From assembly GCA_036479435.1 (NCBI GenBank), contig JAZGFI010000018.1:1-59802 (forward strand): a DNA stretch of 59,802 nucleotides, written 5' to 3'. Position numbers and translations under genes: made by a program. This stretch comes from Planctomycetota bacterium (GTDB lineage: Bacteria > Planctomycetota > GCA-002687715 > DRQF01). Below the pieces are notes generated by a model, which did not search any database, had not been told where the DNA came from, and saw nothing but the letters and a program-made list of their open reading frames with translations. Below, piece after piece: positions 1-59,802 of the stretch; position 1 is the stretch's first letter, and every line of letters starts with the position of its first letter.

Positions 1-255
1 ACGCGGTCCTCTTTTTTGATCAACATCGCTAGCGCGGAAAGAAAACACCCGAAGAGCAAGAAAGAAGAAAAAGCGACGGACATCCCTTGACTAGCGGGGC
101 CCTCTCATGGAAGGCACCACGCCGTCACCTTCCAGTACCACCCTTGTCTATACCGTGCCCGCCGCAACGCCGTCACCTATGCGGTGGCGCAACGCCGCCA
201 CCTTACTAGTACCACCCTCGTCGTCACCATGCCACGGAGCAAGGGCCCGCTTCGC

Positions 256-1227
256 TCAAGACGTCCGCTTTTGCAAAACCACGAAATCCTGCCAAGCATC
301 GGGCGCTTCGTGCAGGGCCTGCAGATCCAAAAACTCGGTCCACACGCGCTCGACATAGGCCGGCGAAACAAAAGTCGACCCGTAGGCCTCCAAGTCCCAC
401 TCACCAAAAAACTCTGAGTTCTCCGCCAAGTTCGAACTCACTTCGCCGTAGGGGAAAAACAAAAACCCCTCGGACTCAAAGCGTTTCCACTCCGGCTTGA
501 GGGTCTTTGCGTTCGGGAAGGGATGGCTGCGTTCGCCGTTCAGGATCACCTTGCCGACATGACGTCCTTGAGTCGTCAAGATCGCCCAGCCTCCAGGCTT
601 CAAGATGCGCTGGATCTCCGCCAGCCACATCCGGCTCGCCTCTTCCGTCAAGTGCGAAAACACCGAGTAGGCATAAACGAAATCAAAATGTTCACCGGGC
701 ATCTCGGTCGGCGGCAAGTGCGGCACCGCCTGCGCCTTTTCGACCGGCAGATTCTCGCTCACCCATCGCATCGACTCGGCATCCACATCGCAAGCTTGCA
801 ATTTGATCGCAGAAGCCTCGGGCGCAAAGTTTCGCAAGATGCGTCCGCAGCCCGCCCCAAAATCCAACAACCGCATCCCCGCCCCAATCTTGCCGCCCGC
901 AGCCTCCAAGCAATCCAAAAACCGCCGCCAATTGACCAATCCGCTCACGACGAAGTCGCGGGCATTGCTCTCTTCCCCAAACACCCGGCCCGCCAAGTGC
1001 TCTGGCGGAAACGCCGGCAACAACCCCCGAATCTCTTCCGCCCGCCGGCAGTGCTCAACTTGAGTCCCATGCCAATTCAACCAATACCAGTAGTCCCGCG
1101 CCGCCGCCGCGCCTCCCGCCGGAAACGCCTCCTGAAGATCAGGCCGCTCCGCCCAAACCTCATTCCCAATCTTCAAAAGAGCCGATAGCTGCTCGCCAAG
1201 ACCCGCGCATTCGAATGGAACTTTCAT
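256..1227 (-). CDS. Class I SAM-dependent methyltransferase
   Basis: Motif I LLDFGAGCGR, FDFVYAYSVFSHL, RILKPGG. Start taken at ATG 1227 (6 nt behind a TATGGT -10 box); ORF is open to 1245. Confidence 0.85.
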   Translation of the reverse strand: MKVPFECAGLGEQLSALLKIGNEVWAERPDLQEAFPAGGAAAARDYWYWLNWHGTQVEHCRRAEEIRGLLPAFPPEHLAGRVFGEESNARDFVVSGLVNWRRFLDCLEAAGGKIGAGMRLLDFGAGCGRILRNFAPEASAIKLQACDVDAESMRWVSENLPVEKAQAVPHLPPTEMPGEHFDFVYAYSVFSHLTEEASRMWLAEIQRILKPGGWAILTTQGRHVGKVILNGERSHPFPNAKTLKPEWKRFESEGFLFFPYGEVSSNLAENSEFFGEWDLEAYGSTFVSPAYVERVWTEFLDLQALHEAPDAWQDFVVLQKRTS

Positions 1228-1392
1228 GCCAAGACCATAACGCATCGCCTAGACTCGGCATTGGACCCCTGACTCTAAGGGCTAACGGTAATACTATCGC
1301 GAGTGCTAAGGCATCTTCTGGCGCGAGCGAATTGCCAAATAGCAACCTTGCTCGACCACTACATCAGGCGCCAGGTGGAGTTTGCGTGAAGG

Positions 1393-2455
1393 CTAGGCCT
1401 GGATCGCCTTTTCCATGGCGGAAACTTCGGCGTCGGACAAAAAGTGGAACTGATGGTTTCGCTTGCGGGCGGACAAGCGCCCCTTGTTCTCGAGACAGAA
1501 GCGAATGAAGAGGTCGATCTTTCGGTCGGGTAAGTCCACGATGGCTTGGATGGCCGTTTTGGTTTTGTCGTACTTGGCCAGGAAGGACAGCTCCTCGGTC
1601 AGCTCGGTGTCGATGGTGTGCTCGATGAACTTGCAAAGCGCCTCGGCCTGGGGCGTCATGTCGATGTAGGCATACCACCTCGACGTGTCGTTCTCGACGG
1701 TCATGTGGCCTTGCTCGTCCAGCGTGTACTCGACCAAGGGCATGAGCGTGCGCGAGAACGCTTCGAGCGACGCGGCGTAGTCGCTCGGATTCTTCAACAT
1801 CGAGGCCGAAACCGGAATCATGATTCCCTCGGGCGTAACACGCCGCCGGGAGAGGATGTTGTGGATTAAGAACCGGTGGATGCGGCCGTTACCGTCTTCG
1901 AAGGGGTGAAGAAATACGAAGTCGTAGGCGACGGCCGCGGCATGGATTATGGGTGGAACATCACCTTGATCCATTCGCTGATGGGCCGAGATCAGCCCGC
2001 TCATGAGCGTCGGCACATCTTCGGGCTTCGGACCTGCGAAGTGGACCTTCTCCCGTTGCCAGGCCACACTTTCGCCGACGTAGTTCTGGTCGCTGCGATA
2101 GTCCGATTCTTTGAAGCGCGGATCGACGATTCGGTTTTGCAAGTCAAGCAAATGGGACTTCTCGCAGAAGTCTTCCTTTTCTGCGAACTGCAACATGGTG
2201 ATAAAGCGTTCGGACCGAGTTGATCTTGGTTTGATGTGTTCAATCTCGAAGGATGATTTCGTTTCCTTCGTATAGAGGTAGCTGAGCGCTCGCTTTAGAA
2301 GTTCGGGAGAGTAAGCCGACACGACCTTCAAACATCGCTCGTTGAGGTTGGTCTCTTGAAGGCGTTGAAGGGTTTCGGTCTTTCGGACGGTCGGGCAAAA
2401 ACCAGCTTCACCCAGCTGGACTGTTTCCGCCAATCGGTAATTGGTGTTCAGACAT
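1393..2455 (-). pseudogene. Fic-family protein, N-terminally deleted/frameshifted
   Basis: Fic motif HPFEDGNGRIHR is intact. The long ORF has no credible start. An out-of-frame ATG at 2455 gives MSEHQLPIGGNSPAG* (stop 2408-2410), overlapping the point where Fic-like sequence (LGEAGFCPTVRKT) begins. Confidence 0.65.
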
Positions 2456-2599
2456 GCCTTTTCCCGAAAAACAGGAACAGTTCGAGAATAATGCGCCAGA
2501 ATGGCGGCGTGGCAAGAAAAACGCGCCAGGGCGGGTATTCGACAGTCAAGTGCTCGCTGCAGAACGATGCTTAGCGGCCCTCGGGCCAAATGCGAAGGA

Positions 2600-3295
2600 C
2601 TAGGACTTGCGGCCGAAGGAGAGGTCGCCGGCGTCGCCGAGGCCGGGGACGATGTAGTTTTGTTCGTTGAGCTTGTCGTCGGCGGTGGCGAAGAAGACTT
2701 CGATGTTGGGGATGGCTTGGCGGAGGCGGCTGAAGGTGTCGCGGTAGCCGACGAGGCCGGCGACGATGAAGCGAGCGGGGGTTTGCTTGCGGGCTTTGAG
2801 GGCGGCGTAGATGTCGAGGATGGTGCTGCCGGTGGCGACCATGGGGTCGACGAAGATCATGGTCTTGCCGGCGGAGACCGCCAAGGACTGGTAGCCGATG
2901 TCGACGTTCAAGGCGAGGTCGTCGGAGGCGGTCTTGGGCTTTGTGGATTCGGCGCGGGAGGCGCCGAAGAAGCTGACGTCGGAGTCGGGGAAGACGTCCA
3001 TGAAACCGTCGAGAAAGGGCAGGCCAGCGCGGAGGGCGGTGGCGAGGACGGGAGGCTCAAGAGGGAGGTCGATTTGTTTGTGGCCCAGAGGGGTTTCGAC
3101 GGCGCAGGGCTTGGTTTCGAGGTGTTTGCCGATCTCGAAGGCTAAAAAAGTCCCGACTTGCCGCATGGCGCGTCGAAAGTGAGCGCGGTCGACTTGGAGA
3201 TCGACGCAGCGGAGGGTCTCCAATAGCGGACCCAAGACAGCATTGGCTTGCGCATCGAGGACTTGGAGCGTTTCGGCGTGGGGCTGGGTGGGCAT
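2600..3295 (-). CDS. upp: Uracil phosphoribosyltransferase
   Basis: LRAG, PRPP motif VDPMVATGST, C-terminal LNEQNYIVPGLGDAGD. Confidence 0.92.
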   Translation of the reverse strand: MPTQPHAETLQVLDAQANAVLGPLLETLRCVDLQVDRAHFRRAMRQVGTFLAFEIGKHLETKPCAVETPLGHKQIDLPLEPPVLATALRAGLPFLDGFMDVFPDSDVSFFGASRAESTKPKTASDDLALNVDIGYQSLAVSAGKTMIFVDPMVATGSTILDIYAALKARKQTPARFIVAGLVGYRDTFSRLRQAIPNIEVFFATADDKLNEQNYIVPGLGDAGDLSFGRKS

Positions 3296-3485
3296 GGCTG
3301 TCTCGCGCGGATTCCCAATTTGGGCTCAGGCTGTAGGCCCAAAGTAAGCCCTGGCTAAGGGACCATCGAAAAAAACTCTGCCGGACGACCCGCCTATATC
3401 GTGGGTTTGTCCAGATAGGACCCCCAGATCATGAGGGTTGTCGCGGATTGGGCCCAAATATCGGTATTGGGGCCCGAAAAGAACT

Positions 3486-3540
3486 TTGACAGAGGGGTGG
3501 GGATGAGTGTAGAACTATGGCGGTTGGTGGAAGGAAAGGG
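3486..3540 (+). promoter_or_regulatory. Sigma70-like dcw promoter with overlapping 10-bp-periodic GTGG-like boxes (putative MraZ operator)
   Basis: TTGACA 3486-3491 and TAGAAC 3510-3515; GTGG/GTGT/ATGG/GTGG/AGGG start at 3497, 3507, 3517, 3527 and 3537. Confidence 0.65.
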
Positions 3541-3809
3541 CTCTCTGGGAGTCGCCTGAAGCAGATTTTGGAGCCGGAACGCTGAGGGGCGTTCGGGCAG
3601 GACGCCGAGGGGATGCTGGAGGGCATTCCCCAACGATTCCGATCCCGCGCTGAAAACTGGCGAATCCAGTTCTTGGCAAGTGGTGAGGGCCTGCCGGCAC
3701 GAAGGGGCTGGTGGATCGGAGTTTGGAGGCATGACCCGCGCATTGGGGGTCGACCGGGGCGGTGAGGCGCCTCGGCGGCCATGCCCGGGCGCGAGGTCGG
3801 GAGTCAGGA

Positions 3810-4295
3810 ATGCTGCTAGGACGACAACCGAACAATCCTTTGCTGGATGGAAAGTGGCGCTTCACCGTGCCGCGTTGCATCCGCGAGGAGGTGGCGGACG
3901 AGGGTGAGGCCGCGTCGTTCCACTTGGGGGTCTTGCTCGACAAGTGCGTTTACCTTCATACGGAGGAACAGCAGGAGGTCTTCCTTAGCGCTTTTGACGA
4001 AGCGACGGACGACACCGAAAAGAACCGGGCTCTGAAGACCATGGTTCACGCGGCATTCGTTCCCGTCACGACAGACAAGGCTGGCCGCGTGATCATACCA
4101 GCTGATCTCCGCAAGAAGGCGGGAATCATCAAAGAGATCGTGGTGGTCGGCATGAAAGACCGCACCGAGCTCTGGGGAGTTGAGGTTTACGACCAACTCC
4201 ACGAGGTCAACGAGGAAGTCTTCCGAGTTGGGCTCGAAGAAGCACTGCAGCGCGTTGGGGAAGCGCGCCGCAGTCGCCGAGCGCGGGATGACTGA
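3810..4295 (+). CDS. mraZ: Division/cell wall cluster transcriptional regulator MraZ
   Basis: LDGKWRFTVP and DKAGRVIIP repeats, VVVGMKDRTELW; first gene of the dcw cluster, overlapping rsmH. Confidence 0.9.
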   Translation: MLLGRQPNNPLLDGKWRFTVPRCIREEVADEGEAASFHLGVLLDKCVYLHTEEQQEVFLSAFDEATDDTEKNRALKTMVHAAFVPVTTDKAGRVIIPADLRKKAGIIKEIVVVGMKDRTELWGVEVYDQLHEVNEEVFRVGLEEALQRVGEARRSRRARDD

Positions 4296-5178
4296 CTGGG
4301 GACACGTCCCGGTTCTGCCGCAGGAAGTCATGGAGTTTCTCCAGCCGCGCTCGGGCGGGATCTACGCAGATCTCACCCTGGGAGCTGGTGGCCACACGGA
4401 GCTTATTCTCGAGGCGAGTAGCCCCGAGGGGGTCGTTCTCGCCTTCGACCGCGACCCCGCTGCGATCAAGACGGCTCGCCGTCGTCTTGAAGACTACGGC
4501 GAGCGTTTCGAAGTGACGCGTTGTGACTTCGCGGCGGCGCCCGCTTGGCTGGAACAACAGGGAGCGACACCGCTGGCGGGAGCGCTCCTTGACTTAGGGG
4601 TTTCGTCGATGCAACTCGACGACCCCAAGCGCGGATTCGGATTCCGCGAGGATGGGCCTCTCGACATGAGGATGTCGCGAGGCGGCAAAATCAACGCCGA
4701 GCGCATCGTGGCCACCGCCTCGGGCGCGGAGCTGGAAGAGATCTTACGTGAGTACGGGGAGGAACCCCGCGCCCGCGCGATCGCCAACAAGATCGTCGAA
4801 GTCCGCAAGCGAACGCGGATTACGCGAACCAAGGAACTCGCCGAATTGGTGCGGTCCGTGACCGGGAGCAGAGGTAAGACTCACCCGGCGACTCGGACCT
4901 TCCAGGCGCTTCGAATCGCCACGAATCGCGAATTGGAGTCCATCGAGAGCGTCTTGCCGCGGATGGTGCAACTCTTGGACGAAGGTGCGCGACTCGTCGT
5001 CATCTCGTTTCATTCGCTCGAGGATCGTCTGGTTAAAGAGGCCTTTCGACTCGAAGAGAAACAGGGGCACGGTCGCAATTTGACGAAGAAGCCGATCGGG
5101 CCGGGTACCGCCGAACTCGATCGCAATCGTCGATCGAGAAGCGCACGACTGCGTGTGTTTGAGCGGACAGGGAACTAA
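4288..5178 (+). CDS. rsmH: 16S rRNA m4C1402 methyltransferase
   Basis: HVPVL, DLTLGAGGH, DLGVSSMQLD, GPLDMRM, TRTFQALRI, ISFHSLEDRLVK. Confidence 0.97.
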   Translation: MTDWGHVPVLPQEVMEFLQPRSGGIYADLTLGAGGHTELILEASSPEGVVLAFDRDPAAIKTARRRLEDYGERFEVTRCDFAAAPAWLEQQGATPLAGALLDLGVSSMQLDDPKRGFGFREDGPLDMRMSRGGKINAERIVATASGAELEEILREYGEEPRARAIANKIVEVRKRTRITRTKELAELVRSVTGSRGKTHPATRTFQALRIATNRELESIESVLPRMVQLLDEGARLVVISFHSLEDRLVKEAFRLEEKQGHGRNLTKKPIGPGTAELDRNRRSRSARLRVFERTGN

Positions 5179-5183
5179 GCGCC

Positions 5184-5471
5184 ATGGGCCCGAAGCTGAG
5201 AATTGTGCTCTTTGGCCTGGGCATTCTGACTTTGTTCGGGGTGCTCTTGCGAACGCTTTATCTCGAAAGCGCGATCATCGCGAACGCCTACGAGATCAGA
5301 AAGCTGCGCGAAGAAGAAGCGTGGCTAAAGAACAACAACGGCGTTCTTCGGTCGGATATTGCCTTTCGCCTCAACCAATCGGTGTTGCGGGCGAAGGCGC
5401 GGGAAATGGGCATGGAAGAGAACGCAACCGTCATTCCGGTTTCGGTCGGCCCGATTCCCAAAGGGAACTAG
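5184..5471 (+). CDS. ftsL: FtsL-like small bitopic coiled-coil protein
   Basis: Canonical position between rsmH and ftsI; one TM segment, coiled coil and AREMGM motif. Confidence 0.65.
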   Translation: MGPKLRIVLFGLGILTLFGVLLRTLYLESAIIANAYEIRKLREEEAWLKNNNGVLRSDIAFRLNQSVLRAKAREMGMEENATVIPVSVGPIPKGN

Positions 5472-5527
5472 CTTCTCGAACAGAGTTTCAGAGTCTAAAG
5501 CGAAGGCGCGGCAACGCGAAGAGGGAC

Positions 5528-7381
5528 ATGGGAATCAACCATCAACAACGGCAAAAGATCTCGCGCATCGTCGCGATCTTGTTGTTTGGTGGTTACACCT
5601 TGGTTGTCTCGCGCCTGCTCCATGTGCAGGTGACTAAGGCCGAGACCTTCGCCGGTCTGCAAGATTCGATGCTCGTGCGCCAACGGCACAAGATCGGCAG
5701 CTCTCAGTTCGAACGCGGTACCCGGGGCCGAATCCTCGATGCGGACGGTGTTCAACTCGCCCTCGGTTTCGACACCTACCGTCTGATCGTCGATCCTGCG
5801 ATGCCGCGGCGCGCGGGAAGCGCCACGCTTAAGGATCGCCTAAGGGTCGCCTTGCGCGCCGTCGAATCTATCGGGATTGAGGTCGATAGCGTGCGCTTTT
5901 TCGAACGCGGCGGCCAAACTCACGTCGACCAGGTGCGTCCCAACGGCTTCATCGAATCTCGCAGGGTTCGCCGGCGCGTGCTGCTGTCGGGGCTGTTGCC
6001 TTACCAGCGTGACTACTTGCAAGAAATTTTCCAGCGCCGCAATCAACGATTTAGAGACTTCAGCTTCGAAGCGGAGTCGGAGCGCGAGTACCCGCAGGGA
6101 TCACTCTGCGCCGAGGTCATTGGCTTCGTCGGGAGGAGTGGTGCCGACATCGAAAACCGTCCGCGAGGGCGCGCGGGTATCGAATTCGTCTTAGATGAAC
6201 TATTGAGCGGCGAGCACGGCGAGTTTGATTGCGAAAAAGACGGTTTGGGTCGTGAATTCGATCAGAACGGTCGTTGGATCAAAGCGCCCAAAGACGGCTA
6301 CGACGTCGGCCTCAGCCTTAGCGTCGGCATCCAGACCATCGCCGACGAAGAGATCCGGAAGGTCTACCAGGAGTTTGATTGCCAAGCCGTGACGGCCATC
6401 GTCATGGAGACCCAAACCGGTCGCATCCTCGCCTTGCGAAGCTACCCGACTTTTGCCGTCGAAGACGTGCGCGCCAATCGCGTGCACATCCGCGACACGG
6501 TTTGCCGCGCCGTCGCGAACACCTATCCGCCGGGCTCGGTCTTCAAGCCCTTCATCGCCGCCTGGGCCTTGGATCGTGGCTTGGTGAGCTGGGACGATGT
6601 GTTCGACGTTAGCGCCGGAATTGCGCGGTTTGAGTGGCAAGGAAAAGGCCGCCGTGTCCGCGACTCACATCCCAATGGCGTGCTGGATTTGCGCGGTGTT
6701 ATCCGCGTGAGTTCCAACATGGCAATGGCGCAGATCGGCCACGAGCGTCTCGGTTTTGGCGGTGTCTACGACGCCGTCGAAGGCTTCGAGTTCGGGCGTC
6801 GCACTGGGGTCTTATTGCCGCACGAGCCGCGGCCGCTGTTTGCGTCTCGGGCTGCCGCCAATCCGCTCTACTTTTCGACGTCGGTGAGTTTCGGTCAAGA
6901 AATCAGCCTGACTCCGCTCCAGATCGCGTCGAAGTTTGCGGTGTTCGGCACCGGGGGGATCTATTGCGAACCGAGTCTTGTCGACTGGATTGGCAAAGGC
7001 AGCGATCGCCGCGCGAACACTCGCAGCCGCCGCCGGCTTATCTCGGCAAAGGTCGCGGATGAAATGAAAACCGTGCTGATCGACGTCGTTGAAAACGGCA
7101 CCGCGAAGCCACTCAAGGACTTGCCTTGGCAGGTCGCCGCGAAGACCGGTACCGCCGAGCTATTCGACAAGAACGGCAACATGATGGGATACAGCTCGAG
7201 CATCTGCGCCTTGGCGCCCGCCGCCGATCCCATGATTACGGTCTGGGTCGGGTTACACGAACTAAACGGCACGAGGATCTACGCGACGAGTACCGCGGGG
7301 CCCGCTGTCCGCGCCATCATCGAGCGAACCCTGACGAAACTCGGCGTACCCGCAGAGGTGGGACGCGAGGAGGAGGAATGA
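5528..7381 (+). CDS. ftsI: Class B penicillin-binding protein (FtsI/PBP3-like transpeptidase)
   Basis: N-terminal TM, RGRILD, REYPQG, SVFK (SxxK), SSN and KTGTAE motifs. Confidence 0.9.
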   Translation: MGINHQQRQKISRIVAILLFGGYTLVVSRLLHVQVTKAETFAGLQDSMLVRQRHKIGSSQFERGTRGRILDADGVQLALGFDTYRLIVDPAMPRRAGSATLKDRLRVALRAVESIGIEVDSVRFFERGGQTHVDQVRPNGFIESRRVRRRVLLSGLLPYQRDYLQEIFQRRNQRFRDFSFEAESEREYPQGSLCAEVIGFVGRSGADIENRPRGRAGIEFVLDELLSGEHGEFDCEKDGLGREFDQNGRWIKAPKDGYDVGLSLSVGIQTIADEEIRKVYQEFDCQAVTAIVMETQTGRILALRSYPTFAVEDVRANRVHIRDTVCRAVANTYPPGSVFKPFIAAWALDRGLVSWDDVFDVSAGIARFEWQGKGRRVRDSHPNGVLDLRGVIRVSSNMAMAQIGHERLGFGGVYDAVEGFEFGRRTGVLLPHEPRPLFASRAAANPLYFSTSVSFGQEISLTPLQIASKFAVFGTGGIYCEPSLVDWIGKGSDRRANTRSRRRLISAKVADEMKTVLIDVVENGTAKPLKDLPWQVAAKTGTAELFDKNGNMMGYSSSICALAPAADPMITVWVGLHELNGTRIYATSTAGPAVRAIIERTLTKLGVPAEVGREEEE

Positions 7382-7542
7382 TGCGAACAACGATGGAAGG
7401 CTTGTGGCGAAACCGTGCGCCGCGGGAAGACGACGAGCCTAGGCTCATTCCCGCCCCGGTGACGAGCGCGGAGACCGGTCCGATCATTGCCCAGGTGCGC
7501 GGGGTTGTAAGCCGCGTCATCAACTGGTTCACAGAGTATTAG
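7378..7542 (+). CDS. 54-aa hypothetical protein
   Basis: GAGGAGGA SD; ATGA overlap with the ftsI stop and TAGTG overlap with the murE start. Confidence 0.6.
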   Translation: MMRTTMEGLWRNRAPREDDEPRLIPAPVTSAETGPIIAQVRGVVSRVINWFTEY

Positions 7543-9101
7543 TGCGGCTGAAAGCGCTGCTCGCCGGAACGGGGCTTAGCGAGGAGGGGTCTTGTGATCC
7601 ACCGATCACAGGACTGAGTGCAGACTCGCGCCGCATCGAAGTTGGCGATCTGTTCATTGCGGTGCGAGGCAGCGCGGTAGATGGAGGAGACTTCATCGAG
7701 GACGCCTTGAGCCGCGGAGCGGCGGCGGTCGTCGCAGCGGGAGATCGACCGGAAGGTTGGCCCGTGGAAGTTGCGTTCGTGTCGCTCGGCTCCGCTTCGC
7801 AGGTGTCGCCGGACCAAGGCGAGCCGGGCCTTACTGATCGCTGTGCCTACGCGGAGTTGGCCGCCAACTTTTGGGGCCGACCGTCTGAAAGGCTGACTTT
7901 GGTCGGCGTGACGGGCACCAATGGCAAGACGACGACGGCGTCGTTAATCGAATCGATCCTCGAGTCCGCTTGGGGAGGTTGTGGGCTCCTCGGAACGGTG
8001 AGGAGTTCAACCGGAAAAACGAGTCGCGCGTCGTCGATGACGACCCCGGCCCCAGAATATCTGCAAGCGGCCTTGGCCGAAATGGTCGCGGCGGGATTAC
8101 CCGCCGTGGTGATGGAAGTTTCCTCGCACGCTTTGGATCAAGACCGCGTCGCCGCGCTGAGTTTCGACCTCGCGGTGTACACGAGTCTGGGACGGGATCA
8201 TCTCGACTACCACGGCAGCCTCGAAGCCTACGCGGCGGCGAAGGCGAAGTTGGTCGGGGGAATCGTTTCCGGAGGAGCCTTGGTCCTCAATGAGGACGAC
8301 GTCGTCTTTCGAGGCCTCGCTTCACAGCGAGACCCGACGGTGCGCTTGCTGTGCTACTCGGCCCGTGGCCAAGACGGTGTCGACCTTGGGGTCGAAGTCG
8401 TTGAGACCAGCATCGCTGGCAGTCGTTTTCGCCTTTGCGTCGGCTCTTTAGAGCCGGGCCGCCAAGACGCGCATTGTTCTCTCTTCGGAGAGCACAACAT
8501 CGAAAACATCCTCGCCGCAAGCGCGGCGGGGCTGGCCTTGGGATTGACTTTGGAAGAAGTCGCCACCGGCCTGGAGCGATTTCCCGGCGTACCGGGACGG
8601 ATGGAAACGCTGCGCATGGCGGCGGACTACGGCTTTGAAGTCGTTGTCGACTACATGCACACGCCCGACGCCTACGCGCGCGTTATCGCGGGGCTAAGGG
8701 AGATGCTGGCGAAGACCCAAGGTCGCTTGATTTTGGTCTTTGGTTGCGGTGGAGACCGCGACTCCGGCAAGCGCCCGCAGATGGGGCGCCTGGCGGCAGC
8801 GGGCGCCGATCTTGTGTTTTTCACCGCGGACAACCCGCGAGGAGAGACCCTCGACGCCATTGCCAAGGATGTCGAGGCCGGTGTTGAGGCTGGCGAAAGC
8901 CGCGCCCAGTGGTGCCGGATCGACGACCGCCGCGAGGCAATTTGGGCCGCCTTGGATGCGGCGCGCGCAAACGACATCTGTTTGCTCGCGGGAAAAGGGC
9001 ACGAGACTTTCCAGGTCTTGGGTTCGAAGACTCTTGACTGGGACGACCGCGCGGTGGTTGCGGAATGGGCCCAACGAAAAGACAAGCCCGCAGGCTCTTA
9101 G
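7542..9101 (+). CDS. murE: UDP-MurNAc-Ala-Glu:meso-DAP ligase
   Basis: GVTGTNGKTT, MEVSSHAL, DHLDYH, GCGGDRD, DNPR (DAP-type), AGKGHE. Confidence 0.96.
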   Translation: MRLKALLAGTGLSEEGSCDPPITGLSADSRRIEVGDLFIAVRGSAVDGGDFIEDALSRGAAAVVAAGDRPEGWPVEVAFVSLGSASQVSPDQGEPGLTDRCAYAELAANFWGRPSERLTLVGVTGTNGKTTTASLIESILESAWGGCGLLGTVRSSTGKTSRASSMTTPAPEYLQAALAEMVAAGLPAVVMEVSSHALDQDRVAALSFDLAVYTSLGRDHLDYHGSLEAYAAAKAKLVGGIVSGGALVLNEDDVVFRGLASQRDPTVRLLCYSARGQDGVDLGVEVVETSIAGSRFRLCVGSLEPGRQDAHCSLFGEHNIENILAASAAGLALGLTLEEVATGLERFPGVPGRMETLRMAADYGFEVVVDYMHTPDAYARVIAGLREMLAKTQGRLILVFGCGGDRDSGKRPQMGRLAAAGADLVFFTADNPRGETLDAIAKDVEAGVEAGESRAQWCRIDDRREAIWAALDAARANDICLLAGKGHETFQVLGSKTLDWDDRAVVAEWAQRKDKPAGS

Positions 9102-9151
9102 TGCTTGCGGGGTGACGATGGACACGAAGTTTTGAGGAGCAACGGTAAGTC

Positions 9152-10540
9152 ATGATCGCGATGAGTCTTCAGGAGCTAGCTGGTGTTGTCGCGGGCGAGT
9201 GCCCGTCGGCCGCAGCTGAGGTCCGTGTAGACTCGATGTCGACGGACACCCGCGCGCTGCGACCTGGCGATTTGTTCTTGGCGCTCGACGGCGAGAGCTT
9301 TCGAGGCGCCGACTTCAGCGCGGCGGCCTTCAAGGCCGGAGCCGTGGCCGTGGTCGCGGTGATGGATAAAAGCGAGGCCGAATCCGCCGATGGTCCGGTG
9401 GTGCGGGTCCGGGACGCTCTAGAAGCGCTCACCAAGTTGGCGCAGTTTGTACGTAGCAAGTTGTCGGCCAAGGTGGTCGCCATCACTGGATCGGTGGGTA
9501 AGACCACGACGAAAGACGCCCTGGCGTCGATCCTGTCGGATCGATTTAAGGTCGTCGCGTCCCCGGCGAGCTTCAACAACCGCATCGGCGTCCCCTTGAC
9601 GATTCTTGAGGCCGACCAGAACACCGAAGTCCTTATCTTGGAGATCGGCGCCAGCTTGCCCGGCGAAATTGCCGCTCTGGCGAAATTGGCTCGGCCCGAC
9701 GTCGCAGTGATCACCGCCGTTGCCGCGGCGCACCTTGAAGGATTCGGCGACTTGGCGACCGTCTTTGCCGAAAAGATCTCCCTGGGCGTTGCCCTCGCTG
9801 AAGACGGTCTGTTCTTGGTGAACGGCGACGATGAAAACCTCCGTGGCGAATTCCCGCGGCCGATGCAACGTTACGGATTTGGCCAGGGTCTTGAATGGCC
9901 AGGTTTCCCCGCTCCAAGCGGTGACGGGCAGCTTGCCTTTAGAACGAGTGCCCAGGGCCCAGTTATCTACGCGGCTTTGCTTGGTGAACACAACCTGCAA
10001 AATTTGCTGGCTGCGGTTAGCGTCGCTATCTACCTCGGGATGAGCGAAACCGAAATCGCGCAAGCCGCTGCCAACATCAAAGCGCCACGCTGGCGGATGG
10101 AGCTTCGGCGTGTGCGCGGCGCCGAGATCTTGCTCGACTGCTACAACGCGAACCCGCACTCGATGCGCGCGGCCCTTACCACCCTTGCCCGCCGCCCCGC
10201 AGGTGCCCGGCGTTTAGCCATCCTCGGCGACATGGCCGAATTGGGAACGGACGCGGCGGTACAACACCTCGAACTCAAAGACGCCGTGGCGATGAGCAAA
10301 GTGGCCAAGGCGTTGCTAGTGGGGCCGTTGATGTCCGCCGCAAAGTCGGCGTTCGCGAATGCCGCTTCGAATACCGTTTTTGAATGCTGCAAGGATGCGG
10401 CGCAGGCTGCTTTGTGGTTGCAACATGAATTGCGACCCGGCGACCTTGTTTTGGTCAAGGGATCGCGCGCGATGCGTCTTGAGCGAGTCGTCGCAGGAAT
10501 TAGCGACGGCGAGCCCCGGAAAAGGGGGACTTTAGCATGA
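9152..10540 (+). CDS. murF: UDP-MurNAc-tripeptide:D-Ala-D-Ala ligase
   Basis: ITGSVGKTTTK, FNNRIGVP, DCYNANP, LGDMAELG, VKGSR. Confidence 0.96.
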   Translation: MIAMSLQELAGVVAGECPSAAAEVRVDSMSTDTRALRPGDLFLALDGESFRGADFSAAAFKAGAVAVVAVMDKSEAESADGPVVRVRDALEALTKLAQFVRSKLSAKVVAITGSVGKTTTKDALASILSDRFKVVASPASFNNRIGVPLTILEADQNTEVLILEIGASLPGEIAALAKLARPDVAVITAVAAAHLEGFGDLATVFAEKISLGVALAEDGLFLVNGDDENLRGEFPRPMQRYGFGQGLEWPGFPAPSGDGQLAFRTSAQGPVIYAALLGEHNLQNLLAAVSVAIYLGMSETEIAQAAANIKAPRWRMELRRVRGAEILLDCYNANPHSMRAALTTLARRPAGARRLAILGDMAELGTDAAVQHLELKDAVAMSKVAKALLVGPLMSAAKSAFANAASNTVFECCKDAAQAALWLQHELRPGDLVLVKGSRAMRLERVVAGISDGEPRKRGTLA

Positions 10541-11718
10541 CTCCCGCTCTCCGCGCGCGACAAAGCGCCACGATTGTCGTGGTTAGCTCCATCGTCTTAG
10601 CGCTCATCGGCATGTTGGCCATCTACAGCGTTACCGCCGTCAGTGCGATTCGAAACGGTCATGTGCTCTCCCAAACTTTTGTTGGGCAGTGTCTACGATT
10701 TTTGGTGGCCGCAACCGCCTGTTTCTTCGTCGCTCGCATGGACTACCGCCGGCTTGCCGATAAGGGCCGTTGGTGGGTCTTGGCGATTTGGGTTGGCCTC
10801 ATTGCGGTCCTGCTTTTCGGCGTTGACGTCAAAGGCGCCCGGCGATGGATCAGGCCCTTCGGTTTGAACCTTCAAGTGTCTGAGTTCGCCAAGTTGGCGG
10901 TCGTCTTAGGCTGCGCGCAATTCATCCACTTGCGGCGAAACCTTATGGGCAGTTACTTGCGAGGCTTTTTGCCGGCCGTGGCCTGGCTGGGTTTGACCGT
11001 GATTCTCGTCGCGGTCGAGCCCGATTTTGGCACGAGCATGTTTTTGATTTGCCTCGGCTTGCTGTTGTTTTTCCTCGGCGGCATGCGCTTCAAGCACATC
11101 GCAACCACCGGCCTCGTGGTGTTACCGGTGTTCATCTTGTTTATGGTCACGACCTACTCGCACATCTTGCCGCGCCTAAAGAGCCTCCAGTCGGGCGAGC
11201 CGCACCCTCAGGTGCAGCGCGCCTTGAACGCCATGGGGAGCGGCGGCTTGTTCGGGCAGGGCCTCGGGGCGGGGCGGGCCCACCTCGATTTGGTCTGGGA
11301 AGTCGAAACGGACTTCATTTTTGCCTCGATCGCGGAGCAATGTGGACTTATCGGCAGCCTGACGGTTCTGGCCTTGTTTGGCCTGTTGTTTTGGCACGGG
11401 TTTCGAATTGCGCGTCTGGCCCGCGACGACCGTGGCTACCTCATCGCTTTTGGCATCACCTTCATGGTGGCCTTTCAGGCCGGGATCAACGTCTCGGTGG
11501 TGACGGGGCTCGTGCCGCCCAAAGGCATCAGTTTGCCCTTCATTTCCTTCGGCGGCTCCTCGCTACTGACCTTGGGGATTGCTGTAGGGCTTTTGGTCAG
11601 CGTGGCGCGTCAAGTTGGACAAGAAGCCAGCGCTGAAATCGGGGACTACCCCGAAGACGACGAGATCGTCCACAACTACTACTCAAGGCCAAAAGGCGTC
11701 CAGGAGTCACTGGTATGA
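10537..11718 (+). CDS. ftsW: SEDS family peptidoglycan glycosyltransferase FtsW
   Basis: GARRWI, QVSEFAK, EPDFG, TDFIFASIAE, PKGISLPFISFGGSS; dcw position. Confidence 0.92.
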   Translation: MTPALRARQSATIVVVSSIVLALIGMLAIYSVTAVSAIRNGHVLSQTFVGQCLRFLVAATACFFVARMDYRRLADKGRWWVLAIWVGLIAVLLFGVDVKGARRWIRPFGLNLQVSEFAKLAVVLGCAQFIHLRRNLMGSYLRGFLPAVAWLGLTVILVAVEPDFGTSMFLICLGLLLFFLGGMRFKHIATTGLVVLPVFILFMVTTYSHILPRLKSLQSGEPHPQVQRALNAMGSGGLFGQGLGAGRAHLDLVWEVETDFIFASIAEQCGLIGSLTVLALFGLLFWHGFRIARLARDDRGYLIAFGITFMVAFQAGINVSVVTGLVPPKGISLPFISFGGSSLLTLGIAVGLLVSVARQVGQEASAEIGDYPEDDEIVHNYYSRPKGVQESLV

Positions 11719-11966
11719 CTTCGCGAAAAGAAATCGAACTTGAAATGAATGATGCAGGGCCCGGGAGTCGCGGCGCACACGTCCCACCCCAGTTGTCACG
11801 TCGCACACGTGAAACGAACGAGAAATCGGTGAACTTACTAACCCACCTCTTCCCGGCTCTCGGGTCCCCCGCATCCTTCATTCTGCAGTCACATTCAGGG
11901 ATTCTGCAATTCGCGACCTTGAGTGGTCGAGCCTGCGCCGCAGCAAACAGGGGAGACCTGCTATGA
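11715..11966 (+). other. Doubtful 83-aa ORF at the murG position
   Basis: AGGAG SD at 11702 and ATGA overlaps with both ftsW and lysM, but atypical composition. Confidence 0.25.
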
Positions 11967-12643
11967 ACATCGAGAAATGGGCCATCGGTATCTTAACCGT
12001 GGTGATGGCCGTTTTGTTGGGCATCTCCATCTTCAGCGCGGAGAATCGCGAGAACTATCCGATCCGCGGTGATGGCGACACATCCGGCAAAGGCGGCGCC
12101 GTGCCTCGCAATGCGGGTCCGGGTCAAGGCGGCCGCAGCGTGGAATTCGACGCTGCCCGCAAGTGGGTCTACTCGTCCAAAGACAAGCTGGCGCCGAAAA
12201 AGATCCGGGCGAACGGGGCCGGAAAGAGCGTCCCTCTTAGCGACAACGCCGAGGAGAGAACGAACAGCGTGCGCACGACGAAAGTCGGAGCGAACGAAAC
12301 CTTCAGCCACATTGCCAAACGAATCTGGGGCGATGCCACGCTTTATCGCCCGCTGGTGAAAGCCAACCCGAAACTGAACCCACGCAATCTGCGCGCGGGT
12401 CAGACCGTCATCATTCCGCCGCGGGGTGGACGTTCGGCGGTCAAGAACGTGGCCGTCAAAGACGAGCCCGCACCGAGCGGAAAAGGCCGTTTTCACACCG
12501 TGGCGGCCCATGAAACTCTCGGCGCGATTGCGCGCCGCTACTACCGCTCCGAAAACAAATGGAAGCGGATTTTTGAGGCCAACCGCGATCAACTTCGTAA
12601 TCCGAACGTGGTGAAAAAAGGTCTGGTTCTGCGGATTCCCTAG
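11963..12643 (+). CDS. Membrane-anchored double LysM peptidoglycan-binding protein
   Basis: N-terminal TM; two LysM repeats (KVGANETFSHIAKRIWG...LRAGQTVIIP; HTVAAHETLGAIARRYY...KKGLVLRIP). Confidence 0.9.
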   Translation: MNIEKWAIGILTVVMAVLLGISIFSAENRENYPIRGDGDTSGKGGAVPRNAGPGQGGRSVEFDAARKWVYSSKDKLAPKKIRANGAGKSVPLSDNAEERTNSVRTTKVGANETFSHIAKRIWGDATLYRPLVKANPKLNPRNLRAGQTVIIPPRGGRSAVKNVAVKDEPAPSGKGRFHTVAAHETLGAIARRYYRSENKWKRIFEANRDQLRNPNVVKKGLVLRIP

Positions 12644-12972
12644 AGCGCGATTTGTGCGCGCCTTTTACTAATCAAAGCCGTCGGAGGACGGCGCATCGAG
12701 TCTTGCCCCGGTCGTTCCAACGACCCCGAGTCTTTGCATTCCTCCTTTGCTTTGTGCCGACGTCTCGCGCGCTTGCCCGCGCGAGACGAACCCAAGCGCC
12801 GCGTAGCTGCGGCCTGCGACACGAAGCGCGATCAAGCTGAGTCCAAAATCGCGTCGGACTTTGGCCCAGTCGATAACCCGTCCTTGCGTTTGAGTGGCCG
12901 CTCTTACGGTTGCACCCGGGGTCCGCCCTGTGGGTTTCAGCCGAATTGTGCCCCCAGTTTTGGAGATGTCTG

Positions 12973-13392
12973 ATGTTTGAAGTGAAGCCTGAAAGCCGCT
13001 CTGGTTCGGCCCGTGCCTCTTGGTTGCAATGGAGCCGCGACCTGCAGCGGGGCCGCCCTCAAGAACGAGTGAGAGCTCTGCGCAATATTACCCTGTCGCT
13101 CGTGCAGTCCCTCTCGGTTTCTACCGTGTTGCGAGTGCTGGGTGACCCCTGGCACCGCGTGCCGCCGCGGACGACAGAACCGGGTGGGGTGCGACGCGAA
13201 GTCTTGACTTGGCGACACCCCACCGAGAGTCGTACGCATGTCCAAGTGCTGTTCAAAAACGGCCGCTTGGACGCCCTGCATGTCGTCGTCGATGCCGGTG
13301 CTTGTTTGGCGCCGCGCATCTTCGGCGTGCAAGAGTACTGGGAAGAGGGTGATCGCAAATCGGATTGCGAGTTTGAGTTGGCGGCTAGCTGA
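12973..13392 (+). CDS. 139-aa hypothetical protein
   Basis: GGAG SD at 12962, ATG at 12973; VLRVLGDP...EVLTW...VQVLFKNGRL pattern recalls small BLIP/SmpA-like alpha-beta folds. Confidence 0.55.
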   Translation: MFEVKPESRSGSARASWLQWSRDLQRGRPQERVRALRNITLSLVQSLSVSTVLRVLGDPWHRVPPRTTEPGGVRREVLTWRHPTESRTHVQVLFKNGRLDALHVVVDAGACLAPRIFGVQEYWEEGDRKSDCEFELAAS

Positions 13393-13555
13393 AACAGCCT
13401 GCCGCGGCCGGAGTTCAGTCTTAGTTCCCCTTACCGTCAAGGATGGCGCGCCGCGAGAAAGGTCGTTTCGGAAGATGTTGAAAGTAGAGTTAGAAAGAGA
13501 ACGAGAACGTGACCCAAGGCGAGAACGCCCGGCGTTTTTGTCGGCGCGAATAGGG

Positions 13556-14953
13556 ATGAACCCCATGTCGGGTCTTGGCCAAGAGGATCGCAATGCCACC
13601 GCGGCCGTCCATTTTGTGGGCATTGGCGGTATCGGCATGTCGGGTCTCGCTTTGTACGTCAGTGACCGCGGTTGGACCGTCTCCGGCTCCGATCTGGTGG
13701 ACTCGGCTGAGGTGCAGCGCTTGCGAAACGCCGGCGTCGATGTTGCGTTCGGTCACGACACTCAGCATTTGCCTCAGGATGTCGACTTCGTCGTGCGCAG
13801 TGCTGCGGTTCCCGACGAGAATCCAGAAGTCTTGGCCGCGCGCGAGCGCGGCTTGCCGGTCGAAACCTACGCTCGCGCGTTGGGTGCCTTGACCGCTCAT
13901 CGTGCGACGGCAGCGGTTGCGGGCACCCACGGTAAGACGACGACTGCGGCCATGCTCGCCTTGATCTTGGACCGCGCGGGATTAGAACCAGGCGCCGTTA
14001 TTGGCGGTGCTGTTCCTCAGATCGGGGGCAGTGTCCTCTACGGGACTGGGGCTCCCTTCGTCGCCGAAGCATGCGAGTACGCCGAGTCCTTTCTTGACCT
14101 TGAACCACGGCACGCGATCATGGTGAACATTGACGCTGATCATCTCGAATACTACGGCAGCATGGACCGCTTGCGCGCCGCGTTTTCTGCCTTCGCCGCA
14201 AAACTCAACGCGGACGGATTGATCGTTACCACCACCGAGGTCGCGATGGCCCTTGATCTGAGAAGGACGGCGCGGGCACGGGTCCTCACTCTTGGCTCTA
14301 GCAAATGCGATGTGCGCCTCATTGAAGAAGCGGGTGGCTTTCGACTCTTGCATCCCGATGGTCAGTCTTCGGGTTGGCTGCCGGCTCCCTTGCCGGGGCG
14401 GCACAATCTAATCAACGCGGCCTTAGCCGCGGTCATGGCCAAAAAGGGCTATTCGGTCGACCACTGTCAGATCAAGGCCGCATTTGGCGAGTTTCGCGGC
14501 GTCGAACGCCGTTTCGAACGGCTCGTTGATACCGATGCTCTCACTTTGATCGATGACTATGCCCATCATCCCACTGAAGTCGAGGCGACCCTTTTAGCGG
14601 CGCGCGAGTGCTACCCGAATCGCCGTTTAGTTGCCATCTTTCAACCTCACCTTGAAGATCGAACCCGTCGTCATTTTGCCGGATTTTTGAATTCACTGGC
14701 GCTTGCCGATGAGGTCGTGGTGCTAAGGGACTACTTGGTTCAAGGCCGCGATCAGGGGGAGGGGCAGGGCGCGCGAAAGCTGACGGAGGTCTTGAAGACT
14801 CTCGACGTCGACTGTTTTTACGCCGGTGACCGCAACGAGGCCATTGAGCATTTGTTGCCCCGCCAAATCCGAAGCCAAAGTGAAGTCTGGGTGGTGATGG
14901 GCGCGGGTGATATTCGAGAGCTGAGCCGAGACTTACATGCCCGACTTCGCTGA
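13556..14953 (+). CDS. murC: UDP-N-acetylmuramate:L-alanine ligase
   Basis: HFVGIGGIGMSGLA, AGTHGKTTT, EACEY, GVERRFE, DDYAHHPTE, FQPH. Confidence 0.96.
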   Translation: MNPMSGLGQEDRNATAAVHFVGIGGIGMSGLALYVSDRGWTVSGSDLVDSAEVQRLRNAGVDVAFGHDTQHLPQDVDFVVRSAAVPDENPEVLAARERGLPVETYARALGALTAHRATAAVAGTHGKTTTAAMLALILDRAGLEPGAVIGGAVPQIGGSVLYGTGAPFVAEACEYAESFLDLEPRHAIMVNIDADHLEYYGSMDRLRAAFSAFAAKLNADGLIVTTTEVAMALDLRRTARARVLTLGSSKCDVRLIEEAGGFRLLHPDGQSSGWLPAPLPGRHNLINAALAAVMAKKGYSVDHCQIKAAFGEFRGVERRFERLVDTDALTLIDDYAHHPTEVEATLLAARECYPNRRLVAIFQPHLEDRTRRHFAGFLNSLALADEVVVLRDYLVQGRDQGEGQGARKLTEVLKTLDVDCFYAGDRNEAIEHLLPRQIRSQSEVWVVMGAGDIRELSRDLHARLR

Positions 14954-15902
14954 CATCTTGAGCAAAGATGCGGCCATGGCTCCGCTGACTTACTACCGGA
15001 TCGGCGGGACGGCCCGGCGTCTGTATCGTCCGCGATCGCCCGAAGAAGTCGCAGCCCTTCTCGCGGATTTAACTCGCCAGGGCGAGCCTTGGCGCGTGAT
15101 AGGGGGTGGAGCCAACTTGTTGGTTTGCGATGGGATTCACGAAGAGGCCATCATCGCGACGGAGAGTCTTGTCGGTTTGACTTTCGCTGACGAAGGCGAA
15201 GCGGGTGGCGCCGTGTTGGTCCGCGCCGCCGCGGGCGAGAGTTTTCCGCGCTTGGTTGCGACAACCGTGCGCATGGCGCTTGAGGGTTGCGAGGCCTTGG
15301 CCGGCATCCCCGGCCAGGTCGGCGGAATCTGCGCGATGAACGCCGGCGGCCGGCAAGCTGAGTTTGGGGCCGTCGTGGCGGAAGTCGAACTCGTCAGCCC
15401 TGAGGGCGAACGACGGTGTCTGTCGAATCGTGACGGAGAGCGTTCGCTTTCATTTTCTTACCGGCGCTGCGAATTGCCTCCGGGAATAGTGACCGCGGTC
15501 ACGCTGCGCTTGGTTCGAGGCGACCCGGCGAACTTGCGTCGCCGCATGTCCGACATCTTGAGCGCCAAAAAGGCCGCGCAGCCTTTGGGCGTGCCCAGCA
15601 GTGGCTGCATTTTCAAAAACCCCGGGGCTGAGAGCGCCGGTTTGCTGATTGAGCGCCTCGGTTTAAAAGGCGAGCGACGCGGCGACGCCGAGATCTCGCG
15701 CCGCCACGGCAATTTTATCCTGAACCGTGGTGCTGCAAGCAGTTACGACGTATTGACTCTCGTCGAGCTGATCGAAGAACGAGCCCAGAATGAGGCTGGA
15801 GTTGAGCTCGAGCGCGAGATCAAGATCTGGGCGGCGACGTCATCAGATTCGCCGACATCGCTCAAGGGAAACCCCCGACCCTCTTTTGAGTCTGAGCCCT
15901 GA
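14937..15902 (+). CDS. murB: UDP-N-acetylenolpyruvoylglucosamine reductase
   Basis: RIGG, GGGANLL, GIPGQVGG..MNAG, FSYR, SSGCIFKNP, HGNFILN. Confidence 0.95.
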   Translation: MPDFADILSKDAAMAPLTYYRIGGTARRLYRPRSPEEVAALLADLTRQGEPWRVIGGGANLLVCDGIHEEAIIATESLVGLTFADEGEAGGAVLVRAAAGESFPRLVATTVRMALEGCEALAGIPGQVGGICAMNAGGRQAEFGAVVAEVELVSPEGERRCLSNRDGERSLSFSYRRCELPPGIVTAVTLRLVRGDPANLRRRMSDILSAKKAAQPLGVPSSGCIFKNPGAESAGLLIERLGLKGERRGDAEISRRHGNFILNRGAASSYDVLTLVELIEERAQNEAGVELEREIKIWAATSSDSPTSLKGNPRPSFESEP

Positions 15903-15989
15903 GAGATAGTGCAACTTGTCCCCGCAGAGCGATAGCGTCGCGGTGTCACTGGGGGTTCCCGGGGCGCGGCGCCTCACCGTCGCAAACCG

Positions 15990-16152
15990 TTGGGGGCACC
16001 CCAATTGACGAGGAATACGGGCAGCTTGGTGTTGCTTGGTTCCTCGCCTCTTGGTGGGTCCATGAGGACCTGCCAACTTGCCTGAAGGACGAACAGACCC
16101 CTTCGCAGCGATCCGTCGGATCGCGGTCTTTCGCCCTCGAAAAAACCGAAAG
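15990..16152 (+). promoter_or_regulatory. Structured leader (series of hairpins) upstream of orf80
   Basis: Six consecutive predicted stems; the last (CTTTCG 16128-33 / CGAAAG 16147-52) overlaps the SD. Confidence 0.4.
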
Positions 16153-16161
16153 GAAGAACTC

Positions 16162-16404
16162 ATGGACGCTGGAAAATACATCGACCGCCGCCTTCACCCC
16201 GTTCGCCTCGCTATTGGACTCATCAATCACGAGATTGAACTCGCTGGCGGTGAGCCCGTCGTCACGATTGACCGCGAACTGCTCCGCAGCGTGGTCGAAA
16301 CCACGCAGCTGTTTGTCGAAGACTTCGACCGCACTTACGGCAAGATGAAAGAGAAGTCCGGTAAGCACTTCATCAACGCCGCGGCCAACACCAAAGTCGG
16401 CTAA
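16162..16404 (+). CDS. 80-aa hypothetical cytoplasmic protein
   Basis: GAAAGGAAG SD, host-like codon usage, followed by a hairpin terminator. Confidence 0.75.
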   Translation: MDAGKYIDRRLHPVRLAIGLINHEIELAGGEPVVTIDRELLRSVVETTQLFVEDFDRTYGKMKEKSGKHFINAAANTKVG

Positions 16405-16452
16405 GTCAGCCCTTAGGGTGACCGACAAGAACCCCTTCTTCCGCGGTCTTGT

Positions 16453-16485
16453 GGCCTCGCCGACTTGCCCCGGCGAGGCCTTTCT
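16453..16485 (+). terminator. Probable intrinsic terminator after orf80
   Basis: GGCCTCGCCG-8nt-CGGCGAGGCC followed by TTTCT. Confidence 0.55.
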
Positions 16486-16522
16486 CGTGGCACTTTGGCC
16501 GCCTTGGTGCTAGGATCTGGCT

Positions 16523-17539
16523 ATGGGGAAGCGGGTGAAGAAGGTCGAAGCCGCAGGCGACGCTATCGTCTCAAGACGAAGCGTCTCTATGCCGGATGAA
16601 CACCAGCCTGAGGATGTTGATTCTCAAGGCTCATCCGCCGCACCGGCCGCACCGGGCCTCACTCAGATCGTCGTGGTGCTCATTCTTTTTCCCGCCTTGC
16701 TGACCGCCCTGGTTTATCTGGGTGACGCGCTACATGGGTCCGAGCGCTACGAAGTTGATCTGGTCGCCGTCCACTGGAATCCTCCGCCACCATCACGTGC
16801 GATGGCACTCGCCAAGGCCTCTTTGGCCGACCAATCACTGATTGAATTGCGTCGCAGCATCTTTGACCGAGATCTTGGATTTGTGGTCAGGCAGGACTTC
16901 GAGTCCAATCCCTGGGTGCGCCGCGTCGAGTCCGTTCGTCGCATTTTTCCGCGCGGCCTGGAAATCAAGCTCGACTACCGACTTCCCTTTGCGACGGTCG
17001 AGCGCGACGGCGTGTACCTTGTCGCCGACCGCGACGGTGAGCTTTTGCCCATCGAAGGCAGCGAACCGATGTTGCCGTTTCCGATCATCCAGACTCGATC
17101 GGCCGATCCTGACGTCGTCGACAACGAAGACGTCAGCGAAGCCTGGTTTCTCGATGCGGTCCGCGAAGGCGTCGCGGTGCTCCACGATCTCGAACGCGAA
17201 CAAGAGCACGAAGTGTTCGGACGCATTGGCGTGATCGCCATCGACACCAGTAACTTTCAAAACCGCCTCACCGCCAATCGCAGCGAAGTGGTGCTCGTGA
17301 CGAATCGGAGCTGGAGCGATGAGGGTTTAGGGGTGCGCGGCCGTCCGGTCTTAGTGCATTGGGGCCGCAGCAGCAAGCACCGCTACGAGAAAGCCGAAAT
17401 TCCGGTGAAAGTCAAACTGAGGAATTTCCTCGGCATGCTCAATCTGCGGGCGGATCTTCATGGCGTTGACCTGATCGACGTGCGCTATGAAATGCCCTAT
17501 TGGCGCCCCTACATTCGCCCCATCGTTCAGGCCCCTTAG
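16523..17539 (+). CDS. ftsQ: FtsQ/DivIB-like protein (TM + POTRA)
   Basis: Single TM, POTRA-like NPWVRRVESVRRIFPRGLEIKLDYRLP, C-terminal IDVRY; follows murB. Confidence 0.7.
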   Translation: MGKRVKKVEAAGDAIVSRRSVSMPDEHQPEDVDSQGSSAAPAAPGLTQIVVVLILFPALLTALVYLGDALHGSERYEVDLVAVHWNPPPPSRAMALAKASLADQSLIELRRSIFDRDLGFVVRQDFESNPWVRRVESVRRIFPRGLEIKLDYRLPFATVERDGVYLVADRDGELLPIEGSEPMLPFPIIQTRSADPDVVDNEDVSEAWFLDAVREGVAVLHDLEREQEHEVFGRIGVIAIDTSNFQNRLTANRSEVVLVTNRSWSDEGLGVRGRPVLVHWGRSSKHRYEKAEIPVKVKLRNFLGMLNLRADLHGVDLIDVRYEMPYWRPYIRPIVQAP

Positions 17540-17548
17540 GGCGCCCCC

Positions 17549-19819
17549 ATGGAAGCGACTCCGTCACCCGGCAACATGAGTTCCGTCAACCGCGGTATTA
17601 CCGCGATGATCCTCTCCTTTGTGGCCCTCAGCTTGACCGCTAGTGTCTTGCCGCTGTGGCCGGGGATTCAAGAGCTGCTTCCTTTCGGGTTTTTGACCCG
17701 CGACCGCGCGATGGGCGGCTATGCCTTGGCACTGCTTGGGTTCATGGCCCTGCTGTTTCCCTTGTTTGTGCGTTGTCCGGAAAAAAGCCGGTCCATCGCT
17801 CCCTGGTGGTGGGTCGGCGGCTACGCGATCGTCTTTGCCAGCGTTCCCTTGTTCTTACTGGCATGGATTGCGGGAGTCCATCGCAACGGGGTACTGGCGA
17901 TCTTGCTATGGGCTGGCGTTTTTCACGGCGCCGTGTTGCTGCTGTTGCGCGCTCTGCGTTATCGCATGCGCTTGCTTATCGTCGCCGTCGGGGGGCTTTT
18001 TGCCTTTGCCTTCCCGTTGATTGACTTCTTTGAAGGACTACTCGGCGGGCAATCTCCGAAGTTCGAGTGGACGCCATTTTCCCGCGTGCTCTCGATCGTT
18101 TACGACTATGCACCGGTTTCTTTGCTCGTCCCCGGATTGACCTTCGCCGCCGTCCAGGTGACTCTTTGGTTGACGCGCGAGCGGCGCGGCAAAGACGAGC
18201 CCCGCAGGCCAAAAAACCAAGGGCCGAATTCCGCTGGCAGCAAAGTCGCGGCTAGCATCTTTGTTTTGGTCATCGCGGCCGGCAGCTTGGCCATGGCGTT
18301 CTACAAGGGGCCGGCAGCAGGAGCGACGAAACCCAGCGTCGCGGATTCGCTGCGCGTCATTCTTCCGAGTGGCAACGCTTTCGTCCCTGGTGCCAGCTAC
18401 CCGATCGGGCTGGTGGCTAAGGCTGGCGTCGGTGAACTAAAAGTGAAGGTTGCGTCGAGAGAGTTTTGGTCCTTCGAAGGAACGAATTCCGCGGCGCCAG
18501 TTTGGATTTATCCCCGTCTTCTCGAGGCCGGAGAGTCGATCGAGATCTTTGACAAGAGCGGTCGCTTGCTGCGGACCCTGAGCCCAAAGCCAACGCCGGG
18601 CCTGATCTTGGCCGTCGACGATGTCGCCAACTCGATGCCTGAGAATAGCAACGAGATGGTTCGCCTTCCGCACCTTGATTTGCCCGATTCTCATATCGGC
18701 TACGATCCTATCACCGCCGTTTGGATCCTAGACTCTGCTTGGCGCGCCTTGCCGCCCAGACAAAGTTCTGCTCTTGCCGACTGGGTTGGCCTCGGCGGCG
18801 ACGTCACCCGATTGGGAGCCAGCGAAAATTCAGAGAGGCGATGGGGCGACGGCCGTTACCACCTCCTGAAGTCTTTGACGCCGATTCTCAGTTCGCCGCC
18901 GAGAGTCCTGGCGCACGAAGCCCTGCACCAAAACTTGTACTCGAATTTCGCACTGCCGAATTGGGGGCGAGTGGACCTCAATCCCGTTTTGATTTTCCTG
19001 GCCATCTACCACCTGGTGTTCGCCCTGATCTTTTTGCTCCCCCTGTACTTAGACGGCAAAAAGAGCTTAGCGGTCTATTTGATATCGGTGGGATTCGTCT
19101 TGGCCTTGGTGGTCGTCGGTGCCCAGTACGCACTCAAAAAGGTCTTTTTCACCGACACTCAGATTTTGCAGCAAAGCCTCGAAGTCTTGGTGGTACGGGG
19201 GGAAGGGCGTGACACCTTGCTCCAGCGCGACGAACTCGCGTGTTTCGCATCCTTCAATGGGGCTCCGGGGGATCTCAGCTTTGATCGCGCGTTTGCCCCG
19301 CGGCCTCTTTTCGAAAACCGTGCCCAGGGTTCAGGATCGGTACGAGTCGACGGGGATCGCCTAAAGTTCGAAAACGTTCGTTTGGATCGATTTCGGCGCA
19401 AGCAGATTTTCCTGCTGCGATCGCTGGAGGAAGCCCCGTTTACTTGGACGCAAAAGGCCGATGAATTCGTTTTGGAGCCGAAACTCGGGCAAAAAGACAG
19501 CGCGAGATTTTGGGCGGCGAAGCCCTTGGTGGCCTTTGCCCGGCTGAATGGGCGTCTTCATCGAGCGTCCTACCAAGGTGGGCGTCTCAAAGTCGATAAG
19601 ATGCCCGATCCCGCATCTTGGCAGGGGGTCCTCCCGCAGAAGATTCGCAAGGACAACGGCATTCCCTTCCTCCGTCATGTTCTCGGCCGCTACGCGCCGC
19701 CGCAAAAACCGGTCGCGGTCGTGCTCTTTTCGGGGCTCCGTGGTCTTCATCAAGGGGAGGGCTATCTGCTGCGCAGAGACATCCTTCAGCTGCTGATCTT
19801 GCCTTTTGACGCGCCATAG
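17549..19819 (+). CDS. Multi-pass membrane protein of unknown function
   Basis: About 7 N-terminal TM helices, a soluble domain (GYDPITAVW...ALADWVGLGG), two further TMs and a soluble C-terminus. Confidence 0.75.
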   Translation: MEATPSPGNMSSVNRGITAMILSFVALSLTASVLPLWPGIQELLPFGFLTRDRAMGGYALALLGFMALLFPLFVRCPEKSRSIAPWWWVGGYAIVFASVPLFLLAWIAGVHRNGVLAILLWAGVFHGAVLLLLRALRYRMRLLIVAVGGLFAFAFPLIDFFEGLLGGQSPKFEWTPFSRVLSIVYDYAPVSLLVPGLTFAAVQVTLWLTRERRGKDEPRRPKNQGPNSAGSKVAASIFVLVIAAGSLAMAFYKGPAAGATKPSVADSLRVILPSGNAFVPGASYPIGLVAKAGVGELKVKVASREFWSFEGTNSAAPVWIYPRLLEAGESIEIFDKSGRLLRTLSPKPTPGLILAVDDVANSMPENSNEMVRLPHLDLPDSHIGYDPITAVWILDSAWRALPPRQSSALADWVGLGGDVTRLGASENSERRWGDGRYHLLKSLTPILSSPPRVLAHEALHQNLYSNFALPNWGRVDLNPVLIFLAIYHLVFALIFLLPLYLDGKKSLAVYLISVGFVLALVVVGAQYALKKVFFTDTQILQQSLEVLVVRGEGRDTLLQRDELACFASFNGAPGDLSFDRAFAPRPLFENRAQGSGSVRVDGDRLKFENVRLDRFRRKQIFLLRSLEEAPFTWTQKADEFVLEPKLGQKDSARFWAAKPLVAFARLNGRLHRASYQGGRLKVDKMPDPASWQGVLPQKIRKDNGIPFLRHVLGRYAPPQKPVAVVLFSGLRGLHQGEGYLLRRDILQLLILPFDAP

Positions 19820-19911
19820 AGGGAAAATTTGTGCTTAAATCGTTGGGGCTGAGTTGCTTGTGTCGGTTTCGGGCGATTGTGGCCCCGGGGCAAATCTTCC
19901 CAGGGGCAGGG

Positions 19912-19939
19912 TTGAGGCTCGAACTCGCCCTGCTATTAT
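19912..19939 (+). promoter_or_regulatory. Putative sigma70 promoter of rplM-rpsI
   Basis: TTGAGG-16-TATTAT with extended TG. Confidence 0.5.
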
Positions 19940-20004
19940 CTTCGTCCCTCTGGCGGGCTTGGGGCCCGAAGCAGAAGTCATCCGCGACAAAGAGATTGCG
20001 AACA

Positions 20005-20445
20005 ATGAAGTCATTCGTGGCAAAAAGCGCCGAAACTGATCGTGAATGGCATCACGTCGATGCGACCGATCAGATCTTGGGGCGCCTCGCGGTTCGGGTC
20101 GCGCAGGTCTTGATGGGCAAGCACCGACCGACCTACACCCCCGGTGTTGATACCGGCGATTTCGTGGTGATCACGAACGCCGAGAACATCCGGGTGACCG
20201 GTCGCAAAGCCGAACAAAAGGTTTACCGTCACCACACGCAGTGGATCGGTGGCCTCAAAGAGATCTCTTATCGCACCATGATGGAAAGACACCCCGAGCG
20301 CATCATTGAGCTCGCGGTGCGCCGCATGCTGCCCAAGACCAAGCTCGGTCGTAAGATGCTCTCGAAGTTGAAGGTCTACGCTGGACCTGACCATCCGCAC
20401 ACTGCGCAAAACCCGTCGCCCTCGACCCTAAGAGCTAAGGAATAA
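20005..20445 (+). CDS. rplM: 50S ribosomal protein L13
   Basis: WHHVDA, LGRLA, GKHRPTYTP, RMLPKTKLG, LKVYAG. Confidence 0.98.
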   Translation: MKSFVAKSAETDREWHHVDATDQILGRLAVRVAQVLMGKHRPTYTPGVDTGDFVVITNAENIRVTGRKAEQKVYRHHTQWIGGLKEISYRTMMERHPERIIELAVRRMLPKTKLGRKMLSKLKVYAGPDHPHTAQNPSPSTLRAKE

Positions 20446-20448
20446 CAC

Positions 20449-20847
20449 GTGGCCGTAGACACCACTTTCACTTGGGGCACGGGACGCCGTAAATCATCGG
20501 TCGCCCGCGTCCGGATCAAGCCGGGCACCGGCTCCTTCACCATCAACAAACGCCAGATGACGGAGTTCTTTCCGCGTCCGGATCACAAGTACGAATGCAC
20601 TTCACCCCTCAACGACACCGACTCTCGGGAACGCTTCGACATCTTCGTCAACGTTCGCGGTGGCGGACTGAGCGGTCAAGCCGGGGCCATCCGAATGGGA
20701 TTGGCCCGCGCTTTGTGCAAGATCGATGAGAGCCTTATTCCCGAGCTTCGCGCGAACGATCACACGACGCGTGATAGTCGCATGAAAGAGCGCAAGAAGT
20801 ACGGTCTGGCCGGCGCTCGCCGAGCCTTCCAGTTCTCGAAAAGATAG
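20449..20847 (+). CDS. rpsI: 30S ribosomal protein S9
   Basis: GTGRRKSSVARV, GGGLSGQAGAIR, ERKKYG...QFSKR. Confidence 0.98.
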   Translation: MAVDTTFTWGTGRRKSSVARVRIKPGTGSFTINKRQMTEFFPRPDHKYECTSPLNDTDSRERFDIFVNVRGGGLSGQAGAIRMGLARALCKIDESLIPELRANDHTTRDSRMKERKKYGLAGARRAFQFSKR

Positions 20848-20896
20848 GCCTCGGTCTAAGACTCCGCTTTCCAGCGGGTCTCAATGTCTCAAACAC

Positions 20897-20936
20897 CCGG
20901 CGACCAAGGTCCTTCACCTCGGTCGCCGGTTTTTTT
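20897..20936 (+). terminator. Intrinsic terminator after rpsI
   Basis: CCGGCGACC...GGTCGCCGG stem followed by T7. Confidence 0.85.
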
Positions 20937-20963
20937 GTGGGCCTTGATGGCCTTCTATTTTGC

Positions 20964-23015
20964 TCATCGGTAGCGATTCTTTAGGTCCCGAAGCCGCCTT
21001 GGGCCCGGCGGGTCGAGCTTGCAGATGCGGGGCTGGGTTCGAATGAGGAGTTCTTCCAGGGCTCCGTAGTCACTGCGGCCCGAGACCACCAAGATTCTGA
21101 GTTCGTCCGGCAAAGACCACTCTTCTTCGAGGATGTGCTCCGCCAAGACGCCGGGTGCGATCAAGAGTCGGTATTTGCCCAGAGTCACCAAAGTTGCGCG
21201 GGTCGGTGCCGACTTGAACAGTGGTTCGAGGCTAAAGGGACCGAAGAGACGTTGAGGGCTTTGTTCTCCAGCCGCCGATGATCCACCGGAAGGGTAGAGG
21301 AGCGGTTGCCGCGGCCCGATCCACAAACAAGAACTACCGAGTCTGCTCGCGCGACCTTCAAGGGCCGCAGCTTTTTCTCGCGGATCTATCGGTGACGCCG
21401 ATGGAAAGAACAAAGCGTGCTGGCCAGCCGCGATGAAGGTGGTGCCACGAGCTTTTTTGAATTGAAGCCGGGGTGGGGCTGGGGCGCTCACCATCGCCAC
21501 GAGGCAGACGACTAGGGGGACGAGTGGAGCCGTGCCGACTCGTCGCGGTGGCGAGACCTGGGCGTTCAAGCGCAAGGCGAGATAAAGCAAGCTGGTGATG
21601 AAGGCCAACAGCGCCCAATCGTCCGGGGCCGTCACGGCGACTTGTCCTCCGGGGATCTTCGCAATCACTCCGGCAAGCCAAAAAAAGGCATCACTTAGCC
21701 CTTCGGCTGCGAAGCCTAGATCCCACAGCAAAGTTAGCGGAAAGAGCAGCAAGAGTGCTGCCACTAGGGGTAACAGCAACAGGCTCGATGCGAGACTCGC
21801 CGGTGCCAGAGTCGCGAAGATGCCAAGGGCCGCTGGTGCGGTTCCAAGCAGCGCACCGGTGCCCACCGCCGCGTGCCGACCTAGTCTTTGGGACCAGGGT
21901 CTTGGATTTAGCTGGGATTCCAGCTGATCCAGCGAATCCTTACTCTGTTGGCGCCCCGGAAATAGCGGTATTCCGATCCACAAGATCCCGCCGAGGGCCG
22001 AAAAGGACAGCAAAAATCCGAGGTCCTTGGCAAGTCCCGGCGAAAGGGCCAAAGCAACGGTTGCCGTGGCCAGCAAAGTCCAGCCAGCTGAGAACGCGCG
22101 GCACCTTCGGCGCGCGATGAGGGCCATGAGCAACATGCCCGCAGCTCTAAGAGCGGGTGGGCGTGCGCCGCTGAGCAAGGCGTAAAAAACGACGCCGGCC
22201 GCCAAGGCCGGGGCCCGAATCGGGTAGGGCAGAGGCAATGCGAGCAGCAACAGAGCCAGCAAGCCCAAGTGCAAGCCGCTCACGGAAAGAAAGTGGGCCG
22301 CGCCGGCTTGGCGCAAGGTGCCGGCATCGGCCGACAAACGAAAACGCTCCCCAAGAATCAAAGACCTCGCAAGTGCTGCCGCCCGCGGGCTAAGTTGACG
22401 ATCGAAGCGGCGGCCTAAATAGCTCCGCCAGGCGCCGAACTGTCTCGCGAGGCCGCCGTAGTAGTCCCGATCCCAAGTGATGCCGCGGGCGTCGCGCACC
22501 CGCAAGTAAAGCCGTCCTCGGTAGCTGCGCATCTCCGCGGTAAAACTAATCCCCACTCCCGCCAAGGGGGCCGGCATGCCGTCTGGCAGGCGCAGTTGAG
22601 CTGTTCCCAAAGGATGGGGGCCGACACCTTCCATGATGAGGTCGTTCAGTTGGACGGTGATGATGTCCGGCGGGTGGAGCGAATCTGGCGACGCGGACAA
22701 ATGACCGTATCCCGGGCGCCGCCAATGATCTCCAGTTTGGGCCTTCCCGGAAACGATGCCGCTCAGTCCTTGGGGCCAAACTTGCTCGGTTTCGTGCCGA
22801 GTGTGAAAGCAACCCAGGCTAAATCCGAAACCGATCATCAGGTAAAATGAAATCTGAAGCCTTGGGCCTAGCCCCGGTTGAGAGGCGAAGACAAGGCCAA
22901 GAAACATCATCGCCGCGCACAACAAAAGCCAGCGCGATCCGGCGTGCCCAATCCAAGGGCCAGCGACCGCTCCCAGGACGAATGACGGCATGAGTCCCAA
23001 CATCGCTCGCGGCAA
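20964..23015 (-). CDS. comEC: ComEC/Rec2 competence membrane protein
   Basis: AHFLSVSGLHLG, SGARPPALRA, GFLLSFSA; TTG start 7 nt after AAGGAGG; C-terminal region degenerate. Confidence 0.85.
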   Translation of the reverse strand: MPRAMLGLMPSFVLGAVAGPWIGHAGSRWLLLCAAMMFLGLVFASQPGLGPRLQISFYLMIGFGFSLGCFHTRHETEQVWPQGLSGIVSGKAQTGDHWRRPGYGHLSASPDSLHPPDIITVQLNDLIMEGVGPHPLGTAQLRLPDGMPAPLAGVGISFTAEMRSYRGRLYLRVRDARGITWDRDYYGGLARQFGAWRSYLGRRFDRQLSPRAAALARSLILGERFRLSADAGTLRQAGAAHFLSVSGLHLGLLALLLLALPLPYPIRAPALAAGVVFYALLSGARPPALRAAGMLLMALIARRRCRAFSAGWTLLATATVALALSPGLAKDLGFLLSFSALGGILWIGIPLFPGRQQSKDSLDQLESQLNPRPWSQRLGRHAAVGTGALLGTAPAALGIFATLAPASLASSLLLLPLVAALLLLFPLTLLWDLGFAAEGLSDAFFWLAGVIAKIPGGQVAVTAPDDWALLAFITSLLYLALRLNAQVSPPRRVGTAPLVPLVVCLVAMVSAPAPPRLQFKKARGTTFIAAGQHALFFPSASPIDPREKAAALEGRASRLGSSCLWIGPRQPLLYPSGGSSAAGEQSPQRLFGPFSLEPLFKSAPTRATLVTLGKYRLLIAPGVLAEHILEEEWSLPDELRILVVSGRSDYGALEELLIRTQPRICKLDPPGPRRLRDLKNRYR

Positions 23016-23125
23016 ATCGAAGCCTCCTTCTCTTTGGACGTAAAGAAGGGGCGTTCGGATCGCGATTCCCGATTTCTCGCAAAACTTGGCGGGGCTCGCC
23101 CGCAAGAGCTATCGCCGTCTGCGAG

Positions 23126-25162
23126 CTAAGAAGAGTGGATAGGAAGCGTGATGTTGACTGTGGTGCCTTCACCGACGGCACTGTGAATGGAAATCGTGCC
23201 GCCGTAGCCCTCGACGGTCTTCTTGGCGATGGCGAGGCCGAGCCCCGTCCCGGAGTTTCGCGTCGTGAAGTAAGGTTCGAACAGTCGGTTTTCCGTGTCC
23301 TTAGAAATCCCGCAGCCGGTGTCCTTGAAACGGATATCAACCACCGAGCCGCGTTCTTTGTCCTCAATGGTTAGGGCGCTCACGACCAAAGAGCCGCCGT
23401 CGAGCATGGCTTCAAAGGCGTTGTTGAAGAGGTTCAAAAACACGCGTTTGATCTCACCGGCGTCGACCAAAACCTCAACGTCAGCACTGGCCAAAGCCTC
23501 CATGCTCACGTCGATCTGTTCGCCGTCATCGCGGCCGCGGTTTTGATAGAGGGCCACGCAAGACTCGATGATCTTGAGGATGCGCAGGGGCTTGGGGTCG
23601 ACCTTGGGGAAAGAGGCGAAATCCGAAAACTCCGAAGCGATGACGCGCAAACTTTCGGTTTGCTCAACGATGTTGCCGAGGCTCGTCTCGAGGATCTGAT
23701 CGAAGTCCGGATGCTGATCGCTGTGCGCGCGATGGATGAGCTGGGCCGACAACTTGATGGGAGTGAGAGGGTTTTTGATCTCGTGGGCGACTTGTCGCGC
23801 CATCTCTTGCCATGCCTCGGTCTTTTGGGCCTTGATCAGTTTCTTCTCCGACTCCTTCAAGTTTTCGGCCATCGTGTTGAAGGTCGCGCCAAGTTCTTCG
23901 AGTTCGTCGTTGCTGTTGATCTGCACCCTGGCGTCGAGGTTTCCTCGGGCGATTTCATCGGCCTGCTGTGTGAGCGATTTTAAGGGCCGCACTAATCGGG
24001 GTGCGAAGAAAAAGATCAAGGCAATGACGGCGGCGGTCACTAAAAGGCCAACGAGAATAGTGAGGTTTCTGAGCCTCGTCACCTCTGTCAAAAAGTCGCT
24101 TTCGTTGATGCCGAATCCGAGTCGCCATCCCGTGTCCTTAACCGGTGCAAATCCGGAGACCTTCACCTGCAAGTAATTGTAGCGTTTGACGCCCGAGGGC
24201 TCAGCCAACATTGCCTCGCGCAGCTCGGTGAGCTGAAAATCGTCCACCAATTTCAACTCGTAGTTGTTCAAGTAAAAGTGCCCGATGATGGTGTCCAGGT
24301 CATCGCGAAACATGAAAGTGTAAGCCGATGAATAGCGCGGGTGATTCGCGAACTGCTCGTTGACTTCGTCGAGCTCGGCTTGCACGGCCGACCAGTTGTG
24401 AAAGGCGACCAGGATTGCCTGGTGCTGGCCGGGTCCGGCCGGTTGGGGGGCGCTGCCATCGGAAGGGAAGGGGATGCCGGTCGCATATCCGTAGCTATAG
24501 GCTTCGGGGTTCTTCAGGCGCTCGCGGTCCGCCATGTCGGCTTTGTCGTCGAGGAAAGTCGGGTAGGCGTAGCTCGTAAGAACATGCTGTTCGCGGTGAA
24601 AGTCAATAAAAGTAAGTGCACCGTCACGAGCCGCTGGCCACCAAAATCGGTCAGCCATGACTTTGCCTTGAAGCGGGTTGCTTTTTTCTTGGCCGCTCCA
24701 AAGGCTCGCTTCAAGTTGTTGGGGGACTTCAGCGAAGGGCCCCGAGAGGGTTGAACGAGCCTTGTTGTTAGTGACGACGATACGCCCGTCAAGGTCGATG
24801 ACGGCCACGATGTCGACCGTCCCGAGGATCTGCACCCAGTTGTTCAGATCGCGACGGATCGCCGATTCTGCGGCGTCATAGGCGAGGTCGCCCTGCACCG
24901 ACGAAAACAAAGCATCGACGTTGTCGCGGAGGTTGCCGGAGTTCGCGAGCAAAGAAGTGCTATCGCGATCGCCCCTCACTTTGATGTTGATACGGCTAGC
25001 GCTGTCTTCGGCGACGCGCTTGACGAAGAACTCAATCGAAGTTTCGGTCATCGAATCGCGGGCGATTCGGTAGGCAGTAAATCCGAGCACCGCCATCGGG
25101 ATGATCCCAAGGCACAAAAAGATGAACGCGAGTTTGAAGGTCAAACCTCGGCGGCGCTTCAA
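23126..25162 (-). CDS. Sensor histidine kinase (NtrY-like H-box; periplasmic sensor, HAMP, HisKA, HATPase)
   Basis: AWQEMARQVAHEIKNPLTPI, NLFNNA, DTGCGI, FEPYFTT, GTGLGL; TTG start just behind the metG stop. Confidence 0.92.
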   Translation of the reverse strand: MKRRRGLTFKLAFIFLCLGIIPMAVLGFTAYRIARDSMTETSIEFFVKRVAEDSASRINIKVRGDRDSTSLLANSGNLRDNVDALFSSVQGDLAYDAAESAIRRDLNNWVQILGTVDIVAVIDLDGRIVVTNNKARSTLSGPFAEVPQQLEASLWSGQEKSNPLQGKVMADRFWWPAARDGALTFIDFHREQHVLTSYAYPTFLDDKADMADRERLKNPEAYSYGYATGIPFPSDGSAPQPAGPGQHQAILVAFHNWSAVQAELDEVNEQFANHPRYSSAYTFMFRDDLDTIIGHFYLNNYELKLVDDFQLTELREAMLAEPSGVKRYNYLQVKVSGFAPVKDTGWRLGFGINESDFLTEVTRLRNLTILVGLLVTAAVIALIFFFAPRLVRPLKSLTQQADEIARGNLDARVQINSNDELEELGATFNTMAENLKESEKKLIKAQKTEAWQEMARQVAHEIKNPLTPIKLSAQLIHRAHSDQHPDFDQILETSLGNIVEQTESLRVIASEFSDFASFPKVDPKPLRILKIIESCVALYQNRGRDDGEQIDVSMEALASADVEVLVDAGEIKRVFLNLFNNAFEAMLDGGSLVVSALTIEDKERGSVVDIRFKDTGCGISKDTENRLFEPYFTTRNSGTGLGLAIAKKTVEGYGGTISIHSAVGEGTTVNITLPIHSS

Positions 25163-25163
25163 G

Positions 25164-26732
25164 TCAGTCGGCCTCCTCAAGTTCGAGGCGGGGGAACACG
25201 GGGCTGATCTTTTCAAGCTGGGTGCCGGGTTTCAGGAGGCCGAAATCCGCATCGCTGAGACGGAGCGCGGAGGCGTCGATCTCGGACTTCAACACTTTGC
25301 GAATTTCGGCCATCTTGCGCGGCATGAAGGGATGTAAGAGAACGCTGGCAATTCGGCAGGCCTCGGCCAGGTCATAAAGAACGCGGTCCAAGCGGTCTTT
25401 TTTGCTCTCGTCTTTGGCGAGCGCCCAGGGCGCCTCTTGATCGACGAGGAGATTGGCGCGATCGACGATGCTCATGGCGCCTTCGATGGCTCCTTTGAGA
25501 TCAAGCGTGGCCATAGAGATACGCAAGGCCTTTCGTGCGTTCTCGGCCGCGTCGGCGATGAGCGACGGTTCGTTGGCGCTGGGATCGGGAACAAGGCCGT
25601 CGCGGTACTTGACAATCATCGAAATCGTTCGCGAAACGAGGTTGCCGAGTCCGTTGGCGAGTTCCGCATTCGAGCGTACCACCAAGCGCTCGGCGGTGTA
25701 CTCCAGGTCCCGTCCGAAACTCGTTTCGGCCATCAAGTAGTAACGCAAAGCGTCGACGCCGAATTGCTCGCTGAGTTCGATGGGATCGACGCGCGTGCCC
25801 ATGGTCTTGGACATGCGGTTCTTGCCCATGTTCACAAAGCCATGACCGAAGATCTTCTTTGGCAACGGCAACCCGGCGCTCGCCAACATTGCCGGCCAAA
25901 TCACGCAGTGAAAACGCGTGATGTCTTTGCCGATGAGGTGAAGGTCGGCGGGCCAATAGCGTTCGTACTTCGGCTGGTTCTCGGGCCAACCCGTCGCCGA
26001 GACGTAGTTGATAAGGGCGTCAAACCAAACGTAGATGACCGCGTCTTCGTCAAAGGGAAGCGGGATGCCCCAATTCGCGGATTCACGCGAAATGCTGATG
26101 TCATGGAGGCCGCTGCGCAGAAGCTCGAGCATCTCGTTGCGGCGCACGACGGGCTGCACGAAGTCGGGGTTGTTTTCGTAGTGCTCCAACAGAAAGCCGT
26201 TGTATTTTGACAGGTTGAAGAAGTAGTTCGATTCTTCGAGCCAAGTGAGTTCAGAGCCGGGGTGTTCGGGGCAACGTTGGCTGGGCTTTCCGCCTTTCGC
26301 CTCGACTTCTTCGAGATCGCCTTCGTTTTTGAAGGCCTCGCACCCGGCGCAGTACCAGCCTTTGTACTTGTCTTTCCTGATGTCACCGGCGGCATGAATG
26401 CGCCCAATGATCTCGCGCACGGTCGCCTTGTGCCGATCTTCGGTGGTCCGGATGAAGTCGTCGAACTCGACGTCCAGAGCCGCCCAGGCTTTTTGGAACT
26501 CGACCTCCATCTGGTCACAGTGCTCTAAGGCGCTGAGCCCTTTCTCGCGAGCTGCGATCTCGACTTTGAGGCTGTGCTCATCATTTCCCATCAAAAACAG
26601 AACATCGTCGCCCTCTAAGCGGCGGAACCTCGCAATCGCGTCAGCGCAGATCTTTTCGTAGGCCGTGCCGAGGTGGGGACGGCTGTTGACGTAGTCGATG
26701 GCCGTGGTGATGTAGTAAGGCTGGCTGCTCAT
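25164..26732 (-). CDS. metG: Methionyl-tRNA synthetase (short form, no C-terminal dimerisation domain)
   Basis: YITTAIDYVN..PHLG, YVWFDAL, GKDITRFH, RMSKT. Confidence 0.96.
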   Translation of the reverse strand: MSSQPYYITTAIDYVNSRPHLGTAYEKICADAIARFRRLEGDDVLFLMGNDEHSLKVEIAAREKGLSALEHCDQMEVEFQKAWAALDVEFDDFIRTTEDRHKATVREIIGRIHAAGDIRKDKYKGWYCAGCEAFKNEGDLEEVEAKGGKPSQRCPEHPGSELTWLEESNYFFNLSKYNGFLLEHYENNPDFVQPVVRRNEMLELLRSGLHDISISRESANWGIPLPFDEDAVIYVWFDALINYVSATGWPENQPKYERYWPADLHLIGKDITRFHCVIWPAMLASAGLPLPKKIFGHGFVNMGKNRMSKTMGTRVDPIELSEQFGVDALRYYLMAETSFGRDLEYTAERLVVRSNAELANGLGNLVSRTISMIVKYRDGLVPDPSANEPSLIADAAENARKALRISMATLDLKGAIEGAMSIVDRANLLVDQEAPWALAKDESKKDRLDRVLYDLAEACRIASVLLHPFMPRKMAEIRKVLKSEIDASALRLSDADFGLLKPGTQLEKISPVFPRLELEEAD

Positions 26733-26825
26733 GGTGGCAAAGGGTCTCTTTCTCAACTCCAGGGCGTTATAGTACCTGACGAAGGCTTAGCCTTCACACC
26801 CCAGCGATGCCTTTAGGAGCGGCGC

Positions 26826-27311
26826 GTGACCAAACGAGTCTTATTTCCCGGAAGTTTCGACCCTTGCACGCTGGGCCACTTGGACCTCATTCAGCGCGCT
26901 TGTCGCCAGTTTGACGAGGTCGTGGTCGCCGTTGGCGTCAATGTCGAAAAGAAGACCCTCTTCGGCGGCGATGAACGCGTGGAGTTGCTGGAGGCGATGG
27001 TCGCTGGCCTAATGGGCGTGCGTGTGGTTCAGTTTTCCGGTCTTACGGTGCGCTGCGCCGAGCGCGAGAGCTGCCAGGCGATTCTGCGCGGAGTCCGCAA
27101 CGCCACAGATTTTGAGTATGAACTGCAGATGGGCCTGACCAATCGCGTTTTGGCCCCCGACCTTGAGACCATCTGTTTGTTTCCCGACCAGCGTTTCACC
27201 CACCTTTCGAGCCGGTTGATTCGCGAGGTCTACCGTTTTGGGGGCGAAACCCTCGAGTTTTTGGCTCCCGCTGTCTCAGCGCGCATGAAGGAGAAGTTCC
27301 GTGTCGACTAG
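26826..27311 (+). CDS. coaD: Phosphopantetheine adenylyltransferase
   Basis: FPGSFDPCTLGHLD, RGVR..TDFEYE, LSSRLIRE. Confidence 0.96.
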   Translation: MTKRVLFPGSFDPCTLGHLDLIQRACRQFDEVVVAVGVNVEKKTLFGGDERVELLEAMVAGLMGVRVVQFSGLTVRCAERESCQAILRGVRNATDFEYELQMGLTNRVLAPDLETICLFPDQRFTHLSSRLIREVYRFGGETLEFLAPAVSARMKEKFRVD

Positions 27312-27699
27312 GAAAATCGTGGCGAGCGAAGACGCTCCAGGTGCCCTCGGCCCCTACTCCCAAGCCGTGGTCTACGGCGGCCTCGTCTACTGTTCGGGCC
27401 AAGTCGCACTCGACCCCAAATCGGGCGAAGTCGTGGCTTCGGATATCGCCGCCCAAACTGAACGCGTCTTAAACAACCTCCGCGCCGTCTTAGAGGCGGC
27501 GGGTTCGTCTTTGAATGGGGTGCTTAAGACCACCGTTTACATGACCGATCTCACCGAGTTCGGAACCATGAACGAAGTCTACGCCCGCTTTTTCGAAAAG
27601 AGCCTCCCCGCCCGGGCGACGGTCGAAGTCTCACGGCTGCCCAAAAACGTCCGGGTCGAGATCGACTGCATCGCCATTTCCAAGAGTGTGAACGACTAA
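27301..27699 (+). CDS. ridA: RidA/YjgF enamine-imine deaminase
   Basis: APGALGPYSQAV, SGQV, MNEVY, PARATVEV..LP. Confidence 0.92.
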   Translation: MSTRKIVASEDAPGALGPYSQAVVYGGLVYCSGQVALDPKSGEVVASDIAAQTERVLNNLRAVLEAAGSSLNGVLKTTVYMTDLTEFGTMNEVYARFFEKSLPARATVEVSRLPKNVRVEIDCIAISKSVND

Positions 27700-27702
27700 T
27701 CC

Positions 27703-28827
27703 ATGCCTTTTTGCCCCAAATGCGAAGACGAGTACCAAGCGGGTTTCGACACCTGCGTCGACTGCCAAGTCACATTGGTCTCAAAGCTCGGCGTCAGTGC
27801 CGACCCAAAAAAGATCGAAGCCGCCGAGGAGGCCTACGCCGCCGGTGTTTTCGAAGGCCACGAAGAACCGGTCCACTTTTGCCCTTCCTGTTGGAACGAG
27901 TTCGCCGTCGTGGGGGCCCAGTGCGCGCCTTGCGGCGGTGCCGTCGTCACCACCGAGAATCGTCCCGAGTTTGAGGCCCAGGTAAAGTCGGCCCCGCTCA
28001 TTCGCTCGTTGGAAATTGACGACCTCGACACCAGCTCGGCCCAAGACCTCGCCCGCATCTACGTCGCAAAATCGCCCCTCGAAGCGGGCTTTGTCCTCGA
28101 CTCGCTTTTGGGCATGGGCCTCGACGCCCGCGTCGGCCACGACGGTTTGGACGCCCTTGCCAAAGTGGGCCGCGGCCCGCGCAGTGTGGCCATCGAAAAC
28201 CCCTATCACCTCGGTATCTACATCCCCGCCGACGAAGAAGAAGCCGCCGAGATGCTGCTGCCGGACTCGGACGAATTCGAGGACGACTTAGGCCCCGCCG
28301 CCCAATCCAATCCCTACTCGCGACTTTTGGTGCGCGCCGAAGACTATCGCGAATACCGAAAGTACCACGCCGCGGCCGAAATCCTCGCCGAAGCCATGGC
28401 CATCGACGATTCACGCCCCGAGGCCTTTTTGTCTCTAGGCCTCGTCGCCGGCCGGCGCGGCCACATCGACACCGCTTGCACAGCCCTGGAAGAATCCCTT
28501 TTGCGCAGCGGCGAGCTCAGCGCTGATCAGGACGGTGCGCGCAGCGCCACCGGCCATCGCCGCAATCCCCACTTCGACGAACTCTACTACCTCTCCGCGC
28601 TCTATCACTTCCTCGACGACTCGGGCCAGCTTTCCTACGGCGGCCCGCGCGGTGACTTGGCCTGGACCAGGCTCAGCGAATTCGTCGAACGCCGCCCTCG
28701 TCAAGTCGAAGCCCAACTCTTTCGACTCGAAGCCGCTGTCGAGCGCGGCCACCGCCGCATCGCCGACGAAATCCGCACCACCCTCAACCAACTCAACCCG
28801 CGCCTATCCCACTTGCGCACTATCTAG
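27703..28827 (+). CDS. Hypothetical protein with two CxxC..CxxC zinc ribbons and TPR-like C-terminus
   Basis: CPKC..CVDC, CPSC..CAPC; helical TPR-like repeats (RPEAFLSLG). Confidence 0.75.
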   Translation: MPFCPKCEDEYQAGFDTCVDCQVTLVSKLGVSADPKKIEAAEEAYAAGVFEGHEEPVHFCPSCWNEFAVVGAQCAPCGGAVVTTENRPEFEAQVKSAPLIRSLEIDDLDTSSAQDLARIYVAKSPLEAGFVLDSLLGMGLDARVGHDGLDALAKVGRGPRSVAIENPYHLGIYIPADEEEAAEMLLPDSDEFEDDLGPAAQSNPYSRLLVRAEDYREYRKYHAAAEILAEAMAIDDSRPEAFLSLGLVAGRRGHIDTACTALEESLLRSGELSADQDGARSATGHRRNPHFDELYYLSALYHFLDDSGQLSYGGPRGDLAWTRLSEFVERRPRQVEAQLFRLEAAVERGHRRIADEIRTTLNQLNPRLSHLRTI

Positions 28828-28860
28828 CCGCGCGTCACCGATCGGCGCTAAGATGGCGGG

Positions 28861-30510
28861 ATGCGCGCTTTCATTCCCTTTGTATGTTTATTGCTGGTTG
28901 TTGCGAGTTGCGGTTTTACGGGTGAGGCCGGGGACCGCAAGGGCGATTGCTTGGTCATGAATAACCTCGCCGAGCCCTCGCAGATTGATCCGGCGCTGAT
29001 TTCGGTGGTCGAAGATCAGCGCATTAACCTCGCTTTGTTTGAAGGGCTGACCAGCTACGACCCCCACACCTTAAAGCCGATTCCGGGCGTGGCGGAACGT
29101 TGGGAGATCTCGGACGACGGGCTGCGGATTCGCTTTTTTCTGCGCGAGTGCCATTGGAGTCAGGGCGACCAGCTGGTGGCGGAGGACTTTGTCTACGCCT
29201 GGCGCCGGGTGTTGACGGTGCCGGGGCGCGAGGAAAAAGGGAAGCAAAGCTACGCCGTCGTCGGTGCTTACTCCGATGCGATGTACTGTTTGAAGGGAGC
29301 TAAGGACTTCCACCAAGGTCGCGAGGATGACTTTGGGTCGGTGGGGGTGAGGGCCCTTGATGCGAAGACACTTGAGGTCGAGTTGGCTTCGCCGACGCCT
29401 TGGTTTCTGGAGCTTTTGTGTTTTCCGACTTTCATGCCGGTGCACCGGGCCACGGTTGAGCGCCATCGCGAGTATTGGACGAGACCTGAGAACTTTGTCG
29501 GCAATGGCGCCTTTGTCTTGGCGAAGCGAAGGATTGGGGATTCGTTGACCGTGGCGCGCAACGCGCACTACTGGGATGCGGATCAGGTAGGGCTCGACGG
29601 CATCGTTTACTACTCGACCGATCAGATCGACACCGCCTTGGATCAGTACTTGGCAGAAGAGACGGATTGGGTGCGGGGCTTTAATCCAAAAAAAGTCCGC
29701 GCTTGGCGCAAAGACCCTCAGCTCAGTCGGGCGCTGCAGGCTCCGGAGTATCTGGGTACCTACTTTTATCGTCTCAATGTTCGCGTCCCGCCTTTGGATG
29801 ACCTGCGCGTTCGTTTGGCCCTCAACTACGCGGTGGACCGGGCGGCGATCACCGAGCATTTGACCGGGCTCGGCGAAGAACCGGCGCGGGGCATCGTCCC
29901 GCCTTGCGCGGCCGCCTTTGTGCCCTGGCAAGACATTGGCGATGAGGGCATTAGTTTTGACCCGGAGCGCGCACGCGCCCTGTTGGCCGATGCGGGATTT
30001 GCGGCGGGCAAAAACTTCCCATCGCTGACTCTGGCCTACAACACCGACGTCAAGAACAAGGCGATCGCCGAAGCCGTGCAGCAGATGTGGCGCGAGCACC
30101 TCGGCATTCGAGTCGAACTTCACAATCGCGAAAAGCGCGTCCACATGGCTTTGGAACGCGCCGGTGACTATCAAGTCTCACGGGGGTCTTGGGTGGGGGA
30201 CTACACCGACCCGACGACTTTTTTGGAGTTCTTGATGTCGGACGCCACGAACAATCGCACGGGTTGGGTGGATGCGGAGTATGACCGACTCGTCGCCGAC
30301 TCGCGCCGTTTGGGGCCAGCTAAGCAAGCGCAACGTTTAGAGCTTCTCCAAAAAGCCGAGCGCAGGCTCATCCGCGGCGGCGCTCCCATCATTCCGCTGT
30401 TTTACTTCCGCACCCCCTACTTGTTGCGGCCCGAGCGTTTTGAAGGGATTCACCCCAACAGTCGCGATCTGCACCCGCCGAAGTACATCCGCAAGAAGAG
30501 GCGGAGTTGA
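28861..30510 (+). CDS. oppA: Peptide ABC transporter substrate-binding lipoprotein (OppA family)
   Basis: Lipobox VASC; LFEGL, PGVAERWEIS, VGNGAF, WVGDY.DP. Confidence 0.9.
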   Translation: MRAFIPFVCLLLVVASCGFTGEAGDRKGDCLVMNNLAEPSQIDPALISVVEDQRINLALFEGLTSYDPHTLKPIPGVAERWEISDDGLRIRFFLRECHWSQGDQLVAEDFVYAWRRVLTVPGREEKGKQSYAVVGAYSDAMYCLKGAKDFHQGREDDFGSVGVRALDAKTLEVELASPTPWFLELLCFPTFMPVHRATVERHREYWTRPENFVGNGAFVLAKRRIGDSLTVARNAHYWDADQVGLDGIVYYSTDQIDTALDQYLAEETDWVRGFNPKKVRAWRKDPQLSRALQAPEYLGTYFYRLNVRVPPLDDLRVRLALNYAVDRAAITEHLTGLGEEPARGIVPPCAAAFVPWQDIGDEGISFDPERARALLADAGFAAGKNFPSLTLAYNTDVKNKAIAEAVQQMWREHLGIRVELHNREKRVHMALERAGDYQVSRGSWVGDYTDPTTFLEFLMSDATNNRTGWVDAEYDRLVADSRRLGPAKQAQRLELLQKAERRLIRGGAPIIPLFYFRTPYLLRPERFEGIHPNSRDLHPPKYIRKKRRS

Positions 30511-31445
30511 TGGCGGGCTTTTTGACACGGCGTTTGATTCACAGCGTTCTGACCTTGTTCGTGGTGATCACCATCAGCTTTTTCATGCAGCGCTTAGCCC
30601 CCGGTGGCCCCTTCGACCGCGAGCGCGACGTGCCGGAGGCCGTGCGCGTTGCGGAGGCCAAAGCCTGGCGACTCGACGAACCCTTGTTCGTGCAGTACAG
30701 CGACTACTTGGGCGGGCTCATCTCCTTTACACCGGACCTAAAGCGCAGCATGACCCGGCCCGACTACCGCGTGGTCGAACTCATGATCCCGCGGCTGAAA
30801 GTCTCTTTGTCGCTGGGTTTCGCGGTCTTGATCTTTAGCTTGTTGGTGGGCATTCCCCTGGGTGCCGCCGCGGCCTTAGCCGCCCACAATCGCGCGGGTG
30901 GCTACGACCATTTGGCCATGGGCGTAGCCGTGGTGGGGATTTCGGTGCCGAGTTTTGTTCTGGGGCCCTTATTGAAGTGGGTGTTTGCGCTTGAGCTGGG
31001 GTGGTTCCCGGAATCGCGCTGGACGGGGCTTTCGAGCATGGTCTTGCCGGTCTTGGCCTTGTCGGCCTTATATATCGCGACGATCGCGCGCCTAACGCGC
31101 AGCGGCATGATGGAAGTACTGTCGGAGGATTGGATTCGCAGCGCGCGGGCGAAAGGGCTGTCGGAAGTCCAAGTCGTTTTCAAGCATGCCCTGCGCGGCG
31201 CGCTGGTGCCCTTGGTTTCTTACCTCGGCCCGGCGATGGCGAGCCTCGCGGTGGGCTCGGTGGTGATCGAGCGCGTTTTCAATATCCCCGGCCTTGGCAA
31301 CGAGTTCGTCGACGCCGCGTTTAACCGCGACTACACCATGGTGATGGGGACGGTGCTGGTCTACAGCAGCTTGTTGATCGTCATGAACATCTTGTCGGAC
31401 TTGGGCCTGGCCTGGGTCGACCCACGACTGAGGTTGCGACGATGA
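30510..31445 (+). CDS. oppB: Peptide ABC transporter permease
   Basis: APGGPF, EAA loop ARAKGL, VIERVFNIPGLG, RDY. Confidence 0.9.
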   Translation: MAGFLTRRLIHSVLTLFVVITISFFMQRLAPGGPFDRERDVPEAVRVAEAKAWRLDEPLFVQYSDYLGGLISFTPDLKRSMTRPDYRVVELMIPRLKVSLSLGFAVLIFSLLVGIPLGAAAALAAHNRAGGYDHLAMGVAVVGISVPSFVLGPLLKWVFALELGWFPESRWTGLSSMVLPVLALSALYIATIARLTRSGMMEVLSEDWIRSARAKGLSEVQVVFKHALRGALVPLVSYLGPAMASLAVGSVVIERVFNIPGLGNEFVDAAFNRDYTMVMGTVLVYSSLLIVMNILSDLGLAWVDPRLRLRR

Positions 31446-32323
31446 GCGCCGCCGAGGCCGAGACTGGATCAAGAGGAGTGTCGCTAAGGTCCGCCGCGTG
31501 GCGGAGGTTTCGACGCAATCGGGCGGCACTCAGTTCGCTGTTCTTGCTGTTGTTCTTTGTCTTCGTGGCGATAATTTCTCCCTGGCTGGCCCCCCATGAG
31601 TACCACCACCAAAACTTGGCGCTCGGGGCATCATCGCCCTCGGTCGCACACTGGTTCGGCACAGATTACGAAGGCCGCGATCTTCTAAGTCGGACTTTGG
31701 TGGGCGCCCGTATTTCCTTTTTAGTGGGGTTCGCGGCGACTCTGGTGGCCTTGGGTATCGGCGTGACTTGGGGGGCGATCGCCGGCTGGTACGGCGGGCG
31801 CGTTGATTCTTTGATGATGCGCGTGGTCGATGTGCTTTACGGGCTGCCCTACATGTTTTTCGTCATCATTTTGATGGTGTGGTTTGGCCGCAGCTTCTTG
31901 AACATCTTCATCGGCCTCGGCGCGGTGTCTTGGCTGACGATGGCCCGCATCGTGCGCGGCGTGGTGATGTCGCTGAAGGAAAAAGAATACGTGCTGGCCG
32001 CGCGCGCCACGGGGGTGCCGTCAAGGCGAATCTTGTTGCGACACGTCCTCCCCAACGCGCTCGGGCCGATTTTGGTCTACGCGACCTTGACGGTGCCGCG
32101 CGTCATGATGGAAGAAGCCTTTCTTTCTTTTTTGGGCTTGGGGGTCCAGCCGCCTTTGGCCTCTTGGGGTTCTCTCATCGCCGAGGGCGCTTCGCTGTTT
32201 CGTGAGTACCCCTGGTTGCTGGCATTTCCGGCCGCCGTCTTGTCACTGACCCTGCTCGCGCTGAATTTTCTCGGCGATGGCTTGCGCGATGCCCTCGATC
32301 CGAAGACCGAGGCCAACTCGTGA
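31442..32323 (+). CDS. oppC: Peptide ABC transporter permease
   Basis: HWFGTD..GRD, EYVLAARATG, EAFLSFLGLG, GDGLRDALDP. Confidence 0.9.
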   Translation: MSAAEAETGSRGVSLRSAAWRRFRRNRAALSSLFLLLFFVFVAIISPWLAPHEYHHQNLALGASSPSVAHWFGTDYEGRDLLSRTLVGARISFLVGFAATLVALGIGVTWGAIAGWYGGRVDSLMMRVVDVLYGLPYMFFVIILMVWFGRSFLNIFIGLGAVSWLTMARIVRGVVMSLKEKEYVLAARATGVPSRRILLRHVLPNALGPILVYATLTVPRVMMEEAFLSFLGLGVQPPLASWGSLIAEGASLFREYPWLLAFPAAVLSLTLLALNFLGDGLRDALDPKTEANS

Positions 32324-33327
32324 GCGCGGCGGATTCCCGGCTGCTGCGCTTCGACGATCTGGCGCTTGAGTTTCCGGGTGGGGATGGTCCAGGTCGGGAT
32401 GGAGCACCTGCGGCGAAGGTGCTGAACGGCGTGGATCTTTCGCTTGAACGCGGCGAGATCCTCGGCTTGGTCGGCGAGTCCGGTTCGGGGAAAACCGTCG
32501 CCGGTTTGGCTACCCTCGGTCTGTTGGATCGCCGCGCCCGCTTCACTCGTGGCCGCTTGGAGTTTCGCGGCGAGAACATTATCGGCCAAAGTCCAGCACA
32601 ACACCGCCGGCGACGAGGCCTCGACATCGCGATGGTCTTCCAAGATCCGATGACGAGCTTGAACCCTTTTTTGCGCATTGGCACCCAGATCATCGAGGTG
32701 CTTCGCCGCCGCGGGATGTCGCGTCCCGATGCCAAACTTGCAGGCGCCCAATGGCTGGGGAAGATGGGTTTGCCCAAGCCAGAAGCTCAAATGAAGTCCT
32801 ATCCCCACGAGATGTCGGGCGGCATGCGGCAACGGGTGCTCATTGCGATCGCTTTGGCGCTCGAACCCGAACTGCTCATCGCCGACGAGCCGACCACCGC
32901 GCTCGATGTCACGACCCAGGCCGAGATCCTAGCACTCTTTTTGCGCCTGCGTGAAACCATGGGCACCGCGATCATCTTCATCACTCATGACCTCGGCGCC
33001 GTGGCGGGTCTCGCCGATCGCATGGCGGTGATGTACGGCGGCCGCATCGTCGAAGAAGCCCCGGTCGAGACCTTCTTTGCCGCCCCCGCTCATCCTTATT
33101 CGCAGGGTTTGATGGCGTCACGACCGCCGCTCGAAGGGCCGCGGCCCCATCGCCTCAAGCTGGTCGGGGGCACCCCACCCGATCCGCGCCACCTTCCCGC
33201 GGGCTGCGCCTTTGCCGCTCGCTGTATTCAGGCCACATCCGATCTGTCTTGCGAGGAACTCGTGCCGCCGGACCGACAGTTCGGCGCGCAACACCGCGTC
33301 GCCTGTTTTTGGGAAGGGCCGAGGTGA
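32320..33327 (+). CDS. oppD: Peptide ABC transporter ATPase (OppD type, C-terminal Cys cluster)
   Basis: GESGSGKT, MSGGMRQR, ADEPTTALD, GCAFAARC...C...VAC. Confidence 0.9.
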   Translation: MSAADSRLLRFDDLALEFPGGDGPGRDGAPAAKVLNGVDLSLERGEILGLVGESGSGKTVAGLATLGLLDRRARFTRGRLEFRGENIIGQSPAQHRRRRGLDIAMVFQDPMTSLNPFLRIGTQIIEVLRRRGMSRPDAKLAGAQWLGKMGLPKPEAQMKSYPHEMSGGMRQRVLIAIALALEPELLIADEPTTALDVTTQAEILALFLRLRETMGTAIIFITHDLGAVAGLADRMAVMYGGRIVEEAPVETFFAAPAHPYSQGLMASRPPLEGPRPHRLKLVGGTPPDPRHLPAGCAFAARCIQATSDLSCEELVPPDRQFGAQHRVACFWEGPR

Positions 33328-34184
33328 TGGATGCAGCTCAAGGGGATCTATCCTCACGCAAAACTCTGCTGTCGGTCGAATCGCTGGCACTGACCTTTCA
33401 TGGTCGCAGTGGCGATGTGCGCGCGCTTGACGACGTGAGTCTTGAGATCGCGCCCGGAGAATCCTTGGGTTTGGTGGGCGAGAGCGGGTCTGGAAAATCG
33501 ACCTTGCTGCGCGTCATTCTGGGCCTTTACGCGCCGGATCGCGGCGTCGTCAAGATGCGGGGTGAGGTCATTTCTGGATTGTCGCCGCGGCAACGTCGGC
33601 CTTGGTCGCGCCATCTTCAGGTTGTGTTTCAAGATCCCTACGCTTCGCTCAATCCCCGCATGCGCGTGGTGGATATTGTCGGCGAACCGCTGCGAGAGTT
33701 TGATCCTTCGCTGGCGCGTGCGGCGCGCCGGAATCGCACGGGGGAGTTGTTGGCCGAGGTCGGCCTGACGGCGGATGCGCTCGATCGCTACCCGCATGAG
33801 TTTTCGGGGGGGCAAAGGCAACGCATTGGCATCGCGCGCGCTTTGGCCTTGGAACCGGATCTACTTCTGCTCGACGAGGCGGTTTCGGCCTTGGATGTTT
33901 CGGTGCAAGCGCAGATCTTGAATTTGCTCGCCGACCTCAAGGCTGAAAAAGGCCTTAGCTATTTGTTCGTCAGCCACGATCTCGCCGTCGTGCGGGCCAT
34001 CGCCGACCGCATTGCCGTCATGCACCGCGGCCAGTTGGTTGAGATTGGGCTGCGCGACGAAATCCTCAGGACGCCACAGCATCCCTACACGCAGCGTTTG
34101 CGCGAGGCGATTCCGGTACACGATCCGAAGCTTCAGCGCGCAAGATTGCGCCGGCTGTTAGAATCCGACCCGCATGCTTTGTGA
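33324..34184 (+). CDS. oppF: Peptide ABC transporter ATPase (OppF type)
   Basis: GESGSGKS, YPHEFSGGQRQRIGIARAL, LDEAVSALD. Confidence 0.88.
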   Translation: MMDAAQGDLSSRKTLLSVESLALTFHGRSGDVRALDDVSLEIAPGESLGLVGESGSGKSTLLRVILGLYAPDRGVVKMRGEVISGLSPRQRRPWSRHLQVVFQDPYASLNPRMRVVDIVGEPLREFDPSLARAARRNRTGELLAEVGLTADALDRYPHEFSGGQRQRIGIARALALEPDLLLLDEAVSALDVSVQAQILNLLADLKAEKGLSYLFVSHDLAVVRAIADRIAVMHRGQLVEIGLRDEILRTPQHPYTQRLREAIPVHDPKLQRARLRRLLESDPHAL

Positions 34185-35187
34185 ACTCGACCAACTGACG
34201 ATCGCCCTTCATCGACCTTTTGGTGAAGCCGTCGATGCGGTGATGGACTTCAGCATGGACATTGCGGCGGGGCGCACAACGGCCTTGGTGGGAGAGTCGG
34301 GTGCGGGTAAGACGCTCATCGTACGAGCGCTCTTGGGCTTGTTGCCGCCGCGCGTCGCCTTTGTGCGCTCTGGTGCGGTGCGTTGGCAGGGCCGTGAGAT
34401 TTGGAGAACGCCCCAGGATGCTGACTTGCGTGGCCGCCACATCGCGGCGGTGTTCCAGGATCCGGGCGCGGCGCTCAATCCTGTCTTTCGGATCGGCGAG
34501 CAGATCATTGCGGCCATCCGCGCGCATCGATCCCTTTCGCGTTCCGCGGCGCGAAGGGAGGCGGGGGAGTGGTTGGAACGCGTGGGCATCGAAGACGCCG
34601 CGCGCCGCCTCGACGCCTATCCTCACGAACTGTCAGGGGGCGAAAAACAGCGTGCTGCGATTGCCGCAGCCTTGGTTCACAACCCCGAGTTGTTGGTGGC
34701 GGACGAACCGACCAGCGCTTTGGATGTGCAAGTCCAAGGCGAGATCTTGGCGCTCTTGCGCGAGCGACAGGCCGAGCAGGGCACGGCGATTCTGCTCGTG
34801 AGTCATGATCTGAAACTCGTCGACTTTATGGCGGACGAGGTGGTGGTCGCCTTTGCCGGCCGCGTCGTCGAGAGTTATGCGCGCGGCGCCGAAGTGCGGC
34901 ACCCTTACACCAAGGCTTTGCGCGTGGCGGGTTTAGGACCGCGGGTTTCGGTGGAGAAACTCGCCGAGCTGCCCCCGGCCAGAGTCGTGCCGGGCCCAGG
35001 CCTGCGCCCGTCGGGCTGTAACTTCGAGCCTTTTTGCGGCTACGCCGTGGACGCCTGCCACATCGACCCGGCCCCCAAAGCCCTCGCGCTCACTTCGGCG
35101 ACGAACGATAAATTCGCCGCGCGTCTCGCCTGTCCGCCGATCGCTGCGGATCTTCCCGCCTCTTCGTCAAAAGGAGCCGGGGCGTGA
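34174..35187 (+). CDS. Second OppD-type ABC ATPase
   Basis: GESGAGKT, LSGGEKQR, ADEPTSALD, GCNFEPFC...C...LAC. Confidence 0.85.
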   Translation: MLCELDQLTIALHRPFGEAVDAVMDFSMDIAAGRTTALVGESGAGKTLIVRALLGLLPPRVAFVRSGAVRWQGREIWRTPQDADLRGRHIAAVFQDPGAALNPVFRIGEQIIAAIRAHRSLSRSAARREAGEWLERVGIEDAARRLDAYPHELSGGEKQRAAIAAALVHNPELLVADEPTSALDVQVQGEILALLRERQAEQGTAILLVSHDLKLVDFMADEVVVAFAGRVVESYARGAEVRHPYTKALRVAGLGPRVSVEKLAELPPARVVPGPGLRPSGCNFEPFCGYAVDACHIDPAPKALALTSATNDKFAARLACPPIAADLPASSSKGAGA

Positions 35188-36011
35188 GCGAAGAAGATCT
35201 GCTAGGGGCAGAAGACCTGAGCGTCCACTATCCGGCTGCCCCTTCACGGGCCGTTGAGGGCGTCAACATTGCTTTGCACGCGGGGGAAACGCTCGCGCTC
35301 GTCGGCGCCTCTGGATCAGGGAAGAGTAGCTTGGCCCGGGCCTTGCTTCTGCTCGAGCCCGCCGCCCGCGGGCGAGTTTGGCAAGGAGCCCATCTTCTTT
35401 TCGACTCCGCGACGAAAAAGACGCTTTCGCGGCGCGAGGAACGGGGCTTTCGCCGTCGGTTTCAGTTTGTCTTTCAAGAACCCCTAGCCAGCCTAAGTCC
35501 CCGCATGAGGGTCGGTGAACTCGTCGTCGAAGGGCTGGTAATCCACGGCTTGGCTCGAGGGGCGCAGCTTAGAAGCCGCCTTGGCGAGCTTTTGGGGCTC
35601 GTGGGTTTGGATGCCGACATTGGTCAGCGTTATCCCCACGAGTTCTCCGGGGGGCAGCGGCAGCGCATCGCCTTGGCCCGGGCCTTGGCCGTCGAGCCCG
35701 AACTGATGGTTCTCGACGAACCAACGAGCTCTTTGGATGCGGTGGCCGCCGCGGAAATTGTGCAGTTATTGGCTCATCTCAACCAAAAGTTGGGACTCGC
35801 GTATTTGCTGGTGAGTCACGATCCCGAGCTCGTGGAGCGCTTTTCGGATCGGGTTGCTGTGATGCAATCGGGGAAAATCGTCGAGGTTGCCGCGACCGCG
35901 GATCTTTACGATGCGCCCGAACATCCGTATACGAAGTCCTGGCTCAATGCTGCGGCCGCCCGTGATGCGGCCCCGCGCGCTAGTTCACCGAAAGGAAGCC
36001 CCCATGGCTGA
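35184..36011 (+). CDS. Second OppF-type ABC ATPase
   Basis: GASGSGKS, FSGGQRQR, LDEPTSSLD. Confidence 0.85.
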   Translation: MSEEDLLGAEDLSVHYPAAPSRAVEGVNIALHAGETLALVGASGSGKSSLARALLLLEPAARGRVWQGAHLLFDSATKKTLSRREERGFRRRFQFVFQEPLASLSPRMRVGELVVEGLVIHGLARGAQLRSRLGELLGLVGLDADIGQRYPHEFSGGQRQRIALARALAVEPELMVLDEPTSSLDAVAAAEIVQLLAHLNQKLGLAYLLVSHDPELVERFSDRVAVMQSGKIVEVAATADLYDAPEHPYTKSWLNAAAARDAAPRASSPKGSPHG

Positions 36012-38034
36012 GTTCGTACGCAAATTTCTGAGGCCTGCATTCCGGTCCCTCTCCGCCTTGTTGCTGGGGACGCTGTTGTGCACGTCCTGCGGCGGCGGGG
36101 GCAGCGATGACGGACGCTTTGCCTTCAATATCACGCTGGTGGGGCTGCCCGATTCCACGGGCACGCGGACGCACTACGAGGGCTGGGCCGTGATCAACGG
36201 AGAGGCCATCACGACGGGCAAGTTTCGCGTCCTAGGAACCGGACCGACCGCGCAAATTCGTACTTTTCCGCTCAATGTTTTAGTGGGGACGGCCGCGGAT
36301 TCACGGTTTGGCCCCTCCGTCACGCTTTTGGGAGAGGACTTTCCTCTCATCGAGAGCGCCGAGGCCTTTTTCATCACCTTGGAACCCGAAGGCGATCTAA
36401 ACCGTGTGCCGTCTTGCCAGGTGATGCTCGCCGGGTTGCTGCTTGGCGATAGCAGCACCCTGAGTGCCGAAGGCGTCGAAGTCGCGGACACTGTGACCTG
36501 TGCGGTCCCCACCCAGGGCGGCATGGCGCAGCTCGGGTTTGGCGACTTCACGAGCGCTTCCGGTACTTTTCAACTTCGTTCGCCGACCGATGACCCCAGC
36601 AACCCCGCCGATAACGATTTCGCAGGGGCTTGGTTCGTCAAGGCCGCCGCTATGGGCGGCGGCATCGAAGCGGGTCTGGAGTTACCGGTCCTCGCCGCTG
36701 GTCTGCGCTACGAAGGCTGGGCCGTTGTCGACGGTGAGACCCGCAGCCTCGGACGGTTTTCGCAGGCTGCGGGGCCGGACGAAGACGCGATGCTCGCGCC
36801 GCAACGAGGTAACGACCCGGGGCTGATGTTTCCCGGCGGCGATTTCGTCCAGGCGCTGAGCCCGGAATTCATGTTTGAGCCACTCATGCTTCAACTGAGT
36901 GCCGACAACTTCGATGTGAACGGCGATTTTCGTTGCTTCATCGGCATCGAACCCTCGCCCGATACCGACGCTTCGCCTTTTGGCATCGAAGTCCTCGAAG
37001 CGCGCATCGCCCCCAATTTGGTCGCTGCCGACGGGCAAAGCTCACAGCTCACCACCTTGACTCGCGTTCTACCCGCGGTGCCGGTGGTCCGGGCAACGAT
37101 CGCGGTTTCGGGTTCGAATCTTGAGCTAAGTGACGTGGCGTTGCCGGCTTTGGTCTTTGACGCGGTGTTTACCGAGAGTCGGGGCCACTATGCCCTGTGG
37201 GCCAACAATGCGGGTTCACCGGTCTTGCTCCGGCGCTTTGTCGTGGTCAGCGGGCAGTTGATTTCGGTGGATGATTTCGCTTTGCTCGGAACGATCGGGT
37301 CGGCGACGATTTCGAGCGTACACCCGGATGCGACGCCCTTTGATCTCAGCACCGCAGAGTCCGCCTTCATTACGCTGGAGACCGAAGGCGATCGCGATTT
37401 GATTCCCGCCGACCGCACCCTTGTCGGCGGGGCTTTGGGAACCGGCATGGTCGTGATGGTGGTCGAAGGCGCCGGCACGGGCAACAGCCCCTTGTTGGTC
37501 AACACCTCGACCATGACCGGGGAGTTTCAACTTGAAACGCCTAGCAATGACGCGGCTGGCGTGCCCGACGACGACGGCCAAGGATTGCTCTTCGGCACCA
37601 ACGGCGGCATCACTTTGCTCAACTTGCCGACCCTGCCTTCGGGTTGGCGCTACGAGGGTTTTGTGGAGGAACTCATGACGGGTCGTGTCTTTTCGACCGG
37701 TGCCTTTGCCAATCCCTTGGCGGCCGATGACAACGACGGCATCTCCTTGTCGCGCGGCCCGGAGCTGAAACCCGGCGTGCCCGGTGAGGACTTTTTGAAT
37801 GATGTGCCGGCGCCGATGTTTCCGGCCGCGATCTCGGGCTCGATCACGCGCGTGTTTGTCACCATCGAGCCGGTACCCGCCAGTTCGAGATTGCCGTCTT
37901 CTTTTGTCGTCTTCGACGCGATCGTGCCCGCGAGTGCGGAAGTAGGTGGGATCGGCAAGGTCGATGTGCCCATGATGTCGATGACGCCCGGGGCGGGAAT
38001 GAGTGGTTCGTTGACGATCAGGGTCGTCAACTAA
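36004..38034 (+). CDS. Lipoprotein with four internal 'YEGW' beta repeats (anti-sigma-K/RskA C-terminal-like)
   Basis: Lipobox CTSC-GGGG; repeats YEGWAV..TTGKF / YEGWAV..SLGRF / YALWA..RRF / YEGFV..STGAF, each followed by an F(I/V)(T/G)(L/I)E motif. Confidence 0.75.
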   Translation: MAEFVRKFLRPAFRSLSALLLGTLLCTSCGGGGSDDGRFAFNITLVGLPDSTGTRTHYEGWAVINGEAITTGKFRVLGTGPTAQIRTFPLNVLVGTAADSRFGPSVTLLGEDFPLIESAEAFFITLEPEGDLNRVPSCQVMLAGLLLGDSSTLSAEGVEVADTVTCAVPTQGGMAQLGFGDFTSASGTFQLRSPTDDPSNPADNDFAGAWFVKAAAMGGGIEAGLELPVLAAGLRYEGWAVVDGETRSLGRFSQAAGPDEDAMLAPQRGNDPGLMFPGGDFVQALSPEFMFEPLMLQLSADNFDVNGDFRCFIGIEPSPDTDASPFGIEVLEARIAPNLVAADGQSSQLTTLTRVLPAVPVVRATIAVSGSNLELSDVALPALVFDAVFTESRGHYALWANNAGSPVLLRRFVVVSGQLISVDDFALLGTIGSATISSVHPDATPFDLSTAESAFITLETEGDRDLIPADRTLVGGALGTGMVVMVVEGAGTGNSPLLVNTSTMTGEFQLETPSNDAAGVPDDDGQGLLFGTNGGITLLNLPTLPSGWRYEGFVEELMTGRVFSTGAFANPLAADDNDGISLSRGPELKPGVPGEDFLNDVPAPMFPAAISGSITRVFVTIEPVPASSRLPSSFVVFDAIVPASAEVGGIGKVDVPMMSMTPGAGMSGSLTIRVVN

Positions 38035-38043
38035 GCTCTCGTC

Positions 38044-39006
38044 TTAGCCATCGGCGGTCCCGAGTCGACGCGTTAGTCGGCGGGTAATCGGGCACAAAGG
38101 AGCCCGCGGCGGCGCAGCAAGGCCTGGCGCGCCGCCCTGGTACCAGCGTGCCGGGATCGGCAGTTCTTGGCGAAGTGCGTCCCGAGAAAAAAGACCCACG
38201 GGGCGGTCTAAGAGTTGGCCACCGAGGATTTCGCCGTCTAGAGGGATAAGGGCAGTGGCGGCAGCGATGCGGGCAACACGGGCCGCTTCCAGACCGAAGT
38301 CTTCGGCCTGGATCTCCAAAAAGAGGTTCTCGGTGACGATAGTCGTTCCTTGGCGATCGATAACTCGAAGCCGGTCGGAGCCCAATGCTTGGTCCTGAAG
38401 GTCAAGTCGCCGCGGGGCTTTGGGCGCCAGCACGAGTTTTTTTTGCCAGAGTCCCAATGCCTTTTCGAGTTCCGAGGGGATCTCGGCTTGAGCGAGCGTG
38501 GATAGGGTCTTTGTCCGGGGATCGAAGAAGAGAATCTCCTCTTCGGCTTCGCGTTGGATAACGGCGTCGAGCGCGCCAAGCTCCGAGCGGTTTGCGCTCG
38601 CTCCGTTCGCGATGTTCCAGCCGATGGGGTGGATGTCGCGGTAAAACAAAAGCGCCAGCGGCTCAACTTCGTCTAACCAGGGAAAGATTCCGCCGCTGGC
38701 GTGTCGAAAACAAAAAGACTCGTGGTGCAAAGTCGTCGTGTCGCCGACGGCGGCCCGGTTTCGAAACTCAGCGGCCCGGGCTTCGAGTTTTTGGCCGGCT
38801 TGTTGGTCGAGCCAAGCCGCGAGGTTTTTCTTGAGCCTACTGTGCGGCAAACAAGGCCTGTCATCGTCCACCGTGATCACGACTTCGAGTCCTTCACCTT
38901 TAAGGCGGCGAAGAGTCAACTCCTGAATCAGCACTTGCAAAAACCCGCCATCGCCCGGGCTGCTTTTTAGTCTTGGAAACTCATTGAGGCAATTCGGGCG
39001 GGTCAT
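38044..39006 (-). CDS. Hypothetical protein with degenerate Nudix-like box
   Basis: GWNIANGASANRSE...IQREAEEEI; ATGA overlap with the upstream GT2 gene. Confidence 0.6.
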   Translation of the reverse strand: MTRPNCLNEFPRLKSSPGDGGFLQVLIQELTLRRLKGEGLEVVITVDDDRPCLPHSRLKKNLAAWLDQQAGQKLEARAAEFRNRAAVGDTTTLHHESFCFRHASGGIFPWLDEVEPLALLFYRDIHPIGWNIANGASANRSELGALDAVIQREAEEEILFFDPRTKTLSTLAQAEIPSELEKALGLWQKKLVLAPKAPRRLDLQDQALGSDRLRVIDRQGTTIVTENLFLEIQAEDFGLEAARVARIAAATALIPLDGEILGGQLLDRPVGLFSRDALRQELPIPARWYQGGAPGLAAPPRAPLCPITRRLTRRLGTADG

Positions 39007-39782
39007 GATCTGGGCCCTCGCCACGCAAAACGAAGATGGCTGAAGGTCGTTCGCAAGACTTTCATTTTCGATTGACCGGCGCGGCGCGTCGAGAGTGTTT
39101 CGGGGATTTCAGCGACGCGGGCGCCGCGTTTTAGCGCGCGCACCATGAATTCTGTGGTCGCGAGAAAACCCGGAGCTTGCGGTCGGATGTGCGGCCAGAG
39201 TGCGGCGCGGTAGACGCGAAAGCCGCAGGTGAAAGTATGCGGGCAGCGGCTCGCGTTCTTGTCGTTGCCAAAGCGGAAGCGGTGCATCGCGTTCGCCGCC
39301 AAAGACGGCCAAAGACGCCGGCCGGTGACCCCCTCGACGCGGCCCCCCGGGATGTAGGGGCTGGCGGAAACAAGGTCGTAGCCTTCTTCGAGCTTTTCGA
39401 TCATCGGCAACAAGGTCGGCAGGGGATAGGCGAGATCAGCATCGGCGGTGGCCAAGTAATGTCGATCGCCAGTTTTGGCTCCCGCCTCGACCTTGAACTC
39501 GGCTTCTACCTTGGTGGCGGCGTCGAATCCCGCGGAAATCGCGGCTCCGAGCCCTCGGCCCGGGTCAAGACTCAAAATTTGCGAGGGGAGAGCGGTCGTT
39601 TGCTGCCAGCTTTGGGCCAAAGATCTCGTCGCGTCTTGGGAGCCATCATCGACCAAGATGACTCGAAACGCCAAATCTGGCCGTTCGGTGCGAATCTGCG
39701 CGTAGAGAGCATCGAGGGCCACAGCGAGTGCCTCAAAGGCCTCGGCTTCGTCGCGCATGGGGATGACGAGGGAAAGCTTCAC
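39003..39782 (-). CDS. Glycosyltransferase family 2 (DPM1/GtrB-like)
   Basis: LSLVIPMRDE, LVDDGSQD, GLGAAI..G, DAD, TCGFRVYR. Confidence 0.9.
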   Translation of the reverse strand: MKLSLVIPMRDEAEAFEALAVALDALYAQIRTERPDLAFRVILVDDGSQDATRSLAQSWQQTTALPSQILSLDPGRGLGAAISAGFDAATKVEAEFKVEAGAKTGDRHYLATADADLAYPLPTLLPMIEKLEEGYDLVSASPYIPGGRVEGVTGRRLWPSLAANAMHRFRFGNDKNASRCPHTFTCGFRVYRAALWPHIRPQAPGFLATTEFMVRALKRGARVAEIPETLSTRRAGQSKMKVLRTTFSHLRFAWRGPRS

Positions 39783-39872
39783 GGGCCGATTGTAGCAGCC
39801 TAAGGGCTCATCAGCAGCCTTGAACGACAAGGCCTTGGTCTTCACAATGGCGCATAACTCTCGGAGCCCTGT

Positions 39873-41171
39873 GTGCCCAACCTTCGCACCTTTCGCCTGC
39901 ACCATCTCGGTTGCAAGGTCAATCAATACGAAACGCAACTCTTGCGCGAAGGCCTCGAGTCACTGGGGATGCACGCCGCTCCCGATGGCGCGGGGAGCGA
40001 CCTGTTTGTGCTGAACACCTGCTCCGTCACCGAGCACAGCGGGACGAAATCGCGTCATGCCTTGCGCCACCAGCAGCGTCTCAATCCGAACGCGGAGATG
40101 TTGGTCACCGGGTGCTACGCCGAATCGGATCGCGAACGCGTCGAAGAGATCGAGGGCGTCACCAGGGCTTTTGGCAACAAAGAAAAGCAAGGCTTGGTTC
40201 CCTGGGTCGCGCGCGAGCTTTTGGGCATGGAGGGTGAACTGCCAGAAATGCCCAAGGGCATCAGCGAGTTCGCCGGGCACACGCGGGCTTTCGTCAAGAT
40301 TCAGGACGGTTGCCGCGATCACTGTACTTTTTGCATCATCCCCGCTTTGCGCGGTGATGTGCAGAGCCGCGGCGAAGAGGAGATTATTGAAGAACTCCTC
40401 CGCCTTGTTGACTCCGGCTACAAAGAGGTGGTCTTCACCGGAATCCATTTAGGCTACTATGGCTTCGATCGGCAGGACCCAGAGGCGATGATGCGGCTGC
40501 TCAGGCGCACGCGGGAGATCCCAGGCCTTAGGCACGCGAAACTCTCAAGCGTCGAAGTCCACGAAATTTCGGACGAGCTGATCGATTTGTTTGCAGAATC
40601 GCCGGACTTTTTCTTGCCGCATTTCCATCTTCCGCTCCAGGCCGGTTGCGACGCAACTTTGAAGCGTATGCGCCGCCGCTACAACGTCGATCGCTTTAGG
40701 CGCAGCGTCGCTCAGCTGCGGGAACGCCTGGACCGACCCGCGATCACCACGGATGTCATCGTCGGCTTCCCCGGGGAAAGTCGCGGCGACTTCGAAGATT
40801 CTTACCGTTTTTGCGAAGAGATGAATTTCGCCAAGATGCATATCTTTCCCTACAGCGTTCGACGGGGCACCCTCGCCGAAACGATGCCGGATCACGTGCC
40901 CCATGAGGTCTTGGCGCAGAATAAGCGGCTTTTGGCTGATCTCGATGACGCGATGGCCAGCGAATTCCGCGAGCTGTGGGTCGGATCCGAGGTTCCGGCG
41001 CTCATTGAGGGCCGCCGGAATCCCCAAACCGGCCAGTTGACCGGCCTCAGTGACCGCTTTGTCCGGGTCGATTTTGACGGCGGTGATGAGCTGATGAACG
41101 AGATCATCCCCATCCGGGTCAAAAACAACGGAGTTGACCGAGTCTTGGGCCAAAGAGTGCTCAGAACTTGA
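39873..41171 (+). CDS. mtaB: tRNA t6A37 methylthiotransferase
   Basis: LGCKVNQYE, NTCSVT, KIQDGCRDHCTFC (radical SAM), TDVIVGFPGE, HIFPYS.R.GT. Confidence 0.92.
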   Translation: MPNLRTFRLHHLGCKVNQYETQLLREGLESLGMHAAPDGAGSDLFVLNTCSVTEHSGTKSRHALRHQQRLNPNAEMLVTGCYAESDRERVEEIEGVTRAFGNKEKQGLVPWVARELLGMEGELPEMPKGISEFAGHTRAFVKIQDGCRDHCTFCIIPALRGDVQSRGEEEIIEELLRLVDSGYKEVVFTGIHLGYYGFDRQDPEAMMRLLRRTREIPGLRHAKLSSVEVHEISDELIDLFAESPDFFLPHFHLPLQAGCDATLKRMRRRYNVDRFRRSVAQLRERLDRPAITTDVIVGFPGESRGDFEDSYRFCEEMNFAKMHIFPYSVRRGTLAETMPDHVPHEVLAQNKRLLADLDDAMASEFRELWVGSEVPALIEGRRNPQTGQLTGLSDRFVRVDFDGGDELMNEIIPIRVKNNGVDRVLGQRVLRT

Positions 41172-41197
41172 CCTTGGGAATCGCTGCCGTCTATAGT
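41168..41197 (+). promoter_or_regulatory. Putative sigma70 promoter of the pilM-like operon
   Basis: TTGACC-18-TATAGT. Confidence 0.5.
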
Positions 41198-41252
41198 CCG
41201 GCGCTGGCTAGCGCTTCGCTCGTTCCGTTCGGAAAAAGGGTCTCGTAACTCG

Positions 41253-43016
41253 ATGGCTGATTTGCCCGTTTGGGGTATCCACATCACCACCGCTTCTATT
41301 CGCGGCGTGAAGATCGTCCGCGATGGCGGTGATATGCGCATTGTCGCCCACGATCAGGTCGATTTTGCCGAAGATATTGACGACATCGAGAGCCTCGAGC
41401 GGCACGGGGCCCTCGCCCACGCCCTTTTTGTCTTCGCCAAACGGCATGACCTGTCGAAGAGCCGCGTGGTGATTAGCGTTGACGCCTCGACGGCCTTCAA
41501 TCGCTACGTCGAGACCCCGATGGTCGAAGGCGAAAGCATGATGCGCTTGTTGGAGTACGAGGCGCAGCAGCAGATTCCCTTCGATCTCGATGGTGTCCAC
41601 TGGGGCCACAAGGTTCTCAATTTAGATCACGACGCGAACATCGCGCACATCATGCTCTTCGCGATCAAGAAAGAGGTCGTGGACGAGCGTTTGCGTCGCA
41701 TGGCCAAAGTCCGGTTTCCCGTCGACCAAGTTCAGATCTCACCGATCGCGCTCTTTAACTACGCGGCTTATGAAGGCTTGGCAAAAGACGGCTACGCGCT
41801 CATTAGCGTCGATTATGACCGTTCTGACGTGGTGATCTCTCATCGCGGTCGCTTTTGGTTTAGGTCCCTGCCGACCGGGGTCTTCTCCTATGTCGAGGCG
41901 ATCCGCGAGAGCATTGAGCCTCGCCATCGCGCCGCGGTGCGCATCGGTCGCGGGGAAGTGAAACCTGAGGACCCGAAAGCCTTCAAAGAGGTGCGAGACG
42001 CCTACACGGAGCGTTTAGCCTCCGAACTCTCTCGCATGATCGAGTACTACCGGGGCACGCTCCGCGACGTCGATCTGAAGGGCATCGTGTTGCTACCCGC
42101 GAGTCGCCTCGTTCCTTCGATCGGAAGCTATTTGAAAGAAGCGACGGGGCTTGAGGTTTACGCGGTCAAGTCTTTCCGCAAACTGAAAATCGATCCGGGG
42201 ATTGTCACCCCGGAAATTGAGCGACACACCGCAAGTTTTGCTCACGCCGCTGGCCTCGCCTTGCAGGGTCACAACGAAGCCGAAGTTGACGTCAAACTTT
42301 ATGACCCCAGCATTGAACGCGATATCGGGGTGCGAAAGGTGTTTTACGCGCTCTCGATTTTCGGGGTTTTTGCCCTGGTCGGGTGGCTGTGGTGGCAGAG
42401 TTCCAAACGAGTGGAACAGCTCAATAGCGCTCAAAAGGCCCTCTTGGACCAAGTCGGCCAGGCGGACGCCCAGACGCAGAAGTTCGAGAAACACCGCCGC
42501 GAGCTGGACATCAGCGATGAGCTGGCTCCCTATCAAAGCGCTAGCCGCGGCCGCGAGGCCGCTTTGAAAGCCGTCGAAGATGTCTTGGCGGCTATTGAGG
42601 CTGAGGCCGCGCCGAAAGGGCCAGACGATCGCACTTATTTGCTGCGGATTGAGACCAAGCCGGCTGATTTTGCTGAGGGTCGCGCCTTGGGACGACGACG
42701 GGTTCAATTGCGGTTGGGACGACTCGATCGACCTGGTGTCGATAGCGCGGCCGCGATCATGAGCGGCGTGATCGCTCGCTTGAAGTCGAACGGCCGCGTC
42801 TCCGACGTCATCGAAAAGAACCGCTACCAGGCACCGAGCTTGATGGGCTTGCCGATGTCAGAATCTGTCGGCAAGACGAAAATCCTTCGTCGGCGCTTTA
42901 CGGTGATCGACTACCAGTTTGTGTATAAGGCGCCAGAGCCGGCCGTCAAGGCCCCCGAGTCTGCCGTTAAGACCGCGGAACCGGCTGGTTCGGTTGAGCG
43001 CGGAGCCGGATCATGA
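41253..43016 (+). CDS. pilM: PilM-like actin-fold protein fused to TM + PilN-like region
   Basis: WGIHIT, YEAQQQIPFDLD, LFAIKK, ISPIALFN, AAGLALQG, then a TM and coiled coil. Confidence 0.75.
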   Translation: MADLPVWGIHITTASIRGVKIVRDGGDMRIVAHDQVDFAEDIDDIESLERHGALAHALFVFAKRHDLSKSRVVISVDASTAFNRYVETPMVEGESMMRLLEYEAQQQIPFDLDGVHWGHKVLNLDHDANIAHIMLFAIKKEVVDERLRRMAKVRFPVDQVQISPIALFNYAAYEGLAKDGYALISVDYDRSDVVISHRGRFWFRSLPTGVFSYVEAIRESIEPRHRAAVRIGRGEVKPEDPKAFKEVRDAYTERLASELSRMIEYYRGTLRDVDLKGIVLLPASRLVPSIGSYLKEATGLEVYAVKSFRKLKIDPGIVTPEIERHTASFAHAAGLALQGHNEAEVDVKLYDPSIERDIGVRKVFYALSIFGVFALVGWLWWQSSKRVEQLNSAQKALLDQVGQADAQTQKFEKHRRELDISDELAPYQSASRGREAALKAVEDVLAAIEAEAAPKGPDDRTYLLRIETKPADFAEGRALGRRRVQLRLGRLDRPGVDSAAAIMSGVIARLKSNGRVSDVIEKNRYQAPSLMGLPMSESVGKTKILRRRFTVIDYQFVYKAPEPAVKAPESAVKTAEPAGSVERGAGS

Positions 43017-43873
43017 CGCGCTACCGCTTTTGGATCCTGTTTGGGGCCTGCGTGGTTGCGGCGGGGGCGGTTTGGTTTTTGTCAGTGCCTAAAAAGCTCG
43101 ATCAGATCGAGGCTCGTGCCTCGGATTTGCATTCTCTCGCGCAGCGCGCCGATGATCTCGCCCCCCGAGCTGTCGGCGCTAAGACCCTTGGGGCTCAGGA
43201 GTTCGCCCTCAACGCCGCCCGCAAGGACCTCGGTGATCTACAATCTGAGTTCCTCGATCGCGATGCGCAAAACCTCGACCTTTGGTTCCCCGAGCTCAAG
43301 ACTTCTTGGGCCCGGCGGCCCTCGGCGGTCGATTTTAAGCGCTATTATTTAGTCAGCACCGATGATTTGAGGCGGGTTTTGGTGACGGCGGCCGAGCAAC
43401 TGGGTGCCAAGAGTGCGGTGGCGGCGCTCATTGAGTATTCCTGGATGAAGGGCGATGAGCTGCCGCCCCCGGCCGATCTGCGCGATCTGCAGCGCGAGTT
43501 TTGGGTGCAAGATCGCCTGTTCCGCGCCGCGGCGCGATACGGTGCCTTGCCGGTGAAGCCCATGGAAGTTGGCGCAGCCGAAACGGCCGTCGGCCTCGGT
43601 AAAAGGTTGTTTGCCCGTCGGCCCTACCGGCTTTTCATGGAAGTGCCCACCGTCGAGTTGCGCCGGTTGCTCCACGCTTTTGATGGGCCCTTCAAGGACC
43701 CGAGTGCGGCGCGTATCGGGGGCACAGTCGGCATGCGAGTGCTCGTTAACCAGGTTGGGGTTAGCCGCTTGAAGCTCGACCGCGACGTCGCGGAGGGTTT
43801 GAGCCGTGGGACCCGCGTCCAAGTTACTTTCGATTTGACCGTCCTTGATTTCGAACTCCCGAAGGAGGGCTGA
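43013..43873 (+). CDS. PilO-like bitopic membrane protein
   Basis: N-terminal TM, coiled coil, LQREFWVQ, ferredoxin-like C-terminus; coupled to the pilM-like gene. Confidence 0.55.
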   Translation: MTRYRFWILFGACVVAAGAVWFLSVPKKLDQIEARASDLHSLAQRADDLAPRAVGAKTLGAQEFALNAARKDLGDLQSEFLDRDAQNLDLWFPELKTSWARRPSAVDFKRYYLVSTDDLRRVLVTAAEQLGAKSAVAALIEYSWMKGDELPPPADLRDLQREFWVQDRLFRAAARYGALPVKPMEVGAAETAVGLGKRLFARRPYRLFMEVPTVELRRLLHAFDGPFKDPSAARIGGTVGMRVLVNQVGVSRLKLDRDVAEGLSRGTRVQVTFDLTVLDFELPKEG

Positions 43874-43876
43874 GTT

Positions 43877-44890
43877 GTGAAACTCCTCCTCGACAATCTC
43901 GATATCTTGTTGTTCGCGCTGGTTGTCGCCACGCTGGGCGCGGTCGTGGGGCTCGGCATCGGAAGTGGAGCGAAAGCCAGTGCCTCGGCGCTTGAGCGCG
44001 CCGAGACCTCCAGTGCCGCCTTGGACTCCGCGCTCGAAACCGACCGTTTTCAAAAAACTGAGCTGGCGACCGAGTTAGCCGGCTTGACCAACACGGCTCA
44101 GGGCATCCGCACTGGCTGGAGTGAGGGACCGCGCCCAAAAGATCTCGCTGCGGGGCTTTTTTACCACCCCGGTTCGCTGACGGATGCCAAGGATGGCCGC
44201 GAACTAGAGATTCGCTTCCAGGCACCTCGCGCCCTTGAGATTGAACCTTTGGTGGGCGGGATTCGGGTGACTTGGGAGTTGAACAACTTGAGCACGGTCG
44301 TGGCGAACGGATTCGTCCTCTACCGAAAAAGCGGCGACGAAAAGTCTTCCGCGCTCGTGAAACTCGGAGCCGAGGCCCGAGAGTATTTCGACCGCGCGGT
44401 TCAACCCGGTACGCTCTACAGCTACGAAGTGACCGCGGTATCGTCCGATCCGGTGTTGGCGCGCCTTCAACAAAGTGAGTCTCCGCGCTCACGGGCCGTA
44501 CACGCTCGCCCCAAACGGGACTACGAAGTCGCCTTGTTGGACTGGATCCCGGCCGAAAAACGTGCCCGCGTCATGATTCGCAAGTTCAGCGACGGCGTCT
44601 GGCACGAAAAACAGTTCGATGCCCGTGAGGACACGGACTTGGGGCAAAAAGATGTGGGCTCCGGTGTCGACTACCGCACCAACTGCCACATCCAAAAGAT
44701 CACCAGCGGCGTTGAGTTTGTCGAGCAGTCGCGTCTCGAGGTTTTATTCGACATCGCGGGGCGAGTCCTTTTCGATGAAGAGGGCAAGCTGCGGCGCCGC
44801 GAAACAACCTATATTCGAGAGCGACAAGTTGTGACTTTGGAGTATCGAAATGAGCTGGGGCAAAAAGAGAAGTTGATTCTCAAGCGCTAG
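43877..44890 (+). CDS. Membrane-anchored protein with fibronectin type III domain
   Basis: N-terminal TM; APRALE..IRVTW..GFVLYR..YFD..YSYEVTAV FN3 pattern. Confidence 0.7.
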   Translation: MKLLLDNLDILLFALVVATLGAVVGLGIGSGAKASASALERAETSSAALDSALETDRFQKTELATELAGLTNTAQGIRTGWSEGPRPKDLAAGLFYHPGSLTDAKDGRELEIRFQAPRALEIEPLVGGIRVTWELNNLSTVVANGFVLYRKSGDEKSSALVKLGAEAREYFDRAVQPGTLYSYEVTAVSSDPVLARLQQSESPRSRAVHARPKRDYEVALLDWIPAEKRARVMIRKFSDGVWHEKQFDAREDTDLGQKDVGSGVDYRTNCHIQKITSGVEFVEQSRLEVLFDIAGRVLFDEEGKLRRRETTYIRERQVVTLEYRNELGQKEKLILKR

Positions 44891-45059
44891 TTAAAATCGT
44901 TAGTCTGCGCGCCGATGACACTTTTTGGCTGCTTTCGCAAAAGAGCGCAAAAGTTCTCGCGCGCAGTGAGTGGGTCCAAACGCCTCGTTTTTCCCAAGAC
45001 ATGGTTTGGTCAGTATTTGCGGTGTTGGAGATGTGACGGATGCAGAAAGCCTCGGAGGC

Positions 45060-45087
45060 TTGCATCGTTGGAGGTCACCCCTATAAT
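45060..45087 (+). promoter_or_regulatory. Putative sigma70 promoter of secretin 1
   Basis: TTGCAT-16-TATAAT. Confidence 0.6.
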
Positions 45088-45201
45088 TCGCCTCGATACG
45101 CGGAGAAATCTCAAGGAGCGACCGGTCTATTGACCCCGACGACCCCGATGACGATCGACGGGGCCGGGTCCATGGTCGCTGATGGAAGACGGGAGAAGTA
45201 G

Positions 45202-47808
45202 ATGATCCTTTCCAAGACGTCGTACCTGACGGGTGCCGTCCTGACTGGCCTCGCACTGTTCGTTACGGCTTGCGGTAGTTCGCAACAGCAGTACGACAGC
45301 GAGCCGACGACGATGAGTTCCAGTTCGACGAATTCGAGCATGTCCAGCATGTCGAATGCACATATATCGACGCCTCCAAACACCCAAGACGGAACGGCGC
45401 TGGGGATGGAGGCTGCTGACCAAGAGCGTCGCAAAGCCACCGTCCGCGCTCTCGTTGAAAAAGCGAACGCCGCGGCCAACGCGGGACGCCACGAAGAGGC
45501 GCGCGACTTCTACCGTCAAGCGACGAATTACGACCCCACCAACCTCGACGCGTCGGATGGCTACCTCCGGATGACTCGTTTGGTCAACGGGGGCACGTCG
45601 GTCTCGGGCGGCGCGATGCAGGAGATGACGGCCAAGGAACAGGCTCGCACCCAAAAGGCGATCTTCCTGCACCGTCAAGGTCTCGAAGCCCTTGGTCGCG
45701 GCGAGTATGACGACGCCGTCAGCAGTCTCGACCAGTCCTATCAGCTGCTCAAGTTTGGCCCCCGCGCCAACACGACGCTTACCGCCGATGCGGTCAAAAA
45801 CGCCCTCGACGCGGCCCGCGATCAGCGCGACCGTTTTGAGCGTGGTGAATCCGAAAGGCTTCAAACGGCCGCGGCCAAGGCCGAACGGATTGCCGCCGAC
45901 AAGGAGCGTTTGAGGCTCGACCGCAAGATCCGCGATCTCTACGAAAACCTCTTCGACCGCATCGAAGCCGAGCAGTACGCTCGCGCCGAGCACATCGCGG
46001 ACGCGATCATTAGGCTCGCGCCCCGCGATGAAGATGCGAAGAAGCTTCGCGCTCAGGCTCGCAAGGCCCGCTTGGCCCTGCAGAACCGCGAGAACGTCGC
46101 CAACACCATGGAGGAGACTCAAATCCTCCTCCAAGAAGCCAAGATCAGGATGATCCCGCAGGCGCAAGATATAATCTTCCCTGATGATTGGGCCCGCATT
46201 AAGGCTCGCCAGCCGCGCACGATCTCCGATTCCTCGGAACAGATCAGCGAGAGTGACCGCACAGTCGCCAACAAGCTCGCAGCCGCCGTGCTGCCGCGCG
46301 TCGATTGGAATGGCAAGACGCTCGACGAAGTCGTCGATGAAATCCGCACTCAGGCCGACGTCAACGTCTACGTGACGCCCAGTGCCAAGACCACGGCCGA
46401 AGACGCCGGTGAACTCTCGCTTGAGTTCACCCAGGTCTCCGCGGACTACGCATTGAAAGCGGCCCTCGAGCAGCTCGGCGTGGTCTACAAAGTCGAAAAC
46501 GGTTTGGTTCGCGTGCAGACGACCGAAGAGTCAGGCAAGTACAAAGTCGTCGAGTTCTACGACGTCAAAGACCTCACCAACCCGATTCAGTCCTTCCCGG
46601 GCGTGGCTTTGAACTTGAACCCCTCCGGCGTCGACCTCAGCGAAGAAGAGGAAGACGATGCCGAGCCCAACTCGGCGATCGAGATGGAACGCCTGATAGA
46701 ACTCATCAAGCGCGCCGTCGATCCGAACTGGGATGAAGACGGTGGCAACCGCCTCGACCCGAAGAACGGCACCCTCATCGTTCGCCAGACTCCGGAAAAA
46801 CAACGTCTCGTTCGCCGGCTCCTCGATGATCTGCGCCGCAACACCGGCATCCAGGTCGCGATCGAAGCGCGCTTCGTTCAAATCGAAAACAACTTCCTTC
46901 AAGACATCGGCGTTGACCTTCGCGGTCTCGGTGATGACAGCGGTGGCGTTGGCGTCCCAGGTGTTGGCACCAACAACCCCTTCGATGACTTCGGCATTCC
47001 GGGTGGTTCCGGCGTCGGCACGCCCGCCATTCCCGGTGGCATCGGCACCGGCACTGACTCGGGAGTGTTCTTTTCAGATCGCAACGGCGACACCAATGTC
47101 CGGGCTCGTACCGAAAACCTCTTCGACGAGGTGCTCGGCGATCCCAACACCTTGGACAACAGTGGCGGTCTTAGCTTCCAATTTGCCTATCTCGATGATG
47201 TGCAACTCGAAGCGATCTTGCGCGCCGTGCAAAAGTACGAGCGCATCAACTCGGTAACGGCGCCCCGCTTGTTGGTCTACAACACGCAGCGCGCCAACCT
47301 CACCGTCTTGAACGAAGTCAGCTACATCAAAGACTTCGACGTCGAAATCGCCCAGGCCTCGGTTATCGCCGACCCCATCGTCGACAAGATTCGCGAAGGT
47401 GTGGTTTTGGATGTGCGCCCGATCGTTTCCCACGATCGCCGCTTCATCACTTTGGAGTTGCGGCCCACGGTTGCGACTTTGGTGCGCCCGATTCGCCGCT
47501 TTACGACCAACCTCGCGGTTGGTTCGGCGGTCACGATTCAGCTCCCCGAACTCCGCAAGCAACAGGTCAACACCACGGTCGTGATGCCCGACGGCGGAAC
47601 TTTGTTGCTCGGTGGTTTGAAATTCGCTTCCGAGCAGTCGCTCGATTCGGGTGTCCCCTTTCTGAAGGACATCCCGATCCTCTCCTTCTTCTTCTCGCGC
47701 AAGGGTAAGTCGACCACCCAGCGTGACGTGATCATCCTTTTGAAGGCCAAGATCATCATCATGGAAGAGTTGGAGCCAGGCGCTCGCGATGGATCGTTGA
47801 TCCACTAA
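45202..47808 (+). CDS. Secretin 1 (type II/III secretin family lipoprotein with N-terminal TPRs)
   Basis: Lipobox VTAC; QVAIEARFV, APRLLVYNTQRA, GVVLDVRP, TTVVMPDGGTLLLGG, GVPFLKDIPIL. Confidence 0.9.
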   Translation: MILSKTSYLTGAVLTGLALFVTACGSSQQQYDSEPTTMSSSSTNSSMSSMSNAHISTPPNTQDGTALGMEAADQERRKATVRALVEKANAAANAGRHEEARDFYRQATNYDPTNLDASDGYLRMTRLVNGGTSVSGGAMQEMTAKEQARTQKAIFLHRQGLEALGRGEYDDAVSSLDQSYQLLKFGPRANTTLTADAVKNALDAARDQRDRFERGESERLQTAAAKAERIAADKERLRLDRKIRDLYENLFDRIEAEQYARAEHIADAIIRLAPRDEDAKKLRAQARKARLALQNRENVANTMEETQILLQEAKIRMIPQAQDIIFPDDWARIKARQPRTISDSSEQISESDRTVANKLAAAVLPRVDWNGKTLDEVVDEIRTQADVNVYVTPSAKTTAEDAGELSLEFTQVSADYALKAALEQLGVVYKVENGLVRVQTTEESGKYKVVEFYDVKDLTNPIQSFPGVALNLNPSGVDLSEEEEDDAEPNSAIEMERLIELIKRAVDPNWDEDGGNRLDPKNGTLIVRQTPEKQRLVRRLLDDLRRNTGIQVAIEARFVQIENNFLQDIGVDLRGLGDDSGGVGVPGVGTNNPFDDFGIPGGSGVGTPAIPGGIGTGTDSGVFFSDRNGDTNVRARTENLFDEVLGDPNTLDNSGGLSFQFAYLDDVQLEAILRAVQKYERINSVTAPRLLVYNTQRANLTVLNEVSYIKDFDVEIAQASVIADPIVDKIREGVVLDVRPIVSHDRRFITLELRPTVATLVRPIRRFTTNLAVGSAVTIQLPELRKQQVNTTVVMPDGGTLLLGGLKFASEQSLDSGVPFLKDIPILSFFFSRKGKSTTQRDVIILLKAKIIIMEELEPGARDGSLIH

Positions 47809-47820
47809 ACGCCTCATCTC

Positions 47821-47859
47821 AAAAAGGCCCCTTTCGCACGCGCGAAAGGGGCCTTTTTT
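47821..47859. terminator. Strong (bidirectional-type) intrinsic terminator
   Basis: AAAAAGGCCCCTTTCGC-ACGC-GCGAAAGGGGCCTTTTTT. Confidence 0.9.
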
Positions 47860-48079
47860 GAGTCTTCCACCTGTTGCTCAGGCCTATCCGCCGGCAGCCG
47901 GCGAGGTCTGAGATGGAAAAAGGCTCAATTTTCCAATTTTGTGTGAAACGGACTTTGCCTGAACCTTCAAGCTTTGGGATCGGTTTGCTATGTTCCCTCC
48001 CAAGCCCGTCCGTTCCGGTTTTCCCGCCGGTCAAGGATTCGTTCCCGACCAACACAGTTTGTACTCTGAGGATCCGATC

Positions 48080-51028
48080 ATGGTGTACGTCAGGACCGCC
48101 GGTCTGCGTTCGTTCGCGCTCTTGGCTCTTTTTCTAGCCGCGACGTTCCAGGCCCCCTGCGCGAAAGCTCAATACGAGTACGAGTGGGGCAAAGCGCTGC
48201 TGGAAGATCTCCGCTTCGAGGACATGGCCGAGACCGTCTTCGCGGATTTAGCCTCGCGTTCGTCCAATGACGAAAAGAATCAGGGCCGGCTTGGGCTTGC
48301 CTTGTTGAAGCGAAGCGCCGCCCAACGCACCGACGACATCGGCTTGCGCGCCAAGCTCAACGACGAAGCCATCAAGATCCTCGAGTCCGTGGCGAAGAGC
48401 ATCGATGAGTCCTCGACGGAATACTGGGACACTCAGTTCTCATTAGCGGACACGCTGCAAGAAGTCGCGAACGAAGGGATCGACCTGGTCAGCAAGGGGC
48501 TCGTACCTGCGGACAAAGTTGCCGACCTGATCAAAACCAACCTCAATCGTCTCGACAAAGCTGAGTACATCTACACCAACGCCAAAGACAAATTCGCGGA
48601 CGCTAAAGAGGGAAGTGACGAGAAGACTATTCAGGGCCGTGCCACCTTGAACCACTTTGTTCTGCAACTACGCCGTGCCTGGTTGACGGGCACGGACCCC
48701 AAAAAGCGCGCCGACCCCGATCGCCTCAACCGCCTCAATGATCTGCGCGAAGAGCTAGAGGAATTCGCCGGAGTAAACGATGGCCAGGTCTACGGCATCT
48801 ACGGCTACTACTGGCTGGCGCAAACCATGGCCGAGTTGTCGCGATCGAGCAGCGAGACTAAGCCGGAAGAGATCGCCGATTACTACTTTTACGTCATCGA
48901 TAGCATCGTCTACACGCCCGAACAGTTCGCGGCGAATGGTCGCAGTTTCATACCGGCTGAGGCGGGGCTGTTGTCGCTGGCACAAAGCACCTACTGGAAA
49001 CTGCTCGAATTCGAAAATGGCCACGGTTGGACCGGGCTTGTCATTACCCACGGCGAGAAGATGCGGGCTGATTTCAAAGCTTGTAAATATGACTTTGCCA
49101 TTGGTGGCGACCTCGCCCTGATCGAACTTGCCAACGCTTACCAAAACGAAGGTCGCTCCGGCGAAGCGTTAGAGATCGCCGCGACGATTTCCAAAAAGGG
49201 TGGCTATCAGGGGCAACAAGCCGACAAGCTGATGTCACTCATCATCAACACCGCGGTCAGCAAGGCCGGTTTTGACCCCCGACTGCTGATGGCTGGCGCC
49301 AACGGTGCCCGCATCGCTGCCGGTAAGAACCCGGCCAAGTACCATGAAGCCATCGAGCTATACCGCGGCGTTCTGCAGAATCTGCACAAGGTTGAAGATG
49401 TTGTCGAGCGCAACGACCTCGGTCGGCAAGCGGGCTATCGCATCGGTCAAGCCCTCGATCGGCTGGGACGCGATTTTGAATCGGCGATCGCCTTTGAAAG
49501 CACCTACCGTCGTTTCAACAACACGCAGTTCCGGGTCGACCCCAAGCTCAACAACAAGGTCTTTCGCTATTGGCGCTCGATGCTGAGTCAGTTTCAGCGG
49601 GCAGCGGGCGGTCAGGCTTTTGCCAAGGATTTGCGCGAAAAGGCCGATCGCTATTTGGTCAACAACCCGCCCAAGGGCAAGGGCACGGGCGACTCGCTTC
49701 AGCTCGCGTGGAACCAAGCGGAGAAGTTGCGTCGCCAAAAGAGCTGGGAAGAGGCCAAGGGGGCCTACGCCAAGATCGCGAGCAAGCCCTCCGAGTACCA
49801 AGAGCGCGCCACAGTGAAAGCCGCGGTCATCAGCGTTCAGATTCTTGGGGCCAACCGGGCGACGGCGACGGCGGACCAGTGGGTTGCCGCCGCGAAGGCT
49901 TTCGAGGACTACAAAAAGTACACGGATTCCAACGTCGAGTCTGACCCCACTCGCTTGTCAGCTCGCAAGGGTGCCCTCATTGAGGCAGACTTGCAGATTT
50001 CGGGGGCGCTGTCGCGCGCGGCTGATCTCGAAAAGGATGTGACCAAAAAGGAAGCGCTTTATCGCCGCGTGCTGGCGGTGACCGACGGCTTCGGCAAACG
50101 TACCCGCGATGAGAACGCGGGGCAGTACGTGCGTTTCAATCGCTTCAAAGCGCTCGTCGCGGTTGGCGAGGCCGAAGCCGCAGAGGCGATTTTTGACGAG
50201 ATGGTGAAAACCGATCCCAAGCATCGCAACGTGCCCTCGGCGGCGCTTCAGATCTATCAACTCCTGCGCGATAGCGCCGCGACCATGACGACCCTCAGTG
50301 ATGAGGGCCGCAAAAAACAACGTGCGACCATGCAGCGCGCCGGCGAGGCCTATCGCATCTGGCTGTTTGCCAAGCAACCGCGCAAGCCGGGCAACTGGAC
50401 GGTGGGCTACAAGATCTTCTACGAGGCCGAGCAGTGGGATCCAGCCTACGAGATCCTAAGGGCGGCGATGAAGAAGTTCAGCGGACAAAGAGGCAAAGAG
50501 AAGGCGATGGGGATCTTTCGCCGTCGCTTGGCCCGTACCCTGCTCGAAAAAGCTAAGTTCTCGTTTCGCCAGGGTCGCAAGGAAGAGAGCGAAGAACTCT
50601 TCAAAGAAGCTTCGGTTATCTACGTAGAACTGGTCAGCGCTCCAAAAAAGCCGCGTTCGGTACTCGCGGAAGCGGCGGAGATCTTTGGCGGTTTTGTCAC
50701 CGGGCCCGACCAGCGTGGACGCTACGCGCACTTCCCAGGAACTTCCGAGTTCAAAGACGCCTATGACATTTGGAAAAAGCTCGCCCAATGGTCGAATAAG
50801 GCGGGCAGCACGCCGGCGAAAGAGGCCGCTAACGCGCTCCTTCGGCCGAAGGCCGAGTTTTATAAGCTCTTGATGGCGTTGAAGATCGCCCAAGCGAATA
50901 AAGACACGAGGTCGCTGAAGAAGCTGAAGAAGTTCGTCGAATCGACGTTCCAAAAAGGTGGCCCTGACAATCCTCCCGGCGGTGCCAAGTGGAGCAAGCA
51001 GTGGCAGTGGCTGAGGTCGCAACTGTGA
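48080..51028 (+). CDS. Large exported alpha-solenoid/TPR protein
   Basis: Signal peptide (..APCAKA), repeated helical hairpins; GAGG SD; upstream TTCAAG-17-TATGTT. Confidence 0.8.
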   Translation: MVYVRTAGLRSFALLALFLAATFQAPCAKAQYEYEWGKALLEDLRFEDMAETVFADLASRSSNDEKNQGRLGLALLKRSAAQRTDDIGLRAKLNDEAIKILESVAKSIDESSTEYWDTQFSLADTLQEVANEGIDLVSKGLVPADKVADLIKTNLNRLDKAEYIYTNAKDKFADAKEGSDEKTIQGRATLNHFVLQLRRAWLTGTDPKKRADPDRLNRLNDLREELEEFAGVNDGQVYGIYGYYWLAQTMAELSRSSSETKPEEIADYYFYVIDSIVYTPEQFAANGRSFIPAEAGLLSLAQSTYWKLLEFENGHGWTGLVITHGEKMRADFKACKYDFAIGGDLALIELANAYQNEGRSGEALEIAATISKKGGYQGQQADKLMSLIINTAVSKAGFDPRLLMAGANGARIAAGKNPAKYHEAIELYRGVLQNLHKVEDVVERNDLGRQAGYRIGQALDRLGRDFESAIAFESTYRRFNNTQFRVDPKLNNKVFRYWRSMLSQFQRAAGGQAFAKDLREKADRYLVNNPPKGKGTGDSLQLAWNQAEKLRRQKSWEEAKGAYAKIASKPSEYQERATVKAAVISVQILGANRATATADQWVAAAKAFEDYKKYTDSNVESDPTRLSARKGALIEADLQISGALSRAADLEKDVTKKEALYRRVLAVTDGFGKRTRDENAGQYVRFNRFKALVAVGEAEAAEAIFDEMVKTDPKHRNVPSAALQIYQLLRDSAATMTTLSDEGRKKQRATMQRAGEAYRIWLFAKQPRKPGNWTVGYKIFYEAEQWDPAYEILRAAMKKFSGQRGKEKAMGIFRRRLARTLLEKAKFSFRQGRKEESEELFKEASVIYVELVSAPKKPRSVLAEAAEIFGGFVTGPDQRGRYAHFPGTSEFKDAYDIWKKLAQWSNKAGSTPAKEAANALLRPKAEFYKLLMALKIAQANKDTRSLKKLKKFVESTFQKGGPDNPPGGAKWSKQWQWLRSQL

Positions 51029-51090
51029 TGCGCGCCGCCATGAACCCGACGATCAAAGCAGCGATTTTCTCACTCCGGAAGACCCCGACG

Positions 51091-52182
51091 ATGCGCCTAT
51101 TCGGCATCCTTGCGCTCGCTCTCATGTTGAGCCCATTGGCTTGGGCCGACACCATCATCTTGAAGGGCAAGCCGGCTCTCGCGGGCGTGAAGGTCCAAAA
51201 AGAAGGACTCCTTGAGGTGACCTACACTCAGGGAAGTTCGACGCGGCGGCGTACCGTGGCCACGAGCGAAGTGTTGGACATCGTCTACGACGCGCCACCG
51301 GTTCAGTACCGCCGTGGTGTCGAGTACTTCAACTTGGGTGATCATGTCAACGCGATCTCACGCCTGAAGACTTCGCTCGAGACCGAAGTTGCGCAGCGCC
51401 CTTGGCTGAAAGAGTACGCGTCCATTTATCTGGGGCGCGCGCTGATGGCGTCGAAACAGTTTCCCGCCGCGACTAAGGCCTTTCAGGGCGTCCTCGCCGA
51501 CTTTCCCGAAGGCCGCCGTTTCCCCGCCGTCTCGCTGCGCTTGGCGCGTTGTCAGATCGGAGCGGGTAACGCGGCGGCGGCGACAACGGCGCTCGATAAC
51601 CTAAAAAGCGTCCTCAAGCAGAAGAAAGTTGCCGGCAATTGGGATGCGCGCGCGGAATTGGGCCGAGTTGAGGCTCAGATCGCGGCAAAGAGTTTTGACA
51701 AGGCGGTCACCACGGCCAAGGCCTTGGCCTTGGCCAATCTGCCTAAGGACGCCACATCGGAGCCCGAAAAGGCGGTGATCTACGTCCGGGCCCGTAGTCT
51801 GCAGGGAGAGGCTCAGATCGCCGCTGGCGATGTTTCCCAGGCCAAAAACGTCTACGACAATCTCAGAAGCCGGGGGGCGGGCTCTCCGCTTTTCCTGGCG
51901 GCGGCTCGCACGGGCCGTGCAGCGGTCATTATGGCGGGAGAACCCGATGCTGAGGGTCTTTTTCGGGCCAACGAGATGCTGACCCGGGCTCTGGCCGAAA
52001 ATTACACGGCCGTTTCCGAACTCTCCCGGACCTGCTATCTTCTGGGCCTCGTTCATCTCGAACTCGACGGCACGTTGACGCGCGCCAAGGATCTCGCGAA
52101 AAGCTATTTTGAGGAGACGATTCGCCGTTTTCCCGAGTCGTTGGAGGCGTTCCACGCCCGCGACAATCTGAAGAAGATGTAA
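51091..52182 (+). CDS. Exported TPR protein
   Basis: Signal peptide MRLFGILALALMLSPLAWA; TPR/CpoB-like motifs (VLADFPEG, IRRFPES). Start may be upstream (51028/51040). Confidence 0.8.
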   Translation: MRLFGILALALMLSPLAWADTIILKGKPALAGVKVQKEGLLEVTYTQGSSTRRRTVATSEVLDIVYDAPPVQYRRGVEYFNLGDHVNAISRLKTSLETEVAQRPWLKEYASIYLGRALMASKQFPAATKAFQGVLADFPEGRRFPAVSLRLARCQIGAGNAAAATTALDNLKSVLKQKKVAGNWDARAELGRVEAQIAAKSFDKAVTTAKALALANLPKDATSEPEKAVIYVRARSLQGEAQIAAGDVSQAKNVYDNLRSRGAGSPLFLAAARTGRAAVIMAGEPDAEGLFRANEMLTRALAENYTAVSELSRTCYLLGLVHLELDGTLTRAKDLAKSYFEETIRRFPESLEAFHARDNLKKM

Positions 52183-52309
52183 AACGATCGGTGGCCTGAA
52201 TCGCCCGCCGAAATTGAGAAACCGGGGCACCTTTGGTGCTCTGTAGTTCCAAGCTTCGCTCGACCTCGAGCGGAGGGCGGAGCGGTTGTAAGGCCTTGCG
52301 GTCTTGCGG

Positions 52310-52396
52310 CGAAGGTCGTTGTGACAAACGTCCGCCCCGAAGGTCTTGGTGACAAACACCCGTCCCTTAACTGGGACGTCGACAAGACGACCTTCG
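52310..52396. repeat. 28-bp imperfect tandem repeat plus inverted partial copy upstream of exbB
   Basis: CGAAGGTCgttGTGACAAACgtCCGcCC / CGAAGGTCttgGTGACAAACacCCGtCC; ACGACCTTCG at 52387-52396. Confidence 0.6.
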
Positions 52397-52538
52397 AAAG
52401 ATGTCAGGGACTTGTTGTGAGTTCCTTATCTTGCAGGGTAAATACGGAAGGCCTCGACATCGAGGCGAACTGGGAACTTCGGAGAAGCTCGATACGAGTG
52501 TCGAGAGCTCCGTGAACTGTTGGAGACAGAAGCTGACC

Positions 52539-53216
52539 ATGCGCTACAAGATTACCGCTGTTCTGGCCGTCCTTCCGGCCTACTTGATCTGCAGCACGAA
52601 CCTCTACGCCATTGGCGCCCAGAAGCTCTTTACTGGTGGGGGCTGGATTGGTGCCGTCCTTTGGATGCTCTCGGTCGTCGGTATTGCTCTCATCATTGAG
52701 AACTTCATCAACGTCCGTCGCGAAAAGCTCGCGCCGCCGGAAGTGTTGGACGAGATCGAAGAGCTCTTCAACGAAGAGCAGTACCAGCAAGCGCTGGAAA
52801 TCTGCGAGTCCGATCCGAATTACCTCACCAACGTGCTCTCGGCCGCCTTGCCGAAGGTTGAGTACGGCTATGACTCCATGGAGCAGGCCGCACACGACAT
52901 CGCCGAAGAAGAGGCCATCAAGTTGCACGCCAAGGTGAGTTGGCTTTCACTCCTCAGTGCCATCGCGCCCATGATTGGGCTGCTCGGTACGGTTTGGGGA
53001 ATGATCGGGTCCTTCGAAGTTATCGCGACCTCGTCGGCGCCGGAGCCAAGCGAGTTTGCCGATGAAATTTCGCTAGCCCTGATCACGACCGTTCTCGGTC
53101 TGCTGGTCGCCATCCCCATGATGGTCGGGTTCTTCTACTTCCGTAACAAGGTGACCCGGATCGTCCTCGAAATCGGGGCCATGACGGAAGACCTCCTCGA
53201 CCGCTTCCGCAACTAG
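52539..53216 (+). CDS. MotA/TolQ/ExbB proton channel
   Basis: APMIGLLGTVWGMI..F and ISLALITT.LGL.VAIP. Confidence 0.93.
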   Translation: MRYKITAVLAVLPAYLICSTNLYAIGAQKLFTGGGWIGAVLWMLSVVGIALIIENFINVRREKLAPPEVLDEIEELFNEEQYQQALEICESDPNYLTNVLSAALPKVEYGYDSMEQAAHDIAEEEAIKLHAKVSWLSLLSAIAPMIGLLGTVWGMIGSFEVIATSSAPEPSEFADEISLALITTVLGLLVAIPMMVGFFYFRNKVTRIVLEIGAMTEDLLDRFRN

Positions 53217-53390
53217 GCGCGGCTGAAAGCCTGGCCCGAGTGGCCAGGCGCCACCGTGCTTCATTTGGAACGGGCCTTGCGCCCGCCCAGACCCACTAAT
53301 GGTTGCAGCCTAGGTCCAAACTCGAATATGAGTGTGGATGAGCTGGAGCGGCGAACTTGAGGCTCATGAGCCTCGCCAAAGGAGCTGAAC

Positions 53391-53942
53391 ATGGCGAAGA
53401 AAAAGATCCGCGATCGCGGTGAAGCGCCCGACGAAGAAATCGAGATGAACATGACGCCGATGATCGACATCGTGTTTCAGATGATTCTCTTCTTCATCAT
53501 CATCACGGACTACACGCAGAAAGACATTGCGCTCTTGACCCTGCCTTGGTCGACGGCTGGACAAGACGATGAAGGTGATGATCCCACCCGGATCATCATC
53601 AACATCACCGCGCCGAGTCCCACTCCTGGGGAGCTGGCCACGGCTAAAGGCAAGAAGTTTTGGAGCAAGGAGCGCTTGCGCACCGCGGACCGAATCTTGG
53701 TGAACGGCAAAAATAAGACCTTCAAAGAACTTTCGAACTACCTGTTGCAGAACGGCGTTAAGAACGTGAAGTATCGCGACAAGGAAAAACCGCACTTGTC
53801 GTCGAGATCGCTCTTGATCCGTTGCGATGGCTTGCAGGCCTTCGACTACGTAAAGGGCGTACTACAGGTTTGTTCGCTACCGCAGGTGGCGATCTACAAG
53901 GTCGAAATTGCGACGGCGGAAGAACCAGGGGGAGACGAATAA
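53391..53942 (+). CDS. ExbD/TolR family protein 1
   Basis: NMTPMIDIVFQMILFF with the conserved TM Asp; LLIRCD. Confidence 0.9.
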   Translation: MAKKKIRDRGEAPDEEIEMNMTPMIDIVFQMILFFIIITDYTQKDIALLTLPWSTAGQDDEGDDPTRIIINITAPSPTPGELATAKGKKFWSKERLRTADRILVNGKNKTFKELSNYLLQNGVKNVKYRDKEKPHLSSRSLLIRCDGLQAFDYVKGVLQVCSLPQVAIYKVEIATAEEPGGDE

Positions 53943-53945
53943 GTC

Positions 53946-54485
53946 ATGGCCAAGAAGAGGAAATCAGCCGTCGAAGAAGAAATGGAGCTCAACATGACGC
54001 CGATGATCGACGTCACTTTTCAGCTGCTCATCTTCTTTATCGTGACCCTGAAGTTTAAGACGCTTGAGAAGAAGTTGAATTCGTATTTGCCGACGGACTT
54101 GGGTCTGAACGCATCGAACGAAATCGTCGAAGACGTCTTTATCACCGTGAAGCTCCGTCAGCCTCTCAAGGCCGTAGCAGGTCGCTCTTGGCGTTCGCCG
54201 AAGAAGACTAAGTTTCTTTTTGAAAGCGAAGAGATCACGGGCTCGTCGAACAACGCTCTGCGCGAGATCAAAAAGCGCTTGAAGCTTTTTCGGGCCCAAC
54301 AGCCGGAAGCCAAGGGCAAGATCGACGCGGCCTTCGGTGTGCCTCACATGCACGTCGTAGGAATCTTGGATGTGTTTCACGCGGTCGGCTACGAAACGAT
54401 CAGTTTCACCGGCCTCGCGAAAAACTCGAGCATCGTCAAGAACGAGGTGTGGTTCAACCGGATCCAGCAAGAACTGCGTCCCTGA
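53946..54485 (+). CDS. ExbD/TolR family protein 2
   Basis: NMTPMIDVTFQLLIFF; KIDA...VP..HVV.ILD. Confidence 0.9.
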   Translation: MAKKRKSAVEEEMELNMTPMIDVTFQLLIFFIVTLKFKTLEKKLNSYLPTDLGLNASNEIVEDVFITVKLRQPLKAVAGRSWRSPKKTKFLFESEEITGSSNNALREIKKRLKLFRAQQPEAKGKIDAAFGVPHMHVVGILDVFHAVGYETISFTGLAKNSSIVKNEVWFNRIQQELRP

Positions 54486-54526
54486 CCCTCGCGCCTCGTG
54501 CGCCCACGCTCGTGCCTAGATTGACC

Positions 54527-54560
54527 AACGGACCGAAGACGCCCATCTTCGGTCCGTTTT
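54527..54560 (+). terminator. Probable terminator after exbD2
   Basis: AACGGACCGAAGA-6nt-TCTTCGGTCCGTT followed by TT. Confidence 0.7.
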
Positions 54561-54569
54561 CATAAACCA

Positions 54570-54603
54570 AACCCTTAACCTTCGCGTCAGACGATTTTCA
54601 CTA
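54570..54603. repeat. Half copy of a palindromic repeat; inverted match to 59626-59659
   Basis: TTCGCGTCAGACGATTTTCACTA (54581-54603) is the exact reverse complement of 59626-59648. Confidence 0.8.
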
Positions 54604-54663
54604 AGCTTTCCATTTTCGCCCCGACCACAGAACTCACCTGACGACACCAGCCGGTGGACCCCA

Positions 54664-56640
54664 ATGACCACGTTCTCTCGCCCGCGCAATTGGCTCTTGG
54701 CTCTCACCCTTGTCGTCGCGTGCCTCGCCGCTTGGTTAATTTACCGAGGCAAAAGCGATACTGGTGGCGCGCGCGTCCAACACATCCTGATCGTGACCCT
54801 CGACACCACGCGCTGGGATCGCATGGGGGCTTACGGGTACCGGCCCGGTGGCTACAGCCCGACTCCAGCTTTTGATTCTCTGGGGGACGACGGCCGCATC
54901 TACGAGCGCGCGTTTGCCCCCGCGCCCCTAACGCTTCCCAGTCATGCTTCTTTGATGACGGGGCTTGAGCCAGCCCAGCACGGTGTGCGCGAAAACGACG
55001 GCTTCGCCCTGTCAGTTGCAGCTGATCGGAGTTTTCAAACGCTCGCAGAAGGCCTACGGAACCGGGGTTACGCCACGGCAGCTTTTGTCAGTGCGCAGCC
55101 CTTGGATCGACGTTTTGGCTTGGCTGCCGGGTTTGACACCTACGACGACCTTTCAGATTCTGCTTCGCGGGGTGGGGCAAGCAACTTTGTTGAGCGCAGC
55201 GCCGAGGCCACGACCGATCGAGCCCTCGCCTGGTTGAAGGAGCATTCTGCGGACGCGCCATCTTTTATGTGGGTGCACTACTTCGATCCTCACCACCCTC
55301 ACCGCCGGCACACGGGAGTTTCCGAAACTTGGGAGGCTCGCGGCGCGTCTCCTTACGAAGGTGAGATCGCGTACATGGATCTGCATCTGCAGCGCTTGCT
55401 GGAGGCCTACAAGGCGCGTGGGCAGTGGCAGAACACGCTCGTCATCGTGTTGGCTGATCACGGTGAAAGCTTGGGGCAACACGGCGAGCCCTCACACGGC
55501 TACTTGACCTACGACTCGACCATGCGCATTCCCTTCGCCGTCAAGATGCCTGCGACCAAGGAAGGCAAGGCAAGCTTGCCAAGGGGTTCAGCATCGGTGT
55601 TGGATGTCTTGCCGACGGTGGCGGCGATGGTGGGGTGGGACCCCCCTCATGGCCAGCACTTGCGGGGGCGCGATCTTCGCAAGGTCTTTACAGAGTCGCA
55701 AAGCCACTTTGGCGAGTCGATGTACCCCTTTCGTCAGTTTAATTGGTCGGCGCCCCGCGCCTTATGGCTCGCCGACGAGAAGTTGATCGTCGCGGCGGGT
55801 GAGGCGGAGCTCTACGACATCAAGAAAGATCCTCAAGAAACCAAGGACCTCGCTCCGCTCCGGCCAGAGCGCGTTCGGTTCTTGAGGGAGACGATGCGTC
55901 GCTACCGGGCGAGGCTGACTTCGCTCCATCGCAAGGATTTGCGGATGGATCCTCCTGTCGCTCTCTCCGCTTCCGCATATTTGCAAGCAGCGGGTAAATC
56001 CGTTGCCGCCGAACCGGATGACTTAGTCAACGTCACTTTGCCTCACCCGCGGGGAAAAATGAGGGTCGTGGCCGCGCTGGATGGGCTGCGCCACGCTATT
56101 GAGCGCCTCGCAACCGAAGAGAGCGCTATCGCGGTGGTCGATCTGCAAAGTCGCGTCGCGCTGTTGGAAGCATCCGTGCAGGCTGGCAATCCCGCGGCAC
56201 TTTTTTGGATCGCGAGAGCAAGGCTTCGCTTGGCAGGGCTCGCTCGCGGAAACTTAGTTTTGCCCGACTCCGCCCGGCGCGAGTTGCTGTCGGAAGCGCT
56301 CAATCAGCTGGAGACTTTGCGTGCGGTTCGCCCCGAGGACCCCCGCGTCTACAATCAAATGCACCTCGTCCGACTCGCGAGTCTTGGGCTTGGCGGCGAA
56401 AAGGCCGCCTTTGAAGCCATTTTATCTCTCTTTGAAGAACAACAGCGGCGCGGTTTGCTGGATGCTCTGGCCTGGGCCTTGCGCGGCAAAGCCAACGAAT
56501 GGAAGGGCGACTTCGGGGCGGCGATCGACGACCTGAAACGCGCCATATCGCTCGACGGCAGCCGGAAGGCTTGGCACAGAGACCTCAAGCTCTTGGAGGC
56601 CAAGCTGCGCGACCGCAAGAGGCGCCAGTCCGGCGGCTGA
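54664..56640 (+). CDS. Sulfatase-like (alkaline phosphatase superfamily) protein with C-terminal TPR
   Basis: VTLDTTR.D, PLTLPSHASLMTG, WVHYFDPH, YEGEI, ADHGE, ELYD..DPQE. Confidence 0.9.
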   Translation: MTTFSRPRNWLLALTLVVACLAAWLIYRGKSDTGGARVQHILIVTLDTTRWDRMGAYGYRPGGYSPTPAFDSLGDDGRIYERAFAPAPLTLPSHASLMTGLEPAQHGVRENDGFALSVAADRSFQTLAEGLRNRGYATAAFVSAQPLDRRFGLAAGFDTYDDLSDSASRGGASNFVERSAEATTDRALAWLKEHSADAPSFMWVHYFDPHHPHRRHTGVSETWEARGASPYEGEIAYMDLHLQRLLEAYKARGQWQNTLVIVLADHGESLGQHGEPSHGYLTYDSTMRIPFAVKMPATKEGKASLPRGSASVLDVLPTVAAMVGWDPPHGQHLRGRDLRKVFTESQSHFGESMYPFRQFNWSAPRALWLADEKLIVAAGEAELYDIKKDPQETKDLAPLRPERVRFLRETMRRYRARLTSLHRKDLRMDPPVALSASAYLQAAGKSVAAEPDDLVNVTLPHPRGKMRVVAALDGLRHAIERLATEESAIAVVDLQSRVALLEASVQAGNPAALFWIARARLRLAGLARGNLVLPDSARRELLSEALNQLETLRAVRPEDPRVYNQMHLVRLASLGLGGEKAAFEAILSLFEEQQRRGLLDALAWALRGKANEWKGDFGAAIDDLKRAISLDGSRKAWHRDLKLLEAKLRDRKRRQSGG

Positions 56641-56809
56641 AATATCGGCGTATTCGTGTCTTTCGCTTGGCATTTCGATAGTGTCGCTGCCGCTGCGCTG
56701 CGGGTTTCCGAAACCCCGAATTTGGCTCTCGAGCCAAGAGGGGAGACCTTTTCCCAAGGTCTTCACGGAAAAGAACTTGCGGCCAGCAAACGTACCCTTG
56801 CGGCATTCC

Positions 56810-56839
56810 TTGACACTCGCTTTTAGCGTCGTGTAGAAT
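56810..56839 (+). promoter_or_regulatory. Putative sigma70 promoter of secretin 2
   Basis: TTGACA-18-TAGAAT. Confidence 0.65.
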
Positions 56840-56941
56840 CCCGCGCCAACGAGCACCAAAGAAGGTCCTTACCTAAAAGCGGCAACGCTCTTTAGGTGAC
56901 GTGAATCGGGGATTGCCCCACAAATGGGTCAGAGGTCGAAC

Positions 56942-59542
56942 ATGGTTCTGAATGTGGTCCTGAATACTACTAGCGGCTCATTGCCGCGTATCGCGTTTGC
57001 GATGATGCTCGTCATGAGTCTCGTCTTCAGCGCAGCCTGCTCTACTCAGCAGGACGACGCTGATGGCAACTCACCGGGCACGATGCGCTCGGTCGATACG
57101 TCGGGCAGCATGATGACGGAAACGCCGATGGCGTCGATGCAAGACAACTTGACGCCCGAGCAGCAAAAGCAGCGCGCCAAGATCCAAGTCTTGCTTCAAC
57201 AGGCGAACCGGCAGGTGACCAAGGGTGAGCTCCGAGATGCGAAGGCGACCTACGCTGAAGTGCTCGTGCTTGACTCCGGCAACCTGATGGTCAAAAACCG
57301 CATCGCAGAGATCGACCATGCGCTCGGTCTCGGCGGTGGCGATGCCCTGATGCAATCGGCAGCGCAGGTCAAACTGATGCGCCAGCGCCAGCAAGCCGAA
57401 GTCAACGACCGCTTCTCCAAGGCCACCCGGCTTTACTCGCTCGGCGAGTACAAAGACGCGGAAACCGAGTTGAAAGTCGCTGACACGCTGATGCGTTACG
57501 ACCCCTACAACACGAACTTCGGCGACAAAAAGCGCGACGTGGCGGATCTACTTGATCAGTCACACCGCCGCATCGAAGAAACCGAATCGGCCCGCGAAGC
57601 GCAGGCGATTGAAGACTCGTACAACGAGCTTCGCAGAGAAGAGAACTTGGACCAAGAGCGCAGGATCGCCAAGGTCCGCAATCTCATGGAGCGCGGCTTC
57701 CAGGCCTTCGAAGACCAAGACTTTGATCGCGCCGAGGACTTCGCTAAGCAGGTGCTTTACGAAGCGCCTACTTTCGCCAAGGCCAAGGATCTCCGCGACT
57801 TCTCGCGTCAGGCGCGTCACGCTGCTTGGCGTAAAACCTGGTACAAGCGTCGCCGCGAACAGCTTCAGGATTGGAAGCGCCAGATGCGCGAGACGCAGAT
57901 CCCCTGGCACCACATCCTTCAGTTTCCAGAGCGTGATGTTTGGGATCAGATTACGAAGCTCCGCAAGAACAAGGGCCGCAGTGCCGACGTTCGTGACGAC
58001 AGCGAGGCCGTCACGGCCTTGAAAAACCGTCTCGCCAACGAGCGGGTCACCTTTGACTTCTCGGACATGACAGTCGGTGAAGCCATCGACAACATCCGCG
58101 ACACCCAAAACGTCAACATCGTCTTGTCGAAGGCCGCACGCGACGAAAAGGGTGATGAGCCCGCCGAACTCACCGTCCGCGACCACAACTTCGGTGACTC
58201 GTTGAGCACGATGTTGGAGGACAAAGAACTCGCCTACGTGTTTAAGTACGACATGATCTTTGTCGTCGGCAAGACGGAGTCGACCGGTGCGGTCTACCCC
58301 GAGGTTTATGAAGTGCGCGACCTCACGGTTCAGCTTCCGAATTTCGTGGCTCCCGACTTGACCCTTCGCCCCGGCCCCGCCGGTGAAGAGGGAGCGGCGG
58401 CGGTTTTCGGTACCGAAGGCGATTCGGTTCGCGACACCGAGCCCGAGCTTCTGCTCGAACTCGTCCGCGACAACGTCGGCGTTGGTACCTGGGAAATCGA
58501 AGACCGCGACCTTCAGCTTGGCTCCGGTCAGCTCGTCGCGGTAACGACCCCCGATGTTCACCGTGAGATCGAGGCCTTTCTCGATGACCTGCGTCAGTTC
58601 ACCAAGATCGCCGTCCACGTTGAAACGCGCTTCATCTCGATTCGCGAAGGTCGATTGAATGAAATCGGCCTCGACATTCGCGGCACGGGTGGTTCGGCGC
58701 CGGGCAACATCGCTTTGCTCGACGACGTCACCAACGGCCAAGACGACAACGCCTCCGTGGGTAACGACAACAGTGGCCCCGGTCTTCCAGCCGGTGCCAG
58801 CCAGAGCCCCGGCGCAGGCGCTTTCTTCAACAACAATGGAGAAACTGACTTCCGCGCCCGGACCGAGAACATCTTTAACCGCGCGTTGGGTGGCTTTTTG
58901 TCGAGCACGGGTGGAGCCTCCGTTGGCTTTGCCTTCTTGGACGACCTCGAGTTGAACACGGTCTTCACCGCGGTTGAGAAGTCGGCCTTCGCCAACGTTC
59001 TTCGTGCGCCGAGCTTGACCATCTACAACAACCAACGCGCCAACCTCACTCTGGTGAATCAAGTCACCTACGTGAAGGATTACGACGTTGAAGTCGCGCA
59101 GACGGCTTTCATTGCTGACCCCCTGGTCGACATCATTCAGGACGGTCTTGTCCTGGACGTGCGCCCGACCGTCAGTCATGACCGCCGCTACGTGACCCTT
59201 GAGCTCCGCCCGACAGTGGCGGTTCTCGGTCGCCCGATTCAGACCTTCGTGACGCCGCTCGCTGGCCTGACCACCTCGGTCACCATCGAGCTGCCGGAAC
59301 TCCAGTACCGCTCGGCTTCGACCACGGTCAAGGTTCCGGATCGCGGCCACGTCGTGATCGGCGGTCTGAAGAACATCACCACGGTTGACCGTCGCTCCGA
59401 AACGCCCATTCTTTCGCAGATCCCGATTCTGTCCTTCTTCTTCTCGAAGAAGGGTCGCTCGGATGAGCTCTCTGACCTGCTCATCATCCTGAGCGTCGAA
59501 ATCGTCGACCTCGAGGAAGCCGAGAACAACCTCAGCCGTTAG
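56942..59542 (+). CDS. Secretin 2 (paralogue of secretin 1; lipoprotein with TPRs)
   Basis: Lipobox SAAC; VHVETRFI, APSLTIYNNQRA, GLVLDVRP, TTVKVPD, TPILSQIPIL. Confidence 0.9.
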   Translation: MVLNVVLNTTSGSLPRIAFAMMLVMSLVFSAACSTQQDDADGNSPGTMRSVDTSGSMMTETPMASMQDNLTPEQQKQRAKIQVLLQQANRQVTKGELRDAKATYAEVLVLDSGNLMVKNRIAEIDHALGLGGGDALMQSAAQVKLMRQRQQAEVNDRFSKATRLYSLGEYKDAETELKVADTLMRYDPYNTNFGDKKRDVADLLDQSHRRIEETESAREAQAIEDSYNELRREENLDQERRIAKVRNLMERGFQAFEDQDFDRAEDFAKQVLYEAPTFAKAKDLRDFSRQARHAAWRKTWYKRRREQLQDWKRQMRETQIPWHHILQFPERDVWDQITKLRKNKGRSADVRDDSEAVTALKNRLANERVTFDFSDMTVGEAIDNIRDTQNVNIVLSKAARDEKGDEPAELTVRDHNFGDSLSTMLEDKELAYVFKYDMIFVVGKTESTGAVYPEVYEVRDLTVQLPNFVAPDLTLRPGPAGEEGAAAVFGTEGDSVRDTEPELLLELVRDNVGVGTWEIEDRDLQLGSGQLVAVTTPDVHREIEAFLDDLRQFTKIAVHVETRFISIREGRLNEIGLDIRGTGGSAPGNIALLDDVTNGQDDNASVGNDNSGPGLPAGASQSPGAGAFFNNNGETDFRARTENIFNRALGGFLSSTGGASVGFAFLDDLELNTVFTAVEKSAFANVLRAPSLTIYNNQRANLTLVNQVTYVKDYDVEVAQTAFIADPLVDIIQDGLVLDVRPTVSHDRRYVTLELRPTVAVLGRPIQTFVTPLAGLTTSVTIELPELQYRSASTTVKVPDRGHVVIGGLKNITTVDRRSETPILSQIPILSFFFSKKGRSDELSDLLIILSVEIVDLEEAENNLSR

Positions 59543-59562
59543 TCTCGCCTTCGATACCATCT

Positions 59563-59601
59563 AAGAGCCCCCACCAGCGACTGCTCGTGGGGGCTCTTTT
59601 T
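59563..59601 (+). terminator. Intrinsic terminator after secretin 2
   Basis: AAGAGCCCCCAC...GTGGGGGCTCTTTTT. Confidence 0.85.
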
Positions 59602-59625
59602 ATGGCGGCGAACTGGATCAAAGGG

Positions 59626-59681
59626 TAGTGAAAATCGTCTGACGCGAACCTTGAGGGTTAAACCCTGTAAGTTCGCGTCAG
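59626..59681. repeat. Palindromic REP/MITE-like element
   Basis: CTGACGCGAAC...AGGGTT-A-AACCCT...GTTCGCGTCAG hairpin; left arm begins TAGTGAAAATCGT. Confidence 0.7.
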
Positions 59682-59802
59682 TGCGCTGGGAAAGCTCAGT
59701 CAAGGAGTACGAAATGACTTAGTCAGATCTGAAACTTTGTTCGAAACCCTATGGGTACCCAATCCCATCCGGCCAAGGTCGACCACCAGCTGGAACCGAG
59801 TG

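Follow-up and report, generated by a model that had tools for sequence, protein, structure and literature searches.

The window analysed here is the whole of a 59,802-nucleotide contig (C18) from the genome of an uncultured planctomycete and ends 260 bp 3' of the last of eleven genes, g1 to g11. An ORF check of the window placed all eleven on the plus strand, confirming the predicted co-orientation. The genes and the signals around them are listed by coordinates, strand and nature:

41168..41197, +, sigma-70-like promoter match (10/12) 5' of g1 (promoter scan)
41253..43016, +, g1, PilM-like actin-fold domain, transmembrane (TM) segment and periplasmic domain, Amuc_1101-like (PF11104, NF045709)
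43013..43873, +, g2, bitopic protein with Amuc_1100/PilO-like fold (predicted structure)
43877..44890, +, g3, bitopic protein with coiled coil, FN3 and second beta-sandwich (predicted structure)
45202..47808, +, g4, secretin 1 with N-terminal TPR (PF00263 E 1.8e-28; TPR_2 31.6 bits)
47818..47862, +, GC-rich hairpin, then a T-run, in the gap from secretin 1 to g5 (-33.8 kcal/mol)
47990..51028, +, g5, exported TPR-like solenoid of ~980 aa (Atlas look-alikes)
50989..52182, +, g6, exported TPR protein of ~360 aa, YbgF/CpoB-like (TPR_19 E 2.7e-12)
52401..53216, +, g7, MotA/TolQ/ExbB-family stator subunit (PF01618, MotA_ExbB, E 9.3e-27)
53391..53942, +, g8, ExbD/TolR paralogue 1 (PF02472 E 1.2e-13)
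53946..54485, +, g9, ExbD/TolR paralogue 2 (PF02472 E 4.1e-15)
54664..56640, +, g10, membrane-anchored or lipoprotein enzyme of the alkaline phosphatase superfamily with C-terminal TPR (PF00884, PF01663)
56810..56839, +, sigma-70-like promoter match (11/12) 5' of secretin 2 (promoter scan)
56924..59542, +, g11, secretin 2, paralogue of secretin 1 (PF00263 E 9.3e-26)
59557..59606, +, terminator-like hairpin and T-run 3' of secretin 2, by the contig end (-31.8 kcal/mol)

Pilus-like platform and paired secretins

Residues 8-339 of g1 matched PilM_2 in Pfam (PF11104, E 1.4e-21, 77 bits against a cut-off of 27), followed by a TM segment at 358-381 and about 200 periplasmic residues, with the PilM domain on the cytoplasmic side. 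The PilM half of the predicted PilM/N-like fusion is thus confirmed, but neither Pfam nor NCBIfam returned a PilN family match; in NCBIfam, g1 resembles a PilM-PilN fusion and matched Amuc_1101_fam (NF045709) with E 7.1e-35 and 120.9 bits, under the 650-bit cut-off. Neither g2 nor g3 had a family match in Pfam or NCBIfam, and both were assigned from predicted structures. The g2 model (pLDDT 72) had Amuc_1100 (6lad_A, Z 11.5) as its top match among 48,161 PDB chains, and its similarity to PilO (Z 8.7 with 2rjz_B, and 8.0) agrees with the PilO-like protein expected here. Likewise, the predicted FN3 protein was recovered in the g3 model (pLDDT 83.6), which comprises a TM segment, a coiled coil, an FN3 domain (VIA Z 12.9, rmsd 1.8 A, 92 aligned) and a second beta-sandwich, matches tandem FN3 domains (Foldseek E 6e-7) and occupies the position of PilP/Amuc_1099 in the gene order.

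Secretin 1 (g4) is probably a lipoprotein, judging from a V-T-A-C lipobox spotted by eye, and matched Amuc_1098_fam in NCBIfam (E 3e-32, under the cut-off). Because of the Amuc_1101_fam and Amuc_1098_fam matches and the similarity of the g2 model to Amuc_1100, we conclude that g1-g4, here called module A, corresponds in planctomycetes to the pilus-like Amuc_1101/1100/1099/1098 cluster (MUL2) of Akkermansia. A literature search found no published description of the whole cluster, but this correspondence means that the machine, originally proposed as undescribed, is not wholly so.

The second secretin, g11, shares 35% identity with the first, and in most loci of the phylum the upstream and downstream secretins fall into separate orthologue groups. 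Of the two TPR-secretins originally predicted, only g4 carries a TPR above the Pfam cut-off, whereas the TPR match of g11 (17.5 bits) stays under it. Both secretins score best against MshL among the NCBIfam models.

Motor, TPR proteins and accessory enzyme

Module B (g5-g9) holds two TPR proteins and the motor, a make-up of TPR and ExbB/ExbD that is presumably shared by Akkermansia MUL1. The exported TPR protein g6 is clear, matching the YbgF/CpoB model TIGR02795 with 42.8 bits (cut-off 90.1), but the TPR matches of g5, the other such protein of the original prediction, are all under the Pfam cut-offs; in the Atlas it resembles TPR clusters, mostly from Planctomycetota. A g5 gene was present in all eight genomes of the same family. 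The stator subunit g7 has TolQ as its best NCBIfam match (74 bits, under the cut-off of 221). Since signal-peptide-like sequences begin at internal Met codons, and relatives align only from there, the true starts of g5, g6 and g7 are likely to lie at about 48080, 51091 and 52539, respectively. The TM Asp of the two ExbD/TolR paralogues is intact, as predicted: D26 of g8 is invariant in 32/32 aligned orthologues and D22 of g9 in 30/30 aligned sequences.

The enzyme g10 matched the Sulfatase family (PF00884, E 1.5e-38) and PF01663 (E 3.3e-16), with a weak TPR match in Pfam. Its site for the formylglycine motif reads T-L-P-S-H, and all 25 orthologues have T-x-P-x-H instead of C/S-x-P-x-R; in a HMMER alignment with the arylsulfatase 7snj, T90 and H94 stand opposite the Ser and Arg of S-T-P-S-R. 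With Thr90 at the nucleophile position, g10 is no formylglycine sulfatase, and the sulfatase assignment has to be rejected. From its sequence, it is best explained as an accessory enzyme, phosphoesterase-like and of Thr type, that ends in a TPR tail.

The hairpin at 47818-47862, near the terminator predicted at 47821, is real (z -8.4; none of 200 shuffles equalled its folding), although a consensus terminator scan does not list it, and stable hairpins (-24.7 to -40 kcal/mol) occupy the gap between secretin 1 and g5 in 12/12 relatives. Hairpins 3' of g4, g9 and g11, together with the promoter-like sites, of which the region has two against 4.0 expected from shuffles and hence no excess over chance, suggest up to four transcription units, not one operon.

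The hairpin between the blocks agrees with a reading of the locus as two ordinary neighbouring systems, which we regard as possible, if doubtful. A type IV pilus or MSHA/T2SS-like filament would then draw its alignment and secretin subcomplex from module A, perhaps with secretin 2, and its ATPase, platform protein and pilins from genes elsewhere, while g5-g9 would encode a motor of Tol or ExbBD type, with a TPR partner resembling CpoB, that maintains the envelope or energises TonB. In many bacteria pilMNOPQ is encoded apart from the ATPase, platform protein and pilins, and the resemblances to MshL, the PilM-PilN fusion, YbgF/CpoB and TolQ fit such an arrangement; however, the matches to the NCBIfam models of TolQ, TolR, YbgF, PilQ, MshL and GspD are all far under the curated cut-offs.

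Conservation and genome context

Seventeen loci were fetched around g5 relatives in a survey of the order and family, and 14 of these, from three families of the order and one other family, match the gene order of the window up to the ends of their contigs. Taken with the phylum sample below, this fails to refute the original prediction on its own first test: the pilM-secretin and TPR/motor blocks are co-conserved in gene order despite the hairpin. In a sample across the phylum, taken around the ExbB orthologue (40 loci, 38 genomes), at least one co-oriented secretin lies beside the motor in 32 loci, and in 22 the motor is nested between two paralogous secretins. This order, kept over many families of the phylum, argues against mere neighbours, as does the lack of TolA, TolB, Pal and TonB from the cluster and the 40 loci. 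A g6-like gene was called 5' of ExbB in 38/40 loci; in L066 and L067, the remaining loci, the g6 match lies inside over-long ORFs that were dropped. The g10 enzyme occurs in 13/40.

Co-occurrence was scored in 151 genomes of the phylum, 111 of which have a g7 match at E<=1e-40: the motor and this secretin type occur together in 90, the motor alone in 21, the secretin alone in 13 and neither in 27, and at least three of the 13 have an adjacent motor under profile HMMs. In favour of separate systems, the TPR-ExbB-ExbD-ExbD core lacks a nearby secretin in 8/40 loci, and in genome G012 g5 and g10 sit with both secretins while the motor, missing from among them, is on another contig, so that linkage of motor and secretin is not obligatory. 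One family (f7, complete genomes included) has the motor type but this secretin type in 0/6 genomes. Two Verrucomicrobiae genomes have the order PilM fusion, two bitopic genes and secretin, as in module A, and ExbB-ExbD-ExbD-large-TPR loci on separate contigs.

Since the window is a whole contig ending just past g11, absence of a gene from it tells little. The eleven genes are best explained as the opening half of a bigger, conserved cluster for an envelope machine and not as a stand-alone operon. By synteny, the cluster carries on into contig C144, which adds another PilM-like gene, a large gene of TPR type and four genes for prepilin-like proteins; the claimed lack of a pilin was therefore an effect of the contig end. 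PilM-like, TPR and prepilin-like genes also lie downstream on continuous contigs of two relatives (G003, G017), with which two more (G004, G013) are colinear as far as the fetched stretch goes, and one downstream prepilin-like gene has a Laminin_G_3/ConA-like domain.

Whole-genome family searches gave no match to T2SSE, T2SSF, TonB_C, TonB-dependent receptor or N_methyl on C18, and PilB/GspE, PilT and PilC/GspF had no match in any of the 40 phylum loci. The predicted lack of an ATPase, PilC and TonB thus holds for the cluster, but complete T4aP and T2SS gene sets lie elsewhere in the genome, which has 14 N_methyl genes in all. Contig C113 carries a canonical pilM...pilQ set and C27 a T2SS that includes a secretin; in addition, C271 has pilB-pilT-pilB-pilC without a secretin or PilM gene, and C147 and C198 have two orphan GspE-like genes, so that a description as ATPase-free is unsupported. 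These unlinked PilB/PilT/PilC and N_methyl genes suit the reading as two neighbours. Against it, the genome already has secretins with the C113 and C27 systems, and a canonical ExbB/TolQ-ExbD/TolR pair adjoining a TolB-like gene (C236). As that pair could serve the single TonB and single TonB-dependent receptor of the genome, the cluster motor is an extra one.

A candidate motor-coupled secretin machine

We consider it about an even chance (roughly 0.5) that modules A and B work as a single secretin machine coupled to the proton motor, which probably takes up polymers; the physical coupling of motor, TPR proteins and secretins is what we infer from gene content, motifs, folds, synteny and co-occurrence. 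Module A would provide an inner-membrane platform (PilM fusion, Amuc_1100/PilO-fold protein and FN3 bitopic protein) and an outer-membrane lipoprotein secretin, and module B a dedicated pmf stator of one ExbB/TolQ-type and two distinct ExbD/TolR proteins, both retaining the proton-carrying TM Asp, plus the exported TPR proteins; g10 and the paralogous secretin would complete the cluster. Stator work would cross the periplasm to the secretin channels or to a fibre threading them, with the TPR proteins most likely as force carriers because no TonB or TolA is encoded in the cluster. The presumed task is to move large polymers in an energy-dependent way, probably by bringing glycans into the periplasm, and the downstream-encoded prepilin-like, lectin-domain proteins may aid capture. 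PilM domains in the cytoplasm are usually docking partners of a motor of PilB/PilC type, and a trans-acting PilB-type ATPase encoded elsewhere may also take part; the C271 genes and the two orphan GspE-like genes could power module A.

Secretins are best known as conduits for export or pili, classically as export pores, and the opposite direction, a machine exporting or assembling a surface polymer or fibre (holdfast, exopolysaccharide or glycosylated fibre), is in our view unlikely. The secretins would then be export pores, and the motor would assist secretion or anchoring. Such a role would suit the block found directly 3' of secretin 2 in relatives and on C144, whose genes are of the sort that typically make and regulate surface glycans or fibres; they encode a HAD hydrolase, an amidotransferase of AsnB type, a PMT_2-like membrane glycosyltransferase that has TPRs, FHA proteins and a sigma-54 activator. 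It would also suit g10, whose Thr-type phosphoryl-transfer chemistry we liken to that of enzymes decorating envelope polymers. However, the block is linked only in the host's order and in 3/20 other genomes of the phylum, all three from one family, and the window showed no polysaccharide polymerase, flippase, Wza or ABC exporter. Moreover, the nearest relatives that have been characterised are the Akkermansia MUL genes, and these are linked to import, being described as required for mucin import in three sources (PMC12418764; PMC13174399; bioRxiv 10.1101/2024.03.27.586211).

Uptake of polymers by the proposed motor-secretin machine would have a setting in planctomycetes, for which two papers describe dextran uptake via fibres from crateriform structures spanning the outer and cytoplasmic membranes, by a machinery given there as unknown (PMC5394234; PMC12673574). 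The cluster is a testable candidate for the passage of large polymers over the planctomycete outer membrane.

The stator, with one TolQ-like and two TolR-like proteins beside TPR proteins, also resembles AglR/AglQ/AglS of Myxococcus, which brings to mind a surface-motility motor of the Agl-Glt type driving an envelope complex. We hold this to be very improbable: to our knowledge secretins are not part of Agl-Glt, Pfam recognised no Glt-type component in the window, and flagellar genes are present in the genome (C63, with MotAB and FliI).

Gene content and organization of the cluster

The original prediction described an eleven-gene envelope machine with a PilMNO-like platform, two secretins and an ExbB/ExbD/ExbD motor, lacking a pilin, an ATPase and TonB. 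The gene cluster itself is confirmed here, with two labels corrected and its boundary moved outward. The genome comprises 5.47 Mb in 299 contigs and is 92% complete; the window is the entire contig C18. Pfam and NCBIfam searches mostly bore out the initial domain calls.

Genes of the cluster, 41253–59542, eleven co-oriented ORFs (domains from Pfam and NCBIfam; signals and membrane anchors read by eye)
g1, PilM-domain fusion; PilM_2 domain; bitopic
g2, protein of the Amuc_1100/PilO fold by its model; nothing over a curated cut-off; bitopic
g3, FN3 protein by its model; nothing over a curated cut-off; bitopic
g4, secretin 1; Secretin domain and TPRs; lipoprotein signal
g5, exported TPR protein; nothing over a curated cut-off; cleavable signal peptide starting at an internal Met codon
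g6, exported TPR protein; TPRs; cleavable signal peptide starting at an internal Met codon
g7, ExbB; MotA_ExbB (PF01618) over the cut-off
g8, ExbD1; ExbD (PF02472) over the cut-off
g9, ExbD2; ExbD (PF02472) over the cut-off
g10, "sulfatase"-TPR protein; Sulfatase domain and weak TPR; N-terminal anchor
g11, secretin 2; Secretin domain; probable lipoprotein signal

Among 48,161 PDB representatives, the g2 model (pLDDT 72) best matched Amuc_1100 (6lad_A; Z 11.5, rmsd 4.0 Å, 164 residues aligned), followed by PilO chains (2rjz_B, Z 8.7; 5uvr_A, Z 8.0), and no match of g2 to Amuc_1100 was found at the sequence level. The g3 model (pLDDT 83.6) consists of a transmembrane segment, a coiled coil, an FN3 domain (VIA match with Z 12.9, rmsd 1.8 Å) and a second beta-sandwich. 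Look-alikes of g5 in the protein atlas were TPR clusters, mostly from Planctomycetota. For each ExbD paralogue, every aligned sequence keeps the proton-carrying transmembrane Asp (32/32 and 30/30). The STN, AMIN, PilN, PilO and PilP families had no Pfam match at E ≤ 5 in the N-terminal halves of g4 and g11, in the periplasmic part of g1, or in g2 and g3. A complex prediction that combined mature g6 with the periplasmic portions of both ExbD proteins, each supplied as an alignment, scored 0.00 against a mark of 0.32 and weighs neither way.

The label "sulfatase" for g10 had to be given up: although the Pfam Sulfatase fold domain is present, the formylglycine (S1) nucleophile motif is absent. 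In an HMMER alignment to arylsulfatase 7snj, g10 reads T90-L-P-S-H94 at the C/S-x-P-x-R position, and T-x-P-x-H is kept in all 25 aligned orthologues. Formylglycine cannot form from Thr. Since Thr sits at the formylglycine position, g10 is predicted to belong to the alkaline-phosphatase superfamily and to use Thr as its nucleophile. Such members of the superfamily include phosphodiesterases and phosphotransferases, and the first motif of g10 is presumably NPP-like. The gene is found in only 13 of the 40 phylum loci described below and is therefore not core to the cluster. It occupies the slot after exbD or tolR that is often taken by tonB or tolA; as a TonB/TolA substitute it was rejected as a core part, being missing from 27/40 loci.

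The hairpin originally placed near 47821 is real, with direct folding giving 47818–47862 at −33.8 kcal/mol (z −8.4), though a consensus terminator scan listed nothing at 47821. The same intergenic gap holds stable hairpins in 12/12 relatives, and more hairpins with T-runs lie 3' of g9 and of g11. A good sigma-70-like site is found 5' of g11, such sites being no more frequent than chance in this region. From the hairpins after g4, g9 and g11 and the promoter-like site, the cluster probably forms several transcription units rather than one operon. Positions 46500–56400 are covered almost completely by public sequencing runs of three studies (share 0.97–1.00) labelled "invertebrate metagenome", "metagenome" and with a coded organism; two of them are possible sources of the DNA, and no RNA run was listed among those covering this stretch.

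Conservation of gene order in Planctomycetota

Relatives of g5 were present in 8/8 other genomes of the same family and in 18/61 of the relatives sample. Fourteen of 17 fetched loci were colinear with the window up to their contig ends; the remaining three (L042, L043 and L044) had isolated matches only. In a genome of the same family (G004, locus L036, 15491–18703), g10 and secretin 2 are separated by one more ExbD copy and some 3 kb of unrelated insertion.

An ExbB orthologue at E ≤ 1e-40 was found in 111 of 151 phylum genomes. The 20 kb around the orthologue were fetched for 40 loci from 38 genomes and scored with profile HMMs built from relatives. The order secretin, (large TPR), TPR, ExbB, ExbD, (g10), secretin, with an ExbD copy number of two to five across the phylum, was seen in 22/40 loci. 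A secretin on one side only was found in 10/40, of which at least two (L062, L067) are cut by contig ends and one (L066) is affected by an ORF-call problem; the other 8/40 consist of TPR-ExbB-ExbD-ExbD alone. PilB/GspE, PilT, PilC/GspF and TonB had no match in any of the 40 loci. Across the 151 genomes, motor and secretin type occurred together in 90, the motor only in 21, the secretin type only in 13 and neither in 27, counts that derive from genomes related to one another and from arbitrary thresholds. Three genomes scored as "secretin only" (G009, G010 and G081) have an adjoining motor by profiles. The phylum-wide co-conservation of secretins and motor is solid.

We consider it about evenly probable (roughly 0.5) that the genes encode one secretin machine coupled to a proton motor, which would most likely serve polymer uptake. 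The interpretation made in the original prediction is partly supported. The physical link between motor and secretins, the part played by the TPR proteins, operation without an ATPase and the transport direction are all inferred. Two observations count against an obligatory coupling. In G012 (loci L185 and L091), a relative from the same order, one contig holds the scaffold, both secretins, g5 and g10 side by side without an intervening motor, and the motor, TPR-TPR-ExbB-ExbD-ExbD, lies on a different contig. In one family of the phylum sample (f7), the motor type is present and this secretin type was found in 0/6 genomes. The G012 arrangement and the hairpin between secretin 1 and g5 would suit two ordinary systems lying side by side, a reading that we regard as somewhat unlikely when set against the pairing of motor and secretins across the phylum.

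Comparison with pilus, secretion and motor systems

The cluster resembles the type IVa PilMNOPQ subcomplex in having a PilM-like actin-fold domain, a PilO-fold protein and a secretin in the same order, the PilO fold being represented by the g2 model (2rjz_B, 5uvr_A). MshI and GspL join a PilM domain and a bitopic partner in one protein, and g1 is alike; it scored 77.2 bits against PF11104 (cut-off 27) and 84.3 bits against TIGR01175 (cut-off 133). In contrast to PilMNOPQ, the cluster also contains two TPR proteins and an ExbB/ExbD stator, placed ahead of a second secretin. The PilP position is occupied by g3, an FN3 bitopic protein with an N-terminal transmembrane segment, for which no PilP chain was among the best 50 VIA matches listed. 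Unlike in PilQ, the AMIN-domain family was unmatched in either secretin (Pfam), and, unlike the type IVa pilus and MSHA mshIJKL, the cluster is without PilB, PilC and PilT. Both secretins scored below the cut-offs of the PilQ model TIGR02515 (g4 95.2 bits, g11 56.4 bits; cut-off 284) and the GspD model TIGR02517 (86.8 and 80.3 bits; cut-off 351). The T2SS partners GspE and GspF were not found on C18.

Complete pilus sets elsewhere in the genome had been named as a possible refutation of the original prediction, and a search of the genome found such sets.

Pilus, secretion and motor genes on other contigs of the genome
C113, separate canonical pilM...pilQ set with pilT, pilD, pilC and pilin
C27, separate gspD-E-F-G (T2SS)
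C271, pilB-pilT-pilB-pilC, without secretin or pilM
C147, ~84.7–86.5 kb, orphan GspE/PilB-like ATPase beside an HDOD protein, away from secretin, PilC and PilM genes
C198, ~18.8–20.5 kb, orphan GspE/PilB-like ATPase beside a response regulator, away from secretin, PilC and PilM genes; weak N_methyl match (24.7 bits) ~2 kb from it
C103 and C264, two further secretins
C144 and C224, two further PilM-like fusions
C63, flagellar MotA
C236, canonical ExbB/TolQ-ExbD/TolR pair beside a TolB-like PD40 gene
C56, 3438–6552, the only TonB_C match, adjoining the only TonB-dependent receptor match

Outside C18 the genome holds five full-length PilB/GspE-type matches, three PilC/GspF genes and 14 N_methyl matches. 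Because secretins and PilM of their own accompany the canonical pilus and T2SS machines, these do not explain away g1–g4. No ATPase lies in the cluster, but the unlinked PilB and PilC genes elsewhere might serve it, which makes the proposed ATPase-free machine no more than a possible reading. The third PilM-like fusion of the genome (C224, ~27.5–31.3 kb, locus L102; 619 aa) directly follows the genes of an ECF sigma factor and of a 193-aa protein, which may be the anti-sigma factor of this neighbour.

With the TonB-ExbB-ExbD and Tol-Pal systems, the cluster shares an ExbB/TolQ subunit, ExbD/TolR proteins with the essential transmembrane Asp and a CpoB/YbgF-like TPR neighbour, which by analogy implies that proton-motive force would be delivered to the outer membrane. 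It differs from them in that TonB, TolA, TolB, Pal and a TonB-dependent receptor are absent from the cluster and the 40 phylum loci, in its two to five ExbD paralogues, and in having secretins as the outer-membrane neighbours. TonB_C and TonB-dependent receptor models had no match on C18, nor did the TolA, TolB and Pal families in the window. The cluster proteins scored below the cut-offs of the TIGR exbB and ExbD equivalog models and of the Tol models (TolQ 74 bits, cut-off 221; TolR 21.6 and 28.9 bits, cut-off 127; YbgF 42.8 bits, cut-off 90).

The genome contains three MotA/ExbB-family genes in total, namely g7, the flagellar MotA and the ExbB/TolQ gene on C236. As the C236 pair exists and the genome has a single TonB and receptor, the stator of the cluster is an additional, dedicated one. 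A role of the cluster motor as the cell's only TonB energiser is ruled out by this second, canonical ExbB-ExbD pair. In the whole-genome search, the open frame of the TonB gene on C56 was interrupted by a single in-frame TAA.

In the Myxococcus AglRQS-Glt machinery, a stator of one TolQ-like subunit and two TolR-like ones is associated with TPR proteins and an envelope-spanning complex. The cluster has the same 1 + 2 stator architecture with TPR neighbours, but secretins and a PilM/PilO-type scaffold seem to take the place of the Glt proteins, and a gliding-type motor seems highly improbable to us.

Secretin machines are classically driven by ATP, and ExbB/ExbD motors are classical partners of TonB or TolA. 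A motor lying between two secretins in a widely conserved cluster, with neither TonB nor an ATPase nearby, points to a new route by which energy could pass from the inner membrane to an outer-membrane channel. No description of a combination of secretin, ExbB/ExbD, TPR and PilM was found in the accessible literature; subscription papers and supplements may hold more.

Relation to Akkermansia mucin loci and candidate role in uptake

The order of g1–g4, a PilM-domain fusion, two bitopic proteins of which the first has the Amuc_1100 fold, and a TPR-type secretin, matches that of the Akkermansia mucin utilisation locus MUL2 (Amuc_1098-1102, the "pilus-like" cluster; Davey et al. 2023, Nat Microbiol) and equals the gene order of the Verrucomicrobiae loci L157 and L158. 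Judged by its profile score, g1 is homologous to the Amuc_1101 family, though far below the equivalog cut-off (NF045709; 120.9 bits, E 7.1e-35, cut-off 650 bits); the Verrucomicrobiae genome G168 reached 857 bits. Against Amuc_1098_fam (NF042912, cut-off 750), g4 scored 111.6 bits and g11 75.5 bits. As in MUL2, the protein with the Amuc_1100 fold (g2, by model) adjoins the PilM-like protein. No Amuc_1102-type gene lies upstream of g1, where the neighbour, 81 bp away, is a radical-SAM/UPF0004 gene. A tblastn search with two Verrucomicrobial Amuc_1102-position genes gave no match in this genome at E ≤ 1, a weak result given the divergence, and BLAST with the Verrucomicrobial Amuc_1102-, Amuc_1100- and Amuc_1099-position proteins found nothing significant in the genome or among the eleven proteins.

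The Verrucomicrobiae sample consisted of one Akkermansiaceae MAG and one Verrucomicrobiae MAG, reached via an Akkermansia 16S primer. Both carry the PilM fusion, two bitopic genes and the secretin in that order and, on other contigs, ExbB-ExbD-ExbD followed by a 1,040–1,100-aa TPR protein matching the g6 profile. Because these loci lie on different contigs, we regard the scaffold/secretin and motor modules as unlinked in the two Verrucomicrobiae, in contrast to the present genome, where they form one fused cluster to which a paralogous second secretin is added. The TPR gene lies downstream of ExbB in the Verrucomicrobiae and upstream of it here. The Akkermansia locus MUL1 probably comprises TPR and ExbB/ExbD genes. 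Three reports describe the MUL as coding for pili and for a periplasmic complex that are required to bring mucin into internal compartments (PMC12418764, PMC13174399, bioRxiv 10.1101/2024.03.27.586211). A literature search linking Akkermansia ExbD, mucin and pili found nothing relevant.

Contig C18 ends 260 bp 3' of secretin 2. In relatives, secretin 2 is followed by a HAD hydrolase, an AsnB-type enzyme, a PMT_2-like membrane protein with TPRs, an FHA-GAF-sigma-54 activator and a double-FHA protein, and then by a second PilM-like fusion, a small gene, a TPR protein of ~1,000 aa and several prepilin-like genes. The whole series lies on continuous contigs in G003 and G017, except that G003 is without AsnB and G017 without the activator. 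Within the fetched stretches, G004 is colinear to the large TPR gene and G013 to the first prepilin-like gene; in G002 and G022 the series is partial. Contig C144 of the present genome opens with exactly this series.

Continuation of the cluster on another contig, by synteny
C144 (loci L101 and L159), ~11466–27300, 566-aa PilM-like fusion, 291-aa gene, 1,039-aa TPR protein and four prepilin-like genes

Four of the genome's 14 N_methyl matches are on C144, and one of its prepilin-like genes has a Laminin_G_3/ConA-like lectin domain. A 1,311-aa protein of C144 had no family match. The PilM/TPR/prepilin stretch itself includes neither an ATPase nor PilC nor a secretin, and T2SSE and T2SSF had no match on C18 or C144. 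The extension is lineage-limited: of 20 other phylum genomes, no more than three, which belong to a single family, have it within 8–28 kb downstream of ExbB.

Boedeker et al. 2017 (PMC5394234) describe dextran binding to fibres that arise from the crateriform structures of Planctomycetes, describe these structures as bridging the outer and cytoplasmic membranes, and call the uptake system still uncharacterised. According to a 2025 review (PMC12673574), the players in planctomycete polysaccharide uptake are still unknown. A tentative and rather unlikely extension of the preferred reading is that the cluster and the downstream prepilin-like module together form this macromolecule-uptake apparatus. 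The crateriform-structure complex would then be a secretin-based, type-IV-filament-like import machine, in which a dedicated ExbB/ExbD proton motor would power gating or fibre movement through the TPR proteins, with no TonB drive and possibly no PilB-type ATPase; Verrucomicrobia would have inherited the machine in split form, as the Akkermansia MUL loci. No paper tying crateriform structures to this secretin combination was found in the literature as far as it was accessible. The secretins, g10 and the HAD, AsnB, PMT_2-like, FHA and activator genes downstream would also suit an export machine for a surface polymer or fibre, which we consider decidedly unlikely beside the likeness to loci that serve import. 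With uptake as the function, the cluster would provide concrete candidate genes for the uptake of whole polysaccharides into the planctomycete periplasm and, through the related MUL genes, for mucin import by Akkermansia.

Three other regions of the window were recorded.

Other features of the window
4180–15902, dcw cluster with mraW, ftsI-like PBP, murE, murF, ftsW, LysM protein, murC and murB
20964–23105 (−), gene for a competence channel of the ComEC type (PF03772, E 1.5e-35), 18 kb upstream of the cluster and adjoining a HAMP histidine kinase gene
28861–36011, Opp/Dpp-type peptide ABC operon

A link between the ComEC gene and the secretins is possible. The peptide ABC operon apparently has four consecutive ATPase genes (32320–36011), twice the usual number.
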